A stretch of DNA of 64,000 nt from Haliotis rubra. Its lineage: Eukaryota. Shown one piece after another: positions 1 to 64,000 of this stretch. The DNA is taken from NCBI RefSeq assembly GCF_003918875.1, contig NW_025767002.1:372001-436000 (forward strand), in the 5' to 3' direction. The stretch's first letter is position 1. Every line of letters starts with the position of its first letter. Below the pieces are notes generated by a model. That model had not been told where the DNA came from. It was given only the letters and a program-made list of their open reading frames with translations, and searched no databases. A program made the translations under genes and the position numbers.

Positions 1-3000
1 ATATAATTAGCCATAGAGTCCTTATATAACCATAGAGTATATAATTAGCCATAGAGTCCTTATATAACCATAGAGTATATAATTAGCCATAGAGTCCTTA
101 TATAACCATAGAGTATATAATTAGCCATAGAGTCCTTATATAACCATAGAGTATATAATTAGCCATAGAGTCCTTATATAGCCATAGAGTATATAATTAG
201 CCATAGAGTCCTTATATAGCCATAGAGTCCATACATAGCCATAGAGTGCTTATGTAGCCATAAAGTCCATACATAGCCATAGAGTCCACACATAGCCATA
301 GAGTGCTTATGTAGCCATAGAGTCCATACATAGCCAGAGAGTGCTTATGTAGCCATAGAGTCCACACACAGCCATAGAGTGCTTATGTAGCCATAGAGTC
401 CTGGCCATACATAGCCATAGAGTGCTTATGTAGCCATAGAGTCCATACATAGCCAGAGAGTGCTTATGTAGCCATAGAGTCCATACATAGCCATAGAGTG
501 CTTATGTAGCCATAGAGTCCATACATAGCCATAGAGTGCTTGTGTAGCCATAGAGTCCATACATAGCCATAGAGTGCTTATGTAGCCATAGAGTCCATAC
601 ATAGCCATAGAGTGCTTGTGTAGCCATAGAGTCCATACATAGCCATAGAGTGCTTATGTAGCCATCCTGTCCATACATAGCCATAGAGTGCTTATGTAGC
701 CATAGAGTCCACATAGCCATTCCATGCCATAGAGTGTTATCTAGCCATAGACTCCATACATAGCCATAGAGAGTGCTTATGTAGCCATAGAGTCCATACA
801 TAGCCATAGAGTGCACATAGCCATAGAGTCCACACATAGCCATAGAGATCTTAGAGTCCATAGAGTCATACATAGCCATAGAGTCCACATAGCCATAGAG
901 TGCTTATGTAGCCATAGAGTCCACACATAGCCATAGAGTGCTTATGTAGCCATAGAGTCCACACATAGCCATAGAGTGCTTATGTAGCCATAGACACATA
1001 GCCATAGAGTCCACACATAGCCATAGAGTCCACACATAGCCATAGAGTCCACACATAGCCATAGAGTCCACACATAGCCATAGAGTCCACACATAGCCAT
1101 AGAGTCCACATGTAGCCATAGAGTCCACACATAGCCATAGTCCATACATAACCATAGAGTCCACACACATAGCCATAGCCAGTCCTTACATAGCCATAGA
1201 GTCCATACATAGCCATAGAGTGCACACATAGCCATAGAGTCCATACATAGCCATAGAGTCCACACATAGCCATAGAGTCCACACATAGCCATAGAGTCCA
1301 CACACATAGAGTCCATACATAGCCATAGTCCACACATAGCCATAGAGTCCACACATAGCCATAGAGTCCATACATAGCCATAGAGTCCACACATAGCCAT
1401 AGAGTCCACACATAGCCATAGAGTCCACACATAGCCATAGAGTCCACACATAGCCATAGAGTCCACACATAGCCATAGAGTCCACACATAGCCATAGAGT
1501 CCACACATAGCCATAGAGTCCACACATAGCCATAGAGTCCACACATAGCCATAGAGTGCTTATGAGTCCACATATGGGAGTCCACACATAGCCATAGAGT
1601 CCACACATAGCCATAGAGTCCACACATAGCCATAGAGTCCATACATAGCCATAGAGTCCACTTAACATAGCCATAGAGTCCACACATAGCCATAGAGTCC
1701 ACACATAGCCATAACCATAGTCCACACATAGCCATAGAGTCCATATGTCATAGCCATAGAGTCCATACATAGCCATAGAGTGCTTGTGTAGCCATCCTGT
1801 CCACACATAGCCATAGAGTCCATACATAGCCATAGAGTCCACACATAGCCATAGAGTCCACACATAGCCATAGAGTCCACACATAGCCATAGAGTCCACA
1901 CATAGCCATAGAGTCCACACATAGCCATAGAGTCCACACATAACCATAGAGTCCATACATAACCATATAGAGTCCACATATATGCCATAGCCATGCTAGC
2001 CATAGAGTCCACACATAGCCATAGAGTCCTTATGTAGCCATAGAGTCCACACATAACATATAGCCATAGAGTCCACACATAGCCATAGAGTCCACACATA
2101 GCCATAGAGTCCACATGTAGCCATAGAGTCCATACATAGTCCATACATAGCCATGAAGTCTACACATAGAGTCCTTATCCACACATAGCCATAGAGTCCA
2201 CACATCCATACATAGCCATAGAGTGCTTATGTAGCCATAGAGTCCACACATAGCCATAGAGTCCACACATAGCCATAGAGTCCACACATAGCCATAGTCC
2301 ACACATAGCCACCATAGAGTCCATAGAGTCCACACATAGCCATAGAGTCCACACATAGAGTCCATACATAGCCATAGAGTGCCACACATGTAGCCATAGA
2401 GTCCACACATAGCCATAGAGTCCACACATAACCATAGAGTCCATAATGGAGTCCACAGAGTCCACACATAGCCATAGAGTCCAGTCCACACATAACCATA
2501 GAGTCCACACATAGCCATAGAGTCCACATATAGTCCACCATAGAGTCCACACATAGAGTCCATAGAGTCCACACATAGCCATAGAGTCCACACATAACCA
2601 TATAGAGTCCACACATGTAGCCATAGAGTCCACACATAGCCATAGAGTCCACACCATAGAGTCCACACATAGCCATAGAGTCCATACATAGCCATAGTCC
2701 ACACATAGCCATAGAGTACACATAGCCATAGAGTCCACACATAGAGTCCACACATAGCCATAGAGTCCACACATAACCATAGAGTCCACACATAGCCATA
2801 GAGTCCACACATAGCCATAGAGTCCACACATAGCCATAGAGTCCACACATAACCATAGAGTCCACACATAGCCATAGAGTCCACACATAGCCATAGAGTC
2901 CACACATAGCCATAGAGTCCACACATAGCCATAGAGTCCACACATAGCCATAGAGTCCACACATAGCCATAGAGTCCACACATAGCCATAGAGTCCACAC

Positions 3001-3740
3001 ATAGCCATAGAGTCCACACATAGCCATAGAGTCCACACATAGCCATAGAGTCCACACATAGCCATAGAGTCCACACATAGCCATAGAGTCCACACATAGC
3101 CATAGAGTCCACATAGCCATAGAGTCCACACATAGTCAGTCCACACATAGTCCACCATAGCCATAGAGTCCACACATAACCATAGAGTCCATAGCCATAG
3201 AGTCCACATAGCCATAGAGTCCACACATAGCCATAGAGTCCACACATAGCCATAGAGTCCACACATAGCCATAGAGTCCACACATAGCCATAGAGTCCAC
3301 ACATAGCCATAGAGTCCACACATAGCCATAGAGTCCACACATAGCCATAGAGTCCACACATAGCCATAGAGTCCATAGCACATAGCCATAGAGAGTCCAC
3401 ACATAGCCATAGTCCACACATAGCCATAGAGTCCACACATAGCCATAGAGTCCACACATAGCCATAGAGTCCACACATAGCCATAGTCCACACATAACCA
3501 TAGAGTCCACACATAGCCATAGAGTCCACACATAACCATAGAGTCCACACATAGCCATAGAGTCCACACATATAGCCATAGAGTGCTTATGTAGCCATAG
3601 AGTCAATATGTAACCATAGAATCCACACATATTGTCCATAGTTAGCCATATAAATATCAGTAGAGTTTATAGATAGCCATACAGTCCATACTTAGCTGTA
3701 TAATCTATACAAAGCCAGAAATATATGCATAGCCATGTGT
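1..3740. repeat. 19-bp minisatellite (AGCCATAGAGTCCACACAT) with 38-bp dimeric variants
   Basis: Directly visible tandem array with variant units AGCCATAGAGTGCTTATGT and ...TCCATACAT. It degenerates at 3570-3740. Confidence 0.97.
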
Positions 3741-3858
3741 CACACTTGTGTGTAGAGCCATACATGTTGCATGTGTTAATGGCAAGGGGACACAAGCATT
3801 CCTACATGTAATTTTCCAGTTTTCCATATGATCATTTCATTCTTATCTCCCCTTTCAG

Positions 3859-4042
3859 CAAGGTCAAGGTGCTGTTCAAGTTCACTAAAGCAGGAGGCAG
3901 TCGGTCGAAGGAAGACACCGAGAAATTGTTTAAAGTGGTTAACGCACAGGAGGAAGACAAGCAACTGCTCAAGTTCTGGATGACAGGCCTCAGTGTACAG
4001 TATCGGACCCACATTCTAGCATCTTCCAAGAATCAACACTGA
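3859..4042 (+). CDS. probable terminal coding exon of an unidentified gene (upstream exons outside the window)
   Basis: Polypyrimidine acceptor TTCTTATCTCCCCTTTCAG ends at 3858. The open frame reads KVKVLFKFTKAGGSRSKEDTEKLFKVVNAQEEDKQLLKFWMTGLSVQYRTHILASSKNQH to TGA at 4040-4042. Protein not recognised. Confidence 0.55.
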
Positions 4043-5070
4043 AAGTGGTACACAGTTGTTCCTACCAAAGAGGCCTCAGTGTACAGTATCGGACCCACAT
4101 TCTAGCATCCTCCAAGAATCAACACTGAAAGTGGTACACAATCGTTCCTACCAAAGAGGCCTCAGTGTACAGTATCGGACCCACATTCTAGCATCCTCCA
4201 AGAGTCAACACTGAAAGTGGTACACAGTCGTTCCTACCAAAGAGGCCTCAGTGTACAGTATTTGACCCACATTCTAGCATCCTCCAAGAGTCAACACTGA
4301 AAGTGGTACACAGTCGTTCCTACCAAAGAGGCCTCAGTGTACAGTATTTGACCCACATTCTAGCATCCTCAAGAGTCAACACTGAAAGTGGTACACAGTC
4401 GTTCCTACCAAAGATGCCTCAGTGTCCAGTATCGGATCCACATTCTAGCATCCTCCAAGAGTCAACACTGAAAGTGGTACACAGTCGTTCCTACCAAAGA
4501 GGCCTCAGTGTACAGTATCGGACCCACATTCTAGCATCCTCCAAGAGTCAACACTGAAAGTGGTACACAGTCATTCCTACCAAAGAGGCCTCAGTGTACA
4601 GTATCGGACCCACATTCTAGCATCCTCCAAGAGTCAACACTGAAAGTGGTACACAGTCGTTCCTACCAAAGAGGCCTCAGTGTACAGTATTTGACCCACA
4701 TTCTAGCATCCTCCAAGAGTCAACACTGAAAGTGGTACACAGTCGTTCCTACCAAAGAGGCCTCAGTGTACAGTATTTGACCCACATTCTAGCATCCTCC
4801 AAGAGTCAACACTGAAAGTGGTACACAGTCGTTCCTACCAAAGAGGCCTCAGTGTACAGTATCGGACCCACATTCTAGCATCCTCCAAGAGTCAACACTG
4901 AAAGTGGTACACAGTCGTTCCTACCAAAGAGGCCTCAGTGTACAGTATCGGACCCACATTCTAGCATCCTCCAAGAGTCAACACTGAAAGTGGTACACAG
5001 TCATTCCTACCAAAGAGGCCTCAGTGTACAGACCAGACAGACTGGCTTCCTCCAAGAGTCAACACTGAAA
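3985..5070. repeat. 86-bp tandem repeat, about 12 near-identical units
   Basis: AGGCCTCAGTGTACAG recurs at 3985, 4071, 4157 ... 5016. Confidence 0.97.
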
Positions 5071-6227
5071 TGTCATAAAATATTGTCTCTACCACTGAGA
5101 CATCAATGTGAACCACGAGAACCTCACATTTACATCCTTCAAGAGAATAAACTGATGTGTGATGCAACTTTGTTTTTACCATCGAATCCTAAGTGGTAAA
5201 ATATTAGACTCACCTACTGATATCCTCAAAGAGTCGACACTACTTTGTGATTAAGTAACGTCTGAACCCATTGAGACAGAGTACCTTTCCAAGAACCTCA
5301 CACTGACGTCCTCCAAGAGTAAACCCTGAAACCAGTTGATACGAATATATCCACCTTGGATGCACGCTTTATTGTGCAGGATCAGAGAATACATCGACAT
5401 CTGACTGAAGGAGTATTGTTGGGTGAACCTGTAGTTAATGATTTTACCTGTCACACTTGTTACGGTTAAAAATTTGCTGTGACTAAAAGTTCCAGTGCAG
5501 GAAGAATGTATATTGTTTGAATCCTATGTGCTATGCTCACTGCCATATGACTGGAATGGTACTTGAAACAGCATCCACTCACTTTGAAAAGCATAAACTC
5601 CCGCAAACCAAGGTCATTACTGAAATGCACGCAAAGTATTTTCAATCTTGCTGAATCGGAGATTTAGGTCACGACTGGCCTGTACATTAAAATTCCCAGT
5701 TCATCTTCCAAATCATGCTCAATTCAAGCTTGCATAATAGGATAATCACACCGGAATTTACATAACCGCTGCATTTAACCCGGTGTACAGATCTGTACTA
5801 TATCCTGTCACTGTACAGTCAACAGCGGATTGACAGTCTCGTGTCAGATCTCAGTCACCTCATTCAAGAGGACACAGATGGAAAGGGGTCACAGGCTGCC
5901 CAGTTACCTAAGTCACTACAGATCTATGCAGAGTTGTGTCCCTTAGACATGACAGGAAACTGTGATCAAGGTTTGAATCCCAGGTCTAGCCTGATTATGT
6001 TTTGGCAGCACAATACCTGGGCTCCTGGGTTCAAGAGAACTATATCCAGTTTGGTACCCACCTTGCCTTTGTTTTGTTTGGTCGAGATCTGTATTCTGGT
6101 TGTTGTTATAATCGTCTTTCCTATAAATGTACCTGTGATTTTGTTGGATATGTTGTAAATATTGTTTGCTATATAGAATAATAAAATGTTACAAGATATG
6201 TTGTAGTTCGTCATTGCCACAGGATTT

Positions 6228-6485
6228 GTGAAGATCCGGGGTAGAATAGGTCTTCAGCAACCCATGCTTGCCACAAAAGGCGACTATGCTTGTGGTAAGA
6301 GGCGACCAAGGTGATCGGGTGGTCAGGCTCGCTGACTTGGTTGACACATGTCATCGGTTCCCAATTACGCAGATCGATGCTCATGCTGTTGATCACTGGA
6401 TTGTCTGGTCCAGACTTGATTATTTACAGACTGCCGCCATATAGCTGGAAGAGTGCCGCGTAAAACAAAACTCACTCACTCACTC
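6228..6485 (+). mobile_element. SINE-like family B (non-tRNA head, ACTC tail)
   Basis: GTGAAGATCCGG head, GTAAGAGGCGAC motif and (ACTC)n tail. Many other copies in the window. Confidence 0.8.
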
Positions 6486-6492
6486 TTTGCCA

Positions 6493-6853
6493 GACCGCCT
6501 CCGTGGTGTACTGGTTAGAGCGTCGGACCGGAGAGCGGAAGGTCGCGGATTCGATCCCGACCGCGTCATACCAAAAGGCGTTCAAATATGGTACTTGTTG
6601 GTCCCTGCCTGGCGCTCGGCATTAATGGGTACAACAAGGACTGGTCGGCTAGGAGTCAGTATAATGTGTCTGAGTGGGGTATTGATGCTTCACTGCGGCA
6701 TGGTATCTCAGTGGGCTAGCACTATAAAACCAGCTTAACGGTAAGTCTGTGCTAGTACAAGCAGCTGCACATACACATACTCACGCATGCATGTCGTCAT
6801 ATGAGCGAAATATTCTCAAGCACGACGTTAAACCCAATTTCACCTCACCTCAC
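6493..6853 (+). mobile_element. tRNA-derived SINE family C (Meta/MESC-like central domain) inserted at the tail of a family B element
   Basis: A/B-box head, GTCATACCAAAAG..ATGGTAC..CCCTGCCTGGCGCTCGGCAT core and (CACCT)n tail. TSD CACTCTTTGCCA. The domain name is from recollection. Confidence 0.85.
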
Positions 6854-7283
6854 TCTTTGCCACAGACATGTATGCGTGATCACTGTGTCCATATACTGAC
6901 ACACATTCACTAAAGGGGACCAAAGCCTTCAACAAACTCGCCTTCAAAACATTAGGAGAAATCCAGTAGGAGGTAACCACAGGCAGTATCAACGTGATGA
7001 TGAAGCCTGAATTTAGTCATTTGATTTTGGTGAAAGAAATTGTCTTAGAAAATATCCCCTTTTGGGTGGGGAGGGAAATACTCTCTCGGGTTTTGCAAAA
7101 AAAAAAAAAGGTTGACAGATTGCTCACTGGATGACACTGAATATTGGTGAATCCATTGTGGGTTGATCTGTGATACACACCAAGAAACGTTCTAATCTGA
7201 GTTTGTAGCTGTGTAAGATGGCTATTATTTACTCACCTAAAGTCAATTGAGCTTATATTGTGTTAGTGCTAACCCAAGGTTGT

Positions 7284-7441
7284 CTGTTGTTTAACGCCTC
7301 ACTCAGTAATATTCCAGCTATATGAGAGCGGCCTGTAAATAATCGAGTCTGAGACGGACAATCCAGTGATTAACATCATGAGCATATATCAAGGCAAATG
7401 GGATACGATGATATGTATCAACTAAGTCAGCAAGCCTGACA
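7284..7441 (-). mobile_element. SINE family B, 3' portion
   Basis: Similar to 6330-6485, reverse strand. Confidence 0.7.
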
Positions 7442-7908
7442 CGTCGCAGCAAACACGGGTTGCTGAAGAACAGTGTAACAGTGATATTCGCAGGTTACAA
7501 CGCCCGAAGATACATAAGCTGAAACTTGGGAGTCTCTTAAAACAATCACAGAATTATAAAACACCCATGGTACCATATATGGTGAGCGGAATAATGCATG
7601 TTCCAGTTTGATGAAACTTGCTGACTGCGGCATTTACAACATACACTGACTTGCACTTGATGGTCTGCATCGCTGAAACCTGTCCTGTTCTCACAATGTT
7701 CCACGTGTGATCAATATGCTGCGTAAGGTGTGTGAAACATAACAGACTGCTAGGAGGTTCATTAGATAGTATAAAACGACCAATACTTAGACACACGTCT
7801 ATTAAATAAACACCCATTTTCTGGACCGGTAAGTGATGATTTTCGCCAAATACCAACGACTTTTTCACCACCACCCTAACCATTGGACTTCAATATTTAT
7901 GTGCAACT

Positions 7909-8390
7909 TTTGTACCGCTTTCAGCAATATTCCAGCAATATCACGACAGACACCAGAAATGGGCTTCACACATTGTACCCATGTAGGGCATCAAACCCGG
8001 ATCTTCAGCGAGACGAGCGGACGATTTAACCATTAGGCAATCCCATCGCCCCTGCGCCATACCAAACGTGCCTCGGTATAGCTACAGTACTAAAATAACA
8101 GCCCACGAAAGGAATGTCGACCATTGTCCTTATGGTAAAGTTGATGGAACGCATGGTCGTTTAATATGGCTGGAATATTGCTGAGTGCGGCGTAAAACTA
8201 AACTCACTCACTCATGGTCGTTTAATGTGAATAGTGAGTGAGTTTAATGTTACGCCGCTTTTAGCAATATCCCAGCAATGTGACGGCAGGGGACACCAGA
8301 AATAGCTTCACATTTTACCCATGTGGAGAACTGAACCCGGGTCTTCGGTTTGACGAGCGAACGCTTTAACCACTAGGCTACCCCACCCCA
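7909..8390 (-). mobile_element. two tRNA-derived SINE family A copies (7909-8052, 8234-8390) flanking a tail-only insertion (8166-8213, +)
   Basis: Both match the family A consensus. The tail-only insertion has TSD CATGGTCGTTTAAT. Confidence 0.75.
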
Positions 8391-8505
8391 TCAATTGAAT
8401 AGAACTCTTGCAATCACTCAAAGTCGAAACTTGTAAATAAATAACAAAGCCATTGTTTTTAACTACAGCAGATGTTATTTCCATCATACAAAGAGTCGAA
8501 TTATA

Positions 8506-9078
8506 TTAAGATTTGTTTCCCCTGAACAATTTGGTAAAACGACGAAAGAATGATTTTGACTCTTGCACATTTTGTTTCTGATTACATTTTTCGACCATAC
8601 CGACAGTACAGAATGAGATTACTTTGAGAGAGTTCACGATGTCTTGTTGACTTATTGTCTTGTTTAGGAGACACAGTGTGGTCAAAGCACGAGCTCTGTG
8701 TAGCCCCTGACATCTGAACAAGTCCAACGCCCTCTCCAGCTCCAGAATGTACACACAGTCTTTCAGTTCTCAACATGTCCACCTCCTTCAACAAGCGGTC
8801 CACCTGCTCCCCGAGGGACACTTTCTCATCCGACAGTTGTCTGATTTGTGTCTTGAAATGTTGGTTCTCCATTTTCAGACATCTTGAACGGAATCGAGCA
8901 TCTCGTAGGTCAGCCCGGAGAGTGTCCACCTCGGCCAGGACAGCCGTCAGCTGCGCGTGGAGCTCGTGCTCTTTGACATGTTGTTGGTCCTCTTGACAAC
9001 AGTCCCATTGGAATGGAGGCTGGGGCCGAATAGGTCTTGGTTTTATCGTGACGTGTTTGGGAACCATATCGTGGAACT
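8506..9078 (-). pseudogene. family copy A exon 3, with a 2-bp deletion near 8615 that frameshifts the C-terminus
   Basis: Acceptor TTTTCAG. Length is 573 nt versus 575 in copy I. The frame now stops at 8582, and the normal tail KSFFRRFTKLFRGNKS is out of frame. Confidence 0.75.
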
Positions 9079-9275
9079 CTGAAAACATAATTCGAATTAA
9101 GTACATAATCAATCCAAACGTAAGTCGTAAAAATTGGGACAAACACATCTACTGTGACTAAAAAAACCAAAATGAACAACAAAAAATCGAAAAGAAATAT
9201 AACAGTTGATACAGAAACCATTTTGGAAATGAAGTTGCTGGGATAGGAAATTAAACATGTTCACGAAACACACAC

Positions 9276-9404
9276 CTTTCAGTTCCTTGTGTTCGAAACA
9301 CTCCGCCACCTTGAAATGAAACCCCTCACACTCGGACATGGGCAGACGTCCGGCGACTGGTTTTGGTTTTATTGTGACGTGTTTGGGAACCGCATCATGA
9401 ATCT
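9276..9404 (-). CDS. family copy A exon 2 (129 nt, phase 1-1)
   Basis: AG/GT bounded; IHDAVPKHVTIKPKPVAGRLPMSECEGFHFKVAECFEHKELK. Confidence 0.7.
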
Positions 9405-9654
9405 CTGAAATAACAGAATTTGGTAAAGATTAAATAAATGACAAATGGAAAGCAAATATCGCATATTCATCATTCCTATGAGTGAGTGAGTTTAGTTTTA
9501 TGCCACCTTTAGCAATATTCCAGCAATCTTCCCTATGATATGCAGGAAGTAGTAGAAATAGATTGTCAGACCCTTTTCAGCTGAAACAAACGAAGTTATA
9601 GGGATGAACTTTGTTATATATATAAGTATATTATTACATATACAGAACGCTTAC

Positions 9655-9742
9655 CTGTCGGTTCTGTAAGTGCAAAACACTCCGCCACCTCGGGATCAAA
9701 CCCCTCACACTCGGACACGGTCAGACGTTTGGTGACTGGCAT
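9655..9742 (-). CDS. family copy A exon 1 (88 nt)
   Basis: ATG at 9742; MPVTKRLTVSECEGFDPEVAECFALTEPT; donor GTAAGC. Confidence 0.7.
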
Positions 9743-9821
9743 AATCTTGAGATAATCTCGATAAATGAAGAGCGTACTGCAGAGCTGCTGTAGCTGGCTG
9801 AGACAATGTCAGATAATGGCG

Positions 9822-9850
9822 TGACGTCACAATATCAACTAATGATGTCA
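9822..9850 (-). promoter_or_regulatory. CRE dyad upstream of copy A
   Basis: TGACGTCA at 9822-9829 and TGATGTCA at 9843-9850. Position is conserved in the paralogs. Confidence 0.45.
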
Positions 9851-11196
9851 TAGCGATCTCCAGTCGGTAGTTTCCGTTTGGATTATCCATCTTCGACATA
9901 TTTCGCCCTGATCGTGTTCCGATTGTGACATGTCAGCTTTAACATACAATGCTCACTAGATGCTCCTTTATCTTCCGCAAGATGATGATACTTTTTTCTG
10001 AACCATCATTATATCATGAACAAATAACAAAAATTAAATGAATGAATAGGAGAAATTTCCATGTGGTTTTTTTCGAATGACTTTGTTTTCTGGAAGGGAT
10101 TATTTGAACTGTGTGCAATGTGATATTGTCATCAGTGAATTGGCATTTCCCATTTCTGTTCCGATTGCGACATATAAGCCTTAACATATATAAAATGATC
10201 ATAAAATGATTTTTGTTCTGTGGTATAATGTTGTTACTTCTCCTAAAATATCATATTTTAGCACATACCTATTGATTATTCATGACATTACCCTAAAACC
10301 TGTAAAAGGAACTTAATGCAATGTAAACTGTAATTTTGATATCTCTCCAGAATTACAGTGATTTACAAATTTGAACTTTATAAGCTTTTTCAACCAACAA
10401 CTTGAAAAGTATTTTGTTCAACCATACCTTGAACACATTTGAATGGATTGTTTTCAATTTTGGGGATCACCCTCCATATCTATAGGAGAGATGCATTGTA
10501 TTTTGTAATTTTAATTTATATAATGTTTAAGTTGCATCTCTTGAACTCAAAGTCAAAGTTGTTGATATTAACAATTATCTAATGGATTATTTTCAGATTT
10601 GAGTAATGGATTCTTTGTTTATAGGAAAGGTGCTGTACAACGTTTGATACAGATCTACTATGTGACCATTTTTTATTTATTGTTGTACAGCTGAAGTTGG
10701 GAGTCGGGGGTAATAGTGAGCGGTGCTCGCGTTTCTCTGGCCTGTTTGAATTGTGAGCTATGTGATCGGTGGTTTGTCCTTTTCTCAATTGTTCTTTTAT
10801 CTCTAAATATATGCTTGCTCAGAAATGCCTGATTGGAATGTTTATAAAATTAATAGGTAAAAAGCCCCTTCTGTGTTACAGGTAAAGTGAATGAGTGAGC
10901 TGGGTGAAGGCCGCCCTGAATAATGTTTCAGTTAAGTTGCGAGTGCCAAACGTTTGATAAAAGTTATGCAATATGAAAGTTCAGTATCTCTTCTAGCTTC
11001 TGGCTTCCATAGACGACATTGATGCATGGAAACATGCATAGCCTTCCTAATCAGTCGTCCATGTCTTGAAAGGTGAAATTTGTATGGAAATTTGTTTCTT
11101 TAACATTCTAACCGTCTTTCTTAATAAATTATATTTTACGACAATAATATATGGAAGTTAATGTTAATTATGAGGAATGTCCTCTAAAGCCATAAG

Positions 11197-11364
11197 GGGG
11201 CGGTGGGGTAGCCTAATGGTTAAAGCGTTGGCTCGTCACGCCGAAGACCCGGGTTCGAATCCCCACATGGGTACAATGTGTGAAGCCCATTTCTGGTGTC
11301 CCCAGCCGTGATGTTGCTGGAATATTGCTAAAAGCGGCGTAAAACTAAACTCAGTCAGTCAGTC
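11197..11364 (+). mobile_element. tRNA-derived SINE family A, full length
   Basis: A box TAGCCTAATGG, B box GGTTCGAATCC, (AGTC)n tail and TSD TAAAGCCATAAG. Confidence 0.9.
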
Positions 11365-12019
11365 TAAAGCCATAAGAAGAGATAGGGCGGCTTTATGTAA
11401 TGGGTCAGTCTATTTATGATTGATACACACTAAAGGCGCCTTCCGGGGAAGAAAATAACTTTTGTCAAATTTCGATTGATTGATTGGTTTGTTGTTTAAC
11501 GCCACACTCAGCAATGTTCCAGGTATATAGTGGCGGTCTTTTTCTCAGTTCTTCTTTATCTGTAAATGCCAGATTCAAATGTTGAGAAAATTAATAGGTA
11601 GAAAACACCCTTCTGTGTCACAGGTGAAGTGTGAGTTGGGTGACGGCCGCCCTGAATAATGTTTCAGTTAAGTAGCAGGATGTCGGAGAAACGTTTGATA
11701 AAGGTTATGTAATATGAAAGTTAAGAAGCTCTTCTAACTTCTAACTTTCATACATGCGTGCTCCATACACGTACACAGAATACCCTGGTAATTTTGGTCA
11801 GAAAATGTTGGAGTCAAGCCTGTAGGAAGGACTTTTTACATGCAAACCTTAGGCGATGAATATTTTACAACCCCTTGACGGCAATCACAGTACGATAAAG
11901 TTACAATATTTCGGCTTTATCATGGTGTACCAGCTGAAGATAAAAGATGAACGAGAATCATTACGCAGTGGAAATTTTAGTGGTGTGGAGCTCCGTTATG
12001 GTGTTGCAAACACGAATTG

Positions 12020-12552
12020 GAAGGCATGATAAAGATTCCTCAGATATATACTCTTCAAATAAAGAAATACAAAGTCAAATTGATAATGGAGTTTCTTGAT
12101 AATTTCGTCTCCTCCGGCGTCTTCATGAGTCAACTCTCCTGGAAAGAAGATCGTAAAAGACTCTGTCATGGAATACGAGAAGTCCTCATGGAACCAACGA
12201 ATGACATCAGATCCAGATCTCAGACACTTCAGGACATTACACCCCTCCATAGAGCCACACCCAGCTTGGCTACTTGCCAAAAGATACCCCTTCTTGAAAC
12301 AACAATGCCTCTTCATAGTGCAGATGTGTGTTCTCTGGCGTCCTTGCCGTGTGTATGGACCTTGTGATAAATGTAGTGTGAACTGTGCAGACCTCCTGAT
12401 CCATGTCCTAACATCGCGTGAAGCTTGTGCTGGCTGCAGAGACCAACTCTGGTGTGACATTATCAACGAGTGCCCAGTGGAGTTGAGCGTGGAACTACAC
12501 AACAGGACTGATATGGACCTGGTGTGCAGCCTGCTGCCCTGCCGTCCCCCAG
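12020..12552 (+). mobile_element. degraded LINE ORF2 3' end with Cys/His knuckle; continues at 13051-13128
   Basis: Frameshifted SGVFMSQLSWK/KIVKDSVMEYEKSSW...CDKC..DLLIHVLTS..RDQLWCDIIN, typical of non-LTR ORF2 C-termini. Confidence 0.65.
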
Positions 12553-13050
12553 TTAAATTGGTTTATTCAATAAAGGGGCCACAGGCCCATTATACAGTTA
12601 CATGAGTCATATCATGAAAGTGGAAAATCTGGAGCGCCATAGCACTGTACAAGATACATCAATAAACATACACTTAATGGGTTGTACAAGTTTTGTTAAG
12701 GTAATTGTTACGTTGTTTGAATGCAAGGAACAAAACTTCGCTAAACGATTTAAAATACCTGAATCGTGTGATGTGCAAAGTAATACCAGTTTGTCATAAG
12801 AAGGATGAGTACAATAGAACTCAGGCAAAATTGTATGTCTGAGATTATAGTAAAAAGGACATTCCAAACATATGTGATATTCTGTCTCAATTACAGGTAT
12901 AACACAAAATGGACATAATCTAGAATTTCTTGCCAGACCAGATTTTCTTCCAGACTCTATCATTTACTGATGGCCTGAACAGCGAAATATACTAAGAGCC
13001 TTACGATAAGCTGGTACGTCCAGACAAGTTAAGTACACCTCTCTCTCAGA
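12553..13050 (-). mobile_element. 5'-truncated LINE (CR1/L2-group-like) 3' end inserted into the older LINE
   Basis: MIESGR..RLCPFC..IETEYHICLECPFY..LR, a 3' hairpin GGGCC-TGT-GGCCC and AATAAA. Absent from the paralogous site near 30270. Confidence 0.8.
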
Positions 13051-13169
13051 GTACTGCTTTCTGGCGAGGAGGCTGAGCTGTACACACTGACTGTTGTTAA
13101 AGGACTCTATGCGACCTATACTGCATGAATATTCTACGCGTCTCTATTGATAACTTAAACTTATCTTAA

Positions 13170-14239
13170 AGGTCACATGCAACGTAAAACACAACTTTGC
13201 AGATTCTGATACCTTTCGGTATGGACTTACCGAAACAAAGCGTCAAAAATGCAAATTCAACTTATAAAGTTGAAAAATAACGCGATGAAAAATAACGCGC
13301 GTAATCAGAGTTCAAACGTTTCACTAAGTTTCCCCAGACTTTTCTGGGGAATATGGGTTTCAACAGCTGGGCTGCGCTGATAGCACGTGCGCAGTGAAAT
13401 AGGTTCGCGCAACTTGGAAGCGGGCTGTCTGGTGAATACTCGGTGAAGGCTTTGGTGTGAGCTATTTTCCTAATGTTTTGTTGATATCTCACAGGCGCGA
13501 GCTTTTTATATGTTATGACAGTAAATGAACTGTTTATATAATTTCATTTGTCTATTTCACCACACGTTCTTCTTACCGAGTCACTTTCTCAGTTCGATGC
13601 TTAAAAGCAATGTCATTATTTAGCGTTGACACAATTTCTAACTGTGATATAGATATGTCGCTGTCACAGACAAAATTCAATGTCTTGTTTTATTGACAGT
13701 GGGGGGTCTGCCTGCCTGTCTGCTAATGACAATATTCAATACACAACTGCGATCACTGACCACATGCAATTTGAACTTAACACCAATCAGGCTATACACC
13801 ATAAACAAAACACATTGATTTATGGCCCGAGTTCGGTCTCTGTCACATTATGTAATTACACAGACAGGCAGGTGTGATACTTGAACACATGACATGTTAT
13901 GATGTCTGTTGATTGCAAAATGTTATACACAAAAAATGAGCATGTATATACAAAACCCAATATCTCTATATATACGCACACAATGAGCCGGCGGCATCTG
14001 CTAATGAACCAGCCGTTACACTTGAGTGCACACCCACCCGCTCTGACTGGGTTCGGTATCCCGGCTGCTTCGTTTCGAGGGAGGTAAACCCAAGTACAAA
14101 ATATTGCACTTTTGATTTGCGATTATACGCTTATAATTTTGTTTATTTGTTTTTTCATAATCAGCAATGCATATTATATGTCATGAAGAAGTGATAATTG
14201 TGTGTTAATTATGTATGATTTTTTGGTTGCATGTGACCT
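13170..14239. mobile_element. non-autonomous Kolobok-like DNA transposon
   Basis: TIR AGGTCACATGCAAC/GTTGCATGTGACCT with TTAA TSD. Empty TTAA site at 30384. Confidence 0.88.
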
Positions 14240-14326
14240 TTAACTTATCGCATTCCCTTGTACTCTCCATTGGAGGAATAAAAGTGTATATATGTCTGAA
14301 ATTATTGAAACTTTGTACACTTAAAG

Positions 14327-14493
14327 ACTGACTGACTGAGTTTAGTTTTACGCCGCTTTTAGCAATATTCCAGCAATATCACGGCGGGGGACACCAGAAA
14401 TGGGCTTAACACATTGTGCCCATGTGGGGAATCGAACCCGGGCCTTTGGCGTGACGAGCCAACGCTTTAACCACTAGGCTACCCCACCGCCCC
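14327..14493 (-). mobile_element. SINE family A (young, AGTC tail)
   Basis: TSD GTACACTTAAAGA; empty site at 30461. Confidence 0.9.
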
Positions 14494-14544
14494 GTACACT
14501 TAAAGAAGCCAGTCGAAAGTCACCAACAGTGGAGTCCATGGTCA

Positions 14545-15672
14545 CTAGGTCAGGTTTAACGTCACTCTTCCGTCAATAACGGTATGCCCTCCGTGTGCAT
14601 CAATATCCGCTTGGCACCTCATGCCCATGGAAGCGATGCGATTACGAATCACATCCTGGGGAATGGTTGTCCACTCAGCTTGCAAAGCTGCTGAGGTAAA
14701 GTCTGTGGTTGAGGTTGTCGCCGTCGCAAACGTCGGTCCAACCCGTCCCAACGATGTTTGATGGGGTTCAAATCTGGTTCAAAGAACAGAACGTTGATGT
14801 ACTGGTTTGCCAAGAAGGCAATGGTAAATCGAGCTGTGTAAGGACGGGCATTGTCATGCTGAAAAACGTTGACATTGACCATGATAGGTTGGCCGTGGGG
14901 CCTTAGGATCTCGTCAATTGTGCCGTAAGATTGCCTCGAATTTGCACAAGATCTGTCCTGGCGTTGTAGGAGATTTCTACCTACATCATTACACTACCAC
15001 CACCAAATCTGTCAACTTCTTGCACACAGTTTGCATAAAACGGGATTCATCACTGAACCAAACTTGCCTCCATCGTCCACGAGGCCAAACCCTATGTGCC
15101 CGAGTCCACTGCAGTCGTGTTCGACGATGTTGCTAAGTGAGAATGACGCCTCTGATCGCACGTGTAGGTCGGATTCCTGCATCTCGAAGACGAATGCACA
15201 CGGTCTGGTCCGAAATCCTACGCAGTATTGTTGATGCGGTGGATGTTGCAGGGGCGTAACCGGATGTTACCATCCTCGGCAGACTGGTTCGACCGAGATT
15301 CGCCTGTTCTTCTAAGCGACCAATGAAGTTGTTGCGTTGCACTTCACTCAATCGCGGCATCACTGTACGGCGTGTTGACGGCTCAATACTAAGATATGGA
15401 AATCGAGAACCTGTCGCTTTTATAGGGATTTTGTTCCTGTAGCACGTGAAAAACATGCAGATCTCTCACACAGTCCCATTACGCGTGGATGCGTTTGGGC
15501 GAACAGTTGAATTTGTTCTTCTGTCTTCCAGGTTGACATGATTTATTGCAATTTCTTGTTGGTGATCAATGCCTCAACTCCTGTGACACCACAGCCTATG
15601 GGCTTGTAATATTATATTTCTGTTTCAAACAATTTTTTTTATCCATTTTGCGTTTCTTTTTCGAAGAGTATA
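14545..15672 (-). mobile_element. Tc1/mariner transposon relic 1
   Basis: MPRLSEVQRNN.IGRLE start at 15360, FQHDNARP and PDLNPIKH motifs, frameshifts. Putative end TA-TACTCTTCGAAAAAGAAACGC. Confidence 0.85.
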
Positions 15673-16464
15673 TATGTGTCATTTCCTATTCCCTCTGTTC
15701 CTGTGTAGGCCAAGGTGTTCTTTTTACGTGCCTGTGCATCTTGTGCATCTTGCTACCGTATGTCTTAGGTTACGTTCCCCTTTACGCCAACGCATGGTAT
15801 CACTACTCTGGTCGCAAACAAACAAATGTATTAGATAACTGAAACAAACTGAACTGCAATATTACGAACCACCATTTCTCCATGACATTTTCATGCAAGC
15901 TGACAATTTCGAACGTAAGCGTGCATTAAAGTTTCCGAAGAGGCGTTATTGCGCTGTACATTCGTTCCATGTACACAAACCAGCATTATAATGGAGTAAC
16001 TATAACAATCAAACAGTAATTTTGAAAAATATTTGAAATTTCATATAGCGATATTACATATGCGTTTCTTTTTCTTTTTTTTTGAGTGTACATGATATCC
16101 GATTTCCGTGTGTTATTGAATATGTAGCCTGAATTTCAGTCGAAACGGATGAAATTACTTGCACTGTGTAGCATTATGAACCAGTGAAGCATAGGAACAT
16201 ATTGTGAGCCAATTGAAAATATTATTATTTTTTTTAAAATTATTTAATTTCAATGGTTTTATTGTCAGAAAGTCCCTGTTACAAGATCGAGGATCACCTC
16301 CAGGGAAAGGGTGGCCCTCATTTGTACAGTATAAAAGCTTACTAGTAGAAATTCTGACATTGTCTAAAACAAAAAGAAACTCATTAACTCTCACATTCAT
16401 GCTAATACTGTTGTGAGTTTAAAATAAACAGCCAGCTTTTACTATGTGTCTGCTTTTCACTTAT

Positions 16465-16630
16465 GGGACGGTGGTGTAGCCTAGTGGTTAAAGCGTTCGC
16501 TCATCACGCCGAAGACCCGGGTTCGATTCCCCATATGGGTACAGTGTGTGAAACTCATTTCTGGTGTCCCCCGCAGTGATATTGCTGGAATATTGCTAAA
16601 ATCGGCATAAAACCAAACTCACTCACTCAC
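16465..16630 (+). mobile_element. SINE family A, at the breakpoint of the 2.85-kb tandem unit
   Basis: A/B boxes; TSD CTTTTCACTTAT. Confidence 0.85.
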
Positions 16631-18055
16631 TTTTCACTTATACTTAGGCAAGACTAACTGAAAGGTGGATGATAGAACGCCCACTTTGTGTAATATTTAT
16701 TGAGTTTATGTCTGCTTGAGAAACTAATTTTCTCAATAGAATACCTTTGTTCACACCATCAATGTGTTTTACCCCCTTGGGATACTCTTAAATGCTATTT
16801 CCTGTATTTTGTGACTCTTCGTGTTGGATTGCTTTTGTAACAAATTCTGTTTATTTATTAATTATATATTTTAGTGATGTATAAATATACATATATATGT
16901 TTCACCAACACATTTTCGACTTTCATTCAAGAATCATCTATCGCTTGTTTTCAAGGTAAACCATACATAACATCTTCGACATTCTACAGCTTGAATTAGT
17001 TTCTGCATAGGTGGTAACCTTGAGGATTGCTTATTCTTTAGATTCTGTTTGTAAGATGTCCTACTGTATATGTGAGCAACTAATTTACTTCTCTAAAGGT
17101 AGTTTCGCCCCTAGAACCTCACATATATACTACTACCTGACTAACATCAATTGGTCCAAATGCGTCAGAACTTCATGACAAATATCAGACAATCAGTTCA
17201 TTAATAGATCTATGAAAAAGCTAAACTGTTGCTTTGCTATTTATTTGATACAGTCGATACAGATAGGCGAACTAGCTATTCCCCAAACCTATTTTCCACA
17301 TGTTGAAGATTTTCCCTATGGTGTCTGACGTGTTCCCTATTCTTATGACTATCGGATGTTCCTGGGTATGTTCAGGTGAATAGTTGACGTGCCTGTGCAT
17401 GTGTTACTGCCATTGGGAGGCATGATACGTTCTCCTATTCTTAAACACCTGGTATCACCTCTGTTTATTAATGATTTACAATCACATACTTATGAAACAG
17501 TTGCAACCGTTCAACTGACGTTAGGCAGAAACTGGTTAAAGCTTTCAATCTTAATGCGTCCAAGAGTTCGATTCCCAATATTGAATGAATCACTGCCACC
17601 ATACTTGAACAATACTGCTAAAATTGGAGTAATATACTGAGGGAAATAAATAATGAAACACCACTTCATGTCAGTGTTCCTTTATTTATTCTCAGACTCT
17701 CCCCACGGCGCTATTCAAAACTGGTGATGAAAACTGGAAAAGGAACGCTTGAATTTTCCTGTGTTTCTTTATTTGTTTCTCTCTGTATGTCGAAGCAACA
17801 CAGGAAAGAATGCCTGAGTGAAGTGTGGTGATGTTAGTTTCCTATATGTTCATGTTGATCTATATCTTCTTGCTGTGTGCCCAGGGAGAGATTCGGGGTT
17901 AGAAAAAGACCCCATAAAACATATGCTTGACATTTGAGACCACCAAACAACTATGGTTGTTAGGCTCGGTGACTTGGTTAAGTGGGTGTCATCTAATATC
18001 AAACAGAGTACAGACATGGATTATTGCTTACAATATCAATCACTGGATTTACAGT

Positions 18056-18190
18056 CAGTGAGTTAAGTTTTACGCCGCTTTTAGCAATATTCCAGTAATG
18101 GGCTTCACACATTGTACCCATGTGGGGAATCGAACCCGGGCCATCGGCGTGACGAACGAACGCTTTAACCACTAGGCTACCCCACCGCTT
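18056..18190 (-). mobile_element. SINE family A with internal deletion, downstream of exon 3; also at ~20904, 25833, 34196, 37047 and 39897
   Basis: TSD CACTGGATTTACA. Confidence 0.8.
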
Positions 18191-18361
18191 CCACTGGATT
18201 TACAAGCCGTAGCAGGAACATGTCTGAGCGTGGTGTTAAACAGCAACCATACAACTTATCTTGTAGCTGTTAGACGCAGACATGTGTATACAAACAACTG
18301 AACCATTGCTTATGAATTGTACCAGTTGTTATTTTCATCAATGAAAAAGGATTGAATTACA

Positions 18362-18954
18362 TTAGGATTTGTTTCTTCTGAACAGTTTGGTAAAACGATG
18401 AAAGATTGATTTTGGCTTTTGTACATTTCGTTTCTGATTACAATTTTCGATCACACTGGCTGTACTGAATGACATATGCTTCTTTGATGTGAGATTATTT
18501 TGAGAGAGTTCATGATGTCTTGTTGACTTATTGTCTTGTTTAGGAGACACAATGTGGTCAATGCACGAGGTCTGTGTAGCCCCTGACATCTGAACAAGTC
18601 CAACACCTTCTCCAGCTCCAGAATGTACACCCAGTCTTTCAGCTCTCAACATGTCCACCTCCTTCAACAAGCGGTCCACCTGCTCCCCGAGGGACACTTT
18701 CTCATCCGAGAGTTGTCTGGCTTGTGTCTTGAAATGTTGATTCTTCATTTTCAGACATTTGGAGCGGTGTCGAGCATCTCGTAGGTCAGCCCGGAGAGTG
18801 TCCACCTCGGCCAGGACAGCCGTCAGCTGCACGTGGAGTTCGTGCTCTTTGACATTTTGTTTATCCTCTTGACAACAGTCCCATTGGAATGGAGGCTGGG
18901 GTCGAATAGGTCTTGGTTTTATCGCGACGTGTTTGGGAACCATATCGTGGAACT
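18362..18954 (-). CDS. family copy B: orphan intact exon 3, a possible alternative last exon of copy C
   Basis: Acceptor TTCCAG and 593 nt open to TAA. Only ~140 bp of intron 2 lies upstream. Confidence 0.55.
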
Positions 18955-19691
18955 CTGGAAACGCAATAATCCAATTTAGTATGTGATCAATCAAATCATA
19001 AGCCTACAAAAGCACATATATACATCTTCTTTGTTGAATCAGAGACCATGTAATCTATTATATGGTCTCTGGTTGAAATCAGGAAAAAGGTAGAAAGGCC
19101 CTGGTTCCATTCCCCATATGGGTACATTGTATGAAACTCATTTCTGGTGTCCCCCGCAGTGATATTGCTGGAATGTTGCTAAAATCGGCATAAAACCAAA
19201 CTCACTCACTCACATTTCACTTATACTTACTAAGACTAACTGAAAGGTGGATGATAGAACGCCCACTATGTGTAAAATTTATTGAGTTTATATCTGCTTG
19301 AGAAACTAATTTTCTCAATAGAATACCTTTGTTCACACACTTTCTTAAAACCATCAATGTGTTTTACCCCCTTGAGATACCCTTAAATGCTATTTCCTGT
19401 ATTTTGGGACTCTTCAAGTTGGATTGCTTTTGTAACAAATTCTGTTTATATATTTATTATATATTTTAGTGATGTATAAATATACATATATATGTTTCAC
19501 CAACACATTTTCGACTTTCATTCAAGAATCATCTACCGCTTGTTTTCAAGGTAAACCATACATAACATCTTCGACATTCTACAGCTTGAATTAGTTTCTG
19601 CATAGGTGGTAACCTTGAGGTTTGCTTATTCTTTCGATTCTGTGTAAGATGTCCTACTTTATATGTGAGCAACTGATTTACTTCTCTAAAG

Positions 19692-19947
19692 GTGAGGTGA
19701 GGTGAAATTGGGTTTAACGTCGTGCTTGAAAATATTTCGCTCATATGACGACGTGCATGCGTGTGTATGTGTAAGTGCGGCTGCTTGTACTAGCCCAGAC
19801 TTAAGCTGGTTTTATAGTGCTAGCCCACTGAGATACCATGCCACAGTGAAGCATGAATTCAGACACATTATACTGACTCCGAGCCAACCAGTCCTTGTCG
19901 TACCCTCTCCGGGCGGAAGCTCTAACCACTAAACCACGGAGGCGGTC
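19692..19947 (-). mobile_element. SINE family C with internal deletion; duplicated at ~32985, 35837 and 38686
   Basis: TSD CTAAAGGT; empty site at 17093. Confidence 0.85.
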
Positions 19948-21212
19948 TCCCTAAAGGTAGTTTCGCCGCTAGAACATCACATTTATACTACTACCTGACT
20001 AACATCAATTGGTCCAAATGCGTCAGAACTTCATGACAGATATCACACAATCAGTTCATTAATAGATCTATGAAAAAGCTAAACTGTTGCTTTGCTATTC
20101 ATTTGATACAGTCGATACAGATAGGCGAACTAGCTATTCCCAAACCTATTTTCCACATGTTGAAGATTTTCCCTATGGTGTCTGACGTGTTCCCTATTCT
20201 TATGAGTATCAGATGTTCCTGGGTATGTTCAGGTGAATAGTTGACGTGCCTGTGCATGTGTTACTGCCATTGGGAGGCATGATACGTTCTCCTATTCTTA
20301 AACACCTGGTATCACCTCTGTTTATTAATGATTTACAATCACATACTTATGAAACAGTTGCAACCGTTCAACTGACGTTAGGCAGAAACTGGTTAAAGCT
20401 TTCAATCTTAATGCGTCCTCGATTCCCAATATTGAATGAATCACTGCCACCATACTTGAACAATACTGCTAAAATTGGAGTAATATACTGAGGGAAATAA
20501 ATAATGAAACACCACCTCATGTCAGTGTTCCTTTATTTATTCTCAGACTCCCCCCATAGCGCTATTCAAAACTGGTGATGAAAACTGGAAAAGGAACGCT
20601 TGAATTTTCCTGTGTTTCTTTATTTGTTTCTCTCTGTATATCGAAGGAACCCAGGAAAGAATGCCTGAGTGAAGTGTGATGATGTTAGTTTCCTATATGT
20701 TCATGTTGATCTATATCTTCTTGCTGTGTGCCCAGGGAGAGATTCGGGGTTAGAAAAAGACCCCATAAAACATATGCTTGACATTTGAGACCACCAAACA
20801 ACTATGGTTGTTAGGCTCGGTGACTTGGTTAAGTGGGTGTCATCTAATATCAAACAGAGTACAGACATGGATTATTGCTTACAGTATCAATCACTGGATT
20901 TACAGTGAGTGAGTTAAGTTTTACGCCGCTTTTAGCAATATTCCAGTAATGGGCTTCACACATTGTACCCATGTGGGGAATCGAACCCGGGCCATCGGCG
21001 TGACGAACGAACGCTTTAACCACTAGGCTACCCCACCGCTTCCACTGGATTTACAAGCCGTAGCAGGAACATGTCTGAGCGTGGTGTTAAACAGCAACCA
21101 TACAACTTATCTTGTAGCTGTTAGACGCAGACATGTGTATACAAACAACTGAACCATTGCTTATGAATTGTACCAGTTGTTATTTTCATCAATGAAAAAG
21201 GATTGAATTACA

Positions 21213-21805
21213 TTAGGATTTGTTTCTTCTGAACAGTTTGGTAAAACGATGAAAGATTGATTTTGGCTTTTGTACATTTCGTTTCTGATTACAATTTTCG
21301 ATCACACTGGCTGTACTGAATGACATATGCTTCTTTGATGAGAGATTATTTTGAGAGAGTTCATGATGTCTTGTTGACGTATTGTCTTGTTTAGGAGACA
21401 CAATGTGGTCAAAGCACGAGGTCTGTGTAGCCCCTGACCTCTGAACAAGTCCAACACCTTCTCCAGCTCCAGAAAGTACACCCAGTCTTTCAGCTCTCAA
21501 CATGTCCACCTCCTTCAACAAGCGGTCCACCTGCTCCCCGAGGGAGACTTTCTCATCCGACAGTTGTCTGACTTGTGTCTTGAAATGTTGATTCTTCATT
21601 TTCAGACATTTGGAGCGGTGTCGAGCATCTCGTAGGTCAGCCCGGAGAGTGTCCACCTCGGCCAGGACAGCCGTCAGCTGCACGTGGAGCTCGTGCTCTT
21701 TGACATTTTGTTTATCCTCTTGACAACAGTCCCATTGGAATGGAGGCTGGGGTCGAATAGGTCTTGGTTTTATCGCGACGTGTTTGGGAACCATATCGTG
21801 GAACT
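21213..21805 (-). CDS. family copy C exon 3 (coiled coil plus basic amphipathic tail)
   Basis: 593 nt. The spliced CDS is 88+129+593 = 810 nt, 269 aa. Confidence 0.75.
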
Positions 21806-22103
21806 CTGGAAACGCAATAATCCAATTTAGTATGTGATCAATCAAATCATAAGCCTACAAAAGCACATATACATCTTCTTTGTTGAATCAGAGACCATGT
21901 AATCTATTATATGGTCTCTGGTTGAATAAGGAAAAAAGGTAGAAACATAACAGTTGATACAGAAAGTTATTTTTCAAATGAATCATAGGCCTAAAAAGCA
22001 CATGTACAACCGTGTGTTGAATAAAGGAAAATAATAGAAACCATTGTTTTCAAATAAAGTTGGAAGGATACGAAAATTAAAGGTATTTATGACACACACA
22101 CAC

Positions 22104-22232
22104 CTTTAAGTTCTCTGTGTGCGAACCACTGTGCCACCTCGGAATCAAACCCCTCACACTCGGACATGGTCAGACGTCTGGCGACTGGTTTTGGTTTTAT
22201 TGTGACGTGTTTGGGAACCGCATCATGAATCT
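22104..22232 (-). CDS. family copy C exon 2
   Basis: 129 nt, AG/GT; IHDAVPKHVTIKPKPVARRLTMSECEGFDSEVAQWFAHRELK. Confidence 0.75.
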
Positions 22233-22347
22233 CTGAAATAACAATAACAGAATTTGGTACAAAATCAAACCAGTATGACAAGTGGAAAGCAAATATATCA
22301 AGCCTATGAGATGCAGAAATATAGTGTCTGGGTCTTAGACCCGTTTC

Positions 22348-22597
22348 AGTGAGTGAGTGAGTGTGTTTAGTTTTACTCCGCACTCAGCAATATTCCAGTT
22401 ATATGGCGGCGGTCTGTAAATAATCGAGTCTGGACCAGACAATCCGGTGATCAACAGCTTGCGCATCGACCTATGCAATTGAGATACGATGACATGTGTC
22501 AACTAATTCAGCGAGCCTGACCACCCAATCCCGTTAGTTGCCTCTTACGACAAGCATGAGTTACTGAAGGTCAATTCTAACCCGGATCGTCACGGAT
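22348..22597 (-). mobile_element. SINE family B in intron 1 of copy C; also 41331-41572 in copy G
   Basis: Full-length match to family B. Confidence 0.8.
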
Positions 22598-22646
22598 ATT
22601 CAGCTGTAGGTATGAAGTCTATTATTATATATAAGAGCACGCTTAC

Positions 22647-22734
22647 CTGTCGGTTCTGTACGTGCAAAACACTCGGCCACCTCGGGATCAAATCCCTCAC
22701 ACTCAGACATGGTCAGACGTTTGGTGACTGGCAT
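22647..22734 (-). CDS. family copy C exon 1
   Basis: ATG at 22734, 88 nt, donor GTAAGC. Confidence 0.75.
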
Positions 22735-22813
22735 AATCTTTGGATTATCTCGATAAATGAAGAGCGTACTGCAGTGCTGTTGTAGCTGGCTGAGACAATG
22801 TCAGACAATGGCG

Positions 22814-22842
22814 TGACGTCACAATATCACCGAATGACGTCA
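22814..22842 (-). promoter_or_regulatory. two perfect CRE palindromes 21 bp apart
   Basis: TGACGTCA at 22814 and 22835. Confidence 0.5.
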
Positions 22843-23684
22843 TAGCGATCTCCAGTCGGTAGTTTCCGTTTGGATTATCCGTTTTCGGCATATTTCGCCT
22901 CGATCGTGTTCCGATTGCGACATGTCAGCCTTAACATACAATGCTCACTAGATGCTCCTTTATCTTTGGTATGATGTCGATACTTTTTTCTGAACCATCA
23001 TTATATCATGAACAAATATGTCATCCTTACAAATATTAATTGAATGAATAGGAGATATTTTCATGTGTTTTTCCCGAATGAAATTGTTTTCCGGTAAGGG
23101 ATTATTCGAATTGTCATTGGTGAATTGACATTTCACATTTCTGTTCCGATTGCGACATATAACCCTTATAACATACATACATTGATCATTAAATGCTTTG
23201 TGCTCTGTGGTATAATATCGATATTTCTCACCTAAACATCATTATATAATAATTACATATCTATTGATTATTCATAACATTACCACAAAAAATTTAAAAG
23301 GAACTTAATGCAATGCAAATTGTGATTTTGACTTTTTCCCTCTCCAGAATTACAGCGATTTACAAAGTTGAACTGAAAAGGCTTTTCAAACAACAACTTG
23401 AAAAGTATTTTGTTCAACCAATACTTTGAACACATTTGAATTGATTGTTTTCAAATTTGGGGATCACCCTCCATATCTATAGGAGAGATGCAGTGCAAAG
23501 TTGTATTTTGCCATTTTAATTTTTCGACTTTTAAAATTGCATTTCTTGAACTCTGGAAAAAGTCAAAGTTGTTGATAATAACAATTATTTACTAAGTTGA
23601 TTATTTTCAGATTTGGGTAATGGATTCTTTGTTAATAGGAAAGGTGCAGTACAACATTTGATACAGACCTACTATTTCACAAAG

Positions 23685-24263
23685 CTAAATGAAAATACAC
23701 AACGGCGTAACTCCACGTGATGATATCCTACCCCTCATGTCAAATTTCGGGCTATGATTTGGGCGTTGGTAGATAGGTTTCAAGGTATCGTTTGTCCAAA
23801 TTTTGACAGAACTTTCATCAGAAAAGAAAACATTATCCCAATCTTGATTTTCGTGAGCCCTACACCAGTTTAAACGTCTTTTTTGTGCACCGTTCATCAG
23901 TGGTGAGGGAATTCCGCGCTTTTTCACCCAGTTAAGTCTTTGTAATTCTTGTCGAAGGGTTTCATGACATACCTGAGGACTTCCTCTATTAATCATCTCA
24001 TTTCTGATATTCTCAACGCTTTTCAATTTTCCCATACTCTCAATCTGACCAAGTCGCCGTCGATCCGTAGTTTTGAACTTCCTTGGCCTCCCTGCCCCTG
24101 TCTTGTACTCAATCCCAACCCCTGACTGAATATTCTTCAACGTTTTTGTATACTATAGACAGAGGAATGTCATGTCTACCAGCTAACTCTTTTGCATTTG
24201 CCACACCCTTTTAAAATCATCTGGAACCAGCTTACTTTTCTCTTTTGCTGTCAAATCTGCCAT
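23685..24263 (-). mobile_element. Tc1/IS630-like transposase pseudogene (relic 2), 3'-truncated
   Basis: MADLTAKEK start, GAGRPRK linker, RLNWCRAH..WDNVFFSDES and GRISSRG, with frameshifts. Confidence 0.85.
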
Positions 24264-24607
24264 GTCAACAAAGGAAGCCGCCTGTTTCATCAGGGGAGAT
24301 AACTCTTGATGAAGTGAGGTTCATTCTCAAGCCTACAAGTGTTGCCTCCCATATTGAGTACCTTACTACATAATGTAACACCTATTTTAAAATTCTATTA
24401 TCAGAAAGATGGAAACAAAGATTTTCTCAATAATATCTAGGAAAACTGTGCATATGATATAGCTGCAATCAGACTTTCAGCAGCAACTCTTTATGATTAT
24501 GGAAATGTGTCTCGTCTTTCTGTTTATGGTGAATAATCAGTTCAGATGATTCCAAGGCATGTACCAAGGGTGTGTCCCACCGTTCACACAGAACGTTACA
24601 CACCTAT

Positions 24608-25093
24608 AGTCTGTTTGCAGTGAAAACGTATCGATGAATTTCACTTTAAACAAAAAAGTAAATGAAATAAAGTGAAATTAAGATTGCGAATCCTCATAAT
24701 TTTACCTTGCCAATTGAACATTTAAATCTCAAAATTTTATTCAAATTAGGATAAAAGTTGTTTGTTTGTATTACAAGGGGGTAAGCGCAGTAGTTGGAAC
24801 AGTGAAACAAATGTACGTGCGGTACGTGAAGAGCGCTAACTTATAACAAACCTTGTCGTTTTCGGTGTTTCATTTGATGTGCATACCCCCTTGTAAGACA
24901 AACCAATAATAGCCATGAGAAACTATGATCGTTTGTTAAACAACTTTTATCCTAAGTCGAATACAATTCTGAGATTTAAATGTTCAATTGGCAAGGTAAA
25001 ATCATGAGGATTCACAGTCTTAATTTCACTTTATTTGTTTTACGTTTTGGTTTAAACTGACATTCATCGGTACGTTTTCACTGCAAACAGACT
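24608..25093. mobile_element. foldback/MITE element with ~150-bp inverted arms
   Basis: AGTCTGTTTGCAGTGAAAACGTA... pairs with ...TACGTTTTCACTGCAAACAGACT. Confidence 0.8.
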
Positions 25094-25206
25094 TTAGTCT
25101 TGTTTAAAAAACCAAACTCAATGTAAGCTATGTTGTATCCTTGCTATTTCTTTTAATAGTCGATTGATTGTTTGAGTAGTCCATTGGTTTAAAGCTTTCG
25201 CTCTAA

Positions 25207-25499
25207 GGGACCGTTCATAATTTATGGCTCGGGGGGTGATGATGATTTTAAGGGGTATCGCCCATTTTGTTCTGGCGAGCTAGGGGGTCATCAATTTTGT
25301 ACACACACATACTAGGGGTCATCAATTTTGTACATAAAATGTTTAATATGGGTAGGGAAGGGGGATCACTGATTTTGTACATGACATGCAGGGGGGTCAC
25401 TTATTTTGTACATACATTCTAGGGGGGTCATTCACATTGTACATGCTTCTCCATAAAAATCATCATCACACCCCCTAGCCATAAATTATGAACGGTCCC
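25207..25499. mobile_element. PIF/Harbinger-like MITE
   Basis: TIR GGGACCGTTCATAATTTATGGCT, TAA TSD and five internal GGGGTCA..TTTTGTACA-type repeats. Confidence 0.85.
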
Positions 25500-26139
25500 T
25501 AAATGCGTCCAAGCCGAGTTCGATTCAGATGTAGTCTGTATTTTATTTTCGCTGCCACCATGCTCGAACAACAAATTAGAGTAATCTCACAATAACCCAG
25601 GAATGGATGTTCAAGTGAAGTGTGATGCTGCTAATTTCCTATATCTTCTTGCTGTGTGCCCAGGGAGAGATTCGGGGTTAGAAAAAACGACCCCATAAAA
25701 CATATGCTTGACATTTGAGACCACCAAACAACTATGGTTGTTAGGCTAGGTGACTTGGTAAGTGGGTGGCATCTAATATCAAACAGAGTACAGACATGGA
25801 TTATTGCTTACAGTATCAATCACTGGATTTACAGTGAGTGAGTTAAGTTTTCGCCGCTTTTAGCAATATTCCAGTAATGGGCTTCACACATTGTACCCAT
25901 GTGGGGATCGAACCCGGGCCATCGGCGTGACGAACGAACGCTTTAACCACTAGGCTACCCCACCGCTTCCACTGGATTTACAAGCCGTAGCAGGAACATG
26001 TCTGAGCGTGGTGTTAAACAGCAACCATACAACTTATCTTGTAGCTGTTAGACGCAGACATGTGTATACAAACAACTGAAACATTGCTTATGAATTGTAC
26101 CAGTTGTTATTTTCATCAATGAAAAAGGATTGAATTACA

Positions 26140-26732
26140 TTAGGATTTGTTTCTTCTGAACAGTTTGGTAAAACGATGAAAGATTGATTTTGGCTTTTGT
26201 ACATTTCGTTTCTGATTACAATTTTCGATCACACTGGCTGTACTGAATGACATATGCTTCTTTGATGTGAGATTATTTTGAGAGAATTCATGATGTCTTG
26301 TTGACGTATTGTCTTGTTTAGGATACACAATGTGGTCAGAGCATGAGGTTTGTGTAGCCCCTGACCTCTGAACAAGTCCAACACCTTCTCCAGCTCCAGA
26401 AAGTGCAAACAATCTTTCAGTTCTCAACATGTCCACCTCCTTCAACAAGCGGTCCACCTGCTCCCTGAGGGAGACTTTCTCATCCGACAGTTGTCTGACT
26501 TGTGTCTTGAAATGTTGATTCTTCATTTTCAGACATTTGGAGCGGAGTCGAGCATCTCGTAGGTCAGCCCGGAGAGTGTCCACCTCGGCCAGGACAGCCG
26601 TCAGCTGCACGTGGAGCTCGTGCTCTTTGACTTGTTGTTTGTCCTCTTGACAACAGTCCCATTGGAATGGAGGCTGTGGCCGAATAGGTCTTGGTTTTAT
26701 CGTGACGTGTTTGGGAACCATGTCGTGGAACT
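26140..26732 (-). CDS. family copy D exon 3
   Basis: 593 nt open; the spliced product is 269 aa. Confidence 0.78.
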
Positions 26733-27030
26733 CTGGAAACACAATAATCCAATTTAGTATGTGATCAATCAAATCATAAGCCTACAAAAGCACATATACA
26801 TCTTCTGTGTTGAATCAGAGACCATATAATCTATTATATGGTCTCTGGTTGAATAAGGAAAAAAGGTAGAAACATAACAGTTGATACAGAAAGTTATTTT
26901 TCAAATGAATCGTAGGCCTAAAAAGCACATGTACAACCGTGTGTTGAATAAAGGAAAATAATAGAAACCATTGTTTTCAAATAAAGTTGGAAGGATACGA
27001 AAGTTAAAGGTATTTATGACACACACACAC

Positions 27031-27159
27031 CTTTCAGTTCTCTGTGTGCGAACCACTGTGCCACCTCGGAATCAAACCCCTCACACTCGGACATGGTCAG
27101 ACGTCTGGCGACTGGTTTTGGTTTTATTGTGACGTGTTTGGGAACTGCATCATGAATCT
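27031..27159 (-). CDS. family copy D exon 2
   Basis: 129 nt, AG/GT. Confidence 0.78.
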
Positions 27160-27385
27160 CTGAAATAACAATAACAGAATTTGGTAAAAAATTCAAACCA
27201 GTATGACAAGTGGAAAGCAAATACATCAAGCCTATGAAATACAGAAATATAGTGTCTGGATCTTAGACCCTTTTCAGTGAGTGAGTGTGTTTAGTTTTCG
27301 CCGCACTCGGCAATATTCCAGTTATATGTCGGCGAGACCCTTTTCAGCTTTTGGGATGATTCTATTATTGTATATACTGACTCAC

Positions 27386-27473
27386 CTGTCGGTTCTGTAC
27401 GTGCAAAACACTCCGCCACCTCGGGATCAAATCCCTCACACTCAGACATGGTCAGGCGTCTGGTGACTGGCAT
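27386..27473 (-). CDS. family copy D exon 1
   Basis: MPVTRRLTMSECEGFDPEVAECFARTEPT; donor GTGAGT. Confidence 0.78.
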
Positions 27474-28931
27474 AATCTTTAGATAATCTCGATAAATGAA
27501 GAGCGTACTGCAGTGCTGCTGTAGCTGGCTGAGATAATGTTAGACAAAGGCGTGACGTCACAATATCAACTAATGATGTCATAGCGATCTCCAGTCGGTA
27601 GTTTCCGTTTGGATTATCCATCTTCGACATATTTCGCCTCGATCGTGTTCCGATTGCGACATGTCAGCTTTAACATACAATGTTCACTAGATGCTCCTTT
27701 ATCTTTCGCAAGATGATGATACTTTTTTCTGAACCATCATTATATCATGAACAAATAACAAAAATTAAATGAATGAATTGGAGAAATTTCCATGTGGTTT
27801 TTTTCGAATGACTGTTTTCTGGAAGGGATTATTTGAACTGTGTGCAATGTGATATTGTCATCAGTGAATTGGCATTTCCCATTTCTGTTCCGATTGCGAC
27901 ATATAAGCCTTAACATATATAAAATGATCATTAAATGATTTTTGTTCTGTGGTATAATGTCGATATTTCTCCTAAACTATATCATATTTTAGCACATACC
28001 TATTGATTATTCATAACATTACCCTAAAACCTGTAAAAGGAACTTAATGCAATGTAAACTGTAATTTTGATATCTCTCAGAATTACAGCGATTTACAAAT
28101 TTGAACTTTATAAGCTTTTTCAACCAACAACTTGAAAGTATTTTGTTCAACCATACCTTGAACACATTTGAATGGATTGTTTTCAATTTTGGGGATCACC
28201 CTCCATATCTATAGGAGATGCAGTGCATTGTATTTTGTAATTTTAATTTATATAATGTTTAAAATGCATCTCTTGAACTCAAAGTCAAAGTTGTTGATAT
28301 TAACAATTATTTACTAATGGATTATTTTCAGATTTGAGTAATGGATTCTTTGTTTATAGGAAAGGTGCTGTACAACGTTTGATACAGATCTACTATTTGA
28401 CCATTTTTTATTTATTGTTGTACAGCTGAAGTTGGGAGTCGGGGGTAATAGTGAGCGGTGCTCGCGTTTTTCTGGCCTGTTTGAATTGTGAGCTATGTGA
28501 TCGGTGGTTTGTCCTTTTCTCAATTGTTCTTTTATCTCTAAATATATGCTTGCTCAGAAATGCCTGATTGGAATGTTAATAAAATTAATAGGTAAAAAGC
28601 CCCTTCTGTGTTACAGGTAAAGTGAGTGAGTGAGCTGGGTGAAGGCCGCCCTGAATAATGTTTCAGTTAAGTTGCGAGTGCCAAACGTTTGATAAAAGTT
28701 ATGCAATATGAAAGTTCAGTATCTCTTCTAACTTCTGACTTCCATACACGACATTGATGTATGGCAAACATGCATAGCCTTCCTAATCAGTCGTCCATGT
28801 CTTGAAAGGTGAAATTTGTATGGAAATTTGTTTCTTTAACATTCTAACCGTCTTTCTTAATAAACTATATTTTACGACAATAATATATGGAAGTTAATGT
28901 TAATTATGAGGAATGTCCTCCAAAGCCATAA

Positions 28932-29091
28932 GGGGGCGGTGGGGTAGCCTAAATGGTTAAAGCGTTGGCTCGTCACGCCGAAGACTCGGGTTCGAATCCC
29001 CACATGGGTACAATGTGTGAAGCCCATTTCTGGTGTGATGTTGCTGGAATATTGCTAAAAGCGGCGTAAAACCAAACTCAGTCAGTCAGTC
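28932..29091 (+). mobile_element. SINE family A, paralog of 11197
   Basis: Same TSD and flanks. Confidence 0.85.
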
Positions 29092-29749
29092 TAAAGCCAT
29101 AAGAAGAGATAGGGCGGCTTTATGTAATGGGTCAGTCCATTTGTGATTGATACACACTAAAGGCGCCTTCCGGGGAAGAAAATAACTTTTGTCAAATTTC
29201 GATTGATTGATTGGTTTGTTGTTTAACGCCACACTCAGCAATGTTCCAGGTATATGTTGGCGGTCTTTTTCTCAGTTCTTCTTTATCTGTAAATGCCAGA
29301 TTCAAATGTTGAGAAAATTAATAGGTAGAAAACACCCTTCTGTGTCACAGGTGAAGTGGGTGAAGTGGGTGAAGGCCGCCCTGAATAATGTTTCAGTTAA
29401 GTAGCAGGATATCGGAGAAACGTTTGATAAAGGTTATGTAATATGAAAGTTCAGAAGCTCTTCTAACTTCTAACTTCCATACATGCGTGCTCCATACACG
29501 TACACAGAATACTCTGGTAATTTTGGTCAGAAAATGTTGGTGTCAAGCCTGTAGGAAGGACTTTTTACATGCAAACCTTGGGCGATGAATATGCTACAAC
29601 CCCTTGACGACAATCACAGTACGATAAAGTTACATTATTTCGGCTTTATCATGGTGTACCAGCTGAAGATGAAAGATGAACGAGAATCATTACGCAGTGG
29701 AAATTTTAGTGGTGTGGAGCTCCGTTATGGTGTTGCAAACACGAATTGG

Positions 29750-30345
29750 AAGGCATGATAAAGATTCCTCAGATATATACTCTTCAAATAAAGAAATACA
29801 AAGTCAAATTGATAATGGAGTTTCTTGATAATTTCGTCTCCTCCGGCGTCTTCATGAGTCAACTCTCCTGGAAAGAAGATCGTAAAAGACTCTGTCATGG
29901 AATACGAGAAGTCCTCATGGAACCAACGAATGACATCAGATCCAGATCTCAGACACTTCAGGACATTACACCCCTCCATAGAGCCACACCCAGCTTGGCT
30001 ACTTGCCAAAAGATACCCCTTCTTGAAACAACAATGCCTCTTCATAGTGCAGATGTGTGTTCTCTGGCGTCCTTGCCGTGTGTATGGACCTTGTGATAAA
30101 TGTAGTGTGAACTGTGCAGACCTCCTGATCCATGTCCTAACATCGTGTGAAGCTTGTGCTGGCTGCAGAGACCAACTCTGGTGTGACATTATCAACGTGG
30201 GCCCGCCGGAGCCGAGCGACAAGACTGATATGGACCTGGTGTGCAGCTTGCTGTCCTGCCGTCCCCCAGTACTGCTCTCTGACGAGGAGACTCAGCTGTA
30301 CACACTGACTGTTGTTAACGGACTCTACGCGACCTGTAATGCATG
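29750..30345 (+). mobile_element. degraded LINE ORF2 3' end (uninterrupted paralog)
   Basis: Matches 12020-12552 plus 13051-13128. Confidence 0.65.
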
Positions 30346-30487
30346 AATATTCTACGCGTCTCTATTGTTAACTTAAACTTATCTTAACTTATCTCGCATT
30401 CCCTTGTACTCTCCATTGGAGGAATAAAAGTGTATATATGTCTGAAATTATTGAAACTTTGTACACTTAAAGAAGCCAATCGAAATC

Positions 30488-31318
30488 GATCTCGTCAATT
30501 GTGCCGTAAGATTGCCTCGAATTTGCACAAGATCTGTCCTGGCGTTGTAGGAGATATCTACCTACATCATTACACTACCACAACCAAATCTGTCAACTTC
30601 TTGCACACAGTTTGCTGCAAAACGTTCACCTCCCCGACGGTAAACACGAGCCCTTCCAACCTGCTTACGAAGCATAAAACGGGATTCATCACTGAACCAA
30701 ACTTGCCTCCATCGTTCACGAGGCCAAACCCTATGTGCCCGAGTCCACTGCAGTCGTGTTCGACGATGTTGCTAAGTGAGAATGACGCCTCTGATCGCAC
30801 GTGTAGGTCGGATTCCTGCATCTCGAAGACGAATGCACACGGTCTGGTCCGAAATCCTACGCAGTATTGTTGATGCGGTGGATGTTGCAGTGGCGTAACC
30901 GGATGTTACCATCCTCGGCAGACTGGTTCAACCGAGATTCGCCTGTTCTTCTAAGCGACCAATGAAGTTGTTGCGTTGCACTTCACTCAATCGCGGCATC
31001 ACTGTACGGCGTGTTGACGGCTCAATACTGAGATATGGAAATCGAGAACCTGTCGCTTTTATAGGGATTTTGTTCATGTAGCACGTGAAAAACATGCAGA
31101 TCTCTCACACAGTCTCATTACGCGTGGATGCGTTTGGGCGAACAGTTGAATTTGTTCTTCTGTCTTCCAGGTTGGCATGATTTATTGCAATTTCTTGTTG
31201 GTGATCAATGCCTCAACTCCCGTGACACCACAGTCTATGGGCTTGTAATATTATACCACATATTTCTGTTTCAAACATCTTTTTCTTCCATTTTGCGTTT
31301 CTTTTTCGAAGAGTATAT
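30488..31318 (-). mobile_element. Tc1/mariner relic 1, paralog
   Basis: Matches 14907-15672. It retains a GRARVYRRGGERFAANCVQEVDRFG-coding segment, part of which is deleted in block 1. Confidence 0.8.
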
Positions 31319-32021
31319 ATGTGCCATTTCCTATTCCATCTGTTCCTGTGTAGGCCAAGGTGTTCTTTTTACGTGCCTGTGCATCTATTTGTGACGATGG
31401 CTACCGTATGTCTTGGGTTACGTTCCCCTTTACGCCAACGCATGGTATCACTACTCTGGTCGCAAACAAACAAATGTATTAGATAACTGAAACATTGTCA
31501 TTGTTCCTAAATAATATCAATATAGGTAATTATGGCAATTACAGGGAATTATGGCAATATTACGAACCACCATTTCTCCATGGCATTTTCATGCAAGCTG
31601 ACAATTTCGAACGTAAGCGTGCATTAACGTTTCCGAAGAGGCGTTATTGCGCTGTACATTCGTTCCATGTACACAAACCAGCATTATAATGGAGTAACTA
31701 TAACAATCAAACGCTAATTTTAAAAATTTCATATAACGATATTACCTATGCGTTTCTTTTTTCTTTTCTTTTTTTTTTGAGTGTACATGATATTCGATTT
31801 CCGTGTGTTATTGAATATGTAGCCTGAATTTCAGTCGAAACGGATGACATTAATTGCACTGTGTAGCATTATGAACCATTGAAGCATAGGAACATATTGT
31901 GAGCCAATTGAAATTATTATTATTTTTTTTTTAATTTCAATGTTTTTATTGTCAGAAAGTCCCTGTTACAAGATCGAGGATCACCTCCAGGGAAAGGGTG
32001 ACTCTCATTTGTACAGTATAA

Positions 32022-32188
32022 CTGACTGACTGAGTTTAGTTTTACGCCGCTTTTAGCAATATTCCAGCAATATCACGGCGGGGGACACCAGAAATGGGCT
32101 TAACACATTATGCCCATGTGGGGAATCGAACCCGGGTCTTCGGCGTGACGAGCCAACGCTTTAACCACTAGGCTACCCCACCGCCCCC
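32022..32188 (-). mobile_element. SINE family A (young, AGTC tail)
   Basis: TSD TGTACAGTATAA; empty site at 16323. Confidence 0.9.
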
Positions 32189-34505
32189 TGTACAGTATAA
32201 AAGCTTACTAGTAGAAATTCTGACATTGTCTAAAACAATAAGAAACTCATTAACTCTCACATTCATGCTAATACTGTTGTGAGCTTAAAATAAACAGACA
32301 GCTTTTACTATGTGTCTGCTTTTCACTTATGGGACGGTGGTGTAGCCTAGTGGTTAAAGCGTTCGCTCGTCACGCCGAAGGCCCGGGTTCCATTCCCCAT
32401 ATGGGTACATTGTATGAAACTCATTTCTGGTGTCCCCCCGCAGTGATATTGCTGGAATGTTGCTAAAATCGGCATAAAACCAAACTCACTCACTCACATT
32501 TCACTTATACTTACTAAGACTAACTGAAAGGTGGATGATAGAACGCCCACTATGTGTAAAATTTATTGAGTTTATGTCTGCTTGAGAAACTAATTTTCTC
32601 AATAGAATACCTTTGTTCACACACTTTCTTAAAACCATCAATGTGTTTTACCCTCCCCATTGAGATACCCTTAAATGCTATTTCCTGTATTTTGGGACTC
32701 TTCAAGTTGGATTGCTTTTGTAACAAATTCTCTGTTTATATATTTATTATATATTTTAGTGATGTATAAATATACATATATATGTTTCACCAACACATTT
32801 TCGACTTTCATTCAAGAATCATCTATCGCTTGTTTTCAAGGTAAACCATACATAACATCTTCGACATTCTACAGCTTGAATTAGTTTCTGCATAGGTGGT
32901 AACCTTGAGGTTTGCTTATTCTTTCGATTCTGTGTGTAAGATGTCCTACTTTATATGTGAGCAACTGATTTTACTTCTCTAAAGGTGAGGTGAGGTGAAG
33001 TTGGGTTTAACGTCGTGCTTGCGAAAATATTTCGCTCATATGACGACGTGCATGCGTGTGTATGTGTAAGTGCGGCTGCTTGTACTAGCCCAGACTTAAG
33101 CTGGTTTTATAGTGCTAGCCCACTGAGATACCATGCCACAGTGAAGCATGAATTCAGACACATTATACTGACTCCGAGCCAACCAGTCCTTGTCGTACCC
33201 TCTCCGGGCGGAAGCTCTAACCACTACACCACGGAGGCGGTCTCCCTAAAGGTAGTTTCGCCGCTAGAACATCACATTTATACTACTACCTGACTAACAT
33301 CAATTGGTCCAAATGCGTCAGAACTTCATGACAGATATCACACAATCAGTTCATTAATAGATCTATGAAAAAGCTAAACTGTTGCTTTTCTATTCATTTG
33401 ATACAGTCGATACAGATAGGCGAACTAGCTATTCCCCAAACCTATTTTCCACATGTTGAAGATTTTCCCTATGGTGTCTGACGTGTTCCCTATTCTTATG
33501 AGTATCAGATGTTCCTGGGTATGTTCAGGTGAATAGTTGACGTGCCTGTGCATGTGTTACTGCCATTGGGAGGCATGATACGTTCTCCTATTCTTAAACA
33601 CCTGGTATCACCTCTGTTTATTAATGATTTACAAACACATACTTATGAAACAGTTGCAACCGTTCAACTGACGTTAGGCAGAAACTGGTTAAAGCTTTCA
33701 ATCTTAATGCGTCCTCGATTCCCAATATTGAATGACTCACTGCCACCATACTTGAACAATACTGCTAAAATTGGAGTAATATACTGAGGGAAATAAATAA
33801 TGAAACACCACCTCATGTCAGTGTTCCTTTATTTATTCGCAGACTCCCCCCATAGCGCTATTCAAAACTGGTGATGAAAACTGGAAAAGGAACGCTTGAA
33901 TTTTCCTGTGTTTCTCTATTTGTTTCTCTCTGTATATCGAAGGAACCCAGGAAAGAATGCCTGAGTGAAGTGTGATGATGTTAGTTTCCTATATGTTCAT
34001 GATGATCTATATCTTCTTGCTGTGTGCCCAGGGAGAGATTCGGGGTTAGAAAAAGACCCCATAAAACATATGCTTGACATTTGACACCACCAAACAACTA
34101 TGGTTGTTAGGCTCGGTGACTTGGTTACGTGGGTGTCATCTAATATCAGAGTACAGACATGGATTATTGCTTACAGTATCAATCACTGGATTTACAGTGA
34201 GTGAGTTAAGTTTTACGCCGCTTTTAGCAATATTCCAGTAATGGGCTTCACACATTGTACCCATGTGGGGAATCGAACCCGGGCCATCGGCGTGACGAAC
34301 GAACGCTTTAACCACTAGGCTACCCCACCGCTTCCACTGGATTTACAAGCCGTAGCAGGAACATGTCTGAGCGTGGTGTTAAACAGCCACCATACAACTT
34401 ATCTTGTAGCTGTTAGACGCAGACATGTGTATACAAACAACTGAACCATTGCTTATGAATTGTACCAGTTGTTATTTTCATCAATGAAAAAAGGATTGAA
34501 TTACA

Positions 34506-35098
34506 TTAGGAGTTGTTTCTTCTGAACAGTTTGGTAAAACGATGAAAGATTGATTTTGGCTTTTGTACATTTCGTTTCTGATTACAATTTTCGATCACAC
34601 TGGCTGTACTGAATGACATATGCTTCTTTGATGAGAGATTATTTTGAGAGAGTTCATGATGTTTTGTTGACGTATTGTCTTGTTTAGGAGACACAATGTG
34701 GTCAATGCACGAGGTCTGTGTAGCCCCTGACCTCTGAACAAGTCCAACACCTTCTCCAGCTCCAGAATGTACACCCAGTCTTTCAGCTCTCAACATATCC
34801 ACCTCCTTCAACAAGCGGTCCACCTGCTCCCCGAGGGAGACTTTCTCATCCGAGAGTTGTCTGGCTTGTGCCTTGAAATGGTTATTCTTCATTTTCAGAC
34901 ATTTGGAGCGGTGTCGAGCATCTCGTAGGTCAGCCCGGAGAGTGTCCACCTCGGCCAGGACAGCCGTCAGCTACACGTGGAGCTCGTGCTCTTTGACATT
35001 TTGTTTATCCTCTTGACAACAGTCCCATTGGAATGGAGGCTGGGGTCGAATAGGTCTTGGTTTTATCGCGACGTGTTTGGGAACCATATCGTGGAACT
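34506..35098 (-). pseudogene. family copy E: orphan exon 3 with CAG>TAG nonsense codon
   Basis: Stop at 34971-34973. Confidence 0.75.
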
Positions 35099-37355
35099 CT
35101 GGAAACGCAATAATCCAATTTAGTATGTGATCAATCAAATCATAAGCCTACAAAAGCACATATACATCTTCTTTGTTGAATCAGAGACCATGTAATCTAT
35201 TATATGGTCTCTGGTTGAATAAGGAAAAAAAGGTAGAAAGGCCCGGGTTCCATTCCCCATATGGGTACATTGTATGAAACTCATTTCTGGTGTCCCCAGC
35301 AGTGATATTGCTGGAATGTTGCTAAAATCGGCATAAAACCAAACTCACTCACTCACATTTCACTTATACTTACTAAGACTAACTGAAAGGTGGATGATAG
35401 AACGCCCACTATGTGTAAAATTTATTGAGTTTATGTCTGCTTGAGAAACTAATTTTCTCAATAGAATACCTTTGTTCACACACTTTCTTAAAACCATCAA
35501 TGTGTTTTACCCCCCTTGAGATACCCTTAAATGCTATTTCCTGTATTTTGGGACTCTTCAAGTTGGATTGCTTTTGTAACAAATTCTGTTTATATATTTA
35601 TTATATATTTTAGTGATGTATAAATATACATATATATGTTTCACCAACACATTTTCGACTTTCATTCAAGAATCATCTACCGCTTGTTTTCAAGGTAAAC
35701 CATACATAACATCTTCGACATTCTACAGCTTGAATTAGTTTCTGCATAGGTGGTAACCTTGAGGTTTGCTTATTCTTTCGATTCTGTGTGTAAGATGTCC
35801 TACTTTATATGTGAGCAACTGATTTACTTCTCTAAAGGTGAGGTGAGGTGAAATTGGGTTTAACGTCGTGCTTGAAAATATTTCGCTCATATGACGACGT
35901 GCATGCGTGTGTATGTGTAAGTGCGGCTGCTTGTACTAGCCCAGACTTAAGCTGGTTTTATAGTGCTAGCCCACTGAGATACCATGCCACAGTGAAGCAT
36001 GAATTCAGACACATTATACTGACTCCGAGCCAACCAGTCCTTGTCGTACCCTCTCCGGGCGGAAGCTCTAACCACTACACCACGGAGGCGGTCTCCCCTA
36101 AAGGTAGTTTCGCCGCTAGAACATCACATTTATACTACTACCTGACTAACATCAATTGGTCCAAATGCGTCAGAACTTCATGACAGATATCACACAATCA
36201 GTTCATTAATAGATCTATGAAAAAGCTAAACTGTTGCTTTTCTATTCATTTGATACAGTCGATACAGATAGGCGAACTAGCTATTCCCCAAACCTATTTT
36301 CCACATGTTGAAGATTTTCCCTATGGTGTCTGACGTGTTCCTATTCTTATGAGTATCAGATGTTCCTGGGTATGTTCAGGTGAATAGTTGACGTGCCTGT
36401 GCATGTGTTACTGCCATTGGGAGGCATGATACGTTCTCCTATTCTTAAACACCTGGTATCACCTCTGTTTATTAATGATTTACAAACACATACTTATGAA
36501 ACAGTTGCAACCGTTCAACTGACGTTAGGCAGAAACTGGTTAATGCTTTCAATCTTAATGCGTCCTCGATTCCCAATATTGAATGACTCACTGCCACCAT
36601 ACTTGAACAATACTGCTAAAATTGGAGTAATATACTGAGGGAAATAAATAATGAAACACCACCTCATGTCAGTGTTCCTTTATTTATTCGCAGACTCCCC
36701 CCATAGCGCTATTCAAAACTGGTGATGAAAACTGGAAAAGGAACGCTTGAATTTTCCTGTGTTTCTCTGTTTGTTTCTCTCTGTATATCGAAGGAACCCA
36801 GGAAAGAATGCCTGAGTGAAGTGTGATGATGTTAGTTTCCTATATGTTCATGATGATCTATATCTTCTTGCTGTGTGCCCAGGGAGAGATTCGGGGTTAG
36901 AAAAAGACCCCATAAAACATATGCTTGACATTTGACACCACCAAACAACTATGGTTGTTAGGCTCGGTGACTTGGTTACGTGGGTGTCATCTAATATCAG
37001 AGTACAGACATGGATTATTGCTTACAGTATCAATCACTGGATTTACAGTGAGTGAGTTAAGTTTTACGCCGCTTTTAGCAATATTCCAGTAATGGGCTTC
37101 ACACATTGTACCCATGTGGGGAATCGAACCCGGGCCATCGGCGTGACGAACGAACGCTTTAACCACTAGGCTACCCCACCGCTTCCACTGGATTTACAAG
37201 CCGTAGCAGGAACATGTCTGAGCGTGGTGTTAAACAGCCACCATACAACTTATCTTGTAGCTGTTAGACGCAGACATGTGTATACAAACAACTGAACCAT
37301 TGCTTATGAATTGTACCAGTTGTTATTTTCATCAATGAAAAAGGATTGAATTACA

Positions 37356-37948
37356 TTAGGAGTTGTTTCTTCTGAACAGTTTGGTAAAACGATGAAAGAT
37401 TGATTTTGGCTTTTGTACATTTCGTTTCTGATTACAATTTTCGATCACACTGGCTGTACTGAATGACATATGCTTCTTTGATGAGAGATTATTTTGAGAG
37501 AGTTCATGATGTTTTGTTGACGTATTGTCTTGTTTAGGAGACACAATGTGGTCAATGCACGAGGTCTGTGTAGCCCCTGACCTCTGAACAAGTCCAACAC
37601 CTTCTCCAGCTCCAGAATGTACACCCAGTCTTTCAGCTCTCAACATATCCACCTCCTTCAACAAGCGGTCCACCTGCTCCCCGAGGGAGACTTTCTCATC
37701 CGAGAGTTGTCTGGCTTGTGCCTTGAAATGGTTATTCTTCATTTTCAGACATTTGGAGCGGTGTCGAGCATCTCGTAGGTCAGCCCGGAGAGTGTCCACC
37801 TCGGCCAGGACAGCCGTCAGCTACACGTGGAGCTCGTGCTCTTTGACATTTTGTTTATCCTCTTGACAACAGTCCCATTGGAATGGAGGCTGGGGTCGAA
37901 TAGGTCTTGGTTTTATCGCGACGTGTTTGGGAACCATATCGTGGAACT
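37356..37948 (-). pseudogene. family copy F: orphan exon 3 with the same nonsense codon
   Basis: Stop at 37821-37823; essentially identical to E. Confidence 0.75.
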
Positions 37949-40210
37949 CTGGAAACGCAATAATCCAATTTAGTATGTGATCAATCAAATCATAAGCCTA
38001 CAAAAGCACATATACATCTTCTTTGTTGAATCAGAGACCATGTAATCTATTATATGGTCTCTGGTTGAATAAGGAAAAAAGGTAGAAAGGCCCGGGTTCC
38101 ATTCCCCATATGGGTACATTGTATGAAACTCATTTCTGGTGTCCCCAGCAGTGATATTGCTGGAATGTTGCTAAAATCGGCATAAAACCAAACTCACTCA
38201 CTCACATTTCACTTATACTTACTAAGACTAACTGAAAGGTGGATGATAGAACGCCCACTATGTGTAAAATTTATTGAGTTTATGTCTGCTTGAGAAACTA
38301 ATTTTCTCAATAGAATACCTTTGTTCACACACTTTCTTAAAACCATCAATGTGTTTTACCCCCTTGAGATACCCTTAAATGCTATTTCCTGTATTTTGGG
38401 ACTCTTCAAGTTGGATTGCTTTTGTAACAAATTCTGTTTATATATTTATTATATATTTTAGTGATGTATAAATATACATATATATGTTTCACCAACACAT
38501 TTTCGACTTTCATTCAAGAATCATCTACCGCTTGTTTTCAAGGTAAACCATACATAACATCTTCGACATTCTACAGCTTGAATTAGTTTCTGCATAGGTG
38601 GTAACCTTGAGGTTTGCTTATTCTTTCGATTCTGTGTGTAAGATGTCCTACTTTATATGTGAGCAACTGATTTACTTCTCTAAAGGTGAGGTGAGGTGAA
38701 ATTGGGTTTAACGTCGTGCTTGAAAATATTTCGCTCATATGACGACGTGCATGCGTGTGTATGTGTAAGTGCGGCTGCTTGTACTAGCCCAGACTTAAGC
38801 TGGTTTTATAGTGCTAGCCCACTGAGATACCATGCCACAGTGAAGCATGAATTCAGACACATTATACTGACTCCGAGCCAACCAGTCCTTGTCGTACCCT
38901 CTCCGGGCGGAAGCTCTAACCACTACACCACGGAGGCGGTCTCCCTAAAGGTAGTTTCGCCGCTAGAACATCACATTTATACTACTACCTGACTAACATC
39001 AATTGGTCCAAATGCGTCAGAACTTCATGACAGATATCACACAATCAGTTCATTAATAGATCTATGAAAAAGCTAAGCTGTTGCTTTTTTTGCTATTCAT
39101 TTGATACAGTCGATACAGATAGGCGAACTAGCTATTCCCCAAACCTATTTTCCACATGTTGAAGATTTTCCCTATGGTGTCTGACGTGTTCCCTATTCTT
39201 ATGAGTATCAGATGTTCCTGGGTATGTTCAGGTGAATAGTTGACGTGCCTGTGCATGTGTTACTGCCATTGGGAGGCATGATACGTTCTCCTATTCTTAA
39301 ACACCTGGTATCACCTCTGTTTATTAATGATTTACAAACACATACTTATGAAACAGTTGCAACCGTTCAACTGACGTTAGGCAGAAACTGGTTAATGCTT
39401 TCAATCTTAATGCGTCCTCGATTCCCAATATTGAATGACTCACTGCCACCATACTTGAACAATACTGCTAAAATTGGAGTAATATACTGAGGGAAATAAA
39501 TAATGAAACACCACCTCATGTCAGTGTTCCTTTATTTATTCGCAGACTCCCCCCATAGCGCTATTCAAAACTGGTGATGAAAACTGGAAAAGGAACGCTT
39601 GAATTTTCCTGTGTTTCTCTGTTTGTTTCTCTCTGTATATCGAAGGAACCCAGGAAAGAATGCCTGAGAGTGAAGTGTGATGATGTTAGTTTCCTATATG
39701 TTCATGATGATCTATATCTTCTTGCTGTGTGCCCAGGAGAGATTCGGGGTTAGAAAGACCCCATAAAACATATGCTTGACATTTGACACCACCAAACAAC
39801 TATGGTTGTTAGGCTCATTGACTTGGTAAGTGGGTGTCATCTAATATCAGAGTACAGACATGGATTATTGCTTACAGTATCAATCACTGGATTTACAGTG
39901 AGTGAGTTAAGTTTTACGCCGCTTTAGCAATATTCCAGTAATGGAGCTTCACACATTGTACCCATGTGGGGAATCGAACCCGGGCCATCGGCGTGACGAA
40001 CGAACGCTTTAACCACTAGGCTACCCCACCCACTTCCACTGGATTTACAAGCCGTAGCAGGAACATGTCTGAGCGTGGTGTTAAAAACAGCAACCATACA
40101 ACTTATCTTGTAGCTGCTTGACCTGCAGACATGTGTATACAAACAACTGAACCATTGCTTATGAATTGTACCAGTTGTTATTTTCATCAATGAAAAAGGA
40201 TTGAATTACA

Positions 40211-40809
40211 TTAGGATTTGTTTCTTCTGAACAGTTTAAGTAAAACGATGAAAAGATTGATTTTGGCTTTTGTACATTTCGTTTCTGGATTACAATTTTC
40301 GATCACACTGGCTGTACTGAATGACATTTGCTTCTTTGATGAGAATTATTTTGAGAGTTCATGATGTTTTGTTGACGTATTGTCTTGTTTAGGAGACAAT
40401 ACTGTGGTCAATGCACGAGGTCTGTAGCCCCTGACCCTCTGAACAAGTCCAACACCTTCTCCAGCTCCAGAATGTACACCCAGTCTTTCAGCTCAAACAT
40501 ATCCACCTCCTTCAACAAGCGGTCCACCCACCTGCTCCCCTCGAGGGAGACTTTCTCACCCGAGAGTTGTCTGACTTGTGTCTTGAAATGGTTTATTCTT
40601 CATTTTCAGACATTTGGAGCGGTGTCGAGCATCTCGTAGGTCAGCCCGAGAGTGTCCACCTCGGCCAGGACAGCCGTCAGCTGCACGTGGAGCTCGTGCT
40701 CTTTGACATTTTGTTTATCCTCTTGACAACAGTCCCACTGGAATGGAGGCTGGGGTCGAATAGGTCTTGGTTTTATCGCGACGTGTTTGGGGAACCATAT
40801 CGTGGAACT
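40211..40809 (-). pseudogene. family copy G exon 3 with multiple indels (pseudogene or consensus errors)
   Basis: Many small indels relative to C, E and F. Confidence 0.6.
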
Positions 40810-41085
40810 CTGGAAACGCAATAATCCAATTTAGTATGTGATCAATCAAATCATAAGCCTACAAAAGCACATATACATCTTCTTTGTTGAATCAGAGACC
40901 ATGTAATCTATTATATGGTCTCTGGTTGAATAAGGAAAAAGGTAGAAACATAACAGTTGATACAGAAAGTTATTTTCAAAAGCACATGTACAACCGTGTG
41001 TTGAATAAAGGAAAATAATAGAAACCATTGTTTTCAAATAAAGTTGGAAGGATACGAAAATTAAAGGTATTTATGACACACACAC

Positions 41086-41214
41086 CTTTAAGTTCTCTGT
41101 GTGCGAACCACTGTGCCACCTCGGAATCAAACCCCTCACACTCGGACATGGTCAGACGTCTGGCGACTGGTTTTGGTTTTATTGTGACGTGTTTGGGAAC
41201 CGCATCATGAATCT
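41086..41214 (-). CDS. family copy G exon 2
   Basis: 129 nt intact, AG/GT. Confidence 0.65.
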
Positions 41215-41623
41215 CTGAAATAACAATAACAGAATTTGGTACAAAATCAAACCAGTATGACAAATGGAAAGCAAATACATCAAGCCTATGAGATGCAGAA
41301 ATATAGTGTCTGGGTCTTAGACCCTTTTCAGTGAGTGAGTGTGTTTTGTTTTACGCCGGACTCAGCAATAGTCCAGCTATATGGCGGCGGTCTGTAAATA
41401 ATCGAGTTTGGACCAGACAATCAGGTGATCAACAGCATGCGCATCGACCTATGCAATTGAGATACGATGACATGTGTAACTAATTCAGCGAGCCTGACCA
41501 CCCAATCCCGTTAGTTGCCTCTTACGACAAGCATGAGTTACTGAAGGTCAATTCTAACCAGGATCGTCACGGATATTCAGCTGTAGGTATGAAGTCTATT
41601 ATTATATATAAGAGCACGCTTAC

Positions 41624-41711
41624 CTGTCGGTTCTGTACGTGCAAAACACTCGGCCACCTCGGGATCAAACCCCTCACACTCGGACATGGTCAGACGTCTG
41701 GTGACTGGCAT
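41624..41711 (-). CDS. family copy G exon 1
   Basis: 88 nt intact. CRE dyad at 41791 and 41812. Confidence 0.65.
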
Positions 41712-42686
41712 AATCTTTGGATTATCTCGATAAATGAAGAGCGTACTGTAGTGCTGCTGTAGCTGGCTGAGACAATGTCAGACAATGGCGTGACGTCACA
41801 ATATCACCGAATGACGTCATAGCGATCTCCAGTCGGTAGTTTCTGTTTGATTATCCATTTCGGCATATTTCGCCTCGATCGTGTTCCGATTGCGACATGT
41901 CAACCTTTTAACATACAATGCTCACTAGATGCTCCTTTTAGCTTTGGTATGATGTCGATACTTTTTTCTGAACCATCATTATATCATGAACAAATATGTC
42001 ATCCTTACAAATATTAATTGAATGAATAGGAGATATTTTCATGTGTTTTTCCCGAATGAAATTGTTTTCCGGTAAGGGATTATTCGAATTGTTTGCAATG
42101 TGATATTGTCATCGGTGAATTGACATTTCACATTTTTTTCCGATTGCGACATATAACCCTTATAACATACATACATTGATAATTAAATGCTTTGCGCTCT
42201 GTGGTATAATATCGATATTTCTCACCTAAACTATCATTATATTATAATTACATATCTATTGATTATTCATAACATTACCACAAAACATTTAAAAGGAACT
42301 TAATGCAATGCAAATTGTGATTTTGACTTTTTCCCTCTCCAGAATTACAGCGATTTACAAAGTTGAACTGAAAAGGCTTTTTCAACCAACAACTTGAAAA
42401 GTATTTTGTTCAACCAATACTTTGAACACATTTGAATAGATTGTTTTCAAATTTGGGGATCACCCTCCATATCTATAGGAGAGATGCAGTGCAAAGTTGT
42501 ATTTTGCCATTTTAATTTTTCGACTTTTAAAATTGCATTTCTTGAACTCTGGAAAAAGTCAAAGTTGTTGATAATAACAATTATTTACTAAGTTGATTAT
42601 TTTCAGATTTGGGTAATGGATTCTTTGTTAATAGGAAAGGTGCAGTACAACATTTTTTTTTATACAGACCTACTATTTCACAAAGC

Positions 42687-43345
42687 TAAATGAAAATACA
42701 CAACGGCGTAACTCCACGTGATGATATCCTACCCCTCATGTCAAATTTCGGGCTATGTTTTGGGCGTTGGTAGATAAGTTTCAAGGTATCGTTTCTCCAC
42801 ATTTTCACATTTCGAAAAAAGCCAGACAGAACTTTCATCAGAAAAGCAAACATTATCCCAATCTTGATTTTCGTGAGCCCTACACCAGTTTAAACGTCTT
42901 TTTTGTGCACCGTTCATCAGTGGTGAGGGGATTCCTCGCTTTTTCACCCAGTTAAGTCTTTGTAATTTTTGTCGAAGGGTTTCATGACATACCTGAGGAC
43001 TTCCTCTATTAATCATCTCATTTCTGATATTCTCAACGCTTTTCAATTTCCCTACTCTCAATCTGACCAAGTCGCCGTTGATCCGTAGTTCTGAACTTCC
43101 TTGCCCTCCCTGCCCCTGTCTTGTACTCAATCCCAACCCCTGACTGAATATTCTTCAACGTTTTTGTATACTGTAGACAGAGGAATGTCATGTCTACTAG
43201 CTAACTCTTTTGCATTAGTCACACCCTTTCAAAATCATCTGTAACCAGCTTTCTTTTCTCTTTTTCTGTCAAATCTGCCATGTCAACAAAGGAAGCCGCC
43301 TGTTACACCAAGGGAGATAACTCTTGATGTAGTAAGGTTCATTCT
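42687..43345 (-). mobile_element. Tc1/IS630-like relic 2, paralog
   Basis: Matches 23685-24330. Confidence 0.8.
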
Positions 43346-43346
43346 T

Positions 43347-43568
43347 AATGTTGATTCTTCATTTTCAGACATTTGGAGCGGTGTCGAGCATCTCGTAGGT
43401 CAGCCCGGAGAGTGTCCACCTCGGCCAGGACAGCCGTCAGCTGCACGTGGAGGTCGTGCTCTTTGACATGTTGTTGGTCCTCTTGACAACAGTCCCATTG
43501 GAATGGAGGCTGGGGCCGAATAGGTCTTGGTTTTATCGTGACGTGTTTGGGAGCCATGTCGTGGAACT
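43347..43568 (-). pseudogene. family copy H: 5' part of exon 3 only
   Basis: Fused to Tc1 sequence at 43346. Exons 1-2 are deleted at a junction near 43727. Confidence 0.75.
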
Positions 43569-45089
43569 CTGGAAACGCAATAATCCAATTTAGTATATGA
43601 TCAATCAAATCATAAGCCTACAAAAGCACATATACATCTTCTGTGTTGAATCAGAGACCATATAATCTATTATATGGTCTCTGGTTGAAGATAAGAAAAA
43701 GGTAGAAACATAACAGTTGATACAGAAGAATGAATTTATTTTCTGGAAGGGATTATTTGAACTGTGTGCAATGTGATATTGTCATCAGTGAATTGGCATT
43801 TCACATTTCTGTTCCGATTGCGAGATATAAGCCTGAACATATGTTAAATGATCATTAGATGATTTTTGTTAAGTGGTATAATGTCGATATTTCTCCTAAA
43901 CATCATTATATTATTAGCACATATCTATTGATCATTCATAAGATTACCCCAAAACCTGTAAAAGAAACTTAATGCAATGGAAATTATGATTTTGATATTT
44001 CTGTCTCCAGAATTACAGCAATTTACAAATTTGAACTTAAAAGGTTTTCAACCAACAACTTGAAAAGTATTTTGTTCAACACATTTGAATGGATTGTTTT
44101 CAAATTTGGGGATCACCCTCCATATCTATAGGAGAGATGCAGTGAAAAGTTTTATTTTGCCATTTTAATTTTTCAATGTTTTAAAATGCATCCCTTGAAC
44201 TCTAAAACAGTCAAAGTTGCTGACAATAACAATTATTTACTAAGTTGATTATTTTCAGATTTGGGTAATGACCATTTTGTTTATAGGAAAGGTGCAGTAC
44301 AACGATTGATACAGATCTACTATGTGGCAAGACTAATAATTTTAATTGTTGTACAGATGAAGTTGGGAGTCACGGTCAGGGTTATTAGTGAGCCGTGCTC
44401 ACGTTTTTCTGGCCTATTTGACCTGTGAACTGTCATCGATGCTGTTTGTCCATTTCTCAATTGTTCTTTTATCTGTAAATATATGCTTGCTTGATTGGAA
44501 TGTTGAAAACATTAGTAGGTAGAAAAGCCCCTTCTGTGTGACAGGTATGTGAGTGAGTGAGTACAGTGAAGGCCACCCTGAATAATGTTTCAGTAAAGTA
44601 GCAGCATGTTAGAGAAACGTTTGATAAAGGCTATGTAATATGAAAGTTCAGAATCTTTTCTAACTTCTGACTTCAATTCACGACACTGATATATGTCAAC
44701 GTGAACACTCTTCCGATTCAATCTTTCATGTCTTGAAATGGGAACAAATTGTATCGAAATGTTTTTCTTTAACTTTCTAAACGTCTTTTAATATTTTACG
44801 ACATAATAATATATGACAGTTAATGTTACCTATGAGAAATGTCCTCAAAAGCAATGAGTGAGTAAGTGAATTCTAACTTCCATGCATGCGTCCTCAATAT
44901 ATACACGTACTCTGGTAATTTTGGTCAGAATATGTAGGAAGCTGTATGAAGGACTTTTACATGAAAACCTTTTTATCTGCTCTGTAAGCTGGAATTCTGT
45001 TCTCGTCTGTGGATATGACTCTTTATAAATAGAAACATGCCCATGGCTCATGAGAAGTCTCTGCTAAAACAGAGTCTATTGCACAAGTC

Positions 45090-46000
45090 AATATTAGAAG
45101 TGTGTTTGGGGGAATCAATAACAAATTTATAACAATGTTATGCACACGGCTAAAGATATTTTTATTAATAGTTTTTGGCAGAGCAGGGTTGCCGTAAAGA
45201 ATGGTATCAATGTCTATGTGAACTTTTGATAGTTCAAACTCTTGCTTCAGATCAACACGGCAGCTGACTCATTTTGCACATTTCAAAAGGAAATGGTGAG
45301 CATCTACCACAGGAGCACCACAGTTGCAAACTCTACTCTCTGATAAATTAGCACGAAAAAGATCTGCATGTAATGAACTACAGGAATGTGTTAACTTCGT
45401 GTAAAGTATATGTCTTTCTTTCACCAAATAGAAAATATTTTGGAACTTGGTCATTTGTTTTCAGGTAACTTTGATTTAAACGATGATAATGAATTTGTAC
45501 ATTCTGTTGTAGAGGAGAGAGCATTCCGTAGACTTGCAGAATCATAAATAAATGACTTTTGTAAGAAATGAGGTGCGAAATTTAGGAACAGCCAACTCTG
45601 ATTTGTTACGCAAGTTGTATCCGGAAATGGTTTCAGTAAAAGGTGGAAGTAAATCTATCAGGTAATCAGGATCTTGCATATTAACAATTTTGTAGAATGT
45701 ACAAAGTTTACCAACCAACCAATTTCACTGTAATAAACTATATCTAGAAGCGAATTTAGGCAATCCGGTTACAATTCTTGCTGCTTCAAGTTGTAACATT
45801 TCAAGTTTATCACAAATAAAGCTAGGGCAATTATCCCAAACCTCAGAGGCATATTCTAAAATAGGCCTTATATACATTTCATACATACTAGAAAGGATAT
45901 ATCTAGGTAATACGTACTTTAGCGTTTGTAATGAGGAAACATATTTTAGGCCATTTCTATTTCAGCAGATACATGATGAGACCATTTTAAATTGAAAAGC
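45090..46000 (-). mobile_element. CR1-group LINE ORF2 3' relic
   Basis: YIRPILEYASEVWDNC..LEMLQLEAARIVTGLP and CSSLHADLF..CNCG..DAHHFLLKC. Confidence 0.85.
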
Positions 46001-46016
46001 TGTCCCAGTGAGATGG

Positions 46017-46187
46017 GCTGACTGACTGACTGACTGACTGAGTTTGGTTTTACGCCGCTTTTAGCAATATTCCAGCAACATCACGGTGGGGGACACCAGA
46101 AATGGGCTTCACACATTGTACCCATGTGGGGATTCAAACCCGGGTCTTCGGCGTGACGAACCAACGCTTTAACCAATAGGCTACCCT
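46017..46187 (-). mobile_element. SINE family A
   Basis: Consensus match with (AGTC)n tail. Confidence 0.85.
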
Positions 46188-46560
46188 GTATGTTTTGGAT
46201 TATCCAATTTTCAATTTCCTTCCAGATGGTTTGGGTTACAACACATTCCCAATATACATGACATAAAGTTTCACTATCAACATTACAAAAGCTGCATTGG
46301 TCAACAAGTTTCATTTTCATAAGTTCTCTTTTTGTATAAATAATTCTGTGCAAAAAAATTAATTTAAAGTCTAAAATCTTTACATCTTTCAAATTCTTTC
46401 TGCAAATAGTTAAAAAAATACGCCAATCAAAATCAATATCATAAAATAAGTTTTCCCATTTTAGGCAAATATGAGGTTTAATATTGTCAGATAAGAGTTT
46501 ATCATAAAATAATCTTGAACAGGGAAATCTAGACTTGCTTTATTTAGGGCGTTAGAAAAG
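46188..46560 (-). mobile_element. L1/Tx1-like ORF2 zinc-knuckle relic
   Basis: FKLIFLHRIIYTK..CSFCNVDSETLCHVYWECVVTQTIW. Confidence 0.75.
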
Positions 46561-47298
46561 CCTTGGCGGAAGAGAAAATAATGCGGTTCAGGGACCGTGA
46601 GACAGACTGCTTGTCCACCTGTGGCCCTCGTCATTTGTATAAAGTAAATTGTCATATTATTTACAAACTTGGGATGACTCGTGTCTTGTGTATGGTGCAG
46701 AGAAACCGACAACCAACGACCAGAGTAGTGATACCAGGTGTTGGCCAAATGTGGAAATTTTCCTGCCCCTCCGGTGGCGCTCGTCACAAACACATGCACA
46801 GGCAAGTCAATGGTTCACCTGAACATACACGGGAACACGTGGTACACGTCAAAATAGGGAATGGGTCAAGGATAAGAGGGAAAATAGTACCCATGGAACC
46901 TAAAACACGAAATTTGGTTATTAGATCTTCGCCGAAGGATGCAAAGAAAGAGGCCAACAAATGATTCACTGACAAAAATGTCTGATTTATGTCAATAAAG
47001 CTTGGTTACATTTGAAACCGTTCTAATTGATCAAACAGTAGTATATCTAACAGGCTACTTTGAGTGACAATTCTTCAAATCAGCTGAAATAATTAATTTA
47101 AAAACTCAGTCAAACATCGGCCTCCAGCTATTTCGGTCGACATGTCTACCGATCTCTAGGAGTGTGACAAATACATTTCCAGTGGATCATAATATGATCC
47201 AACGCTTCAGTGGATCATAATGCTATACAATACAATTAAGGGCATACTTTCAAAGAGAAATTTCAAGGCATTAATATTCAAAAACACTTGCAATTCGA

Positions 47299-47464
47299 CT
47301 GACTGACTGAGTTTGGTTTTACGCCGCTTTTAGCAATATTCCAGCAACATCACGGCGGGGGACACCAGAAACGGGCTTCACACATTGTACCCATGTGGGG
47401 ATTCGAACCCGGGTCTTCGGCGTGACGAGCCAACGTTTTAACCATTAGGCTACCCCACCGCCCC
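47299..47464 (-). mobile_element. SINE family A
   Basis: TSD GCAATTCGA. Confidence 0.88.
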
Positions 47465-47896
47465 AGTCGCAATTCGAATACTGTATAGTAAGTAATATGA
47501 TATCCTATAGTCCTTCAAGACTACACATCCATTAGGAACAAAGAATACATGAAAAAAAACGCCAATTCAATACAACAGAATTTGGATTAAGATTGTTAAT
47601 GAATTGATATTAGCCCATGATATGATGATGGTTTTGAAGAAAATATCGAAATTATGCCAAAGAACAACGAGCATCTAATGATATGTAGCAATCGGAACGT
47701 ACTCAAACCGGAATATACCGACATCTTTCGAAGGTGTTTCAGCCGGACGAAGGACAGCGAAATCTACAGCGACTAGTCATTGCTATGACGTCATTCGGTG
47801 ATACTGTGACATTGTCAGGCCATTGTCTGACATTGTCTCAGCCAGCTACAGCAGTTCTGCAGTACGCTCTTCATTTATCGAGATTATCTCAAGATT

Positions 47897-47984
47897 ATGC
47901 CAGTCACCAGACGTCTGACCATGTCCGAGTGTGAGGGGTTTGATCCCGAGGTGGCGGAGTGTTTTGCACGTACAGAACCGACAG
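47897..47984 (+). CDS. family copy I exon 1
   Basis: ATG at 47897, donor GTGAGC, CRE at 47786. Confidence 0.8.
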
Positions 47985-48951
47985 GTGAGCGTCGTTATGA
48001 GTCAACTCTGAATATTCACTTTTGCCATCCGGAAGACGTTTCAATGTCCCTTGTCATAGGTCAAACAGAACAAGGACATATTAATCCCTTGTAGCATTAC
48101 AATTCTAAACAAAACCTTTGAAATATAATATTTGAATTTTTATAAATATATACTTTCATGGATGCTGATATGTCTGTAAATTTGTTGAGTTAGTGTATGT
48201 GGTTTATAGGAATACAGAAAAGTGTACATATATGACTTGTTTAAGGAAATATACTGACGTACAAAATAAAGTACACATTTGGATTTGGAGGGATTATTTT
48301 TAAAAACAAACAAAGAAATAATTTTGACAAATCTTTGATTGCGCCTTACAACTCCGGAATTGGGTATGCTGTCTGTGGTGTTTAGCCAACACGAGCACAA
48401 TGTTTGTGACACGTATGTCACAAAAACGTTGGGTTTTTACATATATGGTAAACATCGGGTGGGTATTTTCTTTTGTGCTTCAGTTTATGTGTTGGTGTGT
48501 ATTATGCGTGTGAATGGGTGTATTAATTTTATGTTTGTTCACATTTAATCATCTGTTATCGAAATTGGCATACATATTTTATTGTATCATGCCGTGCTCT
48601 GTTTGATGTAAACATAACTTTTTTATATCCCATCAAGAATGGCATAACTCATCAAGTTCTAAAACCTATTCATGTTCTCTTTTCAAGTATAATCTTTCTG
48701 TGGAACCATAGCTTAGTGTTATTAACGTTAGTAAATTTCGCATTGTTCTTACACAGTTTCGTTGTGGTTCCCATCACTTTAATATTGAGACGGGTAGATA
48801 CACAAATAAGCCTAGATATCACTGGTTATGTGTGATAATGGATATATTCAAAACGGTTACCATTTCTTTTAAGTGTGTACTGCATACAGTTCTTTGGGCA
48901 CTTAATTTATTCCTGCCACGTTTTAAACATACCCTTCTTTGTCAAATTTCA

Positions 48952-49186
48952 GCAACCAATGCTTGCCACAAAAGGCGACTATGCTTGTCGTAAGAGGCGA
49001 CAAACGGGATCGGGTGGGCAGGCTCGCTGACTTGGTTGACACATGTCATCGGTTCCCAACTGCGCAGATCGATGCTCATGCTCTTGATCACTGGATTGTC
49101 TGGTCCAGACTCGATTATTTACAGACCTCGGCCATATAGCTGGAATATTGCTGAGTGCGGCGTAAAGCTAAACTCACTCACTCACT
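48952..49186 (+). mobile_element. SINE family B, 5'-truncated
   Basis: TSD CTTTGTCAAATTTCA. Confidence 0.85.
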
Positions 49187-49566
49187 CTTTGTCAAATTTC
49201 AATATATTGATGACCTCAAACAATACGTTTGTCATCAGAAATGTAGCAGTGTTTATTTATTATGCTGCAAAGCAATGCCAATCAAATATGGCTGCAAATA
49301 TGTAATATTTGTATTATAGGCCGATGGCTTACATACACTCTTTGAATAAAGAAATTTCTTGGTTCCTTTTTGGGTAATAAAGTGTTATCTTGTCCTATAA
49401 ATGATAATAGAGTTCAATCCTCCAATTTCAATTAGAAGACAATTCAGAATCAACCACTTTTATCCTACCATTTCTTTAATTATACAGTGTAGAAGTATAT
49501 GCCGTATTTTGGTTTCACTTTCCAACTGGATTGATTTTGTACTAAATCCAGATATTGTTATTTCAG

Positions 49567-49695
49567 GGTTTCATGATGCGGTTCCCAAACACGTCACAAT
49601 AAAACCAAAACCAGTCGCCAGACGTCTGACCATGTCCGAGTGTGAGGGGTTTGATTCCGAGGTGGCACAGTGGTTTGCACACAGAGAACTGAAAG
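49567..49695 (+). CDS. family copy I exon 2
   Basis: 129 nt, TTTTCAG acceptor and GTGTGT donor. Confidence 0.8.
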
Positions 49696-49836
49696 GTGTG
49701 TGTGTCATAAATACATTCAACTTTCGTATTTCGTGTGTGTTTGTTTTGAATCCGTTCAATTCTCATATTCTTGCAAGTTCATTCGAGAAAATAATAGTTT
49801 CTGCATCAACCGTTACTCATTGAATGCATATAGGCT

Positions 49837-50021
49837 CATAGGCGGATCCAGAGAGAGAGAGGGGGGGGGGGGGGTTGTTGTTGTTGCAGGGGTGCGCATC
49901 CCCCCTTTTGTCCTGAAAGTTTATTAAATGACCATTGAAACTCGGGTGAAAATGAAGTGTGCACCCCTCCTTTTCTCAATAGTGTGCACCCCCTTTTCTC
50001 AAAAAGCTGTATCCGCCCCTG
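49837..50021. mobile_element. MITE in intron 2 of copy I
   Basis: Imperfect TIR CATAGGCGGATCCAG/CTGTATCCGCCCCTG flanked by AGGCT direct repeats. Confidence 0.7.
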
Positions 50022-50323
50022 AGGCTGATGTCTCAGACTTGCCATAGAATCCATCATATGTTTTGGACATCATACGTTTTTTGGACGCCGGTGTTGCTCG
50101 TGATATAATGAAGAATGTTGCATCGCAAGACATGACAAATACTTGAATGAAGGCTTGTTGGTGTGTTTTTTGAAGATCAAGGAATCTTTTAGTCAGTGAG
50201 ATATTTTACAGTTGTTCACTTGACAGGAGAAACTATTTGTGGTTGTCTTCATCTCGCTCACTATCTTTTACATACGTAAATCCTACAATATCAGGATATA
50301 CACTCAGTTCGATCATTATTCAG

Positions 50324-50898
50324 AGTTCCACGATACGGTTCCCAAACACGTCACGATAAAACCAAGACCTATTCGTCCCCAGCCTCCATTCCAATGGGAC
50401 TGTTGTCAAGAGGACCAACAACAAGTCAAGGAGCACGAGCTCCGTGTGCAGCTGACGGCTGTCCTGGCCGAGGTGGACACTCTCCGGGCTGACCTACGAG
50501 ATGCTCGACTCCGTTCAAGATGTCTGAAAATGGAGAACCAACATTTCAAGACACAAATCAGACAACTGTTCGATGAGAAAGTGTCCCTCAGGGAGCAGGT
50601 GGACCGCTTGTTGAAGGAGGTGGACATGTTGAGAGCTGAACGACTGTGTGCACTTTCTGGAGCTGGAGAGGGTGTTGGACTTGTTCAGAGGTCAGGGGTT
50701 TCACAGACCTCGTGCTTTGACCACATTGTGTCTCCTAAACAAGACAATACGTCAACAAGACATCGTGAACTCCTTCAAAGCGATCTCTCATTCTGTACAG
50801 CCAGTGTGATCGAAAATTTTAATCAGAAACAAAATGTACAAAAGTCAAAATCATTCTTTCGTCGTTTTACCAAATTGTTTAGAAGAAACAAATCCTAA
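50324..50898 (+). CDS. family copy I exon 3
   Basis: 575 nt. The spliced CDS is 792 nt, 263 aa, ending KSFFRRFTKLFRRNKS. Confidence 0.8.
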
Positions 50899-51011
50899 TG
50901 TAAATTCAATCCTGTTTTAATCAAAATAACAAATGTTTAAACTGAAATAATGTCTTCGTTATATTTTACACATGAATTGTAACGATAAATATGTAGATAT
51001 ATCTACCGTAT

Positions 51012-51380
51012 GAGTGAGCAAGTGAGTTTTGTTTTACGCCGTAATACTCCAGCAATATCACGGCGGGGGACACCAGAAATGGACTTCACAATGTACCCAT
51101 GTAAGTGAGTGCGTGAGTTTAGTTTTTCACCGCGCTCAGCAATATTCCAGCTATATGGCGGCGGTCTGTAAATAACCGAGCTTGGACCAGATAATCCAGT
51201 GATCAACAGCATGAGGATGTGTCGTGAACCGAGTCAGTGAGCCTGACCACCGGATCCGCCTCTTACGACAAGTATCTTTTACTGAAGATCATTTCTAGCC
51301 CGGATCTTCACGGGTTTGTATCCATGTGGGGAATCGAACCCGGGTTTTCAGCGTGACGAGCTAGGCACCCCACCGCCCCA
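51012..51380 (-). mobile_element. SINE family A interrupted by a family B insertion (51104-51316)
   Basis: TSD TGTACCCATGT/TGTATCCATGT. Confidence 0.8.
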
Positions 51381-51648
51381 TCTACCATATGAATCTACAG
51401 TCAGTGGATCACTGTAGAGTCTTGGGGGGGGGGCGGCGGTGGTGTAGCCTAGTGGTTAAAGCGTTGGCTTGTCACGCCGAAGACCCGGGTTCGATTCCCC
51501 ACATGAGTACATTGTGTGTCTTGTATATTGCTGGACCATTGCTAAAAACGGTGAAAAACATACTTACTCACTTACTCACTCTTGGGTAAGAAAGTGATTT
51601 GAACCTCTTTTTTCAGTACATGCATTATGTTTAGGGAGATATCGGGTA

Positions 51649-51968
51649 TGACCCGGAAGGTCTCGGGTTCGATCCCCGGCCGCGTCTTACCAAAAGACGT
51701 TAAAATATGGTACTTGTTGGTCCCTGTCTAGCGCTCGGCATTAATGGGTACATTAAGGACTGGTCGGCTCGGAGTCAGTATAATGTGTCTGAGTCGGGTA
51801 TTCATGCTTCACTGCGGCATGGTATCACAGTGGGCTAGCACTATAAAACCAGCTTCAGTCTGGGCTAGTACAAACAGCCGCACATACACATACACACAGG
51901 CATGCACGTCGTCATATGAGCGAAATATTCTCAAGCACGACGATAAACCCAATTTCACCACCACCACC
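51649..51968 (+). mobile_element. SINE family C, 5'-truncated
   Basis: TSD AGATATCRGGTA. Confidence 0.85.
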
Positions 51969-52597
51969 AGATATCAGGTATTATTAACACATCCAGTCAA
52001 ACCTGCGTGGAAGTGTTCTGAACAGTCTCTTTATCCGTGAATTCAGCGGCACACTAGTTAGTGACAGCACATGGCAACTACATTATTACATCCATTATGA
52101 TGACGATGAAAAGAACAGAAATTCGAACTATTTTGATTACAGACTTACACACTTCAGAAATAATTACACAAATCACAAAAAGACACAGGTGCATCGTAAT
52201 GACGTAAACGTGGGTTTTAATCATTATGATATTCCCATAGCTCTGTCGGTCTCTGTCCGTCTCAGTGTCTATACTGACTTGGATACCCGCTCCTGGAGGA
52301 CGCGCAACCGCTGAGTGCATGGTACCATCCAAAAGAAACTGTTGACGTAACTCTTCGTGAAGGTGGGTGGATGGCTTGATTGAGATAGAGAATAGTTTTA
52401 ACCCCATCAGTAATATTTCAGCCTTTACATGGGGGAGTGTGGATTGGGTTGGCGGGGGATATATGGGTAACGTGAATGGGTTTCACACATTGGTGGTGCA
52501 ACTGGAAAACGGTTCAAACGACGTCAAACCCGGTTCACTCACTCACTCTTACAACTGGATTAGTTTACGAAGCGTTAGCTGACTTGTTTTTGTTTTT

Positions 52598-53179
52598 CGT
52601 TTGTTTGTTGTTATACGCCGCTCTCAGCAATATTACAGCTGTATGGCGGTATGTAAATAATCTAGTCTGGACCAAACAATCCAGTGATCAACAGCATGAG
52701 CATCGATCTACGCAATTACCATAGAATAACACATGTCAACCAAGTCAGCGAGCCTGACCAGCCAGTCCCGTTATTCGCCTCTTACCACAAGCATGGTTAC
52801 TGCAGACCAATCCTAACCTGTGAGCCGACTTTTCATTAAGTGAGGTGAGTTGATATTGGGTTTAACGTCGTGCTTGAGAATATTTCGCTCATATGACGAC
52901 GTGCATGCGTGTGTATGTGTAAGTGCGCCTGCTTGTACTAACCCAGACTGAAGCTGGTTTTATAGAACCATGCCGCAGTGAAGCATGAATACCCCACTCA
53001 GACACATTATACTGACTCCGAGCCGACAAGTCCTTGTTGTATCCATTGATGCAGAGCGCCAGGCAGGGACCAACAAGTACCATATTTTAACGTCTTTTGG
53101 TATGACGCGGCCGGGTATCGAACCCGCGACCTTCCGCTCTCGGGGCGGACGCTCTAACCACTACACCCCGGAGGCGGTC
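52598..53179 (-). mobile_element. SINE family B (52598-52820) and family C (52840-53179)
   Basis: Consensus matches. Confidence 0.8.
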
Positions 53180-53681
53180 TTTCATTCAATACAGACTGGC
53201 TCTTCCACTTCAGTCGACTGCATGGGAATTAGTTGACTCATCACACCGAGAGTTGACACTCACTGAAGAGTCACGCACCCTGACTCTATTATTCTGGAAT
53301 CTGACTTTCAGCGAACTCCAAGTTTAAAGAGTAAAGTTTAACACGCGCACGAGACCTGTGATAAAATGAAGTTCAACCGGAGATAATAATTTGTGTTTAT
53401 TTGCCAGACACTATTTTTTATTCCACGTATTGCAATGTTATGGCCAAAGAGCAGTGAAACTAACATTCTACATGGGAATAGATCATGTAGATGGACTTGC
53501 ATATATTACATCAGCTAAGCGATTTCAAGTTTTAGTCCGAATGACATGTAGAGTTTGTTACCTGAAGTGTTCACCATCAAGCATATTCTGCTTCACTGTG
53601 CGGACTTTGCAACTGCAAGGGATTCACATTATGATGCGAGAAATCTGAAAGATCTATTTTCCCGTGAGCAGGCATCTCATT

Positions 53682-54252
53682 TAGGGGTGGGCGATAATAC
53701 CGGTTAACCGGTATATTGCAATTCGAACATCACAATACGATATATACATGTATTGCGGTACACTTTTCGCGAACCGTTTCTCCCGTTACGATCGGTAATT
53801 TTCGTCATGTAGTCAAAACTACTAATACCATTTATATTTCCTTGACATTATTATACATTAATAGTTTTGATGATGTTTAATTGGTCATATAATTGCATTT
53901 GCGTGACTTTTAAACCATTTAAATAAAAAAGTAGATTGGTGCCGGCATCGTTGTCAGGATAAACAAACCAAAATGGCGGATGCCGCTGCAGAGTGACTGA
54001 CGCTTTTACTCGAGTTCCAAACTTTAGAGCGAAGTCTTTAATTTGGAAACATTTTCAATTGATCTCTTGTACAATCACATCTGAGTCCTGCCAGTGGTCA
54101 GTGGCCAGTGGCATCGTTTCAAAAGAAAGGAAACAGTAATTTCATTACCTTAACCCATGTGTTACACTTTCACAATATATTGCAATACTTATCGCAATAC
54201 GCCAACTGTTTCACAATATATTGCAATACTTATCGCAATACGCCAACTGTTG
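53682..54252. mobile_element. partial hAT-like MITE with a 41-bp internal tandem repeat
   Basis: TAGGGGTGGGCGATA start and CAATAC-rich subterminal repeats. No right TIR found. Confidence 0.45.
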
Positions 54253-54802
54253 GCAATGCCTATTGTTAACGAACTGAGGGAAGTTGAACTGTTTCATAAA
54301 TTGTAACTATGTCATGTGAATGGCGAATTGCCTGCTTTTGAATTTGGTGCTACGACATTTTCTGTTTTTAAATAATAATGTAATGAATATATATGTTTTC
54401 AAAATAAAACTCATTTGGACTTTGTACTTAAACTTTTTCTGAATGCAGACTTGATCTCGTCACTATAGGGCTGGAATAATGCCGATGTGACGTGCAGCCC
54501 CACACAACAACTCATCCTATCGGTACGAGAAGGATCACATGTATGTGTAATGGTGGCATGTGGCCTTGTGCATAGAGCCAGGCACAAATCAACAAAAGTT
54601 GGATGTCACCCAGTGTCATAACCGGATCATAACCAAAATGGGGAAAAAGTAATGGAAACCCTTTTATATACAATTGATATTAAATACACTTATGATGTCT
54701 GCCATTCGGTATCTCTCCCTCTTCAAAAAAACGAGATGTTCATGTAATCGGTCATTTTCACATATTGGCTAAGTGTGCAATGATTAATACCTCCCCCTCC
54801 CA

Positions 54803-54843
54803 TTCTCTCTCTGTATCTCTCCCTCTCTGTACACACACACGCG

Positions 54844-54874
<31 letters not shown>

Positions 54875-54910
54875 GCACATACACGCGCGCGCACACACAC
54901 ACACACACAT
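54803..54910. repeat. compound (CT)/(CA)/(CG) microsatellite
   Basis: Directly visible. Confidence 0.95.
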
Positions 54911-55339
54911 ATAAACGCACAAAATGTCTAAAATAGTACAGGTGTACTGTCATAAAAAGATAGATAAATATAAACAGAATATTTATCGCATATTTAACAT
55001 AGTTGCTTAAATTAGAACATCTCTCGTCACCCATGCTTGAGAAACTTGGATGTGAAAAATCAAAATATCCACTTGGGAGGGGATTAAAAAAATACAATTT
55101 TCATGTAACCGGTCATTTTAACATAATGCCTTCATATGCGATGATTAATGTCGGTGCAAAAGCAGTGGAAATACTTTAATGGTAGCAAACGTACTTGGAC
55201 TTTATTGATTTGAGCACACAAAAAGAAAAAGTGGAAGAGCATTTGTTCGCCATTTTAGCGAAGGAATGCCCAAAAGAGAACTATTAATTAATACAACGAA
55301 ACAAAGTATGTTATTAACAGGTCTCCAGTGAAATTTGCA

Positions 55340-55485
55340 GGTGCCCCGCCCACCTTTCCACATGGCCGGAAGTTTTTCATTTCACGCGCATGCGCAAACA
55401 ACGAGGCTGGTCGACATAACAGGAAACAGTGAGTTGCATTGCCACTGTCAGCAGTGATGTGAATATTTCCGACTTCATAGTAAGT
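55340..55485 (+). promoter_or_regulatory. housekeeping-type promoter and probable non-coding first exon
   Basis: GC box CCCCGCCC at 55344, ETS CCGGAAGT at 55366, NRF1 GCGCATGCGC at 55386, and a GTAAGT donor at 55480. Confidence 0.6.
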
Positions 55486-56733
55486 TGCACTGTTGATTTT
55501 TATGCATTGGGTAGTATATCTGTCTTTGTGTAGATAATATCAGCACCGTGTGTCGTTTCTTGTTACTTTTTTGAGTCGATTAAAAACCAGAGTTATCGCT
55601 ATTAGCTGAACATTTCAGAGTTCAGATTTGACAGAGTTTAACAATATGAGAGTGAGTCCGAGTGACAGCATCGGAATGGACTATTTCTATGAGCCGGATC
55701 CAGATGTTAGCTGTAGCGTATACATCGATTAGCAGGACAATGAATAAACAAGTTTGAATTAAAACCGATATTCAATCTTCACTTATTTGACGTTATACTG
55801 GCAGTGAAATTCGATTCGAAATGAAACTGGGTTTATGATTAAACTGTGTGATTACCACTGAACTTTCGTCGTGTTAAATAAATAAGATATGTTTCTCTAA
55901 TTTCTGTACAGGACTTACGTTAGAGTATAATTATGAAATTCCTCATGTTTATATTGATAACATAAATAGTATACATTTCCTAAAAGATTAAGGGATTTTG
56001 ATATATCTTACGTTTTTTGATAAATCATCAAGGCTACTGTTATCAAATTCCTCTTCTCACAAAAATCTCTATCTCTCCACTGAAGATCGGAAAGTTATGG
56101 AAAAGATGATACCATAAAAATTTTGCATGATTCACTCATTTTGAGCTGTCAAGACACAAATGTCTTTTCTACATGCCCAATGCCATATGTTTGTCTGTGA
56201 TGTCAGTGGGGTTTTTTTTTGGATGAAAACCAATAAAAAACCCAACAGCAATCACACGTCTGTAAATGGTAACGTTATCAGAGAATTTGGAGAAACTTAC
56301 TTGTCAGATACCTTACTTGTTGGATGTCCTTAAATGCTTATAGAATTTAAGTTGTGTTATCTGCATGCTTATGACTGAAGTCATTTTGAAATCTCATAAA
56401 CCCAGCTCAATACCTTGCTTCGATGAAATGGAGCATAATATGCTATTGTAAACTCTTCAGATTTACACTTGCCTCCTTGGGGTTAAAAGCAATTTTTAAC
56501 ATGATAAAAAAACAAACATGAACCAGTCTTAAATTGTGTAAAGCCTTTGTTTAAGTGCTGTCAAACTGCAATGAAGTATGGATCACCTTGACAACCATGG
56601 CATTTTATGATGATGAATTGCTATATATTTTTATCCTGTTGATTGTCAGAATATTTCAATCCCTCTACATTACTCAACCTGTCGGCTGGTTATTACAAAG
56701 TGTGCTTTTGATTCATATTAGTGTGATATTTTA

Positions 56734-57270
56734 GGATCGGGTGGTCAGGGTTGTTGATTTGGTTGACACATGTCATGGTATCCCAATTGCGTAGATTGAT
56801 GCTCATGCTGTTGATCACTGGGTTGTCCAGTCCAGACTTGATTATTTACAGAACGTCCCCATAAAGCTGGAATATTGCTGAATGTGGCATAAAACTAAAC
56901 TCAATCACTCACTCCCTGGATAAATAACAATTAAAAACACTGCATATTAAGATATTAATGAATATTCAATTCCAGTGGTCACGAATATCAAATTGAATTC
57001 ATGATGGGATACAATATGAGTCACCTTATATGTGAATGGATTGTAACAGTCCTAATGCTAGGTGAAGTAGTTAAGCAAGCTAAAAAGCATGTCTGTTCTG
57101 TAGTATCAGGGGTGGTGGGGTAGCCCAGTGGTTAAAGTGTTCACTCGTCATGCCGAAGATCTGGGTTCAATTCTCCACATGGGTACATTGTGTGAAGCCC
57201 ATTTCTGGTGTCTCCCGGCTTGATATTGGAATATTGCTAAAAGCTATGTAAATCCAATTAACTCACTCAC
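56734..57270 (+). mobile_element. SINE family B fragment (56734-56913) and family A (57108-57270)
   Basis: Consensus matches. Confidence 0.75.
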
Positions 57271-57371
57271 TGTTGTAGCAATGGGTACAATTTGTGAAGC
57301 CCATGTTTAGTCAGTCAGTCACTGTTGTAGCAAGTGTAAAATAGACATACATCAGATTGCCACATCTACAG

Positions 57372-57727
57372 GTGAGGTGAGGTGAAATTGGGTTTAACGT
57401 CGTGCTTGAGAATATTTTGCTCATATGACGACGTGCATGCGTGTGTATGTGTATGTTCGGCTGCTTGTACTAGCCCAGACTGAAGCTGGTTTTATAGTGC
57501 TAGCCCACTGAGATACCATGCCGCAGTGAAGCATGAATACCCCACTCAGACACATTATACTGACTCCGAGCCGACAAGTCCTTGTTGTACCCATTAATGC
57601 CGAACGCCAGACAGGGACCAACAAGTACCATATTTTAACGTCTTTTGGTATGACGCGGTCAGGGATCGAACCCGCGACCTTCTGCTCTCCGGGCGGACGC
57701 TCTAACCACTACACCATGGAGGCGGTC
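57372..57727 (-). mobile_element. SINE family C, full length
   Basis: Reverse match to 6493-6853. Confidence 0.88.
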
Positions 57728-58297
57728 CCACTGCTACAGAGACCAATTGATGTGAGGGGCTTTTTATTGTAAAACTAAAAGTGTTAGGTTCAGAACAAAA
57801 CTAACAAAAAATGAGACATTGTCCAAGCTGTTGCCCCTGGACAAATTGAGACAGTGCATATTGCAGTAGCAAATAATGGAATGGAAGTTAAATCATGCAG
57901 ACTGAAATTATTTCTGTTGAGTTGCTAATTTTTTTATTAATATTGGGCATATTGATCAGCTGCAAATGACTACCTAATTTGCATGAGAAGAATCGTGTCA
58001 CAATCACCAATATCAATTTGAAACAGATGGTTTGATTTGCAGAAAGATACACATGCAGTATAAATGGTTGTTTGTCAGTTTTTATCTATCAGAGTTGAGG
58101 TGTGCAGCATAGGTGAGTAAAATCTCCCAGATTGTAATAGAAAACTTTATGTGAAAAAATGATCCTCTTTTCATGCTTATACTTATAACTTAAGCTGTGG
58201 GTTTGTAGACACAGATATAATTATATTGCAGTGATAACCAAAGACTTAGTTCTTTGTTGCATACAGCAATATTCCAGGTAAAGGGCAGTGTTCTGTA

Positions 58298-58830
58298 GTG
58301 AGGTGAAATTGGGTTTAACATCGTGCTTGAGAATATTTCGCTCATATGACGACGTGCATGCGTGTGTATGTGTATGTGCATCTGCTTGTACTAGCCCAGA
58401 CTGAAGCTGGTTTTATAGTGTTAGCCCACTGAGATACCATGCTGCAGTGAAGCATGAATACCCGACTCAGACACATTATACTGACTCCGAGCCGACCAGT
58501 CCTTGTTGTACCCATTAATGCCGAGCGCCAGACAGGGACCAACAAGTACTATATTTTAACGTCTTTTGGTATAACGCGGTTGGGGATCGAACCCGCGACC
58601 TTCCGCTCTCCGGGCGGACGCTCTAACAACTAAACCATGGAGGCGGTCTCTGTAAAGAACAACTATGAGTGGGTGGGTGGGGTTTTTATGCCGCTTTTTA
58701 GCAATATTCCAGCAATATCATGGCAGGGGAACACAAGAAATGGGCATCACACATTGTACCCATGTGGGGAATCAGACCCAGGATTTTGGCATGATAAACA
58801 AACGCTTTAACCACCAGGCTACCCATCGAC
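58298..58830 (-). mobile_element. SINE family C (58298-58648) and family A (58665-58830)
   Basis: Consensus matches; TSD TCTGTA for the C element. Confidence 0.82.
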
Positions 58831-59401
58831 CTCCAAAGGATAAAAGAAGAGGATAATTGTTTTGCATTATTGCATAGAAATGATTGTTAACAGAGATGGA
58901 ATTCAGTAAGAATTAAAACTATAAAATATCCGAATATTACATATGTTTAAACAAACTAAATAATTATCCCAGTTTTACAACTCTTGTTTAATTGCTTGTT
59001 CTAAAGATGGATTCAATTGTTCGAAAAATGCGCATGTTGATTACAAAACGGTAAAAGTAGGATGCCATATGTCATGAATATGATGGCTGTGAAACTTGTG
59101 TGTAATATTTCGTAGATGTAAAATGAGTAGACTACTTCATGTGTAAATTCTCTCCAACTACGGTAAACTACATTTATAGCAAGCATTCTTATGATCAACT
59201 GACAATTATAACAAAAAAAATTCCCTAGGCTCCGTGCTGCATATTTTAGTTGAAATGTGTAGAGTGAACTATAGTTATGAAAAACTAAAATTTGAGTCTG
59301 TTACTCAGTGTTACAACTATATTTTACTATGATGTCCGCTTCCATGTGTAATTTGTTTTGTAAAATGTAATAGTATTCTTATTATGGAAGTTAACACTCA
59401 G

Positions 59402-59669
59402 CAGGGCTCGATTTAGTGCTTTGTTAATTGCACTGGTGCAACCCAATATTACAAAGTGCAACCTAGTTATTAGTCTAACTTGAACCAGGTGCAAGTCAAT
59501 TTTTGAGTGGGTAAACTTCTGAATAAAACATGTAAATAATTCAATAGCATATTTCTTTCATTACATATTGCAATAAAAGCAGTGCAACTGGAATTTGGCT
59601 TGTGCAACTAGGTTTTATCTTAGGTTGCACCTGGTGCAAGTAGCTTAACATCTCTTAAATCGAGCCCTG
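59402..59669. mobile_element. hAT-like MITE
   Basis: TIR CAGGGCTCGATTTA/TAAATCGAGCCCTG, flanked by CTCAG, with internal GTGCAA repeats. Confidence 0.85.
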
Positions 59670-61603
59670 CTCAGTACCAGTTGCACATATAGATATGACA
59701 GAAGAAAGGTAAACTAAATCATGACATTTAAAATATTTCATACTCCATTCCTCAGCAAGTTTAAGAAGTACTCCGCATGAAAAACAGGACATATGATAGT
59801 GGATCATTTTTGTTAATATGAAATTACCAGCTAATGGAAGACATTGAAACATTGGTTTGGAAATTGTCAGACAAGTTGGAATTGGAGACAACTAATGGAC
59901 AAGTTTTCTACTTGTGACTTCTGATCAAATGCATTAGTGATTTAGTAAAATGAAATGAGTGGCAGAAGGCTGATTGTTCCCAACTACAACTTCTTCTATT
60001 ATGGATTCTTTGTATTTTGACCACATACTGTTTCTACATAAAAGTGGGGTAGCCTGCTGGTTGAAGCACTGGCTTGTGATGCTGAAGACCTGGGTTTCAA
60101 TCCCCACATGGGTACAATGAGTGAAGCCCCTTTCTGGTGTACCCCGTCGTGAGTTTGCTGGAATATTGCTTAGTTAAAGCAAGGTGAAACCTAATCACAC
60201 TATCTGCATATAAGAAAATGAGCAGGAGTCAAAAGTCATGCTTATGGTGAAATATTTGATTTTAAAAAAAATTCTTCTTAAATATCTCCAATATTGTAGC
60301 CGTGCATATTCATCACTTCATGGAGTGTTCTTGAAAGTCATCAGCCTCAGGAACACAACCACAACTTATAGCTTTTGAAACCTTCTAAGATTTATCCACT
60401 TTTCTTTGATTTGGATACAATGTTTATTAATGCAAACTTGTTCTCGTCACTATATGGCTGGAATAATGCCGATGTGACGAAAAACCCAACTCAACTCAAC
60501 TCATCTCTTTGATTTTGAATTGGAAGAACAAGGTTGTCAAGCAATGTCCTTTGTAGATTATTGTAATCATGTATCATAATGATAATAAGCAAACAATGCC
60601 AACAAGTTTATAGTGAGTATTCTCATAACTTGATTGTTAGCATATAGTGTGTGCTCGGAAGATAAGTGCTGTATTCATGTTAAGTGCAAATGTCTCCTAT
60701 TTGCTGATCATTATCTGTTGATCCTCATATTCATGATACTCACTGTCACTTGTCTACAGAATATTTGCTTACTCGTGTGCCACATCAGTGGAGGTGCTTG
60801 TTGAGGTTACGTGTAGCATGACTGATTTCGTTCAGATAGCATTGCTGGCATGAAACAGTAGATACTGCAACTCACTAGACCAAACAGATTGTTGTTTGCC
60901 CAGTCGTGAGAGCTGATCCACCACTAAATCCTACTTACATTTATTTTGGGCCTATTCATTTGAAAAAAAATTAAAGCCAATAAGATTAAAGCCCAATATA
61001 CTGCTCTTATTTGTCAGTAACCATGGTAATGTTATTTTGGTTTTGTTTCATTGAAAAGAGATTCCAGACCCCTTAATTGTTCTTCTATTTGTCAGTAACA
61101 ATGGTAACATCTTTTTCTTAATCAGCTTCATTGAAAAAAAGATTCAAGCCCTCTATCAATATTATACCTTTATTTGTCTGTAACCATGGTAACCTCAAAC
61201 TAAGAACTAAACTGTACCAACTATGCAACAGAAACTCTTAAGAACAATTGAGCAATTCGAACACTCATCCCCGATTTCAATCTTTGTTTGGTCGAAAACA
61301 TTGAGGCTACAAATTAAGTAGGCTATACATTTGTTTGAAAAGAACAATCCTGTCAATCACAGACTGATTGGAGATTGTCTGTGGTCCTATCCCCATTGGC
61401 ATGCAGGAATACAAATTTAGATGTTTGTTTTTTTGTGCTACAAAAAGACTTTTGTGTGTGCCTTTTGGAATTGAAGAGTGTCAGTACAAAGAATACAAGC
61501 TATATTAAAACTTGGGAATGTCATTTTGCCATGGCCTAGACAGATACAAAACAATAATTGTGGGGGGAATGGTGGGGCCTAGACAGATACAAAACAATAA
61601 TTG

Positions 61604-61775
61604 TGGGGTGGTGGGGGTAGCCTTGTGGTTAAAGCATCTCGTCACACCAAAGATCCGGGTTCGATTCCCTACATGGGTACAAATACTACAATGTGTAATG
61701 CCCCTTTTCTGATGTCCCCAGCCATTATATTGCTGGAATATTGCTAAAAGCGGCATAAAACTAAACTCACTCACT
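61604..61775 (+). mobile_element. SINE family A; further degenerate copies at 51430-51580, 60044-60200 and 62340-62422
   Basis: Consensus match. Confidence 0.75.
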
Positions 61776-63436
61776 AACTAAGCAATTGTAAATTAGACCA
61801 TACCTCTTCCTTTTCATGTAGATTGATAACACCTAATATTTTCTTCATGAACAAGTCAACGTCTGACATGTGTTCTGTTGTTCAAAAGAACATTGATCTC
61901 TTGCTAGATATACTGAACAATGGCATACGGAAGAAGTGTATCATTGATTGGACATATTTGTAAATATATCAACACAAACATACCATGATGTATCCATTAC
62001 TAATGAAATAGTTATTCTGTATGTGCATAATGTCCTGTTTAACCATGCAATTATGGACAGTTGCTCAGCCATTTCATGACATACTAGTATGTCATAAAGA
62101 CCCTGAAATAAATATATCCAATTACAAGGGATTAATGATACATAGGTACATGGGTGCATGATGAGTTTCCATAGTTACCGTTTTAAAATAAATGACTTGC
62201 TACTTTTTTAATGACCTCCAGCATTTTTGTTAGTTAGATATTGGAAAATGTGTTGTAATTAGAGTTTTGTGTTCATTACTAAAAATAAGTAGTAAAATGA
62301 CTGGCCTTGAACATGTTTTGTTGGCTTTCCTTTTGAGCCTGTGTGAAGCCCATTTCTTGTGTCCCCAGTCGTGATATTGCTGGAATATTGCTAAAAGCAG
62401 TGTAAAACCATACTCACTCACTCCTTTTGACTGAGGCTGCCCTGAAATAGTTATAGTAAAGTATGTATCGTATTGTCATAATATTATAACCTTGCTGTAT
62501 CGTTTTGTCCCTATCCAATGCACTCCATTAAAACTCAGGATTGCTGAAAATGAAGAATGTCTCTGGAATTTTTTTATTGCATTATAGTGAAGTTATTTAA
62601 GAGCTGTTTTCTTTGTAAAATATGTTCATTTCAGAAGCTTGATGTTGGTCTACATACTTACCTGTTTGTAAGCTGATATACGCTTTCAGGAAGAAACAGT
62701 TCCTGCTCTATGTCTACAGACTATATGGAATATGCAATACATGTTTGGGATTGGAATATGTGTAGTCTGTCATACAGACCCTGAAACAAATATATCCAAG
62801 AAAGCCCATGCAAGTCTAGAATCTGTTGCAAGTCTAGATAACCACAGTTTGAAAATGAAGAAAGTCTCTGGGCTCCTTTTCCATATATTGTATGATGATT
62901 ATTTATGAACCATTTTTTTCTGTAAAATATGTTCATTTCAGAGAGTTAATGTTAGTTTAGAATATGTGGAATAGAATAGAATGAAAAACTGCAGCAACTA
63001 GAACTTTAGCAGTCAGAAATGTCACTGGCCTTTCAAAGTTCACAGGATCTGTGTTTTGCATAAAGCGACTTGATGGGCGGGTACTGGCAGAATCTTTTAA
63101 GTGGAAAATTCCAGAATACTGGTTGCACATACTGGATCCCCTGAGTCATACTTTGTAATGGTTGATCTTGACAAGATATTGATGTTACGGAAATGTTCAG
63201 CAAGATACACACAGGGCGATCCCTTGTTGATGCTTAATGATAACCAAATATCTCTATGCATTAAACATCCTTGATATGAATTATGGTATATTTGTGTTTG
63301 ATTTCATCTCATGGTGTATGTGAGTGAATATGTCACTTTGGAATGATGTGTTGTGATTATCGTACACATGTTGAATTGCATAAATTGCATTGTATATTTG
63401 TGATTAGCATCTGTCCTTACCTTCCATCTCCTTAAA

Positions 63437-63683
63437 CCCTTGAAGATCTGGTTAGAATTGGTCTCCAGTAACCCATGCTTGTCGTAAGAGGCGACTAACG
63501 GGATCGGTGGTCAGGCTCGCTGACTTGGTTGACACAATCATGTGATCATATCCCCATTGCGAATATCGATGCGCATGCACTGCAGTTGATCACTGGGTTG
63601 TCTGGTCCAGACTTGATTATTTACATACGACTGCCATATAGCTGGAATATTGTTGAGTGTGGCGTAAAACAACAAACCAAACC
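63437..63683 (+). mobile_element. SINE family B, full length
   Basis: Head hairpin, TGTCGTAAGAGGCGACTAA motif and tail. Confidence 0.8.
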
Positions 63684-64000
63684 ATATCCTTCATGCTAGT
63701 TTTAAGTTTACATCTGTGATGCTTATAATCTAGATATTTTATTGCCCTTCGTCGACAGATATTTGTATTGTCTAAGTTTATTTTTAATATACAACTCCCA
63801 TAGTCACTATATGGCTGAGATACTGCCAATGTGACTATAAATTTAACTCACTCACTCAATCCAACTCCTTCTCTTTCTTCTCTTTTAGAAATCTCATGTA
63901 TATTTCTACAAGCTCACTGAAACACTTGTGATGATGATTTGTTTTGTGAATATTTATCAAAATATACTGCAAATCTGTTTTAAAATTAATTGAAATTGAT

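What the first reader, a model, noticed from the sequence alone, without database searches (positions are those of the whole stretch)
8506..50898. Rapidly duplicating cluster of an unrecognised coiled-coil gene family (nine copies or fragments)
Seen: conserved 88/129/575-593-nt exons with phase-1 GT-AG introns give 263-269-aa proteins in C, D and I. A, E, F, G and H are disrupted, and B is an orphan exon. The protein has two PVxRRLTMSECEGFDxEVA..FHDxVPKHVTIKP modules (each with an RRxT basophilic kinase motif), a Pro-rich PIRPQPP linker, a ~70-aa heptad coiled coil and a basic tail. By eye, amino-acid changes between copies are frequent. I recognise no known family. Inference: a lineage-specific birth-and-death family; a germline, conflict or defence role is plausible but unproven.
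Basis: partly seen in the sequence, partly recalled or inferred. Interest (0 to 1): 0.8.

Follow-up and report, generated by a model that had tools for sequence, protein, structure and literature searches.

The report
Abalone-only leucine-zipper gene cluster
This stretch of the blacklip abalone genome holds a recently expanded tandem cluster (three intact genes, six broken or partial copies) of an unstudied gene family found only in abalones; it encodes small, mostly disordered proteins built around a leucine zipper, and it evolves fast but shows no evidence of positive selection.

Summary
The window is Haliotis rubra. It carries nine copies or fragments of a three-exon gene (88/129/575-593 nt, phase-1 GT-AG introns). 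C, D and I are intact and match the RefSeq models LOC124284101, LOC124284102 and LOC124284122 exon by exon.

- A's exons 1 and 2 are intact. Its only break is a 2-nt deletion late in exon 3.
- E and F, like B, are orphan last-exon units, and they share one TAG.
- G's breaks are about 13 small indels confined to exon 3, possibly assembly error.

Pfam, PDB sequences, the ESM Atlas, two word searches and an exhaustive profile search of 1.84 billion proteins found relatives only in four Haliotis species, all unnamed. In the genome the family lies in two tandem clusters on one contig plus four single, weaker matches elsewhere, so it is not a transposon. H. asinina has only a head-to-head pair at this locus, so B-H are a H. 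rubra-lineage expansion.

The protein has no signal peptide or membrane span. It is disordered except for a ten-heptad zipper with an invariant core Asn, which suggests a parallel dimer. Exon-3 omega is 0.51 and neutrality is rejected, so evolution is fast but positive selection is not shown.

Function is inferred only: a phospho-regulated dimeric adaptor.

The parts
8506..9742 (-). Copy A (RefSeq LOC124284119, model P0005): exon 1 9655-9742, exon 2 9276-9404, exon 3 8506-9078. Exons 1 and 2 are open with AG/GT. In exon 2 the kinase site is lost (RRLT>GRLP). Exon 3 has a 2-nt deletion that gives an early stop and removes the basic tail. Positional orthologue of H. asinina P0007.
18362..18954 (-). 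Copy B: orphan exon 3 with an open frame (196 codons) and an intact acceptor AG. It lies in a 2.85-kb last-exon unit downstream of gene C. It differs from C's exon 3 by 9 changes (3 synonymous, 6 non-synonymous).
21213..22734 (-). Copy C, intact gene = LOC124284101 (P0002, 269 aa): exon 1 22647-22734, exon 2 22104-22232, exon 3 21213-21805.
26140..27473 (-). Copy D, intact gene = LOC124284102 (P0024, 269 aa): exon 1 27386-27473, exon 2 27031-27159, exon 3 26140-26732.
34506..35098 (-). Copy E: orphan exon-3 unit with a premature TAG at codon 42. No exon 1 or 2 of its own.
37356..37948 (-). Copy F: orphan exon-3 unit whose translation is identical to E's, with the same TAG, so the stop predates the E/F duplication.
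40211..41711 (-). Copy G: exon 1 41624-41711 and exon 2 41086-41214 are intact. Exon 3 40211-40809 carries about 13 small indels, several in short homopolymer runs, confined to the exon region. Either a pseudogene or a local assembly error.
43347..43568 (-). Copy H: 222-nt 5' stub of exon 3 with its acceptor. No exon 1 or 2 was found for it.
47897..50898 (+). Copy I, intact gene = LOC124284122 (P0023 isoform X1, 263 aa; P0001 isoform X2, 220 aa, lacks exon 2): exon 1 47897-47984, exon 2 49567-49695, exon 3 50324-50898. Head-to-head with the minus-strand copies. Positional orthologue of H. asinina P0003.
16245..21945 (-). Two tandem 2.85-kb units (about 140 nt of intron 2 with the acceptor, exon 3, and 3' flank), 98% identical to each other. 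The same unit occurs three times at 32378-40948.

Best explanation
This is a genuine, abalone-restricted, tandemly duplicated protein-coding gene family. RefSeq already predicts it, but nobody has characterised it. The ancestral locus was a head-to-head gene pair, as H. asinina still has. In the H. rubra lineage the minus-strand member was copied repeatedly, partly as whole genes and partly as 2.85-kb last-exon units. Most of the new copies are already broken, and gene conversion keeps copies within a species alike. The product is an intracellular protein of about 265 aa. Residues 1-98 are disordered and carry one to three copies of a short conserved module: [RK]RLT[MV]SE, a basophilic-kinase plus CK2-type site, then CEGFD.EV..CF, FHD.VPKHVTIKP and P.R..PPF.WD. 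The centre is a ten-heptad leucine zipper with an invariant Asn at a core 'a' position. By the GCN4/bZIP rule this specifies an in-register parallel dimer. A disordered Ser/Thr-rich spacer follows, then a basic, Phe-rich amphipathic tail. Inferred mechanism (not shown): a zipper-mediated homo- or heterodimer that presents two or more copies of the N-terminal docking and phosphorylation motif. The basic tail would attach it to an acidic surface such as membrane, calmodulin or nucleic acid. In short, a phospho-regulated scaffold or adaptor whose motif valency is set by the symmetric cassette exon 2. Shown: the genes, structure, taxonomic range, duplication history, average purifying selection and zipper register. 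Inferred: dimerisation, phosphorylation, tail binding and any cellular role.
For: Gene reality: the exon translations equal the RefSeq models. The same 88/~125-129/~590-606-nt exon structure with open frames is seen in H. rufescens, H. asinina and H. cracherodii. ML omega for exon 3 is 0.51 and omega=1 is rejected (2dlnL=37.8). Omega is 0.19 within cluster 2 and 0.40 between H. rubra and H. rufescens. Not a transposon: the whole-genome scan finds the family only in two tandem clusters on contig C2112 plus four single, weaker matches on other contigs. Restricted range: profile HMMER over 1.84 billion representatives gave only Haliotis proteins plus one repeat-driven bacterial hit, and the word searches gave only Haliotis. 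History: the 2.85-kb units are 96-98.6% identical. Synteny with H. asinina shows A and I as the ancestral pair and B-H as a 38-kb expansion. Within-species dS is 0.02-0.15 against 0.20-0.29 to H. asinina. Protein: AF2 places one confident helix at 99-182 and the rest scores below pLDDT 50. The maximum 19-residue hydropathy is 0.8, so there is no signal peptide or membrane span. Heptad a/d positions are the most conserved (entropy 0.23) and e/f the least (0.73/0.97), and Asn144 at 'a' is invariant in 38 of 38 sequences, deep paralogues included. Within exon 3, the N-terminal motif and the tail are generally the most constrained regions (omega 0.16-0.38).
Against: Support for the models is indirect: RefSeq isoforms and conservation. 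No Logan transcript-derived protein of this subfamily appeared in the clusters inspected. Within cluster 1, pairwise omega (0.4-1.0) cannot be told from 1 (Fisher p 0.08-0.8), and exon divergence roughly equals flank divergence. The newest copies may therefore be functionless. The RRLT site is absent from the deepest paralogues (P0017, P0018), so phosphorylation is not a superfamily feature. Dimerisation, kinase targeting and tail binding rest on motif rules recalled from the literature, not on tests made here.
Confidence: 0.6

Rival explanations
1. One reading: a reproductive, conflict or defence family whose copies are driven apart by positive selection, like the abalone fertilisation proteins lysin and sp18.
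For: Taxon-restricted, tandemly expanding, with species-specific copy sets. Omega is about 0.5, well above a typical conserved gene. The disordered spacer reaches omega 1.17 within cluster 1, on very few changes. Abalones are known for fast-evolving gamete proteins (own knowledge).
Against: Omega=1 is rejected in the direction of purifying selection. There is no signal peptide or membrane span, so the product is not a secreted or surface recognition protein. The variable positions are solvent-exposed zipper positions and disordered linker, as expected under relaxed constraint. There are no expression data.
Confidence: 0.15
2. Most of the window's cluster is non-functional duplication debris. 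Only the ancestral pair (I, and formerly A) or the second cluster 750 kb away carries the function. B-H are neutral, short-lived by-products of unequal crossing-over.
For: Six of nine copies are broken or partial. Within-cluster-1 omega is not distinguishable from 1. Exon-3 divergence between C and D (20 of 593 nt) is about equal to that of the 1.7-kb segment around it (2.9%). Cluster 2 is under clearly stronger constraint (omega 0.19). H. asinina manages with two genes here.
Against: C and D keep complete open frames and splice sites, and RefSeq models them as genes. B keeps an open 196-codon exon.
Confidence: 0.2
3. Part of the copy number and of the breaks is an assembly artefact: mis-resolved near-identical 2.85-kb repeats and unpolished long-read indels.
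For: Units are 98-100% identical. E and F give identical translations. G's defects are about 13 indels, several in short homopolymer runs, clustered in about 600 nt of a unit with few changes elsewhere. That pattern is atypical of pseudogene decay.
Against: The units differ by consistent substitutions that give a sensible tree. The window has no N gaps. A second cluster and the other species' assemblies show comparable arrays.
Confidence: 0.15
4. A transposon-borne ORF, for example an ORF1-like coiled-coil protein.
For: Coiled-coil proteins with basic tails occur as retrotransposon ORF1. Tc1/mariner remnants and SINE-like repeats lie between the copies.
Against: The genome holds only two tandem clusters plus four single, weaker matches, with no dispersed copies. 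The phase-1 introns are conserved in four species and synteny is conserved next to folliculin and CCDC137. No transposase, RT or RRM domain is associated. The mariner fragments are separate intergenic remnants.
Confidence: 0.02

Closest known systems
GCN4/bZIP-type parallel leucine zippers
   Same: Ten uninterrupted heptads with Leu (or V/A/F) at d, hydrophobic a positions, and one conserved buried Asn at an a position. A long single helix in the AF2 model.
   Different: There is no DNA-binding basic region immediately N-terminal to the zipper; that stretch is acidic and Pro-rich. The only basic segment is about 70 residues C-terminal to the zipper. Pfam bZIP_1 is hit by 2 of 19 members at E no better than 0.005 and is not among the families with E<=1 for the window's own exon 3.
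Abalone-restricted fast-evolving tandem gene families
   Same: Haliotis-only distribution, tandem duplication, species-specific copy sets, raised dN/dS.
   Different: Not secreted. Omega is significantly below 1. No link to gametes is shown, and there is no sequence or fold similarity.
MARCKS-type basic effector segment (own knowledge; analogy only)
   Same: The C-terminal KSKSFFRRFTKLFRRNK is a Lys/Arg, Phe and Ser cluster of the kind that binds acidic lipids or calmodulin and is switched by phosphorylation.
   Different: It sits at the extreme C-terminus of a zipper protein with no myristoylation signal. No homology exists and binding is untested.
Small phospho-regulated inhibitor or adaptor proteins with repeated RRxT sites (inhibitor-1/DARPP-32, G-substrate; own knowledge)
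   Same: A disordered region with a repeated basophilic-kinase consensus [RK]RLT, each preceded by a conserved K-H-V-T-I-K-P stretch.
   Different: No canonical RVxF motif and no Pfam hit to those families. A zipper is present. The site is absent in deep paralogues.

Membership tests
bZIP transcription factors (PF00170) | Basic DNA-contact region directly N-terminal to the leucine zipper, and a Pfam match above the gathering score | tested here: not met
   Only 2 of 19 members hit bZIP_1, best E 0.005, and bZIP_1 is not listed for the window's exon 3 at E<=1. The residues before the zipper are PPFQWDCCQEDKQNVKEHE, which are acidic.
bZIP-like parallel dimeric leucine zipper (structural class, not homology) | Uninterrupted heptads, Leu-rich d positions, conserved Asn at one a position | tested here: met
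   d positions are L112, V119, L126, A133, L140, F147, L154, L161, L168, L175. N144 at a is invariant in 38/38. a/d entropy is 0.23 against 0.73-0.97 at e/f. The helix spans 99-182 with pLDDT mostly above 90. The oligomeric state itself is not testable here.
TSC-22/dip/bun (PF01166) | Pfam match above the gathering score of 30 bits | tested here: not met
   14.3 bits, E 0.046, over 35 zipper residues only. Not among the recurrent hits across the 19 members.
Transposon ORF1 or accessory protein | Dispersed multi-copy distribution, linkage to RT or transposase, no conserved host introns or synteny | tested here: not met
   Two tandem clusters plus four single, weaker matches. Phase-1 introns are conserved in four species. 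Syntenic flanks are folliculin and CCDC137.
Lineage-restricted birth-and-death tandem gene family | Tandem paralogues of graded age, pseudogenes among them, species-specific expansions, no relatives outside the clade | tested here: met
   Absence outside Haliotis holds as far as the protein libraries reach. Other vetigastropod genomes could not be searched at the DNA level.
Positively selected reproductive or immune family | omega>1 overall or at a class of sites; gonad or immune expression | tested here: inconclusive
   Overall omega is 0.51, significantly below 1. Site-class tests were not possible and expression was not testable.

The most novel reading that the evidence does not exclude
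The family forms a paralogue-specific dimerisation network. The zipper's variable e/g/f positions would decide which of about 16 H. rubra paralogues pair. The cassette exon 2 (0-2 copies per transcript) and the tandem arrays of alternative last exons (B, E, F) would generate isoforms with different motif valency. Some isoforms would lack the zipper and tail and act as competitors. Together this would be an abalone-invented, kinase-gated signalling scaffold, perhaps used in gametes or larval settlement.
Probability: 0.08. Interest if true: 0.65.

Novelty: new member of a known kind. Interest (0 to 1): 0.3.

Why it matters
It adds one more clean, datable example of how a taxon-restricted gene family grows. 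A head-to-head pair expanded to nine units in one abalone lineage. A chimeric middle exon was made from the start of exon 3 and the body of exon 1, and last exons were duplicated as separate units. The family has no Pfam entry and no studied member, so a description and a family model would improve mollusc annotation. There is no evidence so far for a role that would interest people beyond abalone genomics.

Tried and rejected
- Pfam on each exon and on 19 family members gave only sub-threshold coiled-coil noise: TSC22, YabA, KASH_CCD, JIP_LZII, bZIP_1.
- PDB sequence search found nothing below E 0.35.
- ESM Atlas on P0002 and on the deep paralogue P0018 gave only generic coiled-coil clusters at scores of 0.91 or less with low shared-feature counts.
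- The profile search produced a 724-aa bacterial repeat protein (P0019). I rejected it as a chance match multiplied by nine repeats.
- A word search restricted to the N-terminal motif of P0017 found only P0017 itself.
- I did not run a fold search, because the model is one helix plus disorder.
- Paper searches by LOC identifiers and by topic found nothing relevant.
- The look-up of encoding contigs does not serve the window's own genome.
- The Logan contig for P0021 (DRR299178, 918 nt) covers about 60% of the protein length as one uninterrupted ORF, so it does not show splicing.
- My first reading of A's exon 2 as frameshifted came from coordinates one base off and is withdrawn.


Full report
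**Identity of the window.** Exon 3 of copy I is 100% identical to a Haliotis rubra RefSeq protein (LOC124284122 isoform X2). All other hits are 'uncharacterized' proteins of H. rubra, H. asinina, H. rufescens and H. cracherodii. The window is contig C2112:372001-436000 of the 1.38-Gb assembly and contains no N.

**Check of the observation.**
- A six-frame motif scan and BLAST of copy I's three exons against the window recover exactly nine loci.
- Translations and flanking dinucleotides show exons of 88, 129 and 575-593 nt, AG acceptors, GT donors and phase-1 introns.
- Each exon was searched by reference. For full-length work I used the database proteins P0002, P0024, P0023 and P0001.
- The exon translations of C, D and I are exact, ordered substrings of those proteins.
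- C, D and I are intact.
- A has intact exons 1 and 2. My earlier 'frameshift' in exon 2 was a one-base coordinate slip, corrected. A's exon 2 has lost the kinase site (GRLP for RRLT), and exon 3 has a 2-nt deletion that replaces the last ~30 residues, basic tail included, with a short out-of-frame end.
- B is an open 196-codon orphan exon 3.
- E and F are also orphan exon-3 units. Their translations are identical and share one CAG>TAG.
- G has good exons 1 and 2. Its exon 3 carries about 13 small indels, several in short homopolymer runs. Most of the unit's private indels and substitutions fall in or next to exon 3, and the rest of its 2.85-kb unit has few. That looks at least as much like an unpolished assembly patch as like decay.
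- H is a 222-nt stub of exon 3.

**Architecture of the array.**
- Self-comparison shows a 2.85-kb unit made of about 140 nt of intron 2 with the acceptor, exon 3, and about 2.1 kb of 3' flank (polyadenylation signals lie 590-680 nt past the stop). It is present twice at 16245-21945 and three times at 32378-40948, at 96-98.6% identity.
- A 7.3-kb block, 17093-24327, is repeated at 36098-43345 (96.4%).
- Exon 2 is a chimera. Its nt 4-46 match exon 3 nt 6-46, and its nt 45-129 match exon 1 nt 4-88.
- Because exon 2 is symmetric (phase 1/1), it behaves as a cassette. RefSeq lists isoforms of about 220-232, 263-275 and 318 aa in H. rubra and H. rufescens.

**Distribution.**
- A six-frame scan of the whole genome with P0002 finds the family in this cluster (380-423 kb of the contig) and in a second cluster of seven compact copies at 1,156-1,176 kb. 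The rest are four single, weaker matches on other contigs, down to 25% identity at the weakest. That pattern excludes a transposon.
- A profile of 14 members, run by HMMER against 1.84 billion representative proteins, returned six hits. Five are Haliotis proteins, including deep paralogues of 266-297 aa. The sixth is a 724-aa bacterial repeat protein whose score is a weak motif resemblance multiplied ninefold.
- A word search with a 19-member alignment that included the deep paralogues gave only Haliotis proteins. A search confined to the N-terminal motif of P0017 gave only P0017 itself.
- Pfam, PDB sequences and the ESM Atlas gave only coiled-coil noise.
- No paper mentions these loci.
- The family is therefore abalone-restricted as far as these libraries reach. 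Genomes of other vetigastropods could not be searched at the DNA level.

**History.**
- The same three-exon structure with open frames occurs in H. rufescens (three copies in L004), H. asinina (L005, L006) and H. cracherodii (three copies in L007).
- In H. asinina the orthologous locus is a head-to-head pair, P0007 on the minus strand and P0003 on the plus strand, 3.8 kb apart and next to folliculin. Collinear alignment makes A the positional orthologue of P0007 and I that of P0003. The 38 kb between A and I that holds B-H is thus an expansion in the H. rubra lineage.
- The second cluster lies next to CCDC137 in H. asinina, and H. cracherodii's cluster lies next to CCDC137 too.
- The protein tree puts each H. 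rubra cluster sister to its own H. asinina pair. It shows separate expansions in the two North Pacific species.
- Synonymous distances within cluster 1 are 0.02-0.15, against 0.20-0.29 to H. asinina. A and I (dS 0.056 over 150 codons) are closer to each other than to their positional orthologues. This indicates gene conversion between the divergent pair.

**Selection.**

| Comparison (Nei-Gojobori, exon 3) | omega |
|---|---|
| Within cluster 1 | 0.51 |
| Within cluster 2 | 0.19 |
| Between the two clusters | 0.56 |
| H. rubra vs H. rufescens | 0.40 |

- The N-terminal motif and the basic tail are generally the most constrained parts of exon 3 (0.16-0.38). The zipper is intermediate (0.43-0.78). 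The disordered spacer reaches 1.17 within cluster 1, on about ten changes.
- A GY+F3X4 model on 17 intact exon-3 sequences from four species gives omega 0.513. Fixing omega at 1 lowers lnL by 18.9.
- The family therefore evolves fast for a metazoan gene but under net purifying selection.
- Within cluster 1 alone, neutrality cannot be rejected (p 0.08-0.8). The youngest copies may be drifting.
- Site-wise tests were not possible.

**The protein.**
- AlphaFold2 on the family alignment gives one confident helix at residues 99-182, with pLDDT mostly above 90. Everything else scores below 50.
- There is no hydrophobic stretch: the maximum 19-residue Kyte-Doolittle mean is 0.8. The protein is soluble and intracellular.
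- The helix is a regular ten-heptad zipper. The d positions are L112, V119, L126, A133, L140, F147, L154, L161, L168 and L175.
- Positions a and d are the most conserved (entropy 0.23) and e and f the least (0.73 and 0.97). Asn144 at an a position is invariant in all 38 sequences, deep paralogues included.
- From established work on GCN4-type zippers (own knowledge), a buried a-position Asn favours an in-register parallel dimer.
- Across the superfamily, the conserved N-terminal features are D.EV...F, EF....P....I[KR]P...R..PPF.WD, a G.GEG turn after the zipper, and a basic amphipathic end.
- The [RK]RLT site with a following S..E is conserved in both modules in most copies of the four species. 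It is absent in the deepest paralogues.

**Mechanism (inferred).** The most likely reading is a dimeric zipper scaffold. It would display two to six copies of a short docking and phosphorylation module and be anchored through its basic tail. Exon-2 inclusion would set the valency. I put about 0.9 on the genetic and evolutionary description and about 0.35-0.4 on this mechanistic reading.

**What could not be done.** The evidence that the genes are real is indirect: RefSeq models with isoforms, conserved structure and frames in four species, and omega below 1.

**Verdict.** The interpretation as a lineage-specific birth-and-death family is supported. 'Unrecognised' should read 'predicted but uncharacterised'. 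The conflict, germline or defence idea has no support yet. This is an ordinary though tidy case of a taxon-restricted tandem family.

Noticed in passing
window 8-3631 and 3985-5070; L005:1-1161: A 19-nt minisatellite (190 copies, 80% matches) and an 86-nt array (12.7 copies, 96% matches). The 19-nt array is syntenic in H. asinina, where it lies under the 3' end of the folliculin gene model. It is therefore an old satellite, possibly within a 3' UTR, or the gene model is mis-called.
   Followed up: partly
window 49567-49695 and the other exon 2 copies: Exon 2 is a chimera of the first ~44 nt of exon 3 and nt 4-88 of exon 1. This is consistent with a deletion that fused two tandem gene copies. 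It is phase-symmetric, and some RefSeq isoforms skip or double it.
   Followed up: partly
window 16245-21945 and 32378-40948: Last-exon units of 2.85 kb, each with its own acceptor, are stacked downstream of genes C and G. B is open; E and F share a stop at codon 42. Whether they serve as alternative last exons is untested. If E or F were used, the product would lack the zipper and tail.
   Followed up: partly
window 40211-40809: About 13 small indels, several in short homopolymer runs, plus about 15 substitutions are confined to G's exon 3 inside a unit with few other changes. Possibly a local assembly or polishing error.
   Followed up: partly
window 23688-24140 and 42756-43136 (minus strand): ORFs with weak Tc1/mariner HTH_Tnp_Tc3_2 matches (E about 6e-4) lie upstream of C and G. 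They are transposon remnants carried along in the 7.3-kb duplication.
   Followed up: no
window about 6721, 19818, 33113, 35964, 38812, 51840, 57498, 58419: A dispersed repeat that translates to ...MLHCGMVSQWASTIKPA... occurs on both strands and is probably a SINE-like element. One copy lies inside each 2.85-kb unit.
   Followed up: no
G000:C2112:1155001-1180000 (L001-L003): A second cluster of seven copies with short introns lies 750 kb away. Four have intact exon 3. It is under stronger constraint (omega 0.19). Its proteins end in Cys rather than Ser, as in the other three species.
   Followed up: partly
window 8506-9742 versus 47897-50898: The head-to-head copies A and I are more alike (dS 0.056) than either is to its positional orthologue in H. 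asinina (0.20-0.22). This indicates gene conversion between inverted paralogues.
   Followed up: partly
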